From Chiloscyllium plagiosum (taxonomy: Eukaryota): a stretch of DNA of 64,000 nucleotides. This document shows positions 1 through 64,000 of the stretch, one piece after another. The position numbers and the translations under genes are program-made. Location of the stretch: positions 47,146,532 through 47,210,531 of the forward strand of contig NC_057723.1 of NCBI RefSeq assembly GCF_004010195.1, written 5' to 3'. The stretch's first letter is position 1; every line of letters begins with the position of its first letter. Below the pieces are notes generated by a model. That model was not told where the DNA came from and ran no database searches. It worked only from the letters and a program-made list of their open reading frames with translations.

Positions 1-839
1 GAGATGGCAGGTTACAGCGGGATATATATAAGCTGCAGAACTGGGCAGAACGGTGGCAAATGGAGTTCAATGTAGGTCAGTGTGAGGTGATTCACTTTGG
101 TAAGAGTTACAGAAAGATGGGGTACTGGGCTAATGGTCGGATACTTGGTAGTGTTGATGAGCAGAGGGGTCTTGGTGTCCATGTACACAGATCTCTGAAA
201 GTTGCCACCCAGGTAAATAGTGCGGTGAGGAAGGCATATGGCGTACTGGCTTTTATTGGTAGAGGAATTGAGTTCCGGAGTACTGAGGTCATGTTGCAGT
301 TGTATAAGACTCTGGTGCGTCCGCATCTGGAGTATTGTGTGCAGTTTTGGTCGCCATACTATAGGAAGGATGTGGTGGCACTGGAACGGGTGCAGAGGAG
401 GTTTACCAGGATGTTGCCTGGTATGGTAGGAAGATTGTATGAGGAAAGGCTGAGGCATTTGGGTTTTGTTTTCATTGGAGAAAAGAAGGTTTGGGGTGAC
501 TTGATAGAGGTGTACAAGATGTTTAGGGGTTTAGATAGGGTTGACCGTGAGAACCTTTTTGCATGTATGGAGTCAGCTATTACGAGGGGGCATAGCTTTA
601 AATTAAGGGGGAGTTGGTATAGGACAGATGTTAGGGGTAGGTTCTTTACTCAGCGAGTCGTGAGTTCATGGAATGCACTGCCAGTAGCAGTGGTGGACTC
701 TCCCTCTTTATGGGCATTTAAGCGGGCATTGGATAGGCATATGGAGGATAGTGGACTAGTGTAGGTTAGGTGGGCTTGGATCGGCGCAACATCGAGGGCC
801 AAAGGGCCTGTACTGCGCTGTAGTTTTCTATGTTCTATG
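1..839 (+). mobile_element. CR1-clade (HER1-like) LINE 3' part: ORF2 C-terminus and 3' tail
   Basis: ORF 60-764 has CR1 motifs (MEFNVGQCEVIHFG, LYKTLVRPHLEYCVQFWSP, LERVQRRFTR, FFTQRVV..WNALP) and ends in GGGCCAAAGGGCCTGT...TTCTATGTTCTATG. Confidence 0.93.
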
Positions 840-849
840 ATAGTGCGGT

Positions 850-1390
850 CAATGTGAGAACAAGCTGGAGATTTAAATGGCAGGCCACTGGAATCTTGGT
901 GTCATGCTCACAAACTTAACACAGGTGTTCCACAAGGAGATCATCTAATCTGTATATTTTGCAATGCAGAGCTCACAGCAATGTATTGTTTAACTTGGAA
1001 GGAGTGGCTTTGCACCCTTTAGTAGTGAAAAGGAAGGAAGCAAAAGGGCTGTATTACATCATCTATACTATAACAGTAAGGTGCCATTGGAAGAAGGAGG
1101 GCAATTGAGGAGTGGATAAGGGAGTCAGGGAGAGAACAGTCCCTTCAGAATGCTGCAAGTGGAAGTGGGGGGAAGACATGTTTAATGGTGTTATTATGGT
1201 GGAGTTGGCAGATATGGTAGGCATTGATCCTTTGAATTAATCTCTCCCGCTTTGAACCCTTTTATTACAGACTCTATTATTGCAGACCGTTCCTTCTGTT
1301 CTTTTCTCTGCCTCTCCCTGCTTACTAAAAATAATTACACCTCGAACTTTTCGTAGGTCTGATGAAAGACCATTGACCTGAAATGTTAGG
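850..1390 (-). mobile_element. Old Penelope-like fragment (GIY-YIG region) followed by an inverted terminal-repeat piece with a decayed hammerhead
   Basis: 850-1230 aligns by eye to 3480-3835; a plus-strand CTGATGA...GACCTGAAATGTT motif lies at 1359-1388. Confidence 0.6.
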
Positions 1391-2579
1391 TTGAAATTTA
1401 CACATTTTTGCTAATGTGTCAGTTTTGTTGAATTTAACGGAGAGTTTCTCTCCATGAAGCCCAGTGGGGTTTCTCACCATGATGTATCAAACCTGCCTCA
1501 TTCATTACCTATCTCCCCTCTATTCTCACCCAAGTCTAGTCTCATTCTACCATTTGCCATACCAGGAACAGCTCGCCTCTGCCTAGATACCCACAATGAA
1601 TCAATATCCTTGGCACTGGTACTATCTTTTAAAGACCATTGTTCACTTAGATAAGAAAAGCTAGTCCAGATTTGCCCTGTACAATTCCTGCTATTTATCC
1701 TTGACATGGCAGACAAAGGAAATATTGGCACCCAACTTTGTGAGTAGGAACATGGAGGTCCTTGTGGACAGGATAGTGTAGATGTACAATGCCTCTCCCT
1801 CAGGACCTGTAATGGAGGCCACAACATTAGATCATTTCAGCCTTGACCAGACCAGTCTTGTCAGAGATTGCCATCCTGATCAGTGCAGTCACAGACACCT
1901 GGAGGAATGGGCAGCACTATAGGAAAAAGGTTAATGATCATCTCCACTCCATCAAAAAAACTGCCATCGCCTTCTCTTCAACATCTCATTCTCAGTCTAC
2001 CTCTGCTTTATCACCCATTTCATACCAAACCTCATGCTCCACTGCTCTCACTACTGCCTGCAACATCTTAACCCACCTGATGTCATTCACTCCTATCCCT
2101 GGCACATTCAACCCTATATGCCCTCTGCGCTATCTACTCACTCACTCAGGACACCTCCTCACCTGTGCCAAAGGTAACAGCTGTGCCAACCACTTTTATC
2201 TTCCTTAATACTAATCTCTCTCTCATTCCACTATCCACAATCAGGCAAAAAGAGTCAAGGTGTGAGTGGGGCTGCCTGACATTTTGCTCCTCACCCTTTA
2301 AAGGAGATGATCCTGATTCTGATCATCCCCAGCAGCTGATTGACTGACTGTTTTCAAACCCCAGATTTTAATCTGAAGCTGCCCTTGACTTACTGTGCAA
2401 GGACCCCCTGAATGTAGGTTATCTCTCTTAACTTTACTGAGGACTGCTGACAACCAGGACAAGACTCCTGGCTTTGTGTTTGTTAAATGGTACAGTAATA
2501 CAACAATACTGTCAGCTTGGTATCTCTGGCTGAGGGGCAAGATGCGCAAAGGCAAGGGCGGGGTGCTGTGACCATTCAG

Positions 2580-3837
2580 GGAGAAAGTGAGGTCTGCAGA
2601 TGCTGGAGATCAAAGTTGAAACTTTATTTCTGGAACAGCACAGCAGGTCAGGCAGCATCCAGGGAACAGGAGATTCGACGTTTCGGGCACAGGCCCTTCT
2701 TCAGGAATGAGCAGAGAGTGTTCAGCAGGAGAAGATAAAAGGTAGGGAGGAGGGACTTGGAGGAGGGGCGGGGGAAATGTGATAGGTGGAAAGAGGCCCC
2801 ACCTACGTTCGTGACACCACCCACGCCCTCCACCTCCTCCAAGGCTTCTGTTTCCCCGGCCTCCAACGCTTCATCTTCACCATGGATATCCAATCCTTCC
2901 ATCCGCCATGACCAGGGCCTCCAAGCCCTCTGTTTATTCCTCTCCAGGTGTCCCCAACAGTACCCTTCCACTGACACTCTCATTCGTTTGGCCGAACTGG
3001 TCCTCACCCTTAACAATTTCTCCTTCGAATCCTGGTTGAAACTTTATTGCTGGAACAGCACAGCAGGTCAGGCAGCATCCAGGGAACAGGAGTTTCGGGC
3101 ACAGGCTCTTCTTCAGGAATGAGCAGAGAGTGTTCAGCAGGAGAAGATAAAAGGTAGGGAGGAGGGACTTGGAGGAGGGGCGTTGGAAATGTGCTAGGTG
3201 GAAAGAGGTCAAGGTGAGGGTGATAGGTCGGAGTAGGGTGGGGGCGGAGAGGTCAAGAAGAAGACTGCAGGTCAGGAAGGCGGTGCCGGGCTGGAGGGAT
3301 TCGGCTGAGACAAGGTGGGGGGAGGGGGGATGAAGAAACTGGTGAAGTCCAAGTTCATCCCCTGTGGTTGGAGGGTTCCCAGTCGGAAGATAAGATGCTC
3401 CTCCTCCGACCGTCGGGTTGTTGTGGTTTGGCGGTGGATGAGTCCAATGACCTGCATATCCTCGGTGGAGTGGGAGGGGGAGTTGAAATGCTGTGCTACA
3501 GGTTGGTTGGGTTGGTTCGTCCGGGTGGCCCAGAGGTGCTCTCTGAATCGCTCCGCAAGTAGGCGGCCTGTCTCCCCAATATAGAGGAGGCCAGACCGGC
3601 TGCAGCGGATGCAGTAGATGATGTGGGTGGAGGTGCAGGTGAATGTGTGGCGGATATGGAAGTTTCCTTTGGGGCCTTGGAGAGGAGTGAGGGGGGAGGT
3701 GTGGGCGCAAGTGTTGCACCTCCTGCGGTTGCACGGGAAGGTGCCGGGAGTGGTGGTTGGGTCGGTGGGGGGTGTGGATCTGACAAGGGAGTCGCGGAGG
3801 GAGTGGTCTCTACGGAAAGCTGATAGGGGAGGGGAGG
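2580..3837 (-). mobile_element. Young 5'-truncated, rearranged Penelope-like element (terminal repeat, inverted RT fragment, terminal repeat plus GIY-YIG end)
   Basis: TSD GTGACCATTCAG at 2568-2579 and 3838-3849; minus strand gives EEEHLIFRLGTLQPQGMN; plus strand 2798-3031 gives PTYVRDTTHAL..FTMDIQS..LAELVLTLNNFSFES. Confidence 0.92.
2673..2708 (-). ncRNA. Minimal type I hammerhead ribozyme motif of the PLE terminal repeat
   Basis: Reverse complement reads AUUC CUGAAGA A GGGC CUGU GCCC GAAAC GUC GAAU: stem I AUUC/GAAU, intact core, stem II, palindromic ACGU stem III. Confidence 0.85.
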
Positions 3838-4379
3838 GTGACCATTCAGATTGGTCGAAGTGAGTGAGTGCTATGAGAGAAAACCAATAGGCTAGAGATG
3901 CAGCCTGGTCCAGTCCAGGAGCTGAGTGCCTATCTCTGAGCGCACAATGTTCTTACTGTAACATTGCAATGGTAGTTGCCATTGCACTCTGAGGTGCAGC
4001 ATTGAAGAACTGAAGTATCCTGTAAGTGGATCAGAGATGTGCCATGAGGGTTGATAGAGGGTAGCAAGTCAAATGCCAATGTCTTTGGATGGTGGGGTGT
4101 GTATGGCCAATACCCATGGAGATATTTGTATGTGGTGTCCAACATTGAAATGCTGTGGAGTGAACAGCAAACTGAAGTCACCAGGTACCTGTTCTGATTT
4201 CTATATTGAGAATTCTCCATGTCCAGTTTGCTTGTTGTGTGTAGTAAAGTTGAAAAGTGCATGCTAACGTGTCAAGATCTGCAATTAATCAGGTTGTTAA
4301 CAAACAATAATCCCCTTTAATAGGATACTCATCAAAGCCTAGTGAGAATCCTGCCTTGATGCCCAGAACTTAGTTCAAA

Positions 4380-5047
4380 GATTCAGCAAGTTCTTCCCAA
4401 TGTCAAGATGCCTCGTTGAACATCTTGAACCAGTCTGCCTAATTCTGTTCAGTAACCCCATAAGTAACATCCATTAAGTCTGTTTCTCTACCTGCCATGT
4501 TGAATTCCACCAGCATATTATGTTTTTGTTTCAACAAATCTTCATGTTTAGTTGTTTAGTTGTTGTCTTCTTATTTTGAAGAATGTAATTAAATAATTTG
4601 ATAATGATGGAATACATATGTGCGCGCAAGATGTGTTGTTGCATAACATAGAATAATATGAGCCTGTATGGCATTGTGATCAGTAAACTCTCCACTGAAA
4701 AATAGGTTTGATGACTTTAATGATTTGAAAGGTCATCGAGAAAAATTGTTGTGTAACAAGTTGTACAGGATATGAATCTTTGTTTTAAGCCAGCACTGTT
4801 TGAGACTGGATCTGTAAGTCTTAAATCTTCACGATAGGATTGGGTTTGAACATTGACCTTTTTTTCTGTTGCAGGAGCTACATGACCTTGGTTGTTGGAA
4901 AATCCACTGGGAAATGTTTCTTCTTCCAACCATTGCATGTTCATTGATTTTTGTTTGCTTTCCTAAGATATTTTTGTGCGACAATAAAGTTGCATAGTCA
5001 ACAATATCCTCACAAGTATCCTGCACTTACTGAATACCACGTCTGCA
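4380..5047 (-). pseudogene. Possible ancient KDZ (Zisupton/HMGXB3-like) transposase fossil
   Basis: CRRGIQ*VQDTCEDIVDYATLLSHK, then after a frameshift FSNNQGHVAPATEKKVNV..DPVSNS, resembles KDZ motifs in the expected order. Confidence 0.35.
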
Positions 5048-5639
5048 TTATTTCAAATTATTTAGAGGAACAGACGAATTTAGAACTGTGAATCTGGAAT
5101 TTCAGTCACTTATGGAGTTGTATATAGATGCTAGGGGTGTTAGTGGGGGGTGGGGGATGGTGGGATGGTGGGGGAATAGAAAATTTCACACTTACAGTAT
5201 ATTGTTGGTCGTCTAAGGGATGCAATGGTAACTTGCAAAGGTAAAATTCCATTTAACTACTACTTGGTGTTGAGCTCATGAACAGTTTCGTAAGTCAAAG
5301 CTTGGAATTTTCCATTGAGAAACACAGGAAAAACAGAGTTCAGCTGTTGGGAATACATCATGGAGTTGTGAGTGTTAATGAATGCTGTGTGCAAACATTG
5401 GAAGTTTTAGCCTCAAATGCACATGCAGTGGTACAGAGTTGCCATCACTGACAGTGCGAGGCTAACCTCTAGACCCTACGAAGTGTGAGAGTTTGGAGAG
5501 TCTTTTTGGTTTCTGGCTTCACTTGAGCATCAGAGATTGATTGATGAAGATCTGGCAAATGAATAAGCAGCAAGGTAGAAGTTGAAATGAGATGAGGGCA
5601 GATAATTTTGACATTGTACAGAGTAGCGAAAAGAGATTC

Positions 5640-6410
5640 GGCAGATTCATTGTCCTAGCCAGGAGGAGGCAAGAGTAATGCAGGAGGAGACAATGCCTTT
5701 CTAGGCAGATGGTTTTGGACATTTGTGTTCTGGTTCACAATATACTAAGACCTTGTTGACTACAGTCCTCTAGCTTCAGCTGTGAAAAGTGCTGTGGGGC
5801 TTCATTTTAACACATCTTCGTCATTCCAGAGATCTGCTGTGGTCATAGTCAGTAGCTTATCTCACCATCAGGCAGTTCACAAATGCCCTATTCCAGAGGG
5901 CAGGCACTACATTTATTTTAAGAGATGAGTCAATACAGACTCCAGGAGGCATTTGGATTTACTGTTGCCGAAAGATTCCTACAGATTCAGAGATTCATTG
6001 ATTGTACCCAATTGGCCATTAAAGGGTCGATGTAGCTGACACATCCCTGAACAGAAAAGGATTCTGCTCAATGACTGTTCAGCAGGTGTCTAACCACAGG
6101 GCATATATCTTGTTCCCAGTCTGTGCTTGGTTTCTGAGCAGCTATTACGATATTTTTCTCCTCTGATAGTCCCAAGCCGTACCAATTCAGACCAACATCT
6201 AGACTTTGTTGAAAGTTGTTGCCTCCCAACTGATACCCAGACATTAATGTAGAAAACTGAAGGTGAACACAAGTGTGGTCTGACAACTGGACCTCTCAAC
6301 AGCCTCTTCGCCTGCTACAGTCCTTTCATAGTGCCTTTCCATTTGGGATGAGGCCATCATTGGAGATGTGACTGACCTCTACTTCAATAATTTCTGGGTC
6401 ATCAGTGAGC
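5640..6410 (+). pseudogene. Harbinger (HARBI1-like) DDE transposase remnant
   Basis: IDCTQLAIKG near 5997-6026 and NRKGFCSMTVQQVSNH near 6050-6097 match IDCTHV and NRKGFHS.NVQ.VCD; many stops and indels. Confidence 0.75.
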
Positions 6411-6430
6411 CTCACTCATTCTGTGAACCT

Positions 6431-6628
6431 CAGCAAGAAGTGGTGGATGTGGGCACAATTACAACATTTAAAATGTATTTGGATAAGCACATGAGTACGG
6501 GAGGTTTGGAGGGATGTGGGCCAAGAGCAAGCAGGTGGGACTAAGTTAGTTTGGGATTCAGCATGTTCAGCATGGACTGGTTGGACTGAAAGGTCTGTTT
6601 CCATGCTGTATAACTCTGTGCCTATGAT
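6431..6628 (+). mobile_element. HER1/CR1 LINE 3' end
   Basis: GAAGTGGTGGATGTGGGCACAATTACAACATTTAAAA...GGTCTGTTTCCATGCTGTATAACTCT; same family as 34780-35180. Confidence 0.85.
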
Positions 6629-6992
6629 ACCGCAGTGGTACTTCATGCAACTCTCCAAGGAATTCGCCACCCTCTCCATGTACTCAAATCAATGCTAGCA
6701 ATCAGTCCTGTGTTCAAAACAATGAGATGCCATGAAGTGCCTGTGGTGAGTAGACTTCTCTATGTTCTGCTTTTGGCTCTGCAATGCCACAAGGGTCTTC
6801 AACAACTTCCTCTGGTGCTCCAGAAAGACTTTCCTTGTGTATTACACTCTGAAAGCCTGTACCTTTACCCAGTTCTGTGTCCTCCAAGGGAGATTGTTCA
6901 CAATTGATTCTGCCTCACTTTGCCCATTCTGCTCAATCATGAAATGGAAATCACCCTGTAACATCCATTCTGCACTTGAGTAAGTTCTAACT

Positions 6993-7083
6993 AGTGGTTG
7001 CGTTGGTATTATTGTTACTATTGCTAGGCTATTAATACAGAGACCCAGTTAATGTTCTGGGGGCCTCAGTTTGAATCCTGTTA
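6993..7083 (+). mobile_element. 5' head of a second tRNA-derived SINE family
   Basis: Matches the reverse complement of 28915-29000. Confidence 0.65.
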
Positions 7084-7422
7084 GTGGCACAGTGTCTCAG
7101 TGGTTAACACTGCTGCCTCACAGTGCCAGGGATCTGGCTTCGATTCCACCCTCGGTTGACTGTGTGGAGTTTGCACATTCTTCCTGTTTCTGTGTGGGTT
7201 TCCTTCAGGTGCTCTGGTTTCCTACACTGTCCAAAGATATGCAGGTTAGGTGGATTGGCTATGTTAAATTGCCCATAGTGTCCAAGAATGTGCAGGTTAG
7301 TTGGATGGAAAATGCAAGGTTACAGAGATAAGGTGGGTCTTGGAGGGATGGTCTTTGGAGGGGTGGTGTGGACTCGATGGACAGAATGGCCTGCTTCTGC
7401 ACAGTAGGGATTCTATGATTCT
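7084..7422 (+). mobile_element. HE1 SINE (older subfamily)
   Basis: tRNA-like head, GTGTGGAGTTTGCACATTCT body, CR1-type tail GGGATTCTATGATTCT. Confidence 0.88.
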
Positions 7423-9627
7423 GTTCAAGGATTCTAACTGAGGTGGGTGTGTCTGTGCTGTGGATGATAGTCAGCAATAATGTGACACGTCTCTCAATTA
7501 GCGATAAAGAGAGAAAGATTTATGAGAAGTCTGTTCTACTTAATCATTAGAACATAACATTTACAGGAGAAATTGTATTCCTTGGTAATGCTTCCTGTTC
7601 AAACATTCATTGTATATGAGTGTTGACATCTCAGTGATGCTACTGCCCACATAGTCTACAATATTACGGAGAACTATGGTCACTCAGTCTGTCAGCTTGT
7701 GCACATGCTGTTGCATACAGAGTTAGACCCTTGTAACCCAGATGTTCTTTACCACTCACCTTTTCAGACCTTATTACATCATTGAAGCACTCTTGGTACT
7801 GCACCCACATTCTCCAAATGATGCCTTAGCTCCTAGCCTCTGTGCTCACCTCTGTCCATGCTTTCTTGGTCTAGCTGCAAGGTTTTCTTTGTTCAGATAG
7901 AGGAAAGAGCTGGTCTCTCCTTTCTGTGACGGTGGCCGTCAATGACTCAAGGAAGAGATTAAAGAAAGGTGTGGCTTTCAGGGATGCCTGTGTAGATCAG
8001 CACTGACCAAGAGAGCTGCTCCATTCCCAAAGAGAATAGCAAGTTCAGTTATGGCTGCTGTTTGCTTTTTAAAGGTGCCCACTGTCACCCAGTCACACCT
8101 CCAGGCCTCTTCTGATGACATTAATTGGGTGCCAAACTAACCTCAGGCCCAGTTGCAGCCTTTTTCTTTAAATGTTTTATCACATCATGGTGCAATGTTG
8201 AGTCAGGACTTGGAATTTGTCTGGTTGTCAGGTGCTTGATTTTGGATTAAAAATCTCGACCATGATATCTGAGGTTTTTTAACACTGGATTTATCTTCAT
8301 AAAAGTTATGGATCAGTTGCTGACTAAGATTCTAAGTTGCAGAACTCCTATTATAATTTTTCATCAGAACTATCTCCCATCACTGATATCAACATAATTG
8401 AGGCAAAATATCCCAGAATTTTCAGGCCAGATTACATTAAATGCAAATTGAGTTTATGTATTTTTTTGTGTTAGTTTTAAGAACATTGATTCTTAAAAGC
8501 TCACAAATCTAGACACAACTAAGATGACTAATCTCCCTTGGAAATTTTAGCTAATTGCACTCATTTGAAGACCTTCATGGAATCTTCAATATTTAATCTG
8601 GAATTTTTGTACACAGGGATACTAACTGATCTGTGTTCAAAGATTTTGAAAGTTTGATTTTACTTACTACGAAGATGATACAACAGCACCTCAATCTAAC
8701 TAGAAAATAATTCTGTACTTCATTAAAAGTATACGTCAATAGTTTAAATTTAGGTTAATCAAGTTTGTGCATTGACACTAATTGATTTTATTTGGAGGAA
8801 GCATGTTTTCAACTGCATTAATTAAGATTTGTCAAGTTGTTCCTCTTTAACTATATTAAGCCACACACTTTTAAAGCAAAATTTTAATTTTAGAAAGCTG
8901 CCCAACTATGCAAGTTAGGTTTGAATGGGAGAATTGGAAGCATAAAAACATATTTTAAAATGGGTGCAATTTTGAATGTAATTTGATCTTGAATCAACAG
9001 ATATGCTTGAAATGGAAACTCTACCCCTCAGAGTTTGACCTTGGAACTGCCTGTAACTGTGAAGAATTTTTGTGGGGAATTTAAGAATATGAATCTGTAG
9101 CATGAAACAGACTCTGTAAGCTGAATTGGAATAACCTGAACTACAAGTCAGCTTGAGTTTTCCATATTTGAATTCAGAGTTCCAGTCTGTAGCTGTCAAG
9201 AGAAAAAATAAATTCATATTTTAGCTATTTAAACCTGAAAGATTCACACATCCAAGATATTAACTTGTTTCTGCAGATGTTGATTGATCTGTTATTTCAT
9301 ATTTCCTTCACTTACACATATTTAGTATTTTAATAAATTTATCTTGTGTTGTCCCAATGACTTGAGGGCACCTAGGAATGGACAATAAATACTGGCAAGT
9401 CACTGAAGCACAGATCTCTTGAATGAGTAAGAATAACGTGCACTTTTTCAGTGTTAGACTCATTATAGTTAGATACAGTGCAGGTTGGGATGCCAGTCTC
9501 CAGTTAATCTTTCCTGTGGATGGATCAGAATCTGTTTAATATTTATGATCTGATTTACTGTTAACTCTGGCTGGAAGGGAATCCAGGAGATTTGATTACA
9601 TGATGGTCTTATGATGTAATGTCTTTT

Positions 9628-10240
9628 TATTTGGGATTATGCTTGGCATTATGTTTGGCATAGACTGGTTGAACCAAAGGGTCTATTTCCATGCTCTATG
9701 ACTCTGTGATTCTATAACTCTCTGACATCTGGTCAGGTGACATTTCCAAACGTTATTGTATTTAGCTGATAATGGTGTATTTAGAAAACACAAGGTAATC
9801 ATAAAGAGTTTACATAGTTTTGTGCAGAGGAAATCATGTTAAACTAACTTCTTAAATTTTTTGGAATGAGTAATGTGTGATGTGAATAAAGGAGAGCCAG
9901 TAAATGTACTGTAACTAGATATCCAGAAGGCAACTCATATTGTACTATGTCTAAGCAGATTACAGAAAAGTTTGGGTTAGGGGGTAGCATATTAGCATGG
10001 ATAAAAGATTCGATAGTTGGTGGAAAACAGAGAGTGTGCATAAATAGGTCATTGTCTCAAAGAGCACTGATAGAGGGGACATTGAATATTTTAGGGCAGA
10101 CACAGATCAATAGGTTAGGCAATAGGCTAGGTAGCAATATGGAATGCAAAACACAAGTAGATCACTTATGACCTTATTGAATGGTCGAGTGGATTTAAAA
10201 GGTCAAATAACTTATTTATGTTCCTATTTCTTATGTTTGT
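9628..10240 (+). mobile_element. HER1 tail (9628-9720) and old CR1 RT/3' fragments
   Basis: Tail GGGTCTATTTCCATGCTCTATGACTCT; decayed RKSC.TN.L.FF...LDIQKA and ILAWIKD...KQRVCIN. Confidence 0.7.
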
Positions 10241-11539
10241 ATATGACTGGGATTTGGCTGAGATGCTCTCAGACATCCAAGTTCTGGCAGTAGACTAGAC
10301 CTCGAGAAAACAGGATTGAAAGTTTACCTGAACAACAGTAGTGTCTTCACCTAAGAAAATTGCTTCATCTATGAAGGATGGTATTCTCCAAAATTCCATG
10401 GCAGTTATTTGGATAGAATAAAATATGAAGCAAAGGCACAACAGTCAGTATGATGGCCCAGCAAATAAAATTCCACAAGAGTATCTTGTTTTGACATGTT
10501 ACACTTCTGCTATCAACAATGAAACACCTACTGAATGTTTGCTACAATCAATCTTCTTATCTAGACCTTGGTAAAAGATCAGATTTACTCGGTTTTGATT
10601 TCAGAAGGAAGATTTACTTTAGAATAATAGATTACCACTCTCATGGGCTGGTGATCTGCAGAATCCATATCATGGAAAATGTTTTAAAATGTAATTTTTT
10701 CTAACATGATATTCTGGATAAAATAGTATCAGATTACTATCTGCTGTTCATAAATGAAACATTTCTGACAATTCACTGAAGAGTATATATTTCATTAGGT
10801 GACCACTTAGCCAATCCACCTGCAAGCTATTGGACAAGTGGAGAGAAGTTTAGTAACAATTAAAATACTTCTCGGGAACTCCATTGTTTCAGCCTGGAAA
10901 AGAGTTTATTGACCATTTTTCTCTGTTCCCTATCACTCAGCCAATTTTACATCCAAATTGCTATTGTCCCTTTTATTCGATGTTCTATAAATATTCTCAC
11001 AAGTGCTCAAAGAGAGGAAGATCAGAGAAGAATAATTGAAATAATTGGACATCTGACAAAAATAAGATTTGGAGAAACAAAATCACACCAAGTGAAAAGA
11101 AGCAAAAGAGGTAAATTGGTTTTCCATCTGTATTTTGCAATATAATGTACCGATTCTTATCTGAAATGTTTAATCTGTTAATCTACTTGTTAAATTAGTA
11201 GGAAAACATCCCTTGAAGAGTATGACTTCATTGTTTTTCCCCGTGACAGGGAAATTTCCTATTCATTTGATCTGAGGCAATCTGTAAATGGGCTCACCTC
11301 ATTAATAAGATGTACTCTTGGTGGGAAGAGAAGGAGAAAATAACTGAATTGTTGCAATCTACTGTTTAACACTTGATGGAAATGCTTTCAAGTGGCTGAT
11401 ACAGACTCTTTTGACACTTCCATCATCAGTTACCTTTCAAAGTTCAGAGTGCATATTTACTTAGAAGTTGCCTAAAATGCTTGAGAATCCTACAGTACAG
11501 ATTGAACCTGTCAAGAGGCAATGCTTTATATGTCTATAT

Positions 11540-11762
11540 GAAAAGAAACAGTAGTAGGCCATTCAGCCCCTTAAGCAGTGCTCTATGACTCAATAAGATT
11601 ATGGCTGATTTGTTGTGTTTCAAATTTCACATTGTCATGTACTCCCAATAACCTAAGGTTCTTGTTAAGCAAGGGAATCGATCAACTTCTGCTTTGAAAA
11701 TTCAATAATCCTGCTTCCTCTGATGTCTGAGGCAGAGTTACAAAGTCACACAAGCCTCTGAG
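11540..11762 (-). mobile_element. CR1 LINE 3' end
   Basis: GTAGGCCATTCAGCCCCT...AATAAGATTATGGCTGAT is the reverse complement of a CR1 tail. Confidence 0.7.
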
Positions 11763-11765
11763 TGA

Positions 11766-12077
11766 GGGTGGCATGGTGGCTCAGTGGTTTGCACTGTTGC
11801 CTCTCAATGTCAGTATCAGTTTGAATCTAGCCTTGGGAGACTGCCTGCGTGGAGTTTGCACATTCTTTATGTGCCTGCATGGGTTTCTTCTGGGTGTTCC
11901 GGTTTCCTGTCACAGTCCAAAGATGTGCAAGTTCGGTGGATTGGCCATGCTAAATTGTCCTTAGTGTTCAGGGATGTGTAAGTTAGGTGCATTAGTCATG
12001 GGGGAATGGGTCTTGGAGGGTCGGTGTGGACTTGTTGGGCCAAAGGGCCTGTTTCCACACCATAGGGGTTTTATGAT
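11766..12077 (+). mobile_element. HE1 SINE
   Basis: GGGTGGCATGGTGGCTCAGTGG...GGGCCTGTTTCCACAC. Confidence 0.88.
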
Positions 12078-14200
12078 GTTGAACTGCCTCATATGCTTAC
12101 TGGAAATCTACTTGCATCATATCACATCAATAGGCTCACCCTCATTTTCCCTTTCTGTCAACACTTCAAAAAACTCCAGCAACTTGGTTAAACGCAATTT
12201 CTGTTTAAGAAATTCATGCTGGAGTTTCATAGTCAGCTCACTTTTTTTTTAACCAAACAACTACTAATTCTAATCTGAATAATTGTTTCTAGAAGATTTC
12301 TGATCATTGATGATAAACTGACTTATCCATAATTTCTGGCCTTATCCTTACAACTTTTTTTCAAAAAGGGTGTGTTCCAAACATTCTTAGTTCTTTCAGC
12401 CTCCTTGGGTGTATCTCATTTTGTCCCAGTGCCTCATTAACCTTAAATACCAACAGTCTAATCAACACTTCTTCCTAATCAATTTTGATTAGATTAGATT
12501 AGATTACAGTGTGGAAACAGGCCCTTCGGCCCAACAGGTCCACACCGACCCGCCGAAGCGAAACCCACCCATACCCCTACATTTACCCCTTACCTAACAC
12601 TACGGGCAATTTAGTATGGCCAATTCACCTGACCCTGCACATCTTTTGGATGGTGGGAGGAAACTGGAGCACCCGGAGGAAACCCACGCAGACACGGGGA
12701 GAACGTGCAAACTCCACACAGTCAGTCGCCTGAGGCGGGAATTGAACCCAGGTCTCTGGCGCTGTGAAGCAGCAGTGCTAACCACTGTGCCACCGTGCCG
12801 CCCAAGTGAATCCTTCAAGTGACAGAGTTTCCTCCTCTGTTGCCATGGTCTGGGTAACATCTACTTCCTTGGCAACAATAGATACAAAGTGTTCATTTAA
12901 TGCCTCAACCATGTCCTTTAAGTGTATGTGTAAGTTGCTTTTTTGGTTCCTAATTAGCCCTACTTCTCCTTTTACCACTATGAAACTATTTATAAAACAA
13001 AACTTTGTGATTCACCATATGTTGGCTCCCAGTTTCTTTTTCCTTCCAGATTCCTGTTTGTTCTTCTAATGTGCTACAGAACCTCTTCTCAGAGCCTTCT
13101 GCATTCCTCTTGATCCTCAATTGTATTTTACTACCTGATGCCTGACATAGAAAATAAGACAAAGAAGACAAATTATGCTGTCTCTTTTGTCTTCTAGGGA
13201 GCTCCAGATTTGTTTGTAATACCTTTCCCCTTTGAGGAAATATACCTTGACTGTATCCCAACCATTCACTTTTTGATGGTAGCCTATTGGTCAGTTATCG
13301 TTTCTCCTGTAAAACTTGTATTCCAGTCTATCCGGCCCAACTTATCCTGAACCTTGCAGTACAGCCAAGACTGTCTTCTAAATGTATCCTCATTTATGCT
13401 GGATCTACTTGGCCCACCTCATTTCCAAGAGCCGGTCCAACAGTGCATTATTTCTTGCTGGACAGCATACATTCTGCTGTAAGAATTTCTTCTGAACACA
13501 ATTGAGGAATGTTTGCCCATTACTTCACTTTACACAAAGGGTATCTCAGTCAGTGTTTGGGTATTTAAAGTCCCCATTATAACTGTTTTACAAATGTAGG
13601 CATCTCTGTAATTTACCTACAAAATTGTTCCTCTATGTCCTTCCCACCATTGGATGGTCTCCAGACTATTCTGAGGAATGTCATTTTATCCATTTTGTCC
13701 CTTAACTCTCACCAATTGAATCTGTCCTTGAATCATTTGAAACATCCTCTTTCTCTACCACTGTATTGGAATCCCTATCAATATTGCCACCCCTCCTCTT
13801 TTCATTCTTTTTACACCTTTTCTGAAAGGCTTGTGCCAATGAGTTTTTATCAGTCTGTCCTGCTCTTCCTTGAGTCAGATCTCTGTTAATGCCACAACCT
13901 CAAATTTCACATGACAATCTGCATCTGTGACTTTTCATTTACTGAACTCAAGACATTCACATACATACACACTAACACTGACTGAGATGTCTCTACTTTC
14001 CCACTTAATCTGACATCACCCATTAAGTTACTATTCTCTGCATTTGGCAGTCCTTACTGTACATGTTATTGTCTAGAACTCTGGTAGGATCCATGACTTT
14101 TTCACATCTTACAAACCATGCAATTCACTCAACTGATCTATGCTACCAAGTCTGAACTTTACTTGCCATGTTTTAACTATAATCTGCTTTGAATTACTTA
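12078..14200 (-). mobile_element. Old CR1 ORF2 5' half (endonuclease to RT start), interrupted by HE1
   Basis: DMVEALNEHFVS in ORF 12778-12978; GGDFKYP-like codons near 13560-13580; decayed. Confidence 0.65.
12487..12803 (-). mobile_element. Young full-length HE1 SINE with (TAATC)n tail
   Basis: Near-identical to the reverse complement of 14792-15098; CpGs preserved. Confidence 0.95.
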
Positions 14201-14635
14201 TGTTACTTTATTATATTGGGCTTGACTTTCCCTTATTCTAGGTGCTTCTCATTAAATCTGAGTATAGCTACTTATTTAAAAATAATAACACCATTCTAAC
14301 TCAAAGTAAATGAAGGTCAGTCCCCAAAGAAGTCTTTTTTTAATCCAATTTAAGTTAGTGAGAAAGAACATAAGAGAACAACTTCTCTCGATCCTTCACA
14401 AAATTCTCCACTCAGCACACATATTGTTGTGAACTTCACTTAAAGTACTTCTCTCTGCAGCTCTCTACTCTGAATTAAATTCCCAGATATAGTCACTTTG
14501 TCTGTGTCTCTTTTGGGTGAAGTCTCCCTCATACTGACCACATGTCCTTATTGTTTATGTCAATGAGATTGTGAGGAATTAAAGATGAAAGTATAGGGCA
14601 GGCCTAAATATTAGTCAGGATGAAAGACTGAGGTA

Positions 14636-14727
14636 TAGAACACAGAGAACAAAGAAAATTTACAGCCCAGGAACACGCCCTTTGGCCCTCCAAGTCTGAG
14701 CCAATCCAAATACACTGTCTAAACCTG
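14636..14727 (-). mobile_element. CR1 3' tail fragment
   Basis: AGAACAAAGAAAATTTACAGCCCAGGAACACGCCCTTTGGCCC. Confidence 0.65.
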
Positions 14728-14791
14728 AAATGTTTCTCACCGTGATGTCTTGATTGTAATAGTTGTAAATAATGTGATTAAATGTGATTGT

Positions 14792-15098
14792 GGGCGGCAC
14801 GGTGGCACAGTGGTTAGCACTGCTGCCTCACAGCACCAGAGACCTGGGTTCACTTCCCGCCTCAGGCGACTGACTGTGTGGAGTTTGCACGTTCTCCCCG
14901 TGTCTGCGTGGGTTTCCTCCGGGTGCTCCGGTTTCCTCCCACAGTCCAAAGATGTGCAGGTCAGGTGAATTGGCTATGCTAAATTGCCCGTAGTGTTAGG
15001 TAAGGGGTAAACGTAGGGGTATGGGTGGGTTGCGCTTCGGCGGGGCGGTGTGGACTTATTGGGCCGAAGGGCCTGTTTCCACACTGTAATGTAATCTA
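14792..15098 (+). mobile_element. Young full-length HE1 SINE
   Basis: GGGCGGCACGGTGGCACAGTGGTTAGC (A-box), GGGTTCACTTCCC (B-box), tail GGGCCTGTTTCCACACTGTAATGTAATCTAA. Confidence 0.95.
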
Positions 15099-16014
15099 AA
15101 AATAAATCTTTAATACAGACTATGACCAGAGTAAGAGAAAATCAATTTAGCTGTAACTCATGGGGAAGAGGAGATCAATGCACCCGAAAAAATTACCTCC
15201 CAAATTGCAAACAGTTGCAGCTAGAAGAGCTATGGCACATTCTGGGAAGCTACTAACCAATCAACACAGTAAGGAACTTTACTATCAAACAACACATGTT
15301 ATAGCTGAAGAACTAGAACAGCAGGCTTAGAATATTTTCAAAGGGATACTCAGCTGTCTCTAAGGAAACCATGGTTATTGCAATAAGCTCCTGATTAGAT
15401 ATTCCCAGCTAAAATAATAGACTGGTTCTACATTTTCAACACGTTACCTGCATGAGGCACATCAATTAACTGTGGTCACGTTTCAGTGCAACAGCTCATA
15501 TTTTCTTTTGCAAAATATTTCTGCAAAGGGCTCAACTGAGAGAAAAAATATCATGTTAGCTGTCTCTGTAGGCCATTGCTATAACAATAGTCTGTGACAT
15601 TGATTGTACAAGTGTGTTTCATGATTTGAACAGAATTATGCTTTTTGTAGTTTAAACTCACCCGTTGTATAGTTCCCATCAATCTAACTAAACTGTTTAC
15701 ATCAACTTCTGTAGTATATCTTCCCCTGACACGTTGCACATAAAATGGGTTACCTAGTGCAATCTTTGCAACACATCTTGATTGAAGCTTCAAAATACTT
15801 GTGCATCTCGTATTATATTTAATCATTAGCCAGCATGTGATTTAGTTGACAATATATAAGTTTATACATTTTGAACTTATGCAGAAGAGATTATTTATAG
15901 TTTCCGAGCTTGTAGCATGGAATGTTTAAATTCTCTTTAAAGACCTAGTTTCTTCAATAAATATTGACAAGATGCAATTCTAAAAAAAATTGCTGACTCT
16001 GAAAAGAGCATGCC

Positions 16015-16590
16015 TTCATGAGGATGCAGTTGTAATTGAAAAGGCAAACATTGATTATCCAGCCCCTGTTATCCTGAGAGTGAGGTGGTAGTGCATCTAA
16101 GTTTTGAACCATTGGTAGTGGTGACTACAACTGAGTCCATTGAATGGACACTTCTACATCTGCTGTAGTTAACATACTAACATTTGCAACTTACAGACAT
16201 TTGGATGGGTAGTGCTAGTTAAACCAATGCTGAAAACTTTAAATGGAAAAACCTAAAGATGGGTCTTGAAGATTGTAAGTGTGTAGTTTGTGATTATTTC
16301 CTTTGGCATCTCATTCCTTTGGAAGATTGCCCATTTCAGAGTGCTTTGAAGAGGTAACCACATTGAATGGGACTGGCATTGTACATGGGTCAGACCAAGT
16401 AAGGACAGCAGGTTCCCTTCTCTCATGGATATTAGTGAGCCAGATGGACATTTGTTTTACTACAATCCCAGTTTTGATACCAAATTTTATTTTTATTTTC
16501 AGATTTTTAAAAAGACTGAAGCTGAATTTCAAACTGCCAAGATAGAAGTTTAACTTGAATTTTCTGCGTAATTAGTCTACGATCACACAA
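16015..16590 (-). mobile_element. Old copy related to the 28646-29002 SINE and its LINE partner
   Basis: GACCAAGTAAGGACAGCAGGTTCCCTTC...GTGAGCCAGAT aligns with 28770-28825. Confidence 0.55.
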
Positions 16591-16904
16591 TTCGGTTGAA
16601 TAGTGCCATATTTTCAACACAGTTGGTGCCCTTCAAAACTAAATAAGCCTCCATGCCATGCACATGTCCTTCTTGTGTCAGCACTTTGAGTGGTGATGGG
16701 CACTGTGAGTGTAACTCGGAAGTGTATAGAGTAGACAAGAGTCTAACTTCAGTCAGTGTGTATCACCGATTTGATGCTGGTGCTGCCCTTTTCCATGTGA
16801 TTGCTCCAAGTGACCCTCCTTTAGTCTAGGCAAACTGAATAAATGTTTGTCAACAGGAAGGCAACTCATCACCAGTTTTATTTAAAGGAATCAGCAACTG
16901 CTTT

Positions 16905-17017
16905 CTATGTTATCTAATCAACTTGTTCAATGATGTTATTTCACTTTCCTGAGCAGGTAGGACCTGAATCCAGGTCTCTTGGCTCAAAGGAGGGAAACTA
17001 CTGTTCCACCACAAGAG
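16905..17017 (-). mobile_element. Short tRNA-like SINE head; second copy on plus strand at 23100-23203
   Basis: Reverse complement GAGCCAAGAGACCTGGATTCAGGTCCTACCTGCTC resembles GAAACCAGGAAGCCTGGGTCCAAATCCCACCTACTTC at about 23140-23176. Confidence 0.55.
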
Positions 17018-17174
17018 TACACCCAGTGCTTTCAGTTTGATTGCTGATTGATTTCTGTTGGTTGAAATTGAGATATTTGGTCATTTGTTCTGCTATGTAA
17101 AGTTTTCCCTGCTTAAGCAGAGTAATGTAGTACATGGTGATGGCCTTAATTTTGACTTGCTTCTGACTTTATAT

Positions 17175-18180
17175 CTCATTCTAGGATTTGAATGTCCAGG
17201 TTGATATGACAGATCAATGTAGGAGTTATGGATTGTAGCATTGTCAGAGTTGCAGTCGTTCAGACAAGATGTTAACCAGGGCACTGTCTGGCTCTTGAAT
17301 GGTTAAAATAAAATCCAATGGCACTGTTTACAAAGGAATAGAGGTGTTATCTCTGGTTATTGGAAATAGGGCCCCTTTAATACTGAAATTTTGTGATATT
17401 CAATGTGAAACATTAGATGTAATTTAACAGCATTACAATAGCACCTAACCTTCTACAAATTTAAACAAGCGATTTATCAGACAACATATGTACTTGATTA
17501 TCAATGTAATGCTTGGGAAATTATGAAGCCTTTGTTCTTAGAAAGATTGATAAACCAACCCTCAGATGTAGTCATGCAAAGGCATAACCATCATTCTGAC
17601 ATCATGACTAGCTGCTCTTGGTCATTGGCCAAAAGAGTTCAGAGAGGTGATGGGCCTAACATAAATTGCTGGTAGGTGGCAAGTAAGAGAAAGAGGATCC
17701 AGGGAAATGACATACTACTTTCTTAGAAGAAGTCCAGGGGATCCCTTTTTTCACCTCAATGGAAGAACAAAGACTATTACCAGCAAAGGCTGAAAAATAT
17801 CAGCAACAAACTCTTTAAATCCCCAAAGTGTTGGAGTCCGTCACCTCTGCTTCTCCATTCTACAGAACTGCTTCAGAATTGGTAAAGAATTCTCATCTCT
17901 GATGGGTTGTATATTTCTTTCTTTATCCAGTTAAGTCATGCATTGTACCTAACCTGCTGTATCATAAATTATCTGAAAATTAGTTACAGATGGTGGACTG
18001 CCCATATTAGGTAACTGATCACTAATCTGTTGCTGTTTATAGGGAATTTACTGTGTGCAAACTGGCTGCTGTATATCAGCGAAACATAAATGACTACCCT
18101 TCAAGGGTATTTAATTGACTGTAAAGTGCTGCAAGATACCTTGAGTCAATGGAACGTGTAACATGAGTATTTCTTTTTCT
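17175..18180 (+). mobile_element. DeuSINE (SacSINE1-like) fragments at about 17175-17530 and 17985-18180
   Basis: Deu-domain-like GCATTGTCAGAGTTGCAGTCGTTCAGACAAGATGTTAACCAGGGC...AATGGCACTGTTT, and 3' part TTGCTGTTTATAGGGAATTTACTGTGTGCAAACTGGCTGC...CTGTAAAGTGCT. Confidence 0.6.
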
Positions 18181-18439
18181 GTCTTCAGTAAGTGCCATCA
18201 GGAGTGTTTTGGAACACAACCTTTGAGTTCCTACTTATTAATTTCTTTCCTATCTCCCTGAAATCTGTGTGAAGTAGGACCAAACGGGTTCATATTAGTA
18301 ATGTCAAAATTACAATGCACATTAGTCTTACAATAAGTGCTGCAGTTATGCTCACTTTCTTCCATGTTGTAAAAACAACAACCTATGTTTACATTATTCT
18401 TACTGCACAGAGCAAGAAGGTAAGGGAACTGAGTCCGGA

Positions 18440-18462
18440 CAAGATGGCGTTACCATGGCAAC
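18440..18462. promoter_or_regulatory. Overlapping YY1 motif and RFX X-box
   Basis: CAAGATGGCG (18440-18449) runs directly into GTTACCATGGCAAC (18449-18462). Motif match only. Confidence 0.4.
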
Positions 18463-21400
18463 TATCAGACCCAAGTTTAAAGATTGAGATAACAGGGTCC
18501 AGCATGAGGTTAAGAATTCTAATTGTGCACTAAAAACTCCGTATTTTGAGAAGTTCTTGGGGTAATTGAGGTCTTCTTGTATATGTTTCAATAAAATCTT
18601 TGTTTCTTTGACCCCAACTTGAGAGTGGTGGTTTTCCACCGCAACTCTGTATAACAGTTTGCTGAGATTTAGTCAGAGAGACAGCAGATGGTCTTATAAG
18701 ATGACCTCAAGCAGTCTCTAAAGTCTGCTTTCCTAGCACCTGGATCTTGCTACGCTTCGAAAGTCCATTGCCTTCAACTGCAGCTGCAAGACTGTCACCA
18801 TTCATCTGGTAATTTATCCATAAGGTGGTAGGGGATGCAGAGGGTACAGGTGGTGGGTGTCGGGGAGATGGTTGTGTGCTGAAGGTTCTTTGGGAAGCTC
18901 TGCTATTGGAATTCTGAATAATAGCAAGTATTGTTTGCTGGTAACTGGTAAAATTGTCCTTAATAAGGCTTTTGGACATTTAAATTGACTTCCTGCCATC
19001 TTGTGTTGAGCAGCCTGTGCAATCTCAATCCAGTCATTGGTAGAATTCCCTGATGATGGAAATGATTGTGGAACTGATCTGCCACAACCTCCTGCAATTT
19101 TACAGCATCCCCCTAACCTTACCAGCCTTGCTCCATCTGTATGGATACCAGAATAATTCTGTAGAGCATCCATAACTGATGCCATTTCTAACTCCTCAAT
19201 CTAGCCGTCGACTGCCACCGGTAACAAAGCTGAGGCACGATAAAAAGTCAATTCAATGCCCATTTTGCGATTTATTCCTCTCTTTATTAAAGAAGATGAT
19301 AGGAATATGTTCATTAAGAAGTATAATTGTGATGAATAGAAAGGTTTTATTAGATTTAAAGTGATAATTGCATTTTCTCTGCATGACATCTCTGCACTAT
19401 GAAATAAATAATTTTGATTGCCTATAGCTTTGAGAGAAGTCATCTGGGCTCTTTTTAATGGCTCCATGTGACTGCAATCTGCTATTAGTGTTCATGTTTC
19501 TGTGACAAAATGGGGCAAGTGACAATCAAGGACACCGAAGAATGAAGACTGTGTAATATTCTGATGTTCTCCAGTCTCAAAAGCCTTTCAAAAATATTTG
19601 CATATTAAAAAGCTTCCACTCATCTATACTCAAGGTCAGCAGGCGTGCTCAGGGTTATGCAATGTAGAAATGTTTTAATGATTATTACCAGCTGTAGGAG
19701 TGTAACTCACCACCACCACCATCACCAAACTGGGGACAAAGGCTCAGGAGGCAGGCAGGATTCAGGCAAGTGAAAGACTTGTATTCAAGCAACAACCAGT
19801 TAAAGCAGGGAGATGGCCAAAGACTTTTTCTGAATCCAGTCACGATGTGAAACCCAGTTGTTCTTAATCTATGGTTCAGATTGGAAGAGAGATCAATCAC
19901 TCTGATTTTCACAGTAAAATACAGCATGTTTATATATTTTGTGTTACAATAATCACATACAACATTGTCACTGTGTCCTTCCCCTGTATTCCTTGCACCC
20001 AATCCTGTGAAACATCTGATCAATGATGGACATTCCTATGGACAGCCCCAGGTTTCCGTGATTTCATGGTGTTTAATAGATATTGTAATGTCCAGTCCTT
20101 AGGATATTTCCATGCATCCTACTAATTTGCATTCCAAAGTTACTGATTATGCTCCCTCTGGTCTGTCCCAGACTTGCTTACCTTTAAGGATTGCTTGAAT
20201 TCTGTTATTCATTGTATTCCATGTGCTATCTCTATCAAATTCTGTTATTCCTCTTATATTTTCCACTGTCCCAATTTTATATATATGTAAGATTTGTAAT
20301 ATTAATATAATATAAAGTTACTTATAAAGTGTAAAGTTATGTAGCTACTTCTACTGTTAACTCTTTGTGATTAATAAGTTGTGAACAACCTATTTCAATC
20401 CAGCCATACAAAGGCCTCTTTCTTAGAGATAAGGAACACGTTTCCTGAGCTTTTCCCCAATGCTTTTATTATACTTTGGTTATATATACGTATACATACT
20501 TATGTATACTTATGTTGAAATCCGTCTCTATGAAGAATCTTTGACTAGAACTTATTTCTTTATATTGTGAATAACTTCGAAGAAACAACTAATTACTACA
20601 AAATAGCTTTAGCTGCGGTTTTCACAACTGCTCATGTGTTAGATTGGCAGGTTCATGGGCTGAGATTTACACACCTTGTTCTAACTGGTGCTGTTCACTT
20701 AATGGAATAATATCCTTTCATTAATGATCCAGGAATCAATCACTTGTCTATCCTTAGGCATCCTCTTATCAAACTGTCTTGGGTGGCTACTTTTTGGGCC
20801 TCCTGTTCACCTTGGAGTAGCCCTGTTCAGCAGTACCATTGTATTTCACTTAAATGTTGGAGCAGGCTGTTTAATTCTACTTATCTCTTGTCAGCCATTT
20901 TGTGTCTTAATGCTGGAGCAGGCTGTTTTATTCTGTTTAACCCTTGTTGGCTATTTTGTGTCTTTCAAACATGGGCCGCCTTTCCAGATTACTTCACAAA
21001 AGTTGATGAACTGAATAATTTATGAAGAACTGCTTTTAGCCAGGATACTTAAAGCTTCTTGCAACCAGGAGATTTTATGATTAATAAATGAAATTTAAAT
21101 GTAAGTGCATTTTAGATTTTGAGTAAGGATGGCTGGGATTTCTTACACTCGGCTGATGGAAGATGTTAGTGTAAGAGGAAGTGGGTGACTTGCTTGCTCT
21201 TTCCCAGTCATGTGGTCTCACTATGATGAAGTGCTGGTGGTCAATTAACATCAGAACAACAGGATTGCTAGCAAATTGGAGCACCAAGAGCTATTGTCAG
21301 TCAGGAGTGGGTGAAGATCCACACTTGGTGGCCATTGCATTAAAGGGCCACCAGCAGGGTGCAGTAAGGAGTCAATAAAAAGTTGGTGTGGGCACATGGA

Positions 21401-21732
21401 CTTGTCAACACCATTATCTTATCAACTCCGTCATCCTATGAACTCCAAGTCCTCCTGATTGTTTTCTGTTTCCAGATCTCTCCCTTTACTCTAATTGGAT
21501 GTTACATTGGCTTTGCTCAAATTTGAAAAAAAAAACTCAAAAATGGATGCTCCATAAGAAAGCAAATTCACCATTGTTTCAATGTCTTCACAGTAGATAT
21601 GATCCACAAGGCACGATAGAAGACAAGGACAATGAGTGAGTATTGGCAAAGATGGCAGATAACATCCTGGATTTGGTCAGATCATGAGAGACAGATCAGT
21701 TAGACAGGATGTGGCTGAATTTGATGCGAGGT

Positions 21733-22075
21733 GTGGTGAGCATCTGAGGGTTTCTTCCTTGGCACTTGGGGACACGAGAGTGTAGCTGCAATCTGAGAAA
21801 GGGTAAGTGTGAATATGTGTGTGGTGATGGCTGGAGAGGAATAGCTCTGTGGCAAGTACAATTTGTGAAAAGTCTCTATCAGAGATGTGGCGATATCTGC
21901 TCACGTGGTGAGCATCTGAGGGTTTCTTCCTTGGCACTTGGGGACACGAGAGCGTAGCTGCAATCTGAGAAAGGGTAAGTGTGAATATGTGTTGGTGATG
22001 GCTGGAGAGGAATAGCTCTGTGGCAAGTACAATTTGTGAAAAGTCTCTATCAGAGATGTGGCGATATCTGCTCAC
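21733..22075. repeat. Near-perfect 172/171 bp tandem duplication
   Basis: 21733-21904 and 21905-22075 differ by one substitution and one 1-bp indel. Confidence 0.95.
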
Positions 22076-22714
22076 ACTTCATCTTCAGTATTGAGTATCA
22101 ATCAGGTCTCTTTAACTGGTTAGTGCTCAGTCCTTTAGATACCTGTCTTGAGGCAGGGAATTGACCTCTGATGAAGGAGAGACCTCAGAGGGTACACCAT
22201 CACACCCATCCTCCACATCTTCTACTAGTTTAGGTGTGCATGTTGGCTGAAACCACTACATCAACAGGTTACAGCATCACACAGGCATTAAACTGAATGT
22301 CAGAGTTTGTAAAGTCCAAGCCTCAGATGGATGAAAAACTCTGGAGTCATCTCGGTGAGGGCAGATGTCAGATATCTACTGGATGGTGCATAAAATCTTG
22401 AAAAGATTCTAAAGGCCACACAAAAGCTGGCAAGCAAACTGGAGAGTGTATCCAGACCATGAGTGGTGCAATTATCCTTCCATACTGGCAACTTGCATGG
22501 AGGAATGAATCAACAGAATTTTCCCAGGATGCTAAGTCCACATTTTACTGTCACAGAGTACAAGTCAGCAGAATCACTGTAAAAGAAATATAGAGTGCAT
22601 GGGGTGTCTGGTAACTGGGGAGAGCCAACGGGACCTCACAACAGCACAGGAGTAACAGCCATTTGGATTTTTGGACCCCTCTTATTGTTCTTGTGATGAT
22701 CATTGGACTGCATA

Positions 22715-22881
22715 ATTTAGATCAGAGTGGTGCTGGAAAAGCACAGCAGGTCAGACAGCATCCGAGGAGCATCCTCCTCCTCCTCCTCCTGCTCTTCGGA
22801 TGCTGTCTGACCTGCTGTGCTTTTCCAGCACCACTCTGATCTAAACTCTTGTTTCCAGCATCTGCAGTCCTCACTTTTGCC
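22715..22881 (+). mobile_element. Penelope-derived fold-back mini-element
   Basis: 56-bp arms 22716-22771 / 22790-22845, (TCC)6 loop, 36-nt tail; TSD CATTGGACTGCATA at 22701-22714 and 22882-22895. Confidence 0.92.
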
Positions 22882-23205
22882 CATTGGACTGCATAGACCA
22901 CCACCTTTTGAGTAGATCATTTTAAATAACTAAAAATGTCTTTAAAATACTCTATAGATTTATTTAATATTTAAGTGTACAAGTATCAGGAGCTCTTGTG
23001 GACAGCATTTCCTCTAATATTTTTCAGAGGTGCTGATTCTAATTGCCATATGTGGTATATAGAAGCAGCTGCATGCATATAGAGCCACGCACCTTAAAGG
23101 GAGCATTGTTTATGGGCTAGTAATAGAGTTTCTATCTCTGAAACCAGGAAGCCTGGGTCCAAATCCCACCTACTTCAGAGTTATGTAATAACATAACTCT
23201 GGAGT

Positions 23206-23425
23206 GGGCGGCACGGTGGGCCAGTGGTTAGCACTGCTGCCTCACAGCGCCAGAGACCTGGGTTCAATTCCCGCCTCAGGCGACTGACTGTGTGGAGTTT
23301 GCACGTTCTCCCCGTGTCTGCGTGGGTTTCCTCCGGGTGCTCCGGTTTCCTCCCACAGTGACTTGTTGGGCCGAAGGGCCTGTTTCCACACTGTAAGTAA
23401 TCTAATCTAATCTAATCTAATCTAA
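23206..23425 (+). mobile_element. Young HE1 SINE lacking the internal segment
   Basis: CTCCCACAGT joins directly to GACTTGTTGGG; (TAATC)n tail. Confidence 0.92.
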
Positions 23426-24591
23426 CATCTCTGAATGCATTGTTCCGAAGGTATTTTCAATTTCTTTGGAAATTGATTTTGAAAACCTGCCTATTAGAGC
23501 TTTTGCATCGAAAACTATTTTGCAGTAGCTTATTTGAAAGCCCATGAATGGCCACAATTAGCAGAATTCATTGGGTGATCTATTCAGTCTACTGGCATAG
23601 CTTGTTACATGAGCACAGCTGGCATCTAATATAATGCTTTTTAAACAAGCATAAAAGGTTATGGGAATCTCATTTGTACTTGAATTATTTCAATTATTTT
23701 ACTGCATCTGCTGAATTTGGGCAAACCTTCACTGTATCATTAGGTATTTATAGACTTTTGCATTGTCAAGGTGATCCATTCCATTGGGGAGGAAACGGAA
23801 ATTATTTGTTGAAACATACTTTGTACATTCTGACGTAATAAATTATAGGGAACCAGCGACACAACCGTGGCTTGAAATGTATCTCCAAAGAGAACAAAGC
23901 TAGCCTTCAGATCCAGCAGAGCTCAATATAGCTCAATTTAAAGGAGTTAAAGTAAGAGCATCACCAATAATAATTGAATTCAGTTGTTGTTCAGAATTTG
24001 CTTTCTAGCCTTTTTGACGCTTATATTTTATTGTGAGTTGACTCTGCTAAAGACTAAGATGTGTTATTGAAGCAAAGAAAGAAAACATCTGTTCCATAAT
24101 TTATTGTGGATATTGATCACAATTGTTTGAGCTTCAAAGATTTAATATTTATTTCTTCATAAAGGTAATTTCTTCTATGTGACTAATCAAAGTTTTTTGG
24201 TTAGAGGGAAATGAATGCATTCATTAGAGTCGATAGCATTTTACAATTATTACTTTCATTAGGCTCCACAAAACTATTGATGAAGACAAAAAATTTTGCA
24301 TGTACAATGTTTCTGTTATGGGTAACTACTGTAAGGCAACAGCTACCTATTTCCCTAAATAGCATTAATATTAAATTACAATATGCAAAATAGTCACATG
24401 GATATGTAGTGAGGTATGCTTTTCCTTTGCATGAGTAATAAGAGCTATTAAATATGTTTGTGTGTACTTTTTAGTATATTTATACCTGTCAAGTACACAT
24501 TTTATGATGTGTGCAGTGAAGTATATCAAGGACAATAATAATAATATATTTAGCTGGAAACGAATAATGTAGATAATACTTCTGTTCACTA

Positions 24592-24820
24592 CACGGTGGC
24601 ACAGTGGTTAGCACTGCTGCCTCGCAGCGCCAGAGACCCGGGTTCATTTCCCGCCTCAGGCGACTGACTGTGTGGAGTTTGCACGTTCTCCCCGTGTCTG
24701 CGTGGGTTTCCTCCGGGTGCTCCGGTTTCCTCCCACAATCCAAAAATGTGCNNNNNNNNGACTTGTTGGGCCGAAGGGCCTGTTTCCACACTGTAAAGTA
24801 ATCTAATCTAATCTAATCTA
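24592..24820 (+). mobile_element. Young HE1 SINE with an assembly gap
   Basis: HE1 head and tail separated by an 8-N gap. Confidence 0.92.
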
Positions 24821-26137
24821 CAAACTCAAAATCCCATAGAGAGGTTTGTTTTGGTTCAGAGTACAATATGGCACCAGAACTTATCTATTTCTTTACTTAT
24901 AGTTAAATGATTAGCTTTTGTTTTCAGGAAAATGTTAAACTGTGCATTGAATTTATGTAACAATATGACACCCAGATGCATAATTTATTTTGCAGGGAAC
25001 TGTAGTATGTGCAGTCAAACCAAATTTGCATCTCACCATGTGTTGGGTTTGCTGCTCCATCCTCTTTGAGTGCAGGAATCTAATCTGAATCATTCACCTC
25101 CTGGGTGAGGAGTGATGAACTTGCTCTTGCTTTTGTTCTATATTCACCCTTTGCCCTCTCAGTTTGTCACAATAAGGTTTGTTTGAACATAGATCTCTCT
25201 TCCTCTCAGACCAAATGAACTTATATTTTCAGAGGAGCCAAGTTAAACATGTTTTTTTGAATTAACAAAGAGGATGAATTTATTAATTACCGCAAGGAAG
25301 AAGAAATGCTATCAAAACACACAGATTAGAAATAAATGGTGATTTGTAAAGATATAAGTTTAAAAAGCAACCAGACCTATGAATTAGTCTTGGAATTGTT
25401 CAAAAGGGTTGATAGCTGAATGTTGCAGTCATTGCTATGGAGGTTAATGACAATGTTGGCATTTGAATTTGGTCAGTTTCACAACCCTCAACTTTGAAGT
25501 TGATTAAGATTGGATAGTTTTGACTCCTTTTGGTTGTGATTAAATTTAGAATTCAGGGTGCGTGAGACTCATTTTGTTGTCTTGTTTTCCCTTTGGCTGG
25601 TTGCTAGTTAGCTGACTTTGAGCACTGAGAGTGATAGAAATCTTTATGTGCAACACAGGGGTAACTAATAGTTCTGTGACTGTGATCTTCACAGCATCCT
25701 AACACTTGAATCCTTATGGGTGCTCATGAAAATGTTCAGTCCCAATAGCGCACTCCAGTAAAGTTTTTAATCCCTTCAAAGTGAAAAACACAAAATGTGA
25801 CTGCAATTTGGGATATATTCCGCCTGCTGTTAAGAGGGGGTGGAAAACCCCTCGTTATCTCTGTAGTCAGAGGATCACAGTCTAGTCAGTTTTGACTTTC
25901 ACTTTCCCCACTTTTTAAAGGGCTGTTGCTTGAAGTACTCTTTGCATCTATAACACCCATCCTTGTTCTGAGTCAAAAATAAACATAACTAATATTTTGC
26001 GACAGTCAAATGGAGCAATCAGCAGTTGGATTTTTATATAACAAACCCATGGAATTGATTGTTCCCTGAATATTATAATGTTCACTGCATATGAACTTCA
26101 AAAGCATAAAAGGGTATATAAAAGGAAGTGAATTTGG

Positions 26138-26432
26138 GTTGGCATTGTGACTCAGTGGTTAGCACTCCTGTCTCACAGCATTGAGGGCCCAGGTTCAATT
26201 CTACCCTTGGGCAACTGTCTATGTGGAGTTTGCATATTCTCCCCATGTCTGTGTGGGTTTCCTCCTGTAGTCCAAAGATGGCCATGCTAAATTGCCTGTA
26301 GTGTTCAGTGATGTGTAGGTTAGGTGCATTAGTTATGGAAAATGTAGGGTTACAGGGAAAGGGGTGGGATGTCTGAAGGTTGGTGTGGACTTGTTGGGCC
26401 AAATGGCCAGTCTCCACACAGTAGGGATTCTA
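26138..26432 (+). mobile_element. HE1 SINE (older)
   Basis: GACTCAGTGGTTAGCACT...GGTTCAATTC...GGGATTCTAT. Confidence 0.85.
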
Positions 26433-26444
26433 TACAATCAAAAG

Positions 26445-27240
26445 AATTCATCACCTGTGCCACAAGGGTCAGTGTTGGTGGCTCAACTTTTTGCAAGTTA
26501 TATAAATGACTTGGATGAAGGGATCAAAGGTAAATTTGCAAATGATACAAATATTGGTAGGAAAACAAATTGTGAATAGGATATTAGGAAGCTACAGAAG
26601 GACACAGATCAGGTTAATGAAAGGGCAAAGATCTAGCAAATGGAATATAAATGGGGAAATTGTTAAAGTGTCTATTTTTGGCAGGAAGAATGAAAAAAAA
26701 GCATGTTATCTTACCAGTGAGAAATTGCAGAGTTCTGAGATGCAGGAGGTCTTGGGTGTCCCAGTGTGTGAACGGCAAAAAGTTAGTGTGAAGGTGGAAC
26801 AACTATACAGGAAAGCTGAATGATGTTATCATTTATTGCCAGACCTGTACTTGCTGAAGTTTAGAACAGAAACAGGTGGCTTGATTGAACAATGTAAGAT
26901 TCTGAGCAGTCTTGACTGGGTGAATATGAAAATAATTTTTTTGTCTTTTGAGAGAAGCTAGAACTAGGGATCTCTATTTTAAAATAAAAATATCGCCAAG
27001 ATAGAGGAGGGAAGAAAATCTTTCTCATGGAAGGTTGAGTGTCAAAAGACAGTGGAAGCAAAGTTTTTTTTTAAGGCTGAGGTAGATTCTTGATAAGCAA
27101 GAGAGAGGGGGTTGAACGATTGTTGTGAATCGGCAGGAATGTGGAGTAGTCAGATCAGATCGCCCTTGATCTTAATGCATAGTGAAGTAGGCTTTTGGGA
27201 CTAAGTCACCTACTCCTATTCCTAATTCATATGTTCGCAT
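26445..27240 (+). mobile_element. CR1 LINE fragment, RT to 3' end
   Basis: PVPQGSVLVAQLFASYINDLDEGI.GKFANDTNIG (CR1 QGSVLGP..F..YINDL..KFADDTK). Confidence 0.85.
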
Positions 27241-27289
27241 TGTCATGGCCAATGGTTAAAAATTCAAAATACTGTGGGCATTTTTCGCT

Positions 27290-27930
27290 TGGCAATAAAC
27301 AATAGCATCAACTTTCCTGTAATTCCAAAACGTCTTTTTTGTAAAGAGGCCGCAGTGTAAACAATTCCAGCCTGGCTGTATAGAGGTGTGTTGCCACCTC
27401 TGATGGTTCTAAACAGCTGGTGGGACAGGATATGACTTGGGATAGTGTTGCTGCTGTCTGGGATATTGTGTGTAAAATATGATTCCATGAATACGACTGT
27501 GTCAAGCTGTTGCTCAACCGGGTGCTCCGGTTTCCTCCCACAGTCCAAAGATGTGCAGGTCAGGTGAATTGGCCATGCTAAATTGCCCATAGTGTTAGGT
27601 AAGGAGTAAATGTAGGGGTATGGGTGGGTTGCGCTTCGGCGGGTCGGTGTGGACTTGTTGGGCCGAAGGACCTGTTTCCACACTGTAATGTAATCTAATC
27701 TAATCTAATGTGTAAGACAGCTCTTCCAATTTTAGCACAAACCACCAGATGTTGGTAAGGAGGACTCTGCAGGGGCAAAAGAGGTGAGTTTGTTGTTTCT
27801 GATACTTGCATTAATGCCAGATGGTTTGTCTAATTATGTTCCTTTTTTCGAGATTTTTTAGAGGTTGGTAGAACTGAATGACTTGCTAGATGATTTCAGA
27901 GAGCATTGTTGGAGTCAAACTGCATTGCTG
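27290..27930 (-). mobile_element. CR1-group LINE endonuclease fragment interrupted by a 5'-truncated HE1 (27518-27708, plus strand)
   Basis: TVVFMESYFTHNIPD..TIPSHILSH..RTIRGGNTPLY resembles the APE N-terminus; the HE1 3' half has a TAATC tail. Confidence 0.65.
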
Positions 27931-28645
27931 CAAGGTTTTCAATGGGTCGCTCAAAACGGTTAGAGCAGTTCTGGGGTCACAATTGATTGGAGAAGAGGAC
28001 AGTTAGCAACGGAAGTAGAATAGAACTATTTAGTCGGACTGCTGAAAAAACAACCGAAACACGCTGCGTAAGTGCAATTCAGGATTCAGTGAGAAATCAA
28101 AAGCGGTTGGATACCTCTTTGCTGTTAGAACTCTGAATAATTCTGGGAGATACCAGAAACTAAGCTAGGGCTCCAGAAAAGTTTTAGAAGCCATTGGGGC
28201 TCAGAAAGAGCTGTATACCAACTGTACTTGAGTGCAACTGAGAGTGAGGATGAAGAAACATATAAGCAGTTTTAAGTTTTGAAGCTGAACCAGATTAGTG
28301 TTTAGGAAGCAAATCGAGTGGCAAAATTGTCTCTGTGAGGGCCACTGTTAGCAAATATTTGAATGTGTGTCTATGAGAAAGTGATAGAGTGCAGGTTCCA
28401 GAAATCCAGGAGAATGCAGGGAGGGTGGGCCATAAGGATATAAACAGTCATTGAGGTTGTTCATGCTGGACAATTCTTGAGGGAGTTTCATGGGTCAGGC
28501 TGACAAAAGCGATGAACTTGCTCATTTGCAAGTTTAAATGAGATTTGGAGACCGACATTATCAGCAATGTCTCGTTGGAATTGCTAAGAAATCTGTGGGA
28601 TATATCTTGAACACATTTGCTGAGAGTATTCAACCATAGTTTGTC

Positions 28646-29002
28646 TTTTTTTTAATTCATTCATGGGATGAGGACGTCACTGGCCAAGCCAGCATTTATT
28701 GCCCATCCCTAATTACCCAGAGAGCAGATGAGATTCAATGACATTGCTGTGGGTCTGGAGTCACATTTAGACCAGACCAGGTAAGGATGGCAGTTTCCTT
28801 CCCTGAAAAACAGTTGTGAACCAGATAAGTTTTTCTAACAATTGACAATGGATTCACAGTTATCATTAGACTCTTATTTCCAGATTTTACTGAGTTCAAA
28901 TTACACCATCTGCTGTGGCAGGATTTGAACCTGGGTCTTCAGAACATTACCTGGGTGTCTGGATTAATAGCCGAGCAATAATACCACCAGGCAGTTGGCT
29001 CT
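28646..29002 (-). mobile_element. Full-length tRNA-derived SINE sharing its 3' end with the LINE at 56515-57345
   Basis: Reverse complement has B-box GGTTCAAATCC and tail GGGATGGGCAATAAATGCTGGC...CCCATGAATGAAT plus poly-A. Confidence 0.8.
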
Positions 29003-29479
29003 CTATAATCTGCTCCCCATATTTGCCTCATGGTAATTCTAGAATGTTACACAAAAGTCATATTTATCTTTGCAAAGTCTATTTTTTTGTCAATCATCTT
29101 TACATGTTTGCTTGAGTAACCTTTTATTTGTAATAAATTCATTATTCTTTATGTAAGGAAACATGGCTGAATTGTTTATAATAGGAAATCAGTTACAGTC
29201 TGAGGCCTATACATTGATTAAATTTGCAATTATTGTGAGTATTGTTGGTGTGGGACAAGAAGGGAAACAGTGCATCCCTCCATTCTCCAACATAACACAA
29301 ACAATTTGTTACCTGTTGCCAACCAGAAAATTGTCCATTTATGTTTACTATTTCCTATTAGCTAGCTAGTCTTTCAATCATGTTAATCTGTTGCCCAACT
29401 TCCATTTTAAAATTATGTGACATAATTACATTTAACATGACCCCAACTCCATTCAAGTCTATTACATCACAGATCTGGT

Positions 29480-30200
29480 TCTTTCTCTGTTCTCCTATAA
29501 TACGTTCTCTTTAGACGTTCTCTGGGTCTGAAGACTGTTCATATTGATTCTTCTGACGGTGAGAGCTTCAAAAGTCCCTTTTAAACCGAAGGACTTTTAA
29601 TTCCTTGAAATTCGTTTGGAGGAGGACATCTCCCTGCTGAAACAGGCAATTGTTCCTATCCAATATTGGAAGATCTTTAATCTTGTACCTTTCCTTTGTG
29701 GAGAAAGGCTGCCTTGTTACTGCAGTATCCTGAATTTCCAAATCAGACATTTTCTGCTTTACAATATGCTGGATCATTGAAGATTGGTCAACACCTCTTA
29801 GTGGTTGCTGGCATAGAGTTGTATACACATCATTTTCAATATGTATCAGCAAATGTTTCTCCCAATATGGTGGTAAATCTGTGTTGAAGTAAGACAACGT
29901 ATTAGTTCATGTATTGATCAGTTTAGATACTTTCATTCACCCTCAGTGATTACATTATTGGTCAACATTTACACTTGCTTGATCCTGCTTTTTGAGGATT
30001 GCTTCTTGCTTGGAAGGATCTCTGACACTTTTACTGAGTATCTATTCTCTCTTGGAATACTTATTATTTCTCTTTCATTATGGAAGGTTCTTTCTCATTA
30101 ACTTCTTTGCGTGAATAGGTACTTAACAACTTGGTTTTCTGAGACTGTGTTCAGCCTCTGCACATGTTCTGAAAATGAACTGTTGTGTGGCAGATTAATC
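29480..30200 (-). pseudogene. Possible ancient non-LTR RT fossil (R4/Dong-like)
   Basis: RGVDQSSMIQHIV...LFQQGDVL loosely matches RG.KDQL.I...GIFQGDSL; spacing is too short and decay is heavy. Confidence 0.3.
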
Positions 30201-30360
30201 ATTCACCTTTAAAAACTGGGCACTATTTAGAAGCTTTTTAAGAACAATGACACGAAGCAGCCTCCATAACTATTTTTCTCAGCAGTTGTAGACAATACAG
30301 AATTGTTGCATCTGGACCTTGCTGTCATTGTGATCAACTGAATTGAATGTTGTAGATGCA

Positions 30361-30585
30361 GGGAGGGAGAAAGTGAGGACTGCAGATGCTGGAGAGTCAG
30401 AGTCAAAGTGTGGCACTGAAAAAGCACAGCAGGTCAGTCAGCATCTGAGGAGCAGGAGAGTTGACATTTTGGGCATAAGCCCTTCATCAGTCCTGATACA
30501 GAAATTATGCCCGAATCGTCAACTCTCCTACTCCTCAGATGCTGCTTGACCTGCTGTGCTTTTCCAGTGCCACACTTTTTGACTC
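30361..30585 (-). mobile_element. Penelope-derived fold-back element with back-to-back decayed hammerheads
   Basis: Arms about 30398-30490 / 30493-30587; TSD TGTTGTAGATGCA at 30348-30360 and 30586-30598. Confidence 0.92.
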
Positions 30586-30599
30586 TGTTGTAGATGCAC

Positions 30600-31410
30600 T
30601 TCAGAGAAAACTGATCAATATTTGAGGTAGGTTAGAGCATAAGCTGATGGAGTTATATGAAGTAGGATGGATGGAAGCTGTATGGTGCATAAATATCGCT
30701 AAATACCAGCTAGGACAAACTGTCTTTACTATGCTGCATATTCTATGTAATCCAATACATAGAAAAGGGCCATTTAGCTATATTATGTGGAAAAAAGAGG
30801 GAACTTGGATTTTTGCATGGAATATAAAACAGATATTACAGCAACTATGTAGTATGTTGGTAAGACCCTATTTGATGTACTATGCATAAATTTGAGCTCC
30901 TGATATGAAAAAAATTGTTTTAGAAATAGTTCAGAGAAAGTACACTAAATTGATTCCTGGGATAAAAGACTTATCTTATGAAGAAAGATTGAACATGTCA
31001 GGTCTATATTCCCTATAGTTTAGAAGAGTGGAGTACTATTTTGTTGAAACATATCAGATTTTGAGGTATTAAGCAAGGTAGATATTGAGAGAATATTGCC
31101 TCTTGGGTGAGAGTAAAACAAAAAACATAATTTAAGAGTAAGAGAACTCCCTTTGAATACAGAGATGAGGAGGATTCCTTTCCCCTCTGAGGGTAGTGAG
31201 AGTGTAGAATTCTCTTCCCCAGCAGGGGAAAGTTTTAAACTTATTGAAGTCTGTGTTAGATAAGTTTCTAATAGACAAGCAAGTCAAAGTTATAGGGTGT
31301 GGACAGGAAAGTGGAGCAGAGGCAACAACCACATCAATAATGATCTTATTGAATGGTGGAACAGACTTAAATGGCCTAATGACCAGTCTCTGCTCCTAAG
31401 TTCCATGTTA
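30600..31410 (+). mobile_element. Two old CR1 3' fragments
   Basis: ILQQLCSMLVRPYL.Y, SYEERL-like codons, CR1 tail ending CTCCTAAGTTCCATGTT. Confidence 0.75.
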
Positions 31411-31888
31411 CCATACCATGCTTGCATATAAGAAAGAAAAAAACTTTTTTAAAAGTGAAACCTTGGAGGATCCTATTGTGTACTTCCCTCAATGCAGCAA
31501 AACATCAGATTATCAGTAGTCACTTCCACCAGTTCCTCACTCAATCATGTACCCAATTTACCATCATCCACTTAACTTCGTACTTTCCTTTTCCAAATAA
31601 TTTGCTAATATGACATTTAAAATGTATTTGTTAAAGTCCAGAAAAGTATTTTTGAGTTAATTACCTTCATTAACAATCTCTGAACCTCATTGAAGAACTA
31701 AGATCTAAGATCGAAAATGGCGGCGATCTGAGAAGGTCGTACTGCAGAGCCTCGCATCATAGCAGGAATGGGACGGTCCTTTAACCCGCCCAACCCAGAT
31801 CATCGGGATTTCTTGGAACTCTGGAAAGATTGTGGAGTCCCAGGAAACATCTAAAAATTAACTTACCTGTATTTTTAGCCGTCCAGAA

Positions 31889-32704
31889 ATGCCGAAAAAG
31901 GGAGGAGGAGCATCCGAGGCCGGGCCTGCAGTTCAGCCTGCAGCAGCCTTGAAGCCAATTACTCTCCAGGGCCTGATGAACCAGCTCTTGAAATCTCGCG
32001 AGATGCTGGGGAAACGGGTTGAAGAGAAGCTGGCTCCAATCTCCCTCATGCTGCAGAAGCATGAGCAGCAGCTGGGAGACTTGGAGAAGAGGACGGATGA
32101 GGTGGAGCACAGTGTCACAGTGGTGGAAGCAGATGCCAGTTCATTCAAGGATGAGATCCAAGCCCTGAAGATGCAGGTTTATAATTTGCGTGACCAAGCA
32201 GATGATCATTGAAAACAGGGGCAGGAGAAAAACATTCGGATCATCGGTCTGCCTGAGGGTAAGGAAGGTGAGCGGCCTGTGGAATTTGTTGAGGACTGGC
32301 TGCCGAAATTTCTTGACTCGGAGACTGGCATGAGAGGATTGAAGACAGAGAGGGCTCACCGGGTCGCAGCACAGAGATCGGGTCTGGGTCAATGTCTTCG
32401 TCCTCTCCTGGTGTGGTTCCATCATTACCGGGATAAGCAGAGAGTCATGGAGGGTTCCAGGGTCCAGGGGAAGGATCCAAAGGCCCTAATTTACGAGGGA
32501 TCTAAGATCATGTTTTTCCAGGACTTTTCAGCGGCGGTGATCCAGAAACGAAAATCTTACCTTGGTGTCAAGAGAAAACTGAGAGAGCTTGGGATTTAGT
32601 ACTCTCTGAGATATCTGGCAGTGCTTTGGATCACTTTAGATGGATCCATTCATCTCTTTAACACATCGGAGAAGGCAAGATACTTTGTGGACAAACTAAC
32701 CTAA
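31889..32704 (+). pseudogene. L1 ORF1p (coiled coil, RRM, CTD), frameshifted
   Basis: Heptad region, ENRGRRKNIRIIGLPEG after a frameshift near 32210, ERAHR, FFQDFS..KRK; in-frame stop at 32597-32599. Confidence 0.9.
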
Positions 32705-33082
32705 TTTGAACAATTGTAGCATGTATAAATAGTATTGCTTGGGTATGTGTTTATCATTCTGTAAAAGAAACGGAGGGAATCTGGTTGTAGTTTTATTTTT
32801 CTTTCTTTTCTTCTATTGATAATTATTTGGTTTAAACTATGTCTGACAGTGGTTAAGATGTACATTTTCAATTTCTAAGTTAGGATATACCAAAGGATGG
32901 GTGGGGTATTTATTTCCCCTTTTTTTCATAAAATAATCTTTTAACAAATTTTGTAGATTTGTTAAATGTAATGGTTTTAGTTTATGTAGTTTTTATATTT
33001 GGTGGATCATGTGACACTAAGGCTCAGCAGTTTGTGGTTCAGGCTCCTCCTGTCTAGAATTTAAATATAATTGCAGAAGACT

Positions 33083-36000
33083 ATGGCTAATGATTTGAGT
33101 AAATGGTGTACCTAGAATATCAAGGGATGTCACTCACCAATTAAGAGGAAGATGGTACTCTTGAGTCTTAGAAAGGAGAAGGTGGATATTGCTTTGTTAC
33201 AGTAGACACATTTGGATGACAAGGAGCATCTGAAATTACAGCAGAATGGCTTTGACCGAGTTTATCTTTCATCGTTTAATACCAGAAGTAGGGGGGTAGC
33301 TACATTGATCAGAAAAATCTCCCATTTAAATTGTTGGAATGTGTTAAAGACACACACGGGAGGTTTGTAATTCTTAAAGCCTTGATAAATGGGGAAGAAT
33401 ACAGTGTTTTAAATGTTTATTGTGCCCCAGCTCATCCCCTTAAATTTTTGGTAGATGCATTTTCTAAACTGATATGTCTCGAATCCCAGCACATCATTAT
33501 AGGGGGAGATTTTAACTGTCTCATGGACCCCACAGTAGACAGGTTGCCCAAAGGTCCCTTGATACCCTCTGTACAAACTAAACAGTTAGTGGGTCTGTGT
33601 GGGGAGTTAGTGTTGGTGGACGTCTGGAAGCGTCTCCGCCCTACAGGTAGGAATTTTACGTTTTTCTCCAATCCGCACAGATGTCACACCAGGATTGATT
33701 TTTTTCTGACCCCTGCGGTAACCCTGGATTTGGTGGCATCTTATACGATTGGTAATATTACCATCGCTGATCATGGTCCAGTGTACCAAATGGTTAAGAT
33801 TAAGGACATTGGCGAATGGACCCCTTTATTCTCATGGACAGTAAGTTTGTGGAGTAGTTCTCGAGGGAATTTCGGGCGTTCCTAGACATTAACATAGGCT
33901 CGGTTGATAGCTCATCCGTTCTCTGGGAAACTGCCAAAGCTTATGCTGGGGGTTAGTTATTTCATATTCCATCAGTTGGAAGCGGTAGAAGGATGAGCAG
34001 CAATGTCTCCTTGAAGCACGGTTGAAGGCAGCCGAGAAGGCCTACTTTGGCAGACTCTCGTTGGTCAAACTACAGAGGATTATGGCACTGTGGTCTGCAT
34101 TGAATTCTGTGCTCACGCAGACGGCAAAGAAGGAGCTGTCTTTTGCAAATCAAGGGTTACATCTGCATGGTGACAGGCCAGGCAAATACTTAGCGTATCT
34201 CGCCAGAAAGAGGAGTGCCCCACAAACCATTATGGTGATTAGGGAAGGGTCTGGGAACCTAACATGTGATTCTAAAAAGATTAATGTGGCGTTCCAGAGA
34301 TTTTACTCTAAGTTATACCAATCTGAGGATTGTGAAGAGGGGCAGGCCAAAATGGAATCCTTTTTTAGAGATCTGAAGCTCCCGGGTGCGACTCCCGAAT
34401 AACAGTCCTTTCTCAATGCCCCGTTATCAGAGCAAGAAGTGCAGGAAGCTGTGAGGCAGCTTCAGAGTGGAAAGACGCCTGGTTCTGATGGACTTCCCAG
34501 TGAATTCTATCAGGAATTTATAAATATACTGTCAGGCCCGATGCTGAATATGTTTAATGATTCATACAGTCATGATTGCCTCCCACCATCTCTGAGAGAG
34601 GCCAATATTTCACTTACCCTTAAAAAAGGAAGGACCTGAAAGACTGTGCTTCATACAGGCCCATCTCGCTCTTAAATATAGACTTTAAAATCCTTTCTAT
34701 GGCTCTTGCATTAAGGCTGGAGACTGTGTTATCTTCTATTCTTAAAGAGGATCAGATGGGCTTTATAAAGGGTCGCAGATAGTCATAGAGTCATAGAGAT
34801 GTACAGCATGGAAACAGACCCTTTGGTCCAACCCGTCCATGCCGACCAGATATTCCAACCCACCTGCCAGCACCCGGCCCATATCCCTCCAAAACCTTCC
34901 TATTCATATACTCATCCAAATGCCTCTTAAATGTTGCAATTGTACCAGCCTCCACCACTTCTTCTGGCAGCTCATTCCATACATGTACCACTCTCTGTAT
35001 GAAAAGGTTGCCCCGTAGGTCTCTTTTACATTTTTCCCCTCTCGCCCTAAACCTATGCCCTCTAGTTCTGGACTCCCCAACCCCAGAGAAAAGACTTTGC
35101 CTATTTATCCTATCCATGCCCCTCATAATTTTGTAAACCTCTATAAGGTCACCCCTCAGCCTCCGAAGCTCCAGGGAAAACTAATAATGTTAGGAGGCTG
35201 CTTAACGTAATTCAAGCATGCCAACAGCAGTTAATACAGGGATTGGTGATTTCTCTAGATGCAGGGAAGGCATTTCACCGAGTTGAGTGGCCGTACCTTT
35301 GCTATACTCTTGAGCGGTTTGGTTTGGCCAAAATGGGTAAAGGTTCTCTACGGTGTACCTCTCGCAGCGGTCATTACTAATGGGGTATGATCAAGCAATT
35401 TTAATATTTTTGGGGGAAGGCGGCCCTTTCACCATTACTTTTTATGTTGGCGATTGAACGATTGGCGGAGGCCATTCGTAGGGATCCCAATATATCAGCT
35501 CCAGAGGTAGGGGCAAAAATACATAAGATCTCGTTGTATACAGACAATTTTCTAATTTCTTTGACAAATCCAGCAGTTTCAGTACCTCGCCTGATACAAT
35601 GCATTCACGCGTTTGGCGCTTCTTCAGGGTACAATATTAATTTTGCTAAATCAGAGGCTATGCCTATGGGTAGTCTTACGAAGGAGCTGACTCTTGAGAG
35701 CGACTATAGATTCCTACTTAGGTGGTCACAGTGGGGTTTTGTGTATTTGGGCATATTCATCACTCCAGTTCTGGATCGGCTGTTTGAAGCCAATTTCACT
35801 CATTTATTTGGACATTTTAAACAAAATCTTCAAAGATGGGAGGCACTTCCAGTCTCGTGGTTGGGTCAGATAGCATTTATTAAGATGAATATTCTCCCTC
35901 ATTTGCTATACGCTATACGGATGTTTCCCCTGATTTTCAATAAACAAACACTCAGGAGACTGAATGACTGGTTCAACTCCTTTATTTGGCATCGTAAGCG

Positions 36001-37234
36001 GCCCTTCATTAAATTAGCCAAACTGCAGTTGCCTCACAGACTGGGGGGAGTGGACCTTCCAGACATTAAAATGATCAATTAAGCTTGCTTTTGATCTACC
36101 TGAGTGATTGGGTTTGTGGGGATCCTCTTACAATATGGCTAGATATCGAAGCCTCCCAGGCAAGGTGCCCCCTTACCAGTTCGCTGATTTTGGACAAGAT
36201 GAGGACAGTTAGAGAATATTGCCATTATCCAATAGTCATCAATACTGTTAAAGCATGGAGGGCAATTTGGCAGAGGGAAGGCAATATTGGCAAAACATCT
36301 TTTTTTACACTTTTAGTGGGTATGCTGGGTTTTCAACCGGGTATGATAGATTCAGGATTTAAACGTTGGGCAGCTGGGGTGTCTTGCATGGGCGATTTAT
36401 TTGAGGGGGGCGTAATGATGTCCTTTGATCAGTTAGTATGGAAGTATGAGTTATCTAATAGAAACCTCTTTAATTTTTTTCAAGTTAGGGATTTTGTTCA
36501 AAAAAAGTCCACACTTTTGACTGATCCCTGCAAATCCAACATAGAGAGAGGGATGCTAAGGGCTAAGAGTACACTCTCTGTCAATACTTTATATCATCAG
36601 GTAGGGGGTGCCACTTCAGATGAGTCTGATCAACTCTGCAAGATGTGGGAAAGAGAGCTGGGTGTTGAAGTTTCCTCAGAGGCATGAGAGGATGCTAGGA
36701 AGATATCAATTTGCAATAGGACCCATGCTTTACAGTTGAAGATTCTCCACAGGGTCCACTTGGCTCCGGATCATTTGTCAAAATTTAAACCATGGGTATC
36801 TTCAACATGTCCCAAGTACAAGGTCTGTACGGGCACTCTTACCCATTGTCTTTGGTCTTGCGATAGGCTTCAAACATATTGGAATGCTGTGGTGGGTGCA
36901 ATGAAGAGGATTTTGGGTGTAGGGGTGGAGAAGGACCCTATCTCTCTCCTTTTGGGTCTGCCCACTGTATTTCCTGCAGACGTGCATAAGAATAAACTTT
37001 TCAATATTCTCATGTTCTGTGCAAGAAAGAATATCTTGCTAGGTTGGATATCCTAACCCCCCACTCCCAGGCCTGTCGGGTTGGCGGAAGATTGTTATGG
37101 AGCATATTCCCCTGGATTTTCTCACAAATATGGTCCACCACAAAACTGAGAATTTTTACAAGACATGGCAGCTCTTTTTGGAATACCTTGACACAGATTT
37201 ATCTGCCACAGTAACAAGGACTTTTTTTATATAG
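33083..37234 (+). pseudogene. L1 ORF2p (APE endonuclease, RT, C-terminal CCHC), multiply disrupted
   Basis: NVYCAP, IIGGDFN, TRIDFFL, ADH, GKTPGSDGLPSEFY, YRPISLLN, SLYTDN (YADD position), GGVDLPD, CPKY...LTHCLWSC. Confidence 0.92.
34780..35180 (-). mobile_element. HER1/CR1 3' fragment inserted in the L1 RT domain
   Basis: RTRGHRF..QRVVHVWNELPEEVV; splits the L1 sequence GFIKGRR / NNVRRLL. Confidence 0.93.
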
Positions 37235-37237
37235 CCA

Positions 37238-37905
37238 ATAGACAATAGACAATAGGTGCAGGAGTAGGCCATTCTGCCCTTCGAACCAGCACCACCATTC
37301 ATTATGGCTGATCATCCTCAATCAGTATTCTGTTCCTACCTTATCCCCATAACCTTTGATTCCACTATCCTTGCGAGCTCTTTCCAACTCGTTCTTGAAA
37401 GTATCCAGAGACTTGGCCTCCACAGCCTTCTGGGGCAGAGCATTCCATACACCAACCACTCTCTGGGTGAAGAAGTTTCTCCTCAACTCTATTCTAAATG
37501 GCCTATCCCTTATTTTTAAACTGTGTCCTCTGGTTTGGGACTCACCCATCAGCGGAAACATGCTTCCTGCCTTCAGAGTGTCCAATCCTTTAATAATCTT
37601 ATACGTCTCAATCAGATCCCCTCTCAGCCTTCTAAACTCAAGCGTATACAAGCCCAGTCGCTCCAATCTTTCAGCGTAAGATAGTCCCGCCATTCAGGGA
37701 ATTGACCTCGTGAACCTATGCTGCACTCCCTCCATAGCCAGAATGTCTTTCCTCAAATTTGGAGACCAAAACTGCACACAATATTCCAGGTGCGGTCTCA
37801 CCAGGGCCCTGTACAGCTGCAGAAGGATCTCTTTGCTTCTATACTCAATTCCTCTTGTTATGAAGGCCAACATGCCATTAGCTTTCTTCACTGATTGAAG
37901 AAAGC
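37238..37905 (-). mobile_element. CR1 3' fragment inserted at the L1 ORF2/3' UTR boundary
   Basis: LYRALVRPHLEYCVQFWSP, SYAERLERLGL, FFTQRVV; (CTATTGT)n tail. Confidence 0.93.
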
Positions 37906-39379
37906 CATAACGATTGTGTTTCATGAGTCCAATATCCAGGGAGGAGGAACTGTGAATGTATGAGTGTTTTGTTTGGCTAGGCTGAGTTATTATTATTTAT
38001 TTGTTTGTTGTTCGTTATTTATTTATTTAGTTAAATAGCTAGTTTAGGTTTTTTTTAAATTTTATATTTTCCTATATATGTTTATACATTTGTACAAGAG
38101 GGTGGGTTGGGGATTTTTTTATTATTTGGGTTTGTTTTTGTATTATTTTGAATTGCATTGCTTTGTACTTGTTGTAATATTAAAAAAACTATTTTTTCTC
38201 AATAAAAACATATTATAAAAAAAACTAACAAGGAATTTGGTTTCAAAGAAAATGTTAACAATATGTTAATGTATATAGTTTGAATCAGACCATGTGTGCC
38301 TATGAAATGGTGAACTATATCAAATTGGTTCCATAACTTCATACATGAGGGGATCCTATCAGTGAGCAGGGACGGCAACCATAATGGCTGTTTCGATCAC
38401 TGGCTAAGGGCCAAAGGAAAGTCCTTTGGAGAGAATCAAATAGGATGGGATTGGCACCAGCCCAGGATTTTATTGGGAAGCCAAACGAAGGCTTACTGTC
38501 CTTCCTGCCTTCACACTAAAGTAAGAAATGAAATGGTAAACTTCCCTTTTTCGGTCATATCCTCCAGAGGTCTCTTTTTAAAGCCCAAAGACGCTGACCA
38601 AAGATTGCATGTTTATTATTTATAGATTCAAATCTCAAAGGACCAAAAACCATCTTTAGGCTCCCCAACTGGACAAGAAGTGGTCCTGAAGTCAGTATCA
38701 ATCATGTACTATAAACACCTACACTTAGTGTCTACACTAGCATTCGCATCAAGACACTGACACTTCTGGCTTGGAATTTTTGCCATATTGGATTCTTAGG
38801 TATCCATTTGACACTGGTAATATGGTTGAAATGCCACCACATTTCTAGGATTACATTTCTATCATGCACAAATTGCCAAAATATAAATCCAAAGTGCTAT
38901 TTTTATTGCCAAATTATGATATGATTCTGAATAAATGGCAATCTTGTAACGGGGTTACCTAATGAAGTTGGTACTGTTTCATCCACACCAAATAATGGAT
39001 TTCAGCAAATCCCATCTGTTTGGGATTGCGTAGCTCCATATGGTGCACTTTCAATGATGGCTGCAGAAACTAATCCTGGATAAATTGGTTCTTTTTGTGC
39101 TGCTCATGCATGTTCAGTCTATGTGATTGAAAATGGATGAAGACATTATTGTAAGTGAATTGAAGCTGGAGTTTCATATACTTTACATTTTTACCTCTTC
39201 AATGACCTAGCATCCAGCAGATGTAGAGCCAACATTTTGGTCCATTCAAATGACAATGACTCTGCTCATCCTGGTAGTGGTCTAAGCCATTTTCACTTGA
39301 AGTTCGCATCTAAAGACAGCAAGTGATAGCAAAGAACACAACTCACAATGGGCAGCATTGGCACTGATGGTTGTCTGAT

Positions 39380-40980
39380 TATCAAATGCTACCTCAGAGT
39401 CTGCACATGTCCATTCACCTTGCTCTACCCAACAGCCCACCTCCATCTATTCCCCTTCTGTAGAAACTCATAAAATTGAACTTTGCCTCCAACTGTCCCA
39501 TCTCTTCCCAACACTACACTTAAATGATGCACACCTGGTCTTCTAACCACCCCCTGTGAATGCCATAGTTGTAGTCACAGCCAATAAACACCCGTACCGT
39601 GCTTACCATGTACTCCGCTGCTATTCCACCGACTTGCCATCACCACACATGCCATATACCTTAACCTTCCCCAGTCATCATCCTTGTCCAGACCTCTGCA
39701 CATGCCTTGAATTTGCCAAAAGGGACAGCAAGGGATTGTGTTCAGGTGGAAGGAGTGATCTGTACCTCCCTCAATGAACAATGGATGTACTCTCAGGACC
39801 CTCAGGACTACATTCACTTTAGACCTTCATTCCCTAGTTTTTAATGATAGTAACCTAGACTTGACTGGCTAGATCCCAGACCACAGTTTGCTGCTCTGTG
39901 CTGGATGATATGCAATTCCCTTGATGTCTTGTGATGACCCTCTGACTACAGTTGGCTATATTCCATGTCCATGCCTGGTTCGAGTGGATGACTGACCGTG
40001 GCCAGCCCTCTGAGTCTGTTACCGCTGGTGCAAGAATCCCTTATCTGAAAGCAGCCATCCTTGACAGGAGTGTGGTATAGCCTCCCTACTCGCACTCTAC
40101 TGTGGCCATTTTGCTTGGGTAAATGTGCAGTATATTTGCTGCTTAGGCAGCTGGTACATGCTGTAGATGTTAGACTGATGTCTCAGTGTGCTGTACAGTA
40201 GCATGACTTACTCACTCCCAAACAGATCTTTACTGACAAGCAACTTGCTATGTGCCTGTGGAAAAAATTGCATCAATTCAGCTGTACTGATAGCCTTTGG
40301 CTCTGGCTGAAGTGCCAATGTGCCAACAGGCAGGTCACAGCATGGCAAGGCAAGTCATAGATGCTGTGGGCATGTAGGTAGGTACAAAGTAAGTGAGTAC
40401 TAAGAAAGCAAGGGAGCAGGCACCAAAAATGCAGCCTGGTCCACACCATGAGCTGGTTGTCTGTTTTTACAACAATCTTTCAATGCTAATTGCTGGTGTG
40501 CCCTGCAATGGAAGTTTGTGCTTCCTAATTGTTCTGCAAATGGATTGGAGATGTGGCATGAGGATCATGAGGAGTTGACAAATGTCGAATGCCAATGCCG
40601 ATAGACAATGGGTTTAAGTGCCGGGTCTATGGATCATGCCCTGAGATGCTTTTTGCTGCTGAATAAGATAGACCTTCAAAGGTGTGCTGAAACTGCCAGG
40701 GGTATTCTCTGACTTCCATGTCTTGATTTCTAGCTTGTTTGTTGCATTTGGTAAGATAGGAAGCTGAACAATGATGGGGTGAATGATAGCATCAACAAAG
40801 TGTTTAAAAGCTATAATCCTCCCTGTTTAGGAACTTGCTGCTGCCAAGGGAGCAACTTGCCTGGATGATCAGCAAGTTGCTCCTGATGTCAAGATGCATC
40901 CATCCAGGCTTCTCACATGATTTTGCCATAAACCTGGCCATTGCCTATGTTGCTCATGTTCTTTTAAGATTCTGCCACCT
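39380..40980. mobile_element. Second old copy of the Harbinger-derived family at 1440-4385
   Basis: ATGCAGCCTGGTCCACACCATGAGCTG and GGAGATGTGGCATGAGGATC align with 3898-3924 and 4034-4052. Confidence 0.5.
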
Positions 40981-41049
40981 CAGCTTCTTCATGATACCTC
41001 AAATCTGCAAATATTCTAGGAATTCTCTTAGGATCTTTCCATAAAGTCT

Positions 41050-41700
41050 TTCCCTCCTTCTGGCATACAATTTTAAAATATTCTCATAGGGGGGTCAACC
41101 TGTTCCATAGGGAGTTTTGATAAACTTATGCCTTTATTTATGAAATTCAATGTAACCTTGGTTTTAGGTATTTACAACTACACCATTGTCAGGCATTTGC
41201 ATGCAATTTGGTTCTTATTATGTACCAGTTCCCCTTCTTTGGACTTGATCTTATGTTAACAGGGTGTCTTAGGAATGTTCTCATGGACTACTTTACAATT
41301 TTAGAGGTTACCCTTTGGTCTTCTAGGATGCCTTCTTCATTCTCACTAACTCATTCAGTGAGTGATGTAATAACAATACTTTCAGTATCTAAGTCAACAA
41401 ATGGGATGTATATGGATTCACCCAGAAGCAGAATTGGAGACATTAATTAATATTTTCAATAATTATCAATTCTCTATTCCTCCTAAATCCCCAACAGCAT
41501 TCACTTCTAAAAGCCACAGTATTGAAATTGGCAAATTAACACACCAGTTGGCAAAAAATGTATTTTGAGAATAACTGACAAATATTTCTACACAAAGCAG
41601 CCCACACTCTAAACACACATTCTGCAGATTGTCAAGATCACCACTGATTTGGTTCCATTGTACAGAGATAATGTTGCAACATTTTAACTCGGTAGTCATT
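41050..41700 (-). mobile_element. Ancient L1-like endonuclease fragment
   Basis: FANWCVNLP...NAVGDL loosely matches L.NIYAPN...IIGGDFN. Confidence 0.3.
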
Positions 41701-41836
41701 ACTGTATATCATCTCAATTGCAGATATCACTTTAACAAATGGCAGTGTTGATTGTAATTGATAATCATGGTGGTACACATATGTTAGTGATAGCACTTAG
41801 GTCTTTCGTCAATTAGTATCTCCTAAGTGGCAGCTG

Positions 41837-42014
41837 GTTAAAAAAATCACACAACACCGGGCTATAGTCCAACAGGTTTATTTGGAAGCACTAGCTTTCA
41901 GAGCACTGCTCCTTCATCAAGTCAGCAGTGCTCTGTGATTGTGTGATTGTGTGATTGTGTGTTGTGTGACTTTTAACTTTGCATACCCCAGTTCAACACC
42001 GGCATCTCCAAATC
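41837..42014 (+). mobile_element. Penelope-derived fold-back mini-element (second subfamily)
   Basis: AAATCACACAACAC at left, GTGTTGTGTGACTTTTAAC at right, 37-nt tail; decayed minus-strand hammerhead near 41890-41920. Confidence 0.8.
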
Positions 42015-43654
42015 GCTGCTTTCTCTATGTATGTACGTATCAAGCTCTTGGACATGTATAGGCAAATGGACCCAAGGTAGCAGATTTTATTTCTTTCCCT
42101 GCAGCTATTATTCAGAGGGATCAAGGATGGGGATGTGATATTCTGTACCATAACAACATTTACAGTAAGGTAGAATGATTTATGGTGATGGGGGAGTCTT
42201 TGTAGCTGAGTTCAAAAGAACAACTGAACAAATTCAACTTGGTGGCAATATTGGATCAGTGCTAAACTTGAAATAGTTAATATTTTACACTTGAATATTT
42301 AATTAAGAATGGTATGCAATTTCCCGAAACATCCAAACATGCATGCTTATTTCTCAATTCTGTCTTCCCTGAATTTTAGAATGTAATCAGAATCAGTTGT
42401 ACAAAGTTTATGAGCTTGGGAATTCATAATTATGGTGACTTAATTGCCTTGACATGGATTAGTGCCCCACCAGAATGTTACAGAGCTACATTGAAGTTAA
42501 TGGTATGTGCACTGCTGGAATTTGTCCAGGAATATTTAAGAGATTCTGTCAGGAGGAAGAATTATCGCATTCATATGTTTAATCAATATGACCCGCAAAG
42601 AGTCTTTGCAAATAGTAACTAAGGACCAATATGATTCCTAAAGTCCCCTGTAAAATATTTCCAAAAACACTCACCATCAAGCTTAAATAGGATGTTGTCA
42701 AATGAATGAATCTTGACTAAATGGGAAGTATGGTTAACTTTGTTGGAAAGTAATACAAGGATAGTTAGTAATTTAATTTATTTGGCAGGGAACATGACAA
42801 TTTGGCAGCCAGCATCCATGAAGTTGATAAGTGTGAGGGAATACAGTCTCCAATATTTCTATTCTATGCATGTCTTTTATATAAAATAGCAAGATTCCAA
42901 TCAATAGAAGTTACATAAATTTGTCCATCTCAACTCTTAGATTGAATAATGGAACAAACTGATAGTGTTTCTATTTGCTTTGCCTTTGCTGGTGCTGAAA
43001 TCATAGGTTGAAATGATTCACAGTCATCGCATTAATTATTAAATATTTAGGCTCAAACAAAAAGGTATTACTACTATTTATTAATTATTCTTAGACTTGG
43101 TTGATGTTTTGACAATCTTTGAATTTAACTGTAACTAAAAGAATGCTCTTAGAAATTAATTATGAGTCAATGATATTGCACAATACTTTGCCAACATTAA
43201 ACTTGGGAAATTATGGCCATGAATTATGTTCTGGACTTGGCTTTTTAAAATTAATAGCAGAACATATACTTATTGAATAGAGATAATCTGGTAAATATCT
43301 ATCTTTCTATCCAGGGAAAGAATTAAATGTGGACTTCTTAACACTCTATTATCTGTCAGTTTAAGGAAAACAACTCCATCAAAGTATCCGTTCCAAGATT
43401 TACCCCAGTAGCAGGCTTGATTCAGAGCTGTGATAGAGGAGGCTTCTTACCCACCTGATGACTGATCATGGCCAAACTCAGGACTGTGTGCAGATTGCAT
43501 CCTTAATTGATGGGACCTTCTGACCAACAGTATCCCTTTCCCCTGACTAGATTGAGGACTAGCCCTCAACGACTTTGTGACTTGACTTTTGTTGAATAAA
43601 TGTGTAGTGCATTAGTTGCACAAACAGCTAGCACATGCTATCAGTGTTAGAATG

Positions 43655-43912
43655 ACATCTCAGGGTGCCGTACAGCATGTCTATATGGGTTACCTCCAAA
43701 TGCTCAGGTTTCACCCCACAGTCCAAAGATATGCAGGTTAGGTGGATTTGCCATGGGAAATTGTCCATAGTGTCCAAGGATGTGCAGGTGAGCTGGATTA
43801 ATAATGGGAAATGCAGGGTTACAGAGGTAGTATAAGATGTGTTGGTCTGAGTGGGACGCTCTTCAGAGGGTTGGTGGGCTGAATGGCCTGCTGTTATACC
43901 ATAGAGGTTCTA
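43655..43912 (+). mobile_element. Old partial HE1 SINE
   Basis: CCACAGTCCAAAGATATGCAGGTTAGGTGGATT...GAATGGCCTG. Confidence 0.8.
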
Positions 43913-44377
43913 TTATACAACAGAGTTTCCTTTATTTTCCATTTAATGTGGTGGTCTTTCACTGAAACATAAGCTCATAAATGTGCAGATTTATTTAATA
44001 ATAAGACAGAAGTTTATTACGCAAAAGGAATTTAACAAAAAGAAACAAACCAAGTTATCTAATTGAAATAAAATTTGAAATACTTCAAAGCTCTCAACAA
44101 AATAAACTCCCATCTACTCCCTGGCATCTTTCCTTACAATTAACCAAAATCCATAGAAATTCCTTCCCCATCAAATCTATTGGTTTGATATAATTGTTTC
44201 TTCTCAGACTTGGTCCTATGAGCTATGAGACTTTTTCCTCCAATCTTCACAAAACTGAGTGCTTAGACTTTCTTAGACCTGAACAATCTGTAGGCTTCTA
44301 ATCAAACACTCTCAGTTTGGAGGTTTTCACAAACTTTACATTTTCCCTGACTGCTTTGAACAATCGTCTTTGTTTAG

Positions 44378-44946
44378 CCAAAGTCAGAAGTCACAAAACA
44401 CCAGGTTATAGTCCAACAGGTTTATTTGAAATCACAAGCTTTTGGAGCGCTGTTCCTTTGTCAGGTGAAGTGAAGAGAAGCATACAAACACAGAATTTAT
44501 GTGCAGAGAGATAATGGTAAGATAATTCCAGATAATAAGTGTCAAAAGATAAATACAAATAAAGTGAGTGGAGTCGACAGGCTGAAGAACAAGCCTTTGC
44601 AGGTGACAGAAGTGTCAAACGGTGGTGTATGAGTAAAGTGTCAACAGCTGAATGGCAAGTGAAAGGATGACCTATGATCCGATTCATAGTTATAAAAAAA
44701 ATCAAAAAGATAAGATGGTGCTAGAGCCAAACCAAATGGCTGTAATAACATGACAAGTATAAATGTCGCATGACGAGGGCCCAACCATTGGGCACAACCT
44801 TTGCCTATGTGCTTCTGTCCACTTCACCTGATGAATGAGCAGTGCTCCGAAAGCTTGCAGTGTCAAATAAACCTGTCCGACTATAACCCGGTGTTGTGTG
44901 ATTTCTGACTTTGTCAACCCCAGTCCAACACCTGCGCATCCACATC
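44378..44946 (+). mobile_element. Penelope-derived element with inverted ends, each carrying a hammerhead motif (second subfamily)
   Basis: 44379-44480 is the inverse of about 44815-44913; plus strand CAC CTGATGA ATGAGC AGT GCTCC GAAAGCTT at 44825-44856; 33-nt tail; imperfect 9-bp TSD CTTTGTTTA / CTTTCTTTA. Confidence 0.82.
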
Positions 44947-46277
44947 CTTTCTTTAAGAGAGACTATACTGACATATGACTTCAATGAGATCTTCTTCAAA
45001 CTGCCCAAAGGCTTTCCAATGTCTGTGTTTTTCTAAGATAGAATCAATCCTGGATTCTAAAATCAGAACCAAGCTGCTATATTTCAAAGCTTTCTCTCTC
45101 CAATTGTAAACCTCCAAAATATAACAAATTTGCACTACTACTCCAGGAGTCACATGCTAATTTGAAATCATGGTTCTGTAAAGACTGACTTAGTTAATTT
45201 TTAAACGCTTCAGAATATGTCAGTAAAAGGAATGCACCCGTATATGGAAGTTATACCTTTCATCACATTGTTGATTACAAGGAATGTTAAATTCAAGTAA
45301 AAAGGTATCATATGTTTAGGGCATGTTACAGGCAGCTGAAAGGATATGGAGAAAATAGTATGCTAATTCTTGCCATCAGTGCAGAATTAAATATAGCATA
45401 ATTTCTTTCTACAGTACTACAGAATTATCAATTTCATGTGTATATTCCAAGAGATGCAGAGTAGGACAAGGGCAAAGCTGAGAGACTCTGGAAGGAAATA
45501 TGCAACAAGAAACTTAAGTGAACAAAAGCAACTGTGAATTGATATTCAGTGCAGCTTGCACTATAACTATTGGTCGTTGATAAAATAATCAACAGATTAA
45601 AACGTGACCCAGTATGACAATGGATATATTAAGTCCTATGATCCACAAAGAATTACAATTTAAATAGATTCAAAAAGAGAGATGTGGAGCACAGGAGGAC
45701 TAACATTGCATACTTATAAAGTAATTAACAGTGTAAACACTAAGATTTTACAATAATGCAATAAAGCACTGATATAACTATTTCTTTTATATGTTTAAGG
45801 TATAGAATGGCAATTACTGGGCCAGTTACAACATGTTTTGCTGCAAAATAATCTTGCATGTGCACTGATGGAAATCAGGAATTAAGTTAGTGATCTATAG
45901 ATAGAGCAGGAAGTCAAAGTCACCTCCAGGAAGTAGTCTCACACAGATTGGCTATCAACTAGTTCCAGTAAAATTGCAGACTCCTGTGGACTTTATATGA
46001 TAAATTTTTAATATTCTTAACAGTAGATAAGTAACATGAATATTAAAGATGACATTAGCTGTCCGTTCTGTAACAGGGTGATAGCAGCCCCAGCGAATGA
46101 ATATGTCTATCTCCAGATAAATTTATCTATCTATGGGGAGAGTTGGTGCACATTCTGGGCCACCTACTTGAACTGGTACCTAACTGTTCAGTTATATCAC
46201 AGAAGTTCAGTATTGCTTGCCTATTTTGAATTTACAGATGAAATCAAAGCCTGTGGTGAAACTGTTGAAATTTACTT

Positions 46278-46361
46278 AAGAGAAACAAAATTGCTGGAGA
46301 AACTTAGCAGGTCTTAGAGAAAGCAGAGTTAACATTTTGAGCCCAGTGACTCTTCTTCAGA
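46278..46361 (-). mobile_element. Isolated PLE terminal-repeat arm with decayed hammerhead (third subfamily)
   Basis: Reverse complement TCTGAAGAAGAGTCACTGGGCTCAAAATGTTAACTCTG. Confidence 0.7.
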
Positions 46362-46874
46362 TGCAAAAGAAAGATGGGATGTGCATTTCCACACTTTGTT
46401 TTCTTGAGGAACTTGCTTTTGATTGCCTTTGTGGATTTGGAGAGTAATTTTGTTGGAGTCATAGGTTCTTTAGCCCCTGAATTGTGTTGGATAATTAATA
46501 AAACTGCCTTTGGCTTTTTGAAACCAAAATGTCCATGCATGGAGAGTATTGACCTGTGTTGCTTTGTTGACACATTATTGATAGAGATAGGTCAGCTAGT
46601 CATTCTGTTTCTACCTTTGTTCATATGCTTGCAAGATAGATGAGGGACAAATTCAAAGATGCTTATTTTAAGGCTCAAAATTGCCAATATATTCACATCA
46701 GAAGGCAAAAGCTCATCTCAAAATGAACAAACATCCATTATGACTGCAGGAGGCACATACTTGTTTAAAATTGTGGTTCTAGAAAGACAGACTTAATTGA
46801 TTTTTAAAATCCTTCACAAGAATAAAATAATACCCATATGTCATAAGTTTAGAGTTCAAATTATTAAAAATGAT

Positions 46875-47082
46875 AAAAACTGAAAGAACTTCAGATGCTG
46901 TAAATCAGAAACAGAAACAGAAATTGCTGAAAAAGCTCAGCAGGTCTGGCTGCATCTGTGAATGGGAATGTTTCGGGTCCAATGGTTCTGAGGAAGGGAC
47001 ACTGGACCTGAAATATTAACTCTGATTTCTCTTCACAGACACTGCCAGACCTGAGGAGCTTTTCCAGCGATTTCTGTTTTGT
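46875..47082 (-). mobile_element. Penelope-derived fold-back element (third subfamily)
   Basis: Inverted arms, 34-nt tail, GTT CTGAGGA AGG..CCT GAAATATT AAC core; TSD TTATTAAAAATGAT at 46861-46874 and 47083-47096. Confidence 0.88.
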
Positions 47083-50000
47083 TTATTAAAAATGATTGAT
47101 TTGTGTATCTATGTATGTAAATTCAAATAAAAAGGCATCATATGATTTAAACAGTTTAGAGATTGTTGCAAGAAGATAACTTGCCTAATTTAAATAATTA
47201 TAGTAATGTTCAAACACTAACCTGACCTCATGAGGTAGCTTGTAGCTTTTCTCTGCGCCAATTTTAGCTGGTTGTGATACTGCCATGCCCATAATTTGGG
47301 AGGAATATCTGGGAAAGGGGAGAGAGTTAGACATGCATCTACCCTCCTTGGACAGTAAGTTTGAAAGGGAAACAACATCTTCCTGATAGAGTCTTTGAGG
47401 ATCATTAGCCAGGTCACAGAACAAGCCTAAAAGAAATTGACAGATGATCTCCATTGCGTGCTTCATTCAGCTTCTGACCAGCTTCAGAGAGGAAGCATAC
47501 AGCAAGGAATTGTCTGAAATATCTAAACATTACATACACCAATATGGTGTTACCTCAAGTGCTTTTGGGATTTGGGGCATATCCCTGTGAAACTCCGATC
47601 ATCTTTCCTTCCATTTTATGTCTAAAAAATAGATGAATGGAGGTCCAGTTATACCATCTCAAAGCTTGTAGGTAGGAACATTCCCAGAATTTATAAGTCT
47701 AATTCTTATGAACTCATGTGATCAGTTATTTGCTGTGCCCCTCTAGAAGGATAATGACAGCTTCTGAGATATCACAGTGATGAACGTCTGTCTCCAGAAA
47801 TTCTGTTTTGGCTTATGAGCCTCTTTGCAGTTTACTTTTTTACATTTTACCTCCTATTGTGTAACTCCTTACCTTTAATCATTATTTGTCAATGTAGAAG
47901 CAAACTGATGGGTGGCACAAACAATCCAACTGTGTAGGCATATGGTGTATAGGAGCACAAGAGGAAACCTAATGGAATTTGGAGAATGGAACTGCATTAC
48001 AAAGTACAAACTTAGAAAGTGATTTGAGAACTAATGGATAAATCTATGAAATTCTTATCACCTAAGTGAAAAAAAGGCAAAAAAAAGTGAAATGCAATTT
48101 TATGTTTTGACAAGATGCTTGGAAATGGTTAGCCTTCCACGATGCCCTTCAAGCATGAGTCATCAATCATTGAGAGCTAGCATACTTTGTTGACAAGGAC
48201 ACAGTCATTATTATATGATAACAAATGCTTGGTTCAACTTCTCAAGCAATTTAATTTTTCTAAAAATGGGAATGGTGATAGAAATTCAAAGGGTCATAGT
48301 CTATAAAATGAACAAAATGCTAAGAGTTATCCTGCTGCAAGATCAGTTTAAGAAGAAGATGCAAGTTGTGAGAAAATAAAGATGCACTTATGGAATGAGA
48401 ATGCAAACTATTTTTTACTACCTTAATTATCTTCACACATTTTCCAAGGTTAATGATTCTTTTTAGAACACAATATGAACATGTACATTGCAGTATTACA
48501 ATAGTTCGTAATAAATACAAATATGTTATAGCTTGATCTTTGAAGGAGGGCAACAGTCATGGGACCTTTATGGAAATTTATAAATGATAGATCCAGGGAG
48601 AAATGGAATTCAAATTAATGGGAACCATCATTTCAAGATATACCAGGATGCTAGAGGAAAGGAACAAGACCATGTTTGGTGAAAGGAATGTGTGAGCCAA
48701 ATGACGAAAAGAATTTCATGCTATGGAAATCATCACTTACAATAATTAAATTAAATCCAGTTAAAGATATGTCGGACAATCCACTACCTATATTTGTCTC
48801 TTATTTAGTAATTTAAAAAATTTGTTATTATGTAAAGGTAGAAAAATTATGTGCCCAATATACCACACAATACCACAACTTTAGTAATTAAATCTAACAT
48901 TTATGCTGCTGGCAGGGTATGCACCACCTGGCTTAAAATTGTCCCCTGGACTGACAGCAGTCATCAACTTGGCTGGATTACAATGACCTGGCCCACTGTC
49001 TGTGTTCAGGTTGACACCATCTGGTGCTGTGGCCTTCTTTGCTAGTCCGCCAGAAACAGAGCAGCCTTCTCCTCCACCACCCTATCCATTCGAATCTCCA
49101 GGCCTTGGAACATCTCATGGACAAAAATGTTGAAGCAGCAGACTACCAAGGGCAGTTCTTGGCTTGCAGTATTTGAAGTGTTGTACAACTGGGGTTTCAA
49201 TATGATTCCAACTATGCCTTTACAGCAGCAAACACTTCCACCTCTGTTGCTGTGAGATGGAATTTGAAGGGCATCGTAGAGCCTGGCATCATGATTAATG
49301 AGGCTATTAGTGGAAGTTTGTGTGAGAAACATTTCCATGGGTCATAGTGGGACACCTCCTTCATACTTCTTGTGGAGCTGCTTAAGGTGTTTTCCAAATA
49401 GTCCAAGTTACGTGCTGTATCCAACAATACCTCACATATAAAAACTTGGCATTGTCATGTAATGCATGAAAATGCTGCTGCTCCTCATTTTTGTATTCTG
49501 TATCAGCTTCCATCGAAGCACTAACTTTCAATTTAAAATTATTTTACAGTAAAAGTGGTGGACAATCTCAAATAAGCAGCATGCCATGTCAACACCAGGC
49601 ATCAGACTACATCACGGCACTATAATTGCTAACTCTCTAAATTTAATGCAAAAATAAACAAAGATAAAAGACTTTACTGATTTAGAAGGTGACATTTCTC
49701 AACAGTTCTGTTATGAGGGGTAGGCACTAATGTGATCATAAATCACATTTTCTATATCTTTTTCTTTCCTGTGCACATTTCTTGTTTTACTTATATCTTA
49801 TTTTGTAGTTATGGCCAATCCTATTGTCTAAGTGAGTCCCATTTTTACCAAATAGTGATAGAGACCCAATGGTTTCATGCAACCCTGATTTTGCATTTAT
49901 TTCCCACTTGCTTCAGCAGTTCAAATGAAGATCAGAATGTTCACTCACCCTATTTTCACCAGCTTGGTAGGATTAAGATTGGAGCCAGACAGAAAATTGA

Positions 50001-50428
50001 GAAGAAGATTGACTGAAAACATCAACAAAGAGGTAGGAAAATGAAAGGTAATATATTCAGTATGTTTTTACAAACATTGTCCACAGGTCAAAATCCTGAA
50101 ACTGCCTCCTTAACAACACTTATAGGTGTACCAACAACGCATGAACTATGATAGTTCAAGATGAGGGCTCGCCACCACCTTTGTGGGACCAATTAAGGAT
50201 TGACATTAAATGATGGACATGCCAGTAATGACCATATCCATCAAACAAATTAAGACAAACATGATATGGAGGAGAAGTAGGCTTTTTCACTCTGTACATG
50301 ACAGTGCTATATTGAAGTTGCCCTACTGCGAATGCATACTGGTTGATATAGGAAAGTGTTGCATTTCCTTCATGTGAGCATCTCCTATTTAACTGCAGAA
50401 AAAAAAGCATAATAAATGAACATAAAAA

Positions 50429-51777
50429 GAAGAAACATGAGTGATTCAGAGGGAATGATAAATGTTGCTTTGCACCCTTCGTTGTACACTGAAAAACTGA
50501 TTGCATATTAATGACAGTAAATTAAGTGAAGTCAGAGCTGGTACTGTAGATGGATTAATTAGCTGGATATATTTACTCTTTTAACTCCGGTTTGGTTGAA
50601 TTGTTCTAAAAGATTTAATCTTGCTGTTTAAAATGTGAGAATGAGTCATTGTCAAAGGGTTATGAATGCAGAAACTGTGTTTGCTGTTTCCTGTTGTATT
50701 CTTGTTATATTTTAGTGTTGACATAAAGTTCAGCTTATGGTCTGTAGTAACTCCCAGGCTGTCAGTGGTAGGGGAGTTAGCATTGATAAAGGTGGAAGTG
50801 ATGATGGTGGGCATTCTTTTGTTTGAGATTGTAATTGTCTCACAATTACAGAACAACCTCGGTTATACGAACCTCAATTATCTGTATTTTGGTTTATTTG
50901 AACAAGATCTCAAGGTCCCATTCGGGCACACCGACCGGACTGAATCTGGCATCGCTAGCCAGCCTGGAGGTAACTCAGGCGGTGTGAGTCCTGGATTTGG
51001 TCCCTTGGGAAACTGTTAAAACCAAGTTACAACAATTGCTAGAGGATGTATGCGAGGATTCAGGGTGACAGGGGCCACACTGGCCTAAGGGATGACTGCC
51101 TGACCTGCCCATGGCTGTGGTAGTTTGGGGACTTCAGGAACTGTTCGTCCCTCCTGCCCTTCCTTGCAATGCAGCTTGCCTGCAAGCCACTGACCACTGA
51201 TCAACGCCAGGCACCCTAACTGAGAGCCTGATCTTTAAATCACCACCGACAGCCTGCAAACGTACAGAGGCCCTGGTGGGAATGTGCGAGTGATGTGCTG
51301 ATGGGAGTAGGTACCTTGTAGCAGGGGGGAGGGGGTGGTGTGAAAGGAGCATGATTAGTTATCCGAACGATCAGTTATCAGAACAAAATACTCCCCACCC
51401 GTGTCGTTCAGATAATCGAGGTTGCCCTAGTGGTGTGAATGTAACTGCCACTTGTCAGCTCAATTCTTGATGCTGTAAACTCACCTGGATTGCTGCAATA
51501 ATGGATGAACAGTGAAAGCAGCTGAACACTATGAATTCATCCCTTTATCGGCCAGTTGTGACCATATCATGGAGAAGATCATTGATGATGCAACAGTAAA
51601 TGTTTGAATAATGTATTTATTGTTGCATGTATTCTACAGTGAAATACAATAAAATGCAGTTAAGAGCTTTCATTTGTCGAAGAAACATGAATAAGACAGA
51701 GGGAATGATAAATGTGGCTTTGCACGATAAATGTGGTTGTACACTGAAAAACTGATTGCATACTAATGACAGTAAAT
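50429..51777. repeat. Dispersed direct repeat of about 95 bp (50429-50522 and 51679-51777)
   Basis: GAAGAAACATGA..CAGAGGGAATGATAAATGT.GCTTTGCAC..GTTGTACACTGAAAAACTGATTGCATA.TAATGACAGTAAAT occurs twice, 1250 bp apart. Confidence 0.85.
50849..51427. mobile_element. pogo/Tigger-like non-autonomous DNA transposon inside an old LINE fragment (about 50700-51595, minus strand)
   Basis: Terminal inverted repeats CAGAACAACCTCGGTTATACGAAC / GTTCAGATAATCGAGGTTGCCC; TA at 50847-50848 and 51428-51429; LINE sequence resumes on both sides. Confidence 0.82.
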
Positions 51778-51829
51778 CCATTTTGATAGTTTAAGAGTAA
51801 GAGTAAATGAAAAGATATAGCTTAAAGAG

Positions 51830-52120
51830 ATGTCCATCTACGTACGAGTTCTGAGCCAACATTGAACTACCACCGCCTCGCCAGACCCAACTAACATTGA
51901 AGTTGTTGATCCTCAAGTGCCATCTTTTACCACTGGGCCAATTTACCTTTACCACCATGCGTGCAGGGCACACCAGCGTTGGAGAGTATCGCCGTGATCG
52001 ATGTTGCCATGGTGACCTCCAGCCACTGTTTTGTTGCTGCCAGAGCAGGATCTAGCCAGTAACAAAGTTGACAATCCTCAGGCGCCATCTTTTGGTGCTG
52101 GGCCTACCTCACTGACATTG
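51830..52120. promoter_or_regulatory. CpG-retaining patch with RFX X-box and YY1 motifs
   Basis: GTTGCCATGGTGAC at 52003-52016; GGCGCCATCTTT at 52081-52092; second GCCATCTTTT near 51918-51927. Confidence 0.35.
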
Positions 52121-52734
52121 CCTCAGGACTTGGTCTCATTGGCTCAAGCACACTCTGAGGAAATATATTAACCTTTTCAACCAATTTATTATAAGATCAG
52201 TTTAAAAAAATGTATAGTAATGACACGAGGAATTGTGAGGGCAGACGGGGTGGCTGAAAACAGAATTTGTGTTGTTTTATTCTAAATTTGGATATAATTG
52301 ACATTCCATTATAACTGTCATATATAGTTGGGTGAGATGGGAAAGAAATTGGGGGCATTTGTACCCTTTTTTTAATGTGGTACGCACTTACAGATCAAAT
52401 GGCATCAATAGCAAGTGCACTTTGCTTCAGATGCGACATTATTAAGGGCAATAGCTGACAGAGATATGCAAAGCAGATGGATCATGGATAAGATATCATT
52501 GTGAAGCCCAGTGCTGTAGCTCATGCTCTCTCCTAACCCCACACAGTTGGCCATTTGGACAGTAACAAGGCGAATCCCCACCGGTGCTTGATGAACTAAA
52601 TTCTTTTTATATAAGACATAATAAATTTCTTATTAAAATAAATTATTATAAATAGTTTTAATTTAGTGCAATTGCTCTGCTCTCATCAGGGCTAGGAGAT
52701 CAGGAAACAAACTTAAAAAGAGAATAATACTTTA

Positions 52735-53612
52735 TTTTTTTTTCTTACTTTTTTTTACCCCCACACGACTGCCTAACTGCGGTAGTGCTTATTATTTTCC
52801 CCAGCACCCATGGTGTGTGTGTGTGCAGGTGTGAGACACAGTGAGAGACACAAGGTGCATGAATCTTTATTCAATTTCCACCACCAGGAAGATAGGAAAA
52901 CACCCGAGTGGCCAGTGACAAACACTGCCCTTCACATCAAAGGGCAGTGCTGTGTGATCAAACAGTGAAGGGGAGGGCAGGGATTAAATCAAAATAGAGT
53001 TGGAGGGGGAAATAATGCACTCCACTCCCTGTGGCGCCCACCTCTCCCTGAACAACTCAAGGGTGTTGGTGGACACCGCGTGCTCCTTCTCCAAGGACAC
53101 CCAGGCCCTAACGTAACTACGGAAGAGGGGCAAGAATAATACTTTATTTCTTTTTTTTTTACAAACACTGCCCTTACTTCCCGAGTTCATTTCTTTTTTT
53201 CCCTGTTTATGTTTTGTTTGTTTTTTGTTTTTTTTCCTTTTTTCCACACTACCACCTAAGTGCAGTAGTGCTTATTTTTTCCCCAGCACCATGGTGTGTG
53301 TGTGCAGGTGTGAGACACAGTGAGAGACACAAGGTGCATGAATCTTTATTCAATTTCCACCACCAGGAAGATAGGAAAACACCCGGGTGGCCAGTGACAA
53401 ACACTGCCCTTCACATCAAAGGGCAGTGCTGTGTGATCAAAACAGTGAAGGGGAGGGTAGGGACTAAATCAAAATGGAGTTGGAGGGAGAAATGATGCAC
53501 TCCACTCCCTGCGGCGCCCACCTCTCCCTGAACAACTCCAGGGTGTTGGTCGACACCGCGTGCTCCTTCTCCAAGGACACCCAGGCCCTAACGTAACCAC
53601 GGAAGAGGGGCA
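52735..53612 (-). mobile_element. Tandem dimer of Tx1-clade LINE 3' ends
   Basis: LPLFRSYVRAWVSLEKEHAVSTNTLELFRERWAPQGVEC, 3' UTR and poly-A present twice; AGAATAATACTTTA at 52721, 53133 and 53613. Confidence 0.85.
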
Positions 53613-53901
53613 AGAATAATACTTTACAAAACACAGGAAGAGTGCTGATTAGTTGGGTCCATGATTAGCATGGAGATGCAGCAGGAATCGTTAACTATCA
53701 ATCTGAGCTAACTGGTTAAACTTAGACCTTGATTGGTCTAGTTGTTGCCTTAAGAAATGTAGCTGGGATTGGCTGTCTTCATAATCTATTCCTCATTGAA
53801 AATGGAACGATACATAAATGTATTCAAATTGCCAAGAACAAACAAAATCCTGTGTCCAATATGTAGCTTCTCGCACAAGTGAATTAAACACTCTATAAGC
53901 C

Positions 53902-54283
53902 AGTTTCCTCATTTCCCCTCCCCCCACCCTGTCTCAGTCAAATCCATCAAATTCAGCACCGCCTTCCTAAACTGAGATCTTCTTCCCGACCTCTCCGCCC
54001 CCACCCNNNNNNNNNNNNNNNNNNNNNNNNNNNNNNNNNNNNNNNNNNNNNNNNNNNNCACCTTGACCTCTTTCCACCTATCACATTTCCGACGTCCCTC
54101 CCCCAAGTCCCTCCTCCCTACCTTTTATCTTAGCCTGCTGGACAAACTTTCCTCATTCCTGAAGAAGGGCTTATGCCCGAAACGTCGATTCTCCTGTTCC
54201 CTGGATGCTGCCTGACCTGCTGCGCTTTTCCTGCAACACATTTCCAGCTCTGATAACTCCAGCATCTGCAGACCTCACTTTCT
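53902..54283 (+). mobile_element. 5'-truncated Penelope terminal repeat with N gap
   Basis: Reverse-complement match to 2580-2797 and 3200-3340; TSD ACTCTATAAGCC at 53890-53901 and 54284-54295. Confidence 0.9.
54155..54190 (+). ncRNA. Minimal type I hammerhead ribozyme motif
   Basis: AUUC CUGAAGA A GGGC UUAU GCCC GAAAC GUC GAUU; one mismatch in stem I. Confidence 0.82.
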
Positions 54284-54357
54284 ACTCTATAAGCCTGACT
54301 GACAAACTTAATTATTTCTCTGGCATAATTCCTAGATTATTTAGTGAATATTCATTG

Positions 54358-54662
54358 AATTATGGAATCCGTACAATGTGGAAAGAGACTGTTTGGCCCA
54401 TTGCGTTTATACTGACCCTCCAAAACCGTAAACCAGTATGTACCGAGGCTAATCCACCTAGTCTGTTCATCCCTGGATAGTACAGGGCAATTTTTAGCAT
54501 GACCAATCAATGTAACTGGCACATGTTTGGACCATGGGAGGAAGCTGGAACACCCAGAAGAAACCCAAGCAGAAAACGTGCAAGCTCCATACAGATAGTC
54601 ACTCGAGGGTGCAATTGAACCCAGGTCCCTGATGCTGTGTGGCAGCTATGCTCACCATGCCA
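54358..54662 (-). mobile_element. Old HE1 SINE
   Basis: GGGCAATTTTTAGCATGACCAATC...GTGCAAGCTCCATACAG...TGAACCCAGGTCCCTG. Confidence 0.8.
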
Positions 54663-55344
54663 ATTATGTTATTCAATAGCAGAGTTGCATCTAATTTCTT
54701 GGTATTCTGGGGTTTCCAAACTTAGCACTTTGTGACTGCCATATTTCAACATTGGCCGATACTGGAATCAAAAATATTTTATTTCCTCCATTGACCATAG
54801 ATAGCATAGGCTGAAGAACAATGCTTGATATCCTGACAGGAATTAGAATTCTTTCGTTCTGCAAAGTTCCATTGTGTAAGTGTATTTTAATTACCAAGAC
54901 CAATCAAGTGGTGGCTGCTGAATAACATGGGGTACTGTTGACAATGTGGCTGATGACTGTTGTGTATAACCCATACATGCCATGTTGCCTCACAAGTTTA
55001 TAATGTAGGCGACAAAGGTATGTGAAGACTATATTTTCACCACTTGGATTACTCTGGAGGAAGACTAAAGTATTTGGTAGATTAATTTTCGAATCCTCCT
55101 GGTCTGAATGCTGCAGAAGCTTACTTTCTTAATGGAGCACCCCTTATCACCAGCTACATGCTGAGCAGTTGAGGAGCAAGAATATGAATTGGAGGAAGAA
55201 AAACAGAAATGGAAAAGGAAGCTATAGAACTCCTTTATGACAGGATACATCCAAGTGAGATGCCAATCCGGATCCAAGCCAGTTGGTGAGACAGAAACTA
55301 TTACATTTTTCTCTGTGAATAGAATTTATCAACTGTTCAGCCTT

Positions 55345-56070
55345 TATTTTCATTTTTGAAAACCCACTATCAAGTCATCCCACCAGACTACTATCGATGA
55401 GTAGCAATTAAGCAACAACATAAAAGGGAAAGGAAGAGTAGGGAAAGAGGGAGGGGTTAGATAGAAATGGTGGTAGAAAGAGAGATAATGCACTCTAATC
55501 CCTCCTCAGGCCCACATCTCTCTAAAAGCCTCAAAGGTTTTGGTGAAAACCATCTGCTCCCTTTCCAAGGACACTTGGGCACAAACGTGGCGATGAAAGA
55601 GGGGCAGGAAGTTGGGAACTGTGACCCTCTCAGTAGTCTGTAGCGTCGACCTGCTGATGACAACTTCAGCCAGGCTTAGGGACAGACCGCAAGGCAGTCC
55701 TCCCATTTACCACACCCATAGTCCCCTCCAGGTGCCCAAAGCTCAAGAGTAAGGGCTGAAATACAGCCATAAGAACAATAACGACTTTTTAAAATAACTT
55801 AAAGGGGGTGCAAATCCCACAACATAAACATGGTTCTAAGGCTCAACAGTTGAGCTGGAAGTCTGTGAACTAAGTTAATCTATGGTTGTACAGGACCGCT
55901 GCATGCAATACCCTCCATTTCAGGTCATCAGTGGACACTGAGGGCGTTTCCATGAGGTGATTCAGATTGTAGAACAGAGGATCTAAGGGTGGTTTTGGAA
56001 CCCAGGGTCTTGGTAAAAGAGTTACTCAGTCTTACAATTTCTTTGATGTACCAGTCCTACTTGTTCTCCT
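55345..56070 (-). mobile_element. Older Tx1-clade LINE 3' fragment
   Basis: LPLFHRHVCAQVSLEREQMVFTKTFEAFREMWA and GLECIIS parallel the 53 kb copies. Confidence 0.75.
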
Positions 56071-56084
56071 CTTTTAGACTTTAT

Positions 56085-56445
56085 TTCAAGGATGATGGAT
56101 GTTGTTGACAAGGCCAGCATTTGTTGCCCATCCCTTTAGTATCCTGGAACCTAGTAGCATCCTAGACCATTTTATAGGGCAGTGAAGAACTATGGGTTTA
56201 GATTCACCTTACTCTAGCTGTGTAAGGATGGTAGAACTTTGTCACAAAGGACACAAGTGAATGAGTTAAGTTTTTATAACAATCGATAATTGTTTCATGG
56301 TCACAATTAATAAGATTTGCATTCAATTCCAGATTGCGATAATTGCAATTCCTTGGTGGAATTTGAACTCATGTCTTTGGTGCAATTGCCTGCGTCTCTG
56401 ACTTTTTAGTTCAATGACATTACTGCTGCTCTACCATCTCTCTCC
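56085..56445 (-). mobile_element. Old SINE of the 28646-29002 family
   Basis: AAGGCCAGCATTTGTTGCCCATCCCT...GAATTTGAACTC. Confidence 0.7.
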
Positions 56446-56514
56446 ACATTTTTCTGTCTTTGTTCTCCTCTTTATATCTACCCAGTCAATTAATTTATCA
56501 ATTAACCCTGATTT

Positions 56515-57345
56515 TCTTTTTTACTCACTCACAGGTGGGCATTGCTGATTGGCCAGCATTTCTTGTCCATCCTCAGTTGTCCTTGAGAAGGTGGTGGTGA
56601 GCTGCCTTCCTGAACTGGAGTTGTTAGGGCTGCACCATCCAGCCAAGTTGGGGGAATTCCATCACACTTCTGACTTGTGCCTTGTAGATGGTAGACAGGC
56701 TTTGAGGATTCAGGAGGTGAGTTACTCCTAACCTCCGAGGTATTCCCGCCTCTGACCTGCTCTTGCTTCCACTGTGTTTATATGGCAATTCCAATTGCGT
56801 TTCTGGCCAATGGAAACCCCTAGGAAGATGATAATGGGGCATTCAGCGATGGCAACACCCCATTGAATGTCAAGAGATGGTAGTTAGATTGTCTCTTATC
56901 AGAGATGGCCATTGCCAGGCATTTGTGTGGTAAAATGCTACTTGCCACTTATCAGCCCAAGTCTGGATATTGTCCAGATTTTATTGCATTTTTAAATGGA
57001 TTGCTTCAGTGTTGGAGGAGACGCAAATGGTGCTGAACATTGTGCAATCGTCAGTGAACATTCCCATTTCTGATCTCATAATGAAGGGAAGGTCATTGAT
57101 GAAGCAGTTGAAGATGGTTGGGCCTATAACACTATCCTGAGGAACTCCCACAGAGGTGTCCTGGAGCTGAGATATCTAATCTCCAACAACCAGAACCATC
57201 TTCCTCTGTGTCAGGAATGATTCCAACCAGTGGAGAGTTTGTCCCCTGATACCCATTAATTCCAGTTTTTCTGGAGCTCATCCATGCAAAATTTAGTCGA
57301 GTGCAACCTTAATGCCAAGGGCTGTCAATCTCATCTCACTCTGCA
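56515..57345 (-). mobile_element. CR1-group LINE 3' portion
   Basis: HLLNPQSLSTIYKAQVRSVME; tail shared with the SINE; related copies at 50080-50255 (+) and 60580-61470 (-). Confidence 0.8.
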
Positions 57346-57989
57346 ATTACCAGATTAACTATTTGCTACATTAACAGATTCTCCCTGAATAAAAGTTTTG
57401 AACACATACAAACAATCCTTAAACAAAATTAATTAAAATTAAACACTTATTCATTCTATACTTTACTTTATGATGTCACTGTCCAGGAACATATTTGGTT
57501 CATATTTTAAGTAAAACAATTAATATTGCACATTTCTTCCTCTTTCTTTAAACAAAAAAGGTTAAACAAAATGGCCGGGAACAAAAATTGATTTTCGAAC
57601 ATTTAGTCATCTAACCAAGCATCTTCTTCAAGATCTCTTATAAGTTCTGAAATGGAGCCCTCTGTATTAGAATACATGGCTTCCAATACACAGTGCGCCA
57701 CATTGTGAGCCCACTTGACATATCCTAAATTGGTTGTCATTGCAATTCTTTATTCTTTGGAATTATGATGAGTGCAAGATCAAAGGCTTTGACAAAATAT
57801 ACCTTTTTTTAACAATACTCAAGTTCAGTACTACCAAACCACTATTTCCTTAATGTTAGCAAGGTCATTTTCAGCCTTTTTGTAGAGATATCCTTTGTGT
57901 ACATTTGCCAGCACCAAATTGCTTCTCATTTGTAAATTCATCTGTAAACTATTACCCTTGGTTTGCTGTCACTGAGACAATTCTGAATC

Positions 57990-58290
57990 CAACATATCAT
58001 ATTCCATTGTATCCCATGGGCTTTTACTTCTCTGACCACTCTGCCATGTGGAAACTTGTCAAGTGGCTTCCTTAAATCCATGGGGACCACATCCACTGCA
58101 ATATCCTCATCAATCTTCCTTGTTATTTTCCTATAAAATTCAATTAAATTAGTGAGACATAACCCTCTCTTGACAAAACCATGCTGTCTCTGATTATTGT
58201 GCGCCTTTGTAAATAGCAGTTAATCCTATCACTCTGTATTGATTCAAGTAACTTGTTCACCTCTGTGGGTCAGACTGGCCAGCCTGTTAT
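57990..58290 (-). mobile_element. Old CR1 RT fragment
   Basis: Reverse complement encodes QHGFVKR...AVDVVPMDLRKPLDK (QHGF..VD.VY.DF.KAFDKV). Confidence 0.65.
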
Positions 58291-59249
58291 TATTAATGTA
58301 ATTGGATAGCCTCTCCCATGATGCCTACATCCCATGAATGATTAATGACAATAAAAAATTCTTGTCTCGCATCTGTTTATAATATGCTCTGAGAAATCTG
58401 TGTTAAATTAGGGGAATTTAATGGTTGTGCCAGTGGGGAGATCCATATGAATGGGCCTGGCCACTCTAGGATCCTGACCTGATTTAATACCAATCAGGGA
58501 TATATCTAGTTGATGATGGGGCCTCGGCAACTTTAGGGCAGATGTTTTGCCCCCGGCCAGCCAAAGCTCTCCAGCATCAGCAGCTCCACTGGGAATAGTG
58601 GCCACTGGCAGTACTGCAGTGGGACTGACGAACAGGTTCATTTTTGGAACCCCGACGAAAGCAGGGTTGGGAGGATAGGTCAGCTGAAAGGATTGAAGGC
58701 CATTAACCACTTGGTGGCTCTTGTTGATGGCATCACTCTTTTGGCCAAATAAAGGAATACCCCACAGCATGTTGTTTACATGGTGTGGTCCCTGACCACC
58801 AACCTTAAGTAGCCTTAAATGGGCCCATCAATGGGCCTCTGGGTGGAAGGTCATCCTCAAACCTTCCCTGCCTTGGACTTAGTCAGAGGAATTTGGGAAG
58901 ATGATGGGATCTCTAATTTTCATGCCTTCATCTGATTAGCAGGTTAACAAGTTGATCAGATGATTCTACCTCTCAGCCCACCTTGAATCATGTAATTCCA
59001 ATCTTTGTGTGCTGAACTCACAAATAGCCCAAGGCAGTATCATACTTAGCTAATGTGAATTCTCATTCCCCATGGTTGCTGAGCGACTGCCAAGCTCTGC
59101 TTCAGTCACAATGTACCTTCTTTTTCGGAGGTGATATTGGTAGCTTTAATAGCTAATAGCCACTCAAGATATCAACCTCCTGCCGATACATCCAGCCAAT
59201 CAGAAATACAGTCAGAGTAGGATTGTTGTTGGAATCATTAAAATAAACA

Positions 59250-60560
59250 GGCAGCATAAAATTTGCATATGGCATCATGTGGCTACCTCACTATAGTTCG
59301 CTGAGGGTTAATCATACATAATGATCTTTATGGCCTATTGAACCTATTGAATTCCAATAGCTCCTCAAATACAATCACATCCGTTTTTGATGAAAGCCCT
59401 CATATTAGAATTTTTGACTTTGTGCCATTCAATCTACTTTTTTTTCATTTCCGCCCCTAGTTATACAGTTTTAGTTTTCTTTTAGATAGGAAATTTCCTT
59501 CCATCTTTCTAATGATTATATTTTCAGCCTGGTTTATCCTGAATGCCTCTGTGAAATTGTCCTATTAAATTTCTGCTCCTCAGGACCCATTTCCCAATTG
59601 GAATGAAAATTATTTTAAAATCCTGATTTCCACTTTCTTCTTCTTCCTCCCATGTTTAAATTAATTTAGAAAGAATCTTCCATGTTCCACTGAATAATTT
59701 AAATAAAAATCAATATCCCCAGCTTGTTACCATCCGATGCGTAGTTAATTTTATAATGCTCATTTTTTTTTGTAATTTTAATTTAAGAAATTATCGTTCT
59801 TAATCCTTTGATAAACTTTAATTGAATTTCCAGTCTGTTTAGAAGGTTTTACAAAAGCCCATTCTATTAAATTCAATTCTTGATAATGCCTTGTAAAATG
59901 CCTCCGTTCCTTTAATTTCTAAGCAGCTGCAGTATGGGGATGTAATTTTTATAGCTAATTCTTATTATGTCGCAGATTATATTTGAAAATATCTTTTCTT
60001 CATGAATGCACATGTTGCTTTTATTTTTCTTTTTGCCCCCCAAAAGAGTTGAGGATGTACAATGGAATCACAAAAAAAACTCCATGTGTAGGTGGTAAGT
60101 GTCAAAGCATACATTAACATTTATGATGCTTTGAGAATTCTATCATAGAATATATTTTATTTCTCCTGGGAGCTTTATCCATTCCTTCTGAAAGAATTCT
60201 TAAAGAATTGTCTCTGAAATATCTTAAAATATCGCTCCATCATTAAAACATTACAGGCTGCGCATTACATTTTAAACTTTTATATTCTAAACATAAACTG
60301 CAGGTAGAATCTTGCAGGGACAATTGAGAAGTTCTGAATTAATGGAAGCAGCTAAAGTGCTTTAAATATGCTATTTTTTAAAAATGCGAAATATTTCAGT
60401 TTGAATAAGAAATCTAGCCATTGAAATGTAATTGAGTTTAGCATAGAAAATTTGCATTTGAAAATACATCACAATCCTCATAAATTCTGTTTCATTTTAT
60501 ACTTAAAGAAACATTTTTGGCTTTGAAAGCAACTTTGTAATTCTAAAGTCACCTTATAAA
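59250..60560 (-). mobile_element. Ancient AT-rich L1/Tx1-like ORF2 remnant
   Basis: KAPRR..IEFSKH near 60130-60175 resembles KAPGPDG...EFYK; heavily decayed. Confidence 0.35.
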
Positions 60561-60579
60561 AGAAAATAATTCAGTTAAG

Positions 60580-61780
60580 TGTACATATTGCTGGATCTTT
60601 CTGAGGACAGATTGGGGAGTGAGAGGCTAGCAAAATGTTGAAGATGGGAGATGCCATGCTGTTTAAGTGGACTGCTTTGTCTTGCATGGTGTCAGGTTTC
60701 TGAGTGTTGATGGACTTGCATTCATGCAGAAAATTGGAAAGGATTCCTGACTTGTGTCCCATGAACAGGGTTTCAGGAGTAAGGAAGTGAGTTACTTGCC
60801 ATAGAATAGCCAGCATCTGAGCTGCTTGTGTAGCCACAGTACTTTTATGCCAGTGTATTTCCGTTTCTGGTTAACGGTAATCCATAAATTGTTGTTCGTG
60901 GGGGATACAGTGATGCTAATGCCATTGAATGTCAAGGGGTGATGATTGAATTTTCTTTTGTTGGTGATGGTCATTGTCTTGTATTTGTGTGGTGTGAATG
61001 TTACTTGCTATTCTTTAACCCAAGTCTGAATGCAGTCCTGATCTTGCTACATTTGGGCCTGGACCGACCCAGCATCTGAAGAGTCTCGAATGGTGCTGAA
61101 CATAGTGTAATCCCCATGTCTGGCCTTATACCAGAAGGAAGGAAGATCACTGATGAAGTAGCTGTACCTGGTTTGGGCGAGATGAAGACCTGAGGGACTC
61201 CAGTAGTGATGTCCTGGAGCTGAAAATTATTGACCCAGCTATAACCATCTTCCTCAGAGAGAACTGCCTCTGGTTCCTATTGACTCTATTTTTTCTGGGC
61301 CTCCTTCAGATAACACTGATGAAATACTACCATGATGTTAAGGGCAGTCATTTTCACATTCATTCTCAACTTCAGCTTCTGTTCATACTTAGACAAACAT
61401 TGTAATGAGATCAGGTGCTGAGAGTTCCTGATAGCACCATACTGGGTATCAGAGAGCAAGCTTTCATTGGATACTGATTTGTGAGCTGGAATGCCTGGGC
61501 CTCTGTATTACCTGCCGGTTGCTGTTGGACTGCCTGATGGTCACTCTTTCTCTTTCTGCCTCCAGGCCTTTAACAGTGGTGTGACCACCTTTCTACACAC
61601 CACCCAAATCATTTTCAGCCTGATGAGTGTGCTATGGTGACTCCAGCCTCTGCTTGAGCTTTGAAGCCTGGAGCTCAAGGTTTCTGCTGCTGGTGATGCT
61701 TCTTGCATATGTGTTTGTCTAGGACACTAGTGGAGTCCATGACTTTCCACACATTCCATTCAGTTGAGCTGTGCTGACCT
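60580..61780 (-). mobile_element. CR1-group LINE RT fragment (60580-61470) and CR1 ORF1 N-terminal remnant (61480-61780)
   Basis: HHPLTFNGISITVSPTNN.L.ITVNQK; MWKVMDSTSVLDKHICKK. Confidence 0.65.
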
Positions 61781-61961
61781 ATCTTAAACTCATTTCGAAA
61801 CTTTGGACCATTTTACTATGTATTATTTGGCCTTGACTGTTCCTTATTCCTGAGTTTCTCAGTTTAATCCAGCTTGATCTTGTTTCCTGTAGGAAATTGG
61901 AGAAAAAGCACTAACTATGAGTTGCAATGGTCCATATTGCCAGCAAGGCAAGTATCCTAGT

Positions 61962-62558
61962 GTTCTGGAGCAAACTGAGTAAAGAATTGTGGCGCTGGAA
62001 AGGGACATCCGGACAGGCAGCATCCGAGGAGCAGGAGAGTAGATGTTTTGAGCATAAGGTCTTCATCAGGAGTGTGGGTGGGGGGCTGCAAGGGATTTGA
62101 GAGATAAATGGGAGTGATGTGGGATTGGGGAGAGGTAGCTGGGAATGTGTTGGTAGAAGAAGTTGGGGGCTGATGGTGATAGGTCGGAGTAACAGTGGAG
62201 CTAATAGGTGAGAAGGAAGTTGGACTGGTAGGACAATTCAAGAGGGCGGTGCCGGGTTGGAGGGTTTGATCTGGGATAAGGTGGGAGGGGAGGGGAGATG
62301 AGGAAACTGGTGAAATCGACATTGATCCTGTGTGATTGGAGGGTCCCAAGACGGAAGATGAGGTGATCTTCCTCTTGGTGATGGGTTGCTAGAATTTGGC
62401 GGTGGAGGAGGCCTCGGACTAGGATGTCCTTGCTGGAGTGGGAGGAAGGAGTTGAATTGCTTGGCCACAGGGTGGTGGGATTGATTGGTGCATGTGTCCT
62501 GCAGATGTTCTCTGAAACATTTCACAAGTTGGCGTCCTGTCTCCCCCACCTGTCATTC
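61962..62558 (-). mobile_element. Older 5'-truncated Penelope-like element (GIY-YIG end plus terminal repeat)
   Basis: GETGRQLVKCFREHLQD...PVAKQFNS; decayed hammerhead near 62037-62073; possible TSD TATCCTAGT at 61953-61961 and 62559-62567. Confidence 0.85.
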
Positions 62559-63679
62559 TATCCTAGTCAGAACGAAAATGTGCAACCAGAAAAGTACCAG
62601 AAAGCTACACATTCTCTCTTATTGTGTGTCTCTTATCTCGGTGCCACTCTCTGTCTGCTATGATGCACTGTGTAACACCTTTCCAGACACTGAATCTTTA
62701 GGTTCCCAATATTGGATTCTGCCTGCTTCAAACTCATCTAATGGTTTGACGTGGGCAACCTTCTGTGTCTGGCTTTGCAGATTGCCATACAGATTTCCTC
62801 TGCCTCAGCTCCTGCCTGCTTGACTCTCATCAGGAGTTAAAATCAGTTTTCTTGGATATTTCTCAGGGCATTGCTTGCATCTTGCATCATTGTTACACAA
62901 CTTCAGGTTTAATAGCACTGACCATTCTTTAACAGATCCCTGTCATTAACAGTAAGGAATAGAGAATAAGACAAGGGAAGTATGAGTCAGTGTGTTTGAA
63001 TTCTTCTCAATTTAATTCTTAGAAAAAAAGACTGTTTCATTAAATGTCATTCTCATTTACTGTTAGGGATTATGGAAATATCCTCCAGGAGTCTTTTTAC
63101 CAGTAAAATGCATGTGATTAATTGTGTTGTTAAGCACTCTCTTGATTCCTGGTTAATTAAACATGAGTGTAAACAATATTGGAAAAGGACAGTTTTAACA
63201 AGTGTGTTTTTGGTTTGAAAGGAGAAAAGCTGATAAACTCAAATGATTTAATTTGTTGCTTATCAGGTAGAATTTCAAATGTCATGGGTTAGTCCCTAAC
63301 TAAAATGAGTTTGTGCCATTTGGAGTCTGATAAGCAGGTTCTAAGGGATGGTTTATGAGATTAGCAGAAGCTTGTTTAAATACGAAACAAATTATGGTTC
63401 AATAGCTGTTTTTAAGTAAATAAGAGTGCCTATACTGTTTCAATTACAGAAATTAAAACAAAATCTTCTTTCCAGTTCAAATGGCATAAGTTGCCACTAA
63501 TTTGTTCAACAAATGAATGGTATGGATAGTGGTGAGAAAGGTGGAAATTATGGTAAAAATATATGAAAAAAATCTTGGTGTTAAGAAGAAAGCTCCTGAT
63601 ATTCTCTCTAAGGTGTAATTGTTGGGCTCAGAATCCAGCTAAAGAATGGTGACAAGCTCATTTCCATCTACATCTCATC

Positions 63680-63900
63680 ACAGAATCATAGAAGTGTTAT
63701 AGGGCAGAAGAAGGCCAGTTGGCCCATCCTGTCCAGATGATTAGCTAATTTATTTATTAGCCAAACTCACCACATTTCTGTCTAGCTACTAATTCTCCTC
63801 TCCTTCCCTGAGAAACTAGAGGGTGCCAATTCCTCCCATGAAAACCTGATTGATTTCCTGGTGGCAGCCATTTGCTTCTCTGGGCCTTCATACTACTGGA
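63680..63900 (-). mobile_element. Old CR1 3' end
   Basis: ACAGAATCATAGAAGTGTTATAGGGCAGAAGAAGGCCAGTTGGCCCATC. Confidence 0.6.
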
Positions 63901-64000
63901 TCTTCATCACTCTTTCCCTGCATGCTCTATGGACACCGTCCTCTCTTACTCTTCATCCGTACAAGTGGGCAACCCTAAGCCATATCATCATGGCTGTTTT

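Follow-up and report, generated by a model that had tools for sequence, protein, structure and literature searches.

Inverted PLE end pairs in the window

The window, a 64,000-nt stretch of the Chiloscyllium plagiosum genome (NC_057723.1, positions 47,146,532–47,210,531), carries five insertions in which two ends of Penelope-like elements (PLEs) stand head to head (Table 1). A sequence-only reading had placed them there, with one-sided tails of 33–39 nt and in three sequence families, and our analysis agrees: loci 1 and 2 belong to family A (where they stem from two different subfamilies), loci 3 and 4 to family B, and locus 5 to family C. The perfect target site duplications (TSDs) of 13–14 bp claimed for three of the five, and taken as the mark of single integration events, are also present (loci 1, 2, and 5); a search for TSDs at loci 3 and 4 found none at either. 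The description of the insertions as built only from PLE ends fails at locus 4, whose inverted arm (approximately 400 nt) extends through some 290 nt of the element body (matching a long copy of family B at 76%). At locus 2, the tail lies at the left and measures 37 nt (39 nt if a 2-nt microhomology is assigned to the TSD), and the tailed arm extends to the candidate minimal hammerhead core near 30490. A short tandem filler precedes the direct arm of locus 3. The hairpin of locus 1 is not an assembly artefact: both of its flank-element junctions were found in contigs of independent runs from this and a second organism, none of which covers the whole hairpin.

Table 1. Positions of the arms, tails, and TSDs of the five inverted pairs (numbered from the first letter of the window)
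Feature	Position	Strand	Remarks
Locus 1 left TSD, 14 bp	22701..22714		perfect repeat of 22882-22895
Locus 1 inverted tail-less arm, family A	22716..22771	-	
Locus 1 junction filler	22772..22789		short (CCT)n run, rare in genome
Locus 1 direct arm	22790..22881	+	arm part 22790-22845, 36-nt tail 22846-22881
Locus 1 right TSD	22882..22895		
Locus 2 left TSD, 13 bp	30348..30360		perfect
Locus 2 tailed arm, family A (other subfamily)	30361..30497	-	tail 30361-30397
Locus 2 inverted tail-less arm	30485..30585	+	
Locus 2 right TSD	30586..30598		
Locus 3 inverted tail-less arm, family B	41838..41924	-	
Locus 3 short direct arm (~55 nt)	41959..42014	+	~36-37-nt tail
Locus 4 long inverted tail-less arm, family B	44379..44787	-	into element 3' body
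Locus 4 direct arm	44799..44946	+	33-nt tail 44914-44946
Locus 5 left TSD, 14 bp	46861..46874		perfect
Locus 5 tailed arm, family C	46875..46989	-	34-nt tail 46875-46908
Locus 5 inverted tail-less arm	46985..47082	+	end at family-C run-off hot spot
Locus 5 right TSD	47083..47096		

Long copies and the hammerhead-like motif

The family-A elements have long copies with the C-terminal GIY-YIG endonuclease domain of EN+ PLEs. The top Atlas match of one of them (L117) was a GIY-YIG domain cluster (0.94, 192 shared features), a result that applies to family A only. Motifs noted by eye in the reading frames of this copy are presumably those of a reverse transcriptase (RT). Its presumed RT region matched Atlas clusters at 0.94, though the clusters are unnamed, and Pfam and PDB were blank on the broken fragments; Pfam gave no relevant match for the eight fragments searched.

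The pseudo-LTR (pLTR) has, by eye, hammerhead-like core boxes, a helix II, and a palindromic helix III, like those described before (PMC4209133). Helix II was regained in consensus folds. The motif is a candidate hammerhead with a predicted cleavage site. An Rfam search returned no hammerhead match; locus 2 received a subthreshold score as a microRNA hairpin. A conserved stem between the tail and an upstream segment was considered and dropped, as the consensus folds were weak and differed by family (single-sequence z-scores, −1.3 to 0.6).

Abundance, orientation, and tail asymmetry

A blind sample of 140 stretches of 10 kb (1.36 Mb in total) contained 431 PLE arms. All 86 pairs of same-family arms within 60 nt of each other were head-to-head, with no tail-to-tail or tandem pair. 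This corresponds to roughly 200,000 fold-backs genome-wide, so the proposal that such hairpins are a common product is borne out; they are ordinary in this genome. The 3' ends of the arms are bimodal, as expected from the optional 30–40 bp tail of EN+ PLE pLTRs. Among the close pairs, 80 joined a tailed to a tail-less arm, six were tail-less on both sides, and none had two tails, against 18.6 expected if each arm chose its start independently (p = 7e-16). We rejected the stricter statement that two tails never occur, because they were found at 2 of 51 loci in a pattern set and at about 1.6% genome-wide (273 versus 17,178 fold-backs in equal-length pattern counts, which take in young, exact-matching copies only). 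Three of the two-tailed loci have common sequence past one tail, indicating that the tail is internal to the transcript. The two arms of a pair come from the same subfamily. An origin from the same RNA molecule goes beyond that finding: in family A, the partner was the nearest neighbor arm in only 9 of 36 pairs, with a median of 4.6% of the other arms being closer.

Target site duplications and the offset of the second arm

Two duplicate loci (L021 and L028) were dropped. Of 196 tailed arms, the 69 whose TSD scored above the threshold were analyzed, and the other 127 were set aside. An inverted 5'-truncated copy adjoins the tailed one inside a single TSD, as in EN+ PLEs, in 55 of these 69 insertions, which start with an inverted arm. 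The offset of this arm has a sharp mode (33–39 nt in 40 of 55 and 29–42 nt in 45 of 55; median, 37 nt), and insertions as long as 585–3257 nt have the same offsets (34–39 nt). The second priming site that had been proposed as fixed is therefore a preferred one but not strictly fixed, with 10 of 55 inverted arms starting more than 42 nt in. The TSDs were 14–16 bp long in 41 of 53 cases. Tail-less ends had a microhomology of at least 2 nt in 18 of 39 insertions, compared with 2.8 expected. A single TSD enclosed 51 of 68 pairs of tailed and tail-less arms but none of eight two-tailed pairs (p = 6e-5).

Junctions between the arms

Most junctions occur once (155 pairs gave 148 keys, and two of the repeats are loci of the window fetched twice), which indicates that the pairs arose independently and speaks against the separately mobilized non-autonomous class suggested by the sequence-only reading. 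Its test, that identical junctions signal amplification, proved misleading. Since the same hot spot terminates both arms, identical junctions recur across three subfamily classes and in either orientation with respect to the tail. Zero- or one-base loops were found at 15 of 51 junctions, which fits end-joining of two cDNAs rather than snap-back priming. Telomerase-like addition of (CCT)n, suggested by eight query-biased matches, was discarded as a general feature after only two exact cases were found genome-wide and none in the 88 blind pairs.

A common stop point and an extra G

Many arms end at one upstream point, across which coverage drops from 183 to 43 copies. The count of 5' ends covered 68 of the 88 blind pairs, with 20 (family C or weak alignments) left out. 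Of the 68 pairs, 38 had an inverted arm and 25 a direct arm that ended no more than 8 nt upstream of the hammerhead core; only two arms of each kind went more than 12 nt further. Exact matches with both arms at the stop point number approximately 4,490 loci. The first 100 of 215 family-C matches included no copy that continued 6 nt into the element body; the family-B stop point is more spread. The stop falls on the A of TCATTC (family A) or TCAGTT (family C), sequences that we take to be initiator consensus. The base 5' of the stop was G at 1023 loci and A at 333 (GC content, 41%), whereas long copies have C or T there, and in family C it was G in 16 cases versus A in 1 (among the first 100 of 215 matches). 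Within 30 scorable loci of an unselected set, the extra G was on six tail-less and four tailed arms, including both at once, so both arms look RNA-templated. A family-C run-off at a G rather than the A, suggested by query-biased loci, was abandoned after the unbiased list (also the first 100 of 215 matches) showed T next in 57, C in 25, A in 16, and G in 2.

The stop point may be the transcription start and the extra G a copied cap. Such a reading is consistent with the transcription of the Drosophila virilis Penelope, which begins at an Inr within the pLTR (PMC2377424), and with the use of a 5' G as an argument for capped L1 RNA (PMC2831318). Weighing against the cap is the ability of RTs to add untemplated bases without one. 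Furthermore, helix I of the hammerhead has its 5' edge at the stop point in both family A and family C, and the ends of the copies may reflect a structural stop there.

Proposed mechanism and alternatives

We propose, with a probability of about 70%, that each hairpin is a separate, dead-end PLE insertion formed by two-strand cutting, two-site priming, run-off at the RNA 5' end, and head-to-head joining. The enzyme of the element would cut both target strands some 14–15 bp apart, and each strand would be primed at one of two preset internal sites of the RNA. Both cDNAs would then run off the likely capped 5' end and be joined head to head by microhomology. The offset of 33–39 nt matches the two internal RT start sites that bracket the tail in vitro, where both strands were cut and extended (PMC11167929). 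The preferred second site is already published as the second RT initiation site (PMC11167929). That study saw no difference between top and bottom strands in start-site use in vitro (PMC11167929), which counts against the proposal, as the strict one-tail asymmetry of the hairpins requires coordination. The two primings could be coordinated in one complex, either through strand-displacing synthesis of both cDNAs on a single RNA or through a dimer that holds two RNAs, and the long arms would derive from the downstream pLTR of read-through transcripts. Also set against the double-priming account are the 10 of 55 far offsets, the pass rate of the TSD threshold (69 of 196), and the two window loci lacking a TSD.

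The same double priming could instead end at the hammerhead (helix I 5' edge or cleavage site), through stalling of the RT or processing of the RNA, rather than at the cap. The hot spot lies 3–5 nt before the core, and the predicted cut site (+28/+29) is where 4 of the 46 direct arms of family A in the blind sample terminate. We consider this unlikely. A stalled RT would be expected to stop on reaching the 3' foot of a helix rather than once it has copied through it, and a stall would not predict the threefold G excess; the main in vitro substrate is uncleaved RNA (PMC11167929). Nor could the cut site be retained as the main arm end, as only four direct arms start there among the first 100 of 6,915 pattern matches, and three of these four share microhomology with the other arm. 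A snap-back reaction, in which one cDNA folds at its 3' end, copies itself, and halts 36 nt short, would explain the one-tail asymmetry and the same-subfamily arms with no need of coordination. A rotifer study (PMC3846280) reads palindromes at inverted junctions in this way, and its proposal lies close to self-priming. We regard it as improbable here, given the frequent zero- and one-base loops and the presence of the extra G on either arm or both. The hot spot is also reached more often by the inverted than by the tailed arm, and the tail-less end is microhomologous to the TSD end, as for target priming.

Explanations that dispense with double priming fare worse. A non-autonomous family amplifying as a unit would account for the copy number and for the junctions found again at many loci, yet it is largely refuted and, in our judgment, very improbable. 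Its recurrent junctions span subfamily classes and orientations, the length range is continuous (to 3.3 kb), and the insertions lack the fixed ends, junction, and single lineage common to a SINE- or MITE-like family. In whole-hairpin genome queries, from which loci 2 and 3 were left out, the best matches to loci 1 and 5 were at 92% and 82% and had other junctions. A hairpin transcript would also need a promoter, which truncated arms would not carry. Where PLE arms are so dense, pairs could be expected to arise from two separate insertions or from subsequent recombination between neighboring inverted copies, and two-tailed pairs without a TSD may have this origin. For TSD-bounded copies, this origin is refuted by the enclosure of most pairs of tailed and tail-less arms in one TSD and by the absence of close tail-to-tail or tandem pairs; we give it hardly any credence overall.

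Wider significance

The coordinated double priming proposed for the hairpins could be the way in which PLEs integrate in general, a generalization for which we see even odds. A dimeric enzyme would make a staggered cut of 14–15 bp and use one preset start per strand. Since these sites would lie only ~95 and ~130 nt away from the cap, a pair of strong-stop-like cDNAs would be the outcome of most events. In full elements, the inverted pLTR with its one-sided tail would come from the same reaction taking place at the downstream pLTR. If double priming is true, the ~200,000 hairpins are a fossil record of the reaction and of the element's transcription start. The stubs offer an existing assay exact predictions of the stagger of the cut, the use of one start on each strand, the copying of the cap, and the first base of the RNA. 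The later steps of integration were left open by the in vitro study (PMC11167929), and the formation of inverted repeats with a one-sided tail is called undefined in PMC8557442. We found no description of paired cap run-off in PLEs in the literature searched, subscription papers being outside its scope. Such hairpins could be misfiled as MITEs, microRNAs, or a new family, and, at ~60 per Mb, these near-perfect 100-bp hairpins could be a large source of dsRNA if transcribed.

Comparison with known systems

The architecture of these insertions is already published. EN+ PLEs have an inverted 5'-truncated pLTR and a one-sided tail of 30–40 bp (PMC8557442); other accounts describe an inverted pLTR 37 bp shorter, with a 31-bp tail and a TSD of 8–10 bp (PMC3846280), and a 34-bp repeat in Penelope (PMC2377424). 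The hairpins share with them the head-to-head arms, the tail on one side, the TSD, and, as judged by eye, the hammerhead-like motif of the pLTR, and their long versions keep remains of the GIY-YIG domain and presumably of the RT. Unlike in EN+ PLEs, both arms of most copies here cover no more than the ~130 nt at the start of the presumed RNA, the TSDs are 14–16 bp long, and there are ~200,000 copies.

Poseidon of Anolis carolinensis, studied in vitro, likewise has two RT starts bracketing the tail, cuts and extends both strands, has a comparable spacing from the hammerhead, and is predicted to form a dimer (PMC11167929). The inverted arms are unexplained there, no homology was seen at the primer (1–3 nt of microhomology here), and start-site use has no strand bias, compared with one start per strand here (PMC11167929).

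In L1 twin priming, the RNA is primed at an internal site by the second strand of the target, giving an inversion within one TSD, joined by microhomology. Under the proposed mechanism, the hairpins would resemble its products in these features. However, L1 uses a variable second site and cDNAs from different parts of the RNA, whereas here the arms overlap the same interval and the second site is preset and sharply modal. Twin priming is also mentioned in 10.1101/2024.12.14.628481.

Non-LTR retrozymes and dispersed minimal hammerheads are, like the hairpins, non-coding and PLE-derived and bear hammerheads (candidate ones in the hairpins), and close opposite-strand hammerhead pairs have been noted in Schistosoma (PMC4209133; 10.64898/2026.07.22.740005). 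Retrozymes are tandem direct repeats thought to be amplified via circular RNA, whereas the present insertions are inverted pairs with mostly unique junctions, none of them tandem against the 86 close pairs that stand head to head.

Fold-back insertions in the window

Reading and alignment confirmed a head-to-head pair of Penelope-like element (PLE) arms with a one-sided tail of 33–39 nt at all five loci named by the sequence-only reading, and its count of three insertions with perfect 13–14 bp target site duplications (TSDs) also held. The five loci fall into three sequence families (A, B and C). The earlier description of the insertions as built only from PLE ends needs an exception for locus 4, where an inverted arm of ~400 nt reaches into the element body. 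Both flank-element junctions of locus 1 were found in contigs of independent runs, including those of a second organism whose flank has diverged by a few percent, which indicates that the insertion is real and old; the full hairpin was spanned by none of these contigs.

PLE arms and other repeats of the window
Feature	Position	TSD	Description
Locus 1	22715-22881	14 bp, perfect	Fold-back
Locus 2	30361-30585	13 bp, perfect	Fold-back
Locus 3	41837-42014	not found	Fold-back
Locus 4	44378-44946	not found	Fold-back
Locus 5	46875-47082	14 bp, perfect	Fold-back
Rearranged longer copy	2584-3180		Family A tailed arm with body; opposite-orientation RT-like coding piece; same-strand second tail-less arm
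Single arm	54100-54290		Family A, young, tailed, with body
Single arm	61972-62120		Old, tail-less
Single arm	46283-46361		Family C, old
Inverted pair of a different repeat	11819-12747		Pieces 76–93% complementary, separated by 450–720 nt; probably a SINE-like repeat present twice, once in each orientation

Abundance

A blind sample of 140 stretches of 10 kb, positioned at round coordinates along 38 large contigs (1,358,647 non-N bases) and searched with profiles made from real copies, contained 431 arms (243 of family A, 112 of C and 76 of B). All 86 same-family arm pairs at most 60 nt apart were head-to-head. The density of such pairs (63 per Mb; 51–78), extrapolated to ~200,000 in 3.56 Gb, bears out the suggestion that the hairpins are a common product; young family A fold-backs alone match one exact pattern at 17,178 loci. 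Assembly gaps often lie inside long fold-back copies (stretches L048, L133, L165 and L186), and the assembly therefore understates the number of long inverted arms. One fold-back (L210:8005-8653) is nested in the inverted arm of an older one, each with a separate TSD.

Offset and tail coupling

To measure the offset, the position at which the inverted arm starts relative to the tail end, tails were taken as the entry point and TSDs were identified before anything else; a threshold set against shuffled flanks was exceeded by 69 of the 196 tailed arms. An inverted arm stood at the start of 55 of these 69 insertions, a count in which short inverted arms may go undetected. The median offset was 37 nt, with 40/55 at 33–39 and 45/55 at 29–42. 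The proposed fixed offset thus survives as a preferred site but not as a strict one, since 10/55 exceed 42. Offsets of 34–39 also hold for insertions of 585, 1141, 1531, 1636, 2923 and 3257 nt, making the mini-hairpins the short end of one series. TSD length is narrow (14–16 bp in 41/53), and the tail-less end shares at least 2 nt of microhomology with the TSD end at 18/39 loci (2.8 expected).

Blind pairs combined a tailed with a tail-less arm in 80/86 cases and two tail-less arms in 6/86; two tailed arms were never paired (0/86 versus 18.6 expected). Such tail+tail pairs made up 2/51 of a pattern-chosen set and, with equal-length patterns, 273 loci against 17,178 fold-backs (~1.6%). A TSD was found in none of the eight examined (L250, L256, L326, L334, L343-L345 and L348), versus 51/68 ordinary pairs. 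Three tail+tail pairs share element sequence beyond a tail, so some of their ends are not true termini.

In family A, the RNA seems to run on past the tail end (e.g., window 22860-22885) as ...CCTAG, in a context of branch-point-like motif, pyrimidine tract and AG that resembles a 3' splice site; no matching donor was seen. Family B has ATG at the tail end. In all three families, despite differing sequence, the tail core is complementary (7–9 nt) to a segment 45–60 nt upstream, in a stem whose 3' strand would be flanked by both start sites; of the three, family B alone has consensus folds that agree with this stem.

Where the arms stop

Coverage falls from 183 to 43 copies at a single point ~133 nt from the tail end. 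In families A and B, 38/68 inverted and 25/68 direct arms terminate no more than 8 nt ahead of the putative hammerhead core. Exact matches with both arms at the stop point number ~4,490 loci. In family C, long copies, which match in subfamily, carry TCAGTT there in 74 of the 100 matches listed (of 385), and none of the 100 inverted arms listed (of 215) reads 6 nt into that body. At this position stands the A of TCATTC or of TCAGTT, an initiator consensus. Long copies have C or T directly before this A; in fold-backs with a spacer the base is G (1023) or A (333), and in family C G 16 times versus A once among the matches listed. The extra G sits on either arm and also on both. In D. virilis, the start of Penelope is an Inr within the pLTR (PMC2377424), and a frequent 5' G was the argument for L1 RNA being capped (PMC2831318).

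Mechanism and alternatives

These patterns suggest, with a probability of roughly 0.7, double priming at two RNA starts, run-off at a capped 5' end and end-joining. After a staggered double cut of the target, one strand would be primed at the distal start, yielding the tail, with the proximal start used for the opposite strand. Since the putative capped RNA 5' end is only about 95 and 130 nt away from the two starts, both cDNAs would run off it, and the ends may then be joined through microhomology or short filler.

Stalling or RNA processing at the hammerhead is an improbable alternative. The predicted cut site ends 4/46 direct arms of the blind sample, but we rejected it as a main arm end because only four cases occur among the matches listed (100 of 6,915), three with microhomology. 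Snap-back priming seems slightly less probable again, given the zero- and one-base loops (15/51) and the G on both arms.

That the hairpins themselves amplify, one of two options raised by the sequence-only reading, is very unlikely. There were 148 junction keys for 155 pairs, two of the repeats being window loci included twice; four keys recurred in 2–3 loci, with a microhomology at each. The best genome matches of loci 1 and 5 (92% and 82% identical) differ in their junctions. Identical junctions, which had been expected to betray amplification, are frequent where both arms are complete: a perfect palindrome (7 loci, three subfamily classes), a one-base spacer (8 loci, two classes, four in each orientation relative to the tail) and one longer spacer (4 loci, three classes). 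These loci arose independently. The two arms of a pair belong to one subfamily, with a median divergence of 8.6%, versus 17.7% to other arms, but the partner is the nearest neighbour in only 9/36 pairs. Later rearrangement is the least likely source of the pairs. Truncated direct arms of two subfamilies carry 5' (CCT)n runs (window 22772-22789; L002, L004, L010, L012-L014 and L020) that resemble iterative slippage by RT; such junction runs are rare (2 exact matches).

Comparison with known systems

The elements fit neither an amplifying hairpin family nor retrozymes, the latter as described in 10.64898/2026.07.22.740005. The putative hammerhead was identified by eye following PMC4209133 and was not reported by Rfam. 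Long family A copies have a GIY-YIG-like region and, by eye, RT-like motifs, also seen in the window near 2850-3030; Pfam and PDB queries with these broken fragments returned no match. As elements the hairpins are ordinary; their value is as an exact, testable record of an unsettled PLE mechanism. Our literature search, with older subscription papers outside its scope, turned up no description of paired cap run-off or of each strand having a single start site, and the available parts of PMC8969392 and PMC12910113 hold nothing further on either. The architecture and tail offset of PLE insertions are already published. PMC8557442 and PMC3846280 report PLEs whose inverted pLTRs carry a tail on one side. 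A PLE enzyme cuts and extends both strands and begins reverse transcription at two internal sites bracketing the tail (PMC11167929), which makes the offset a known property.
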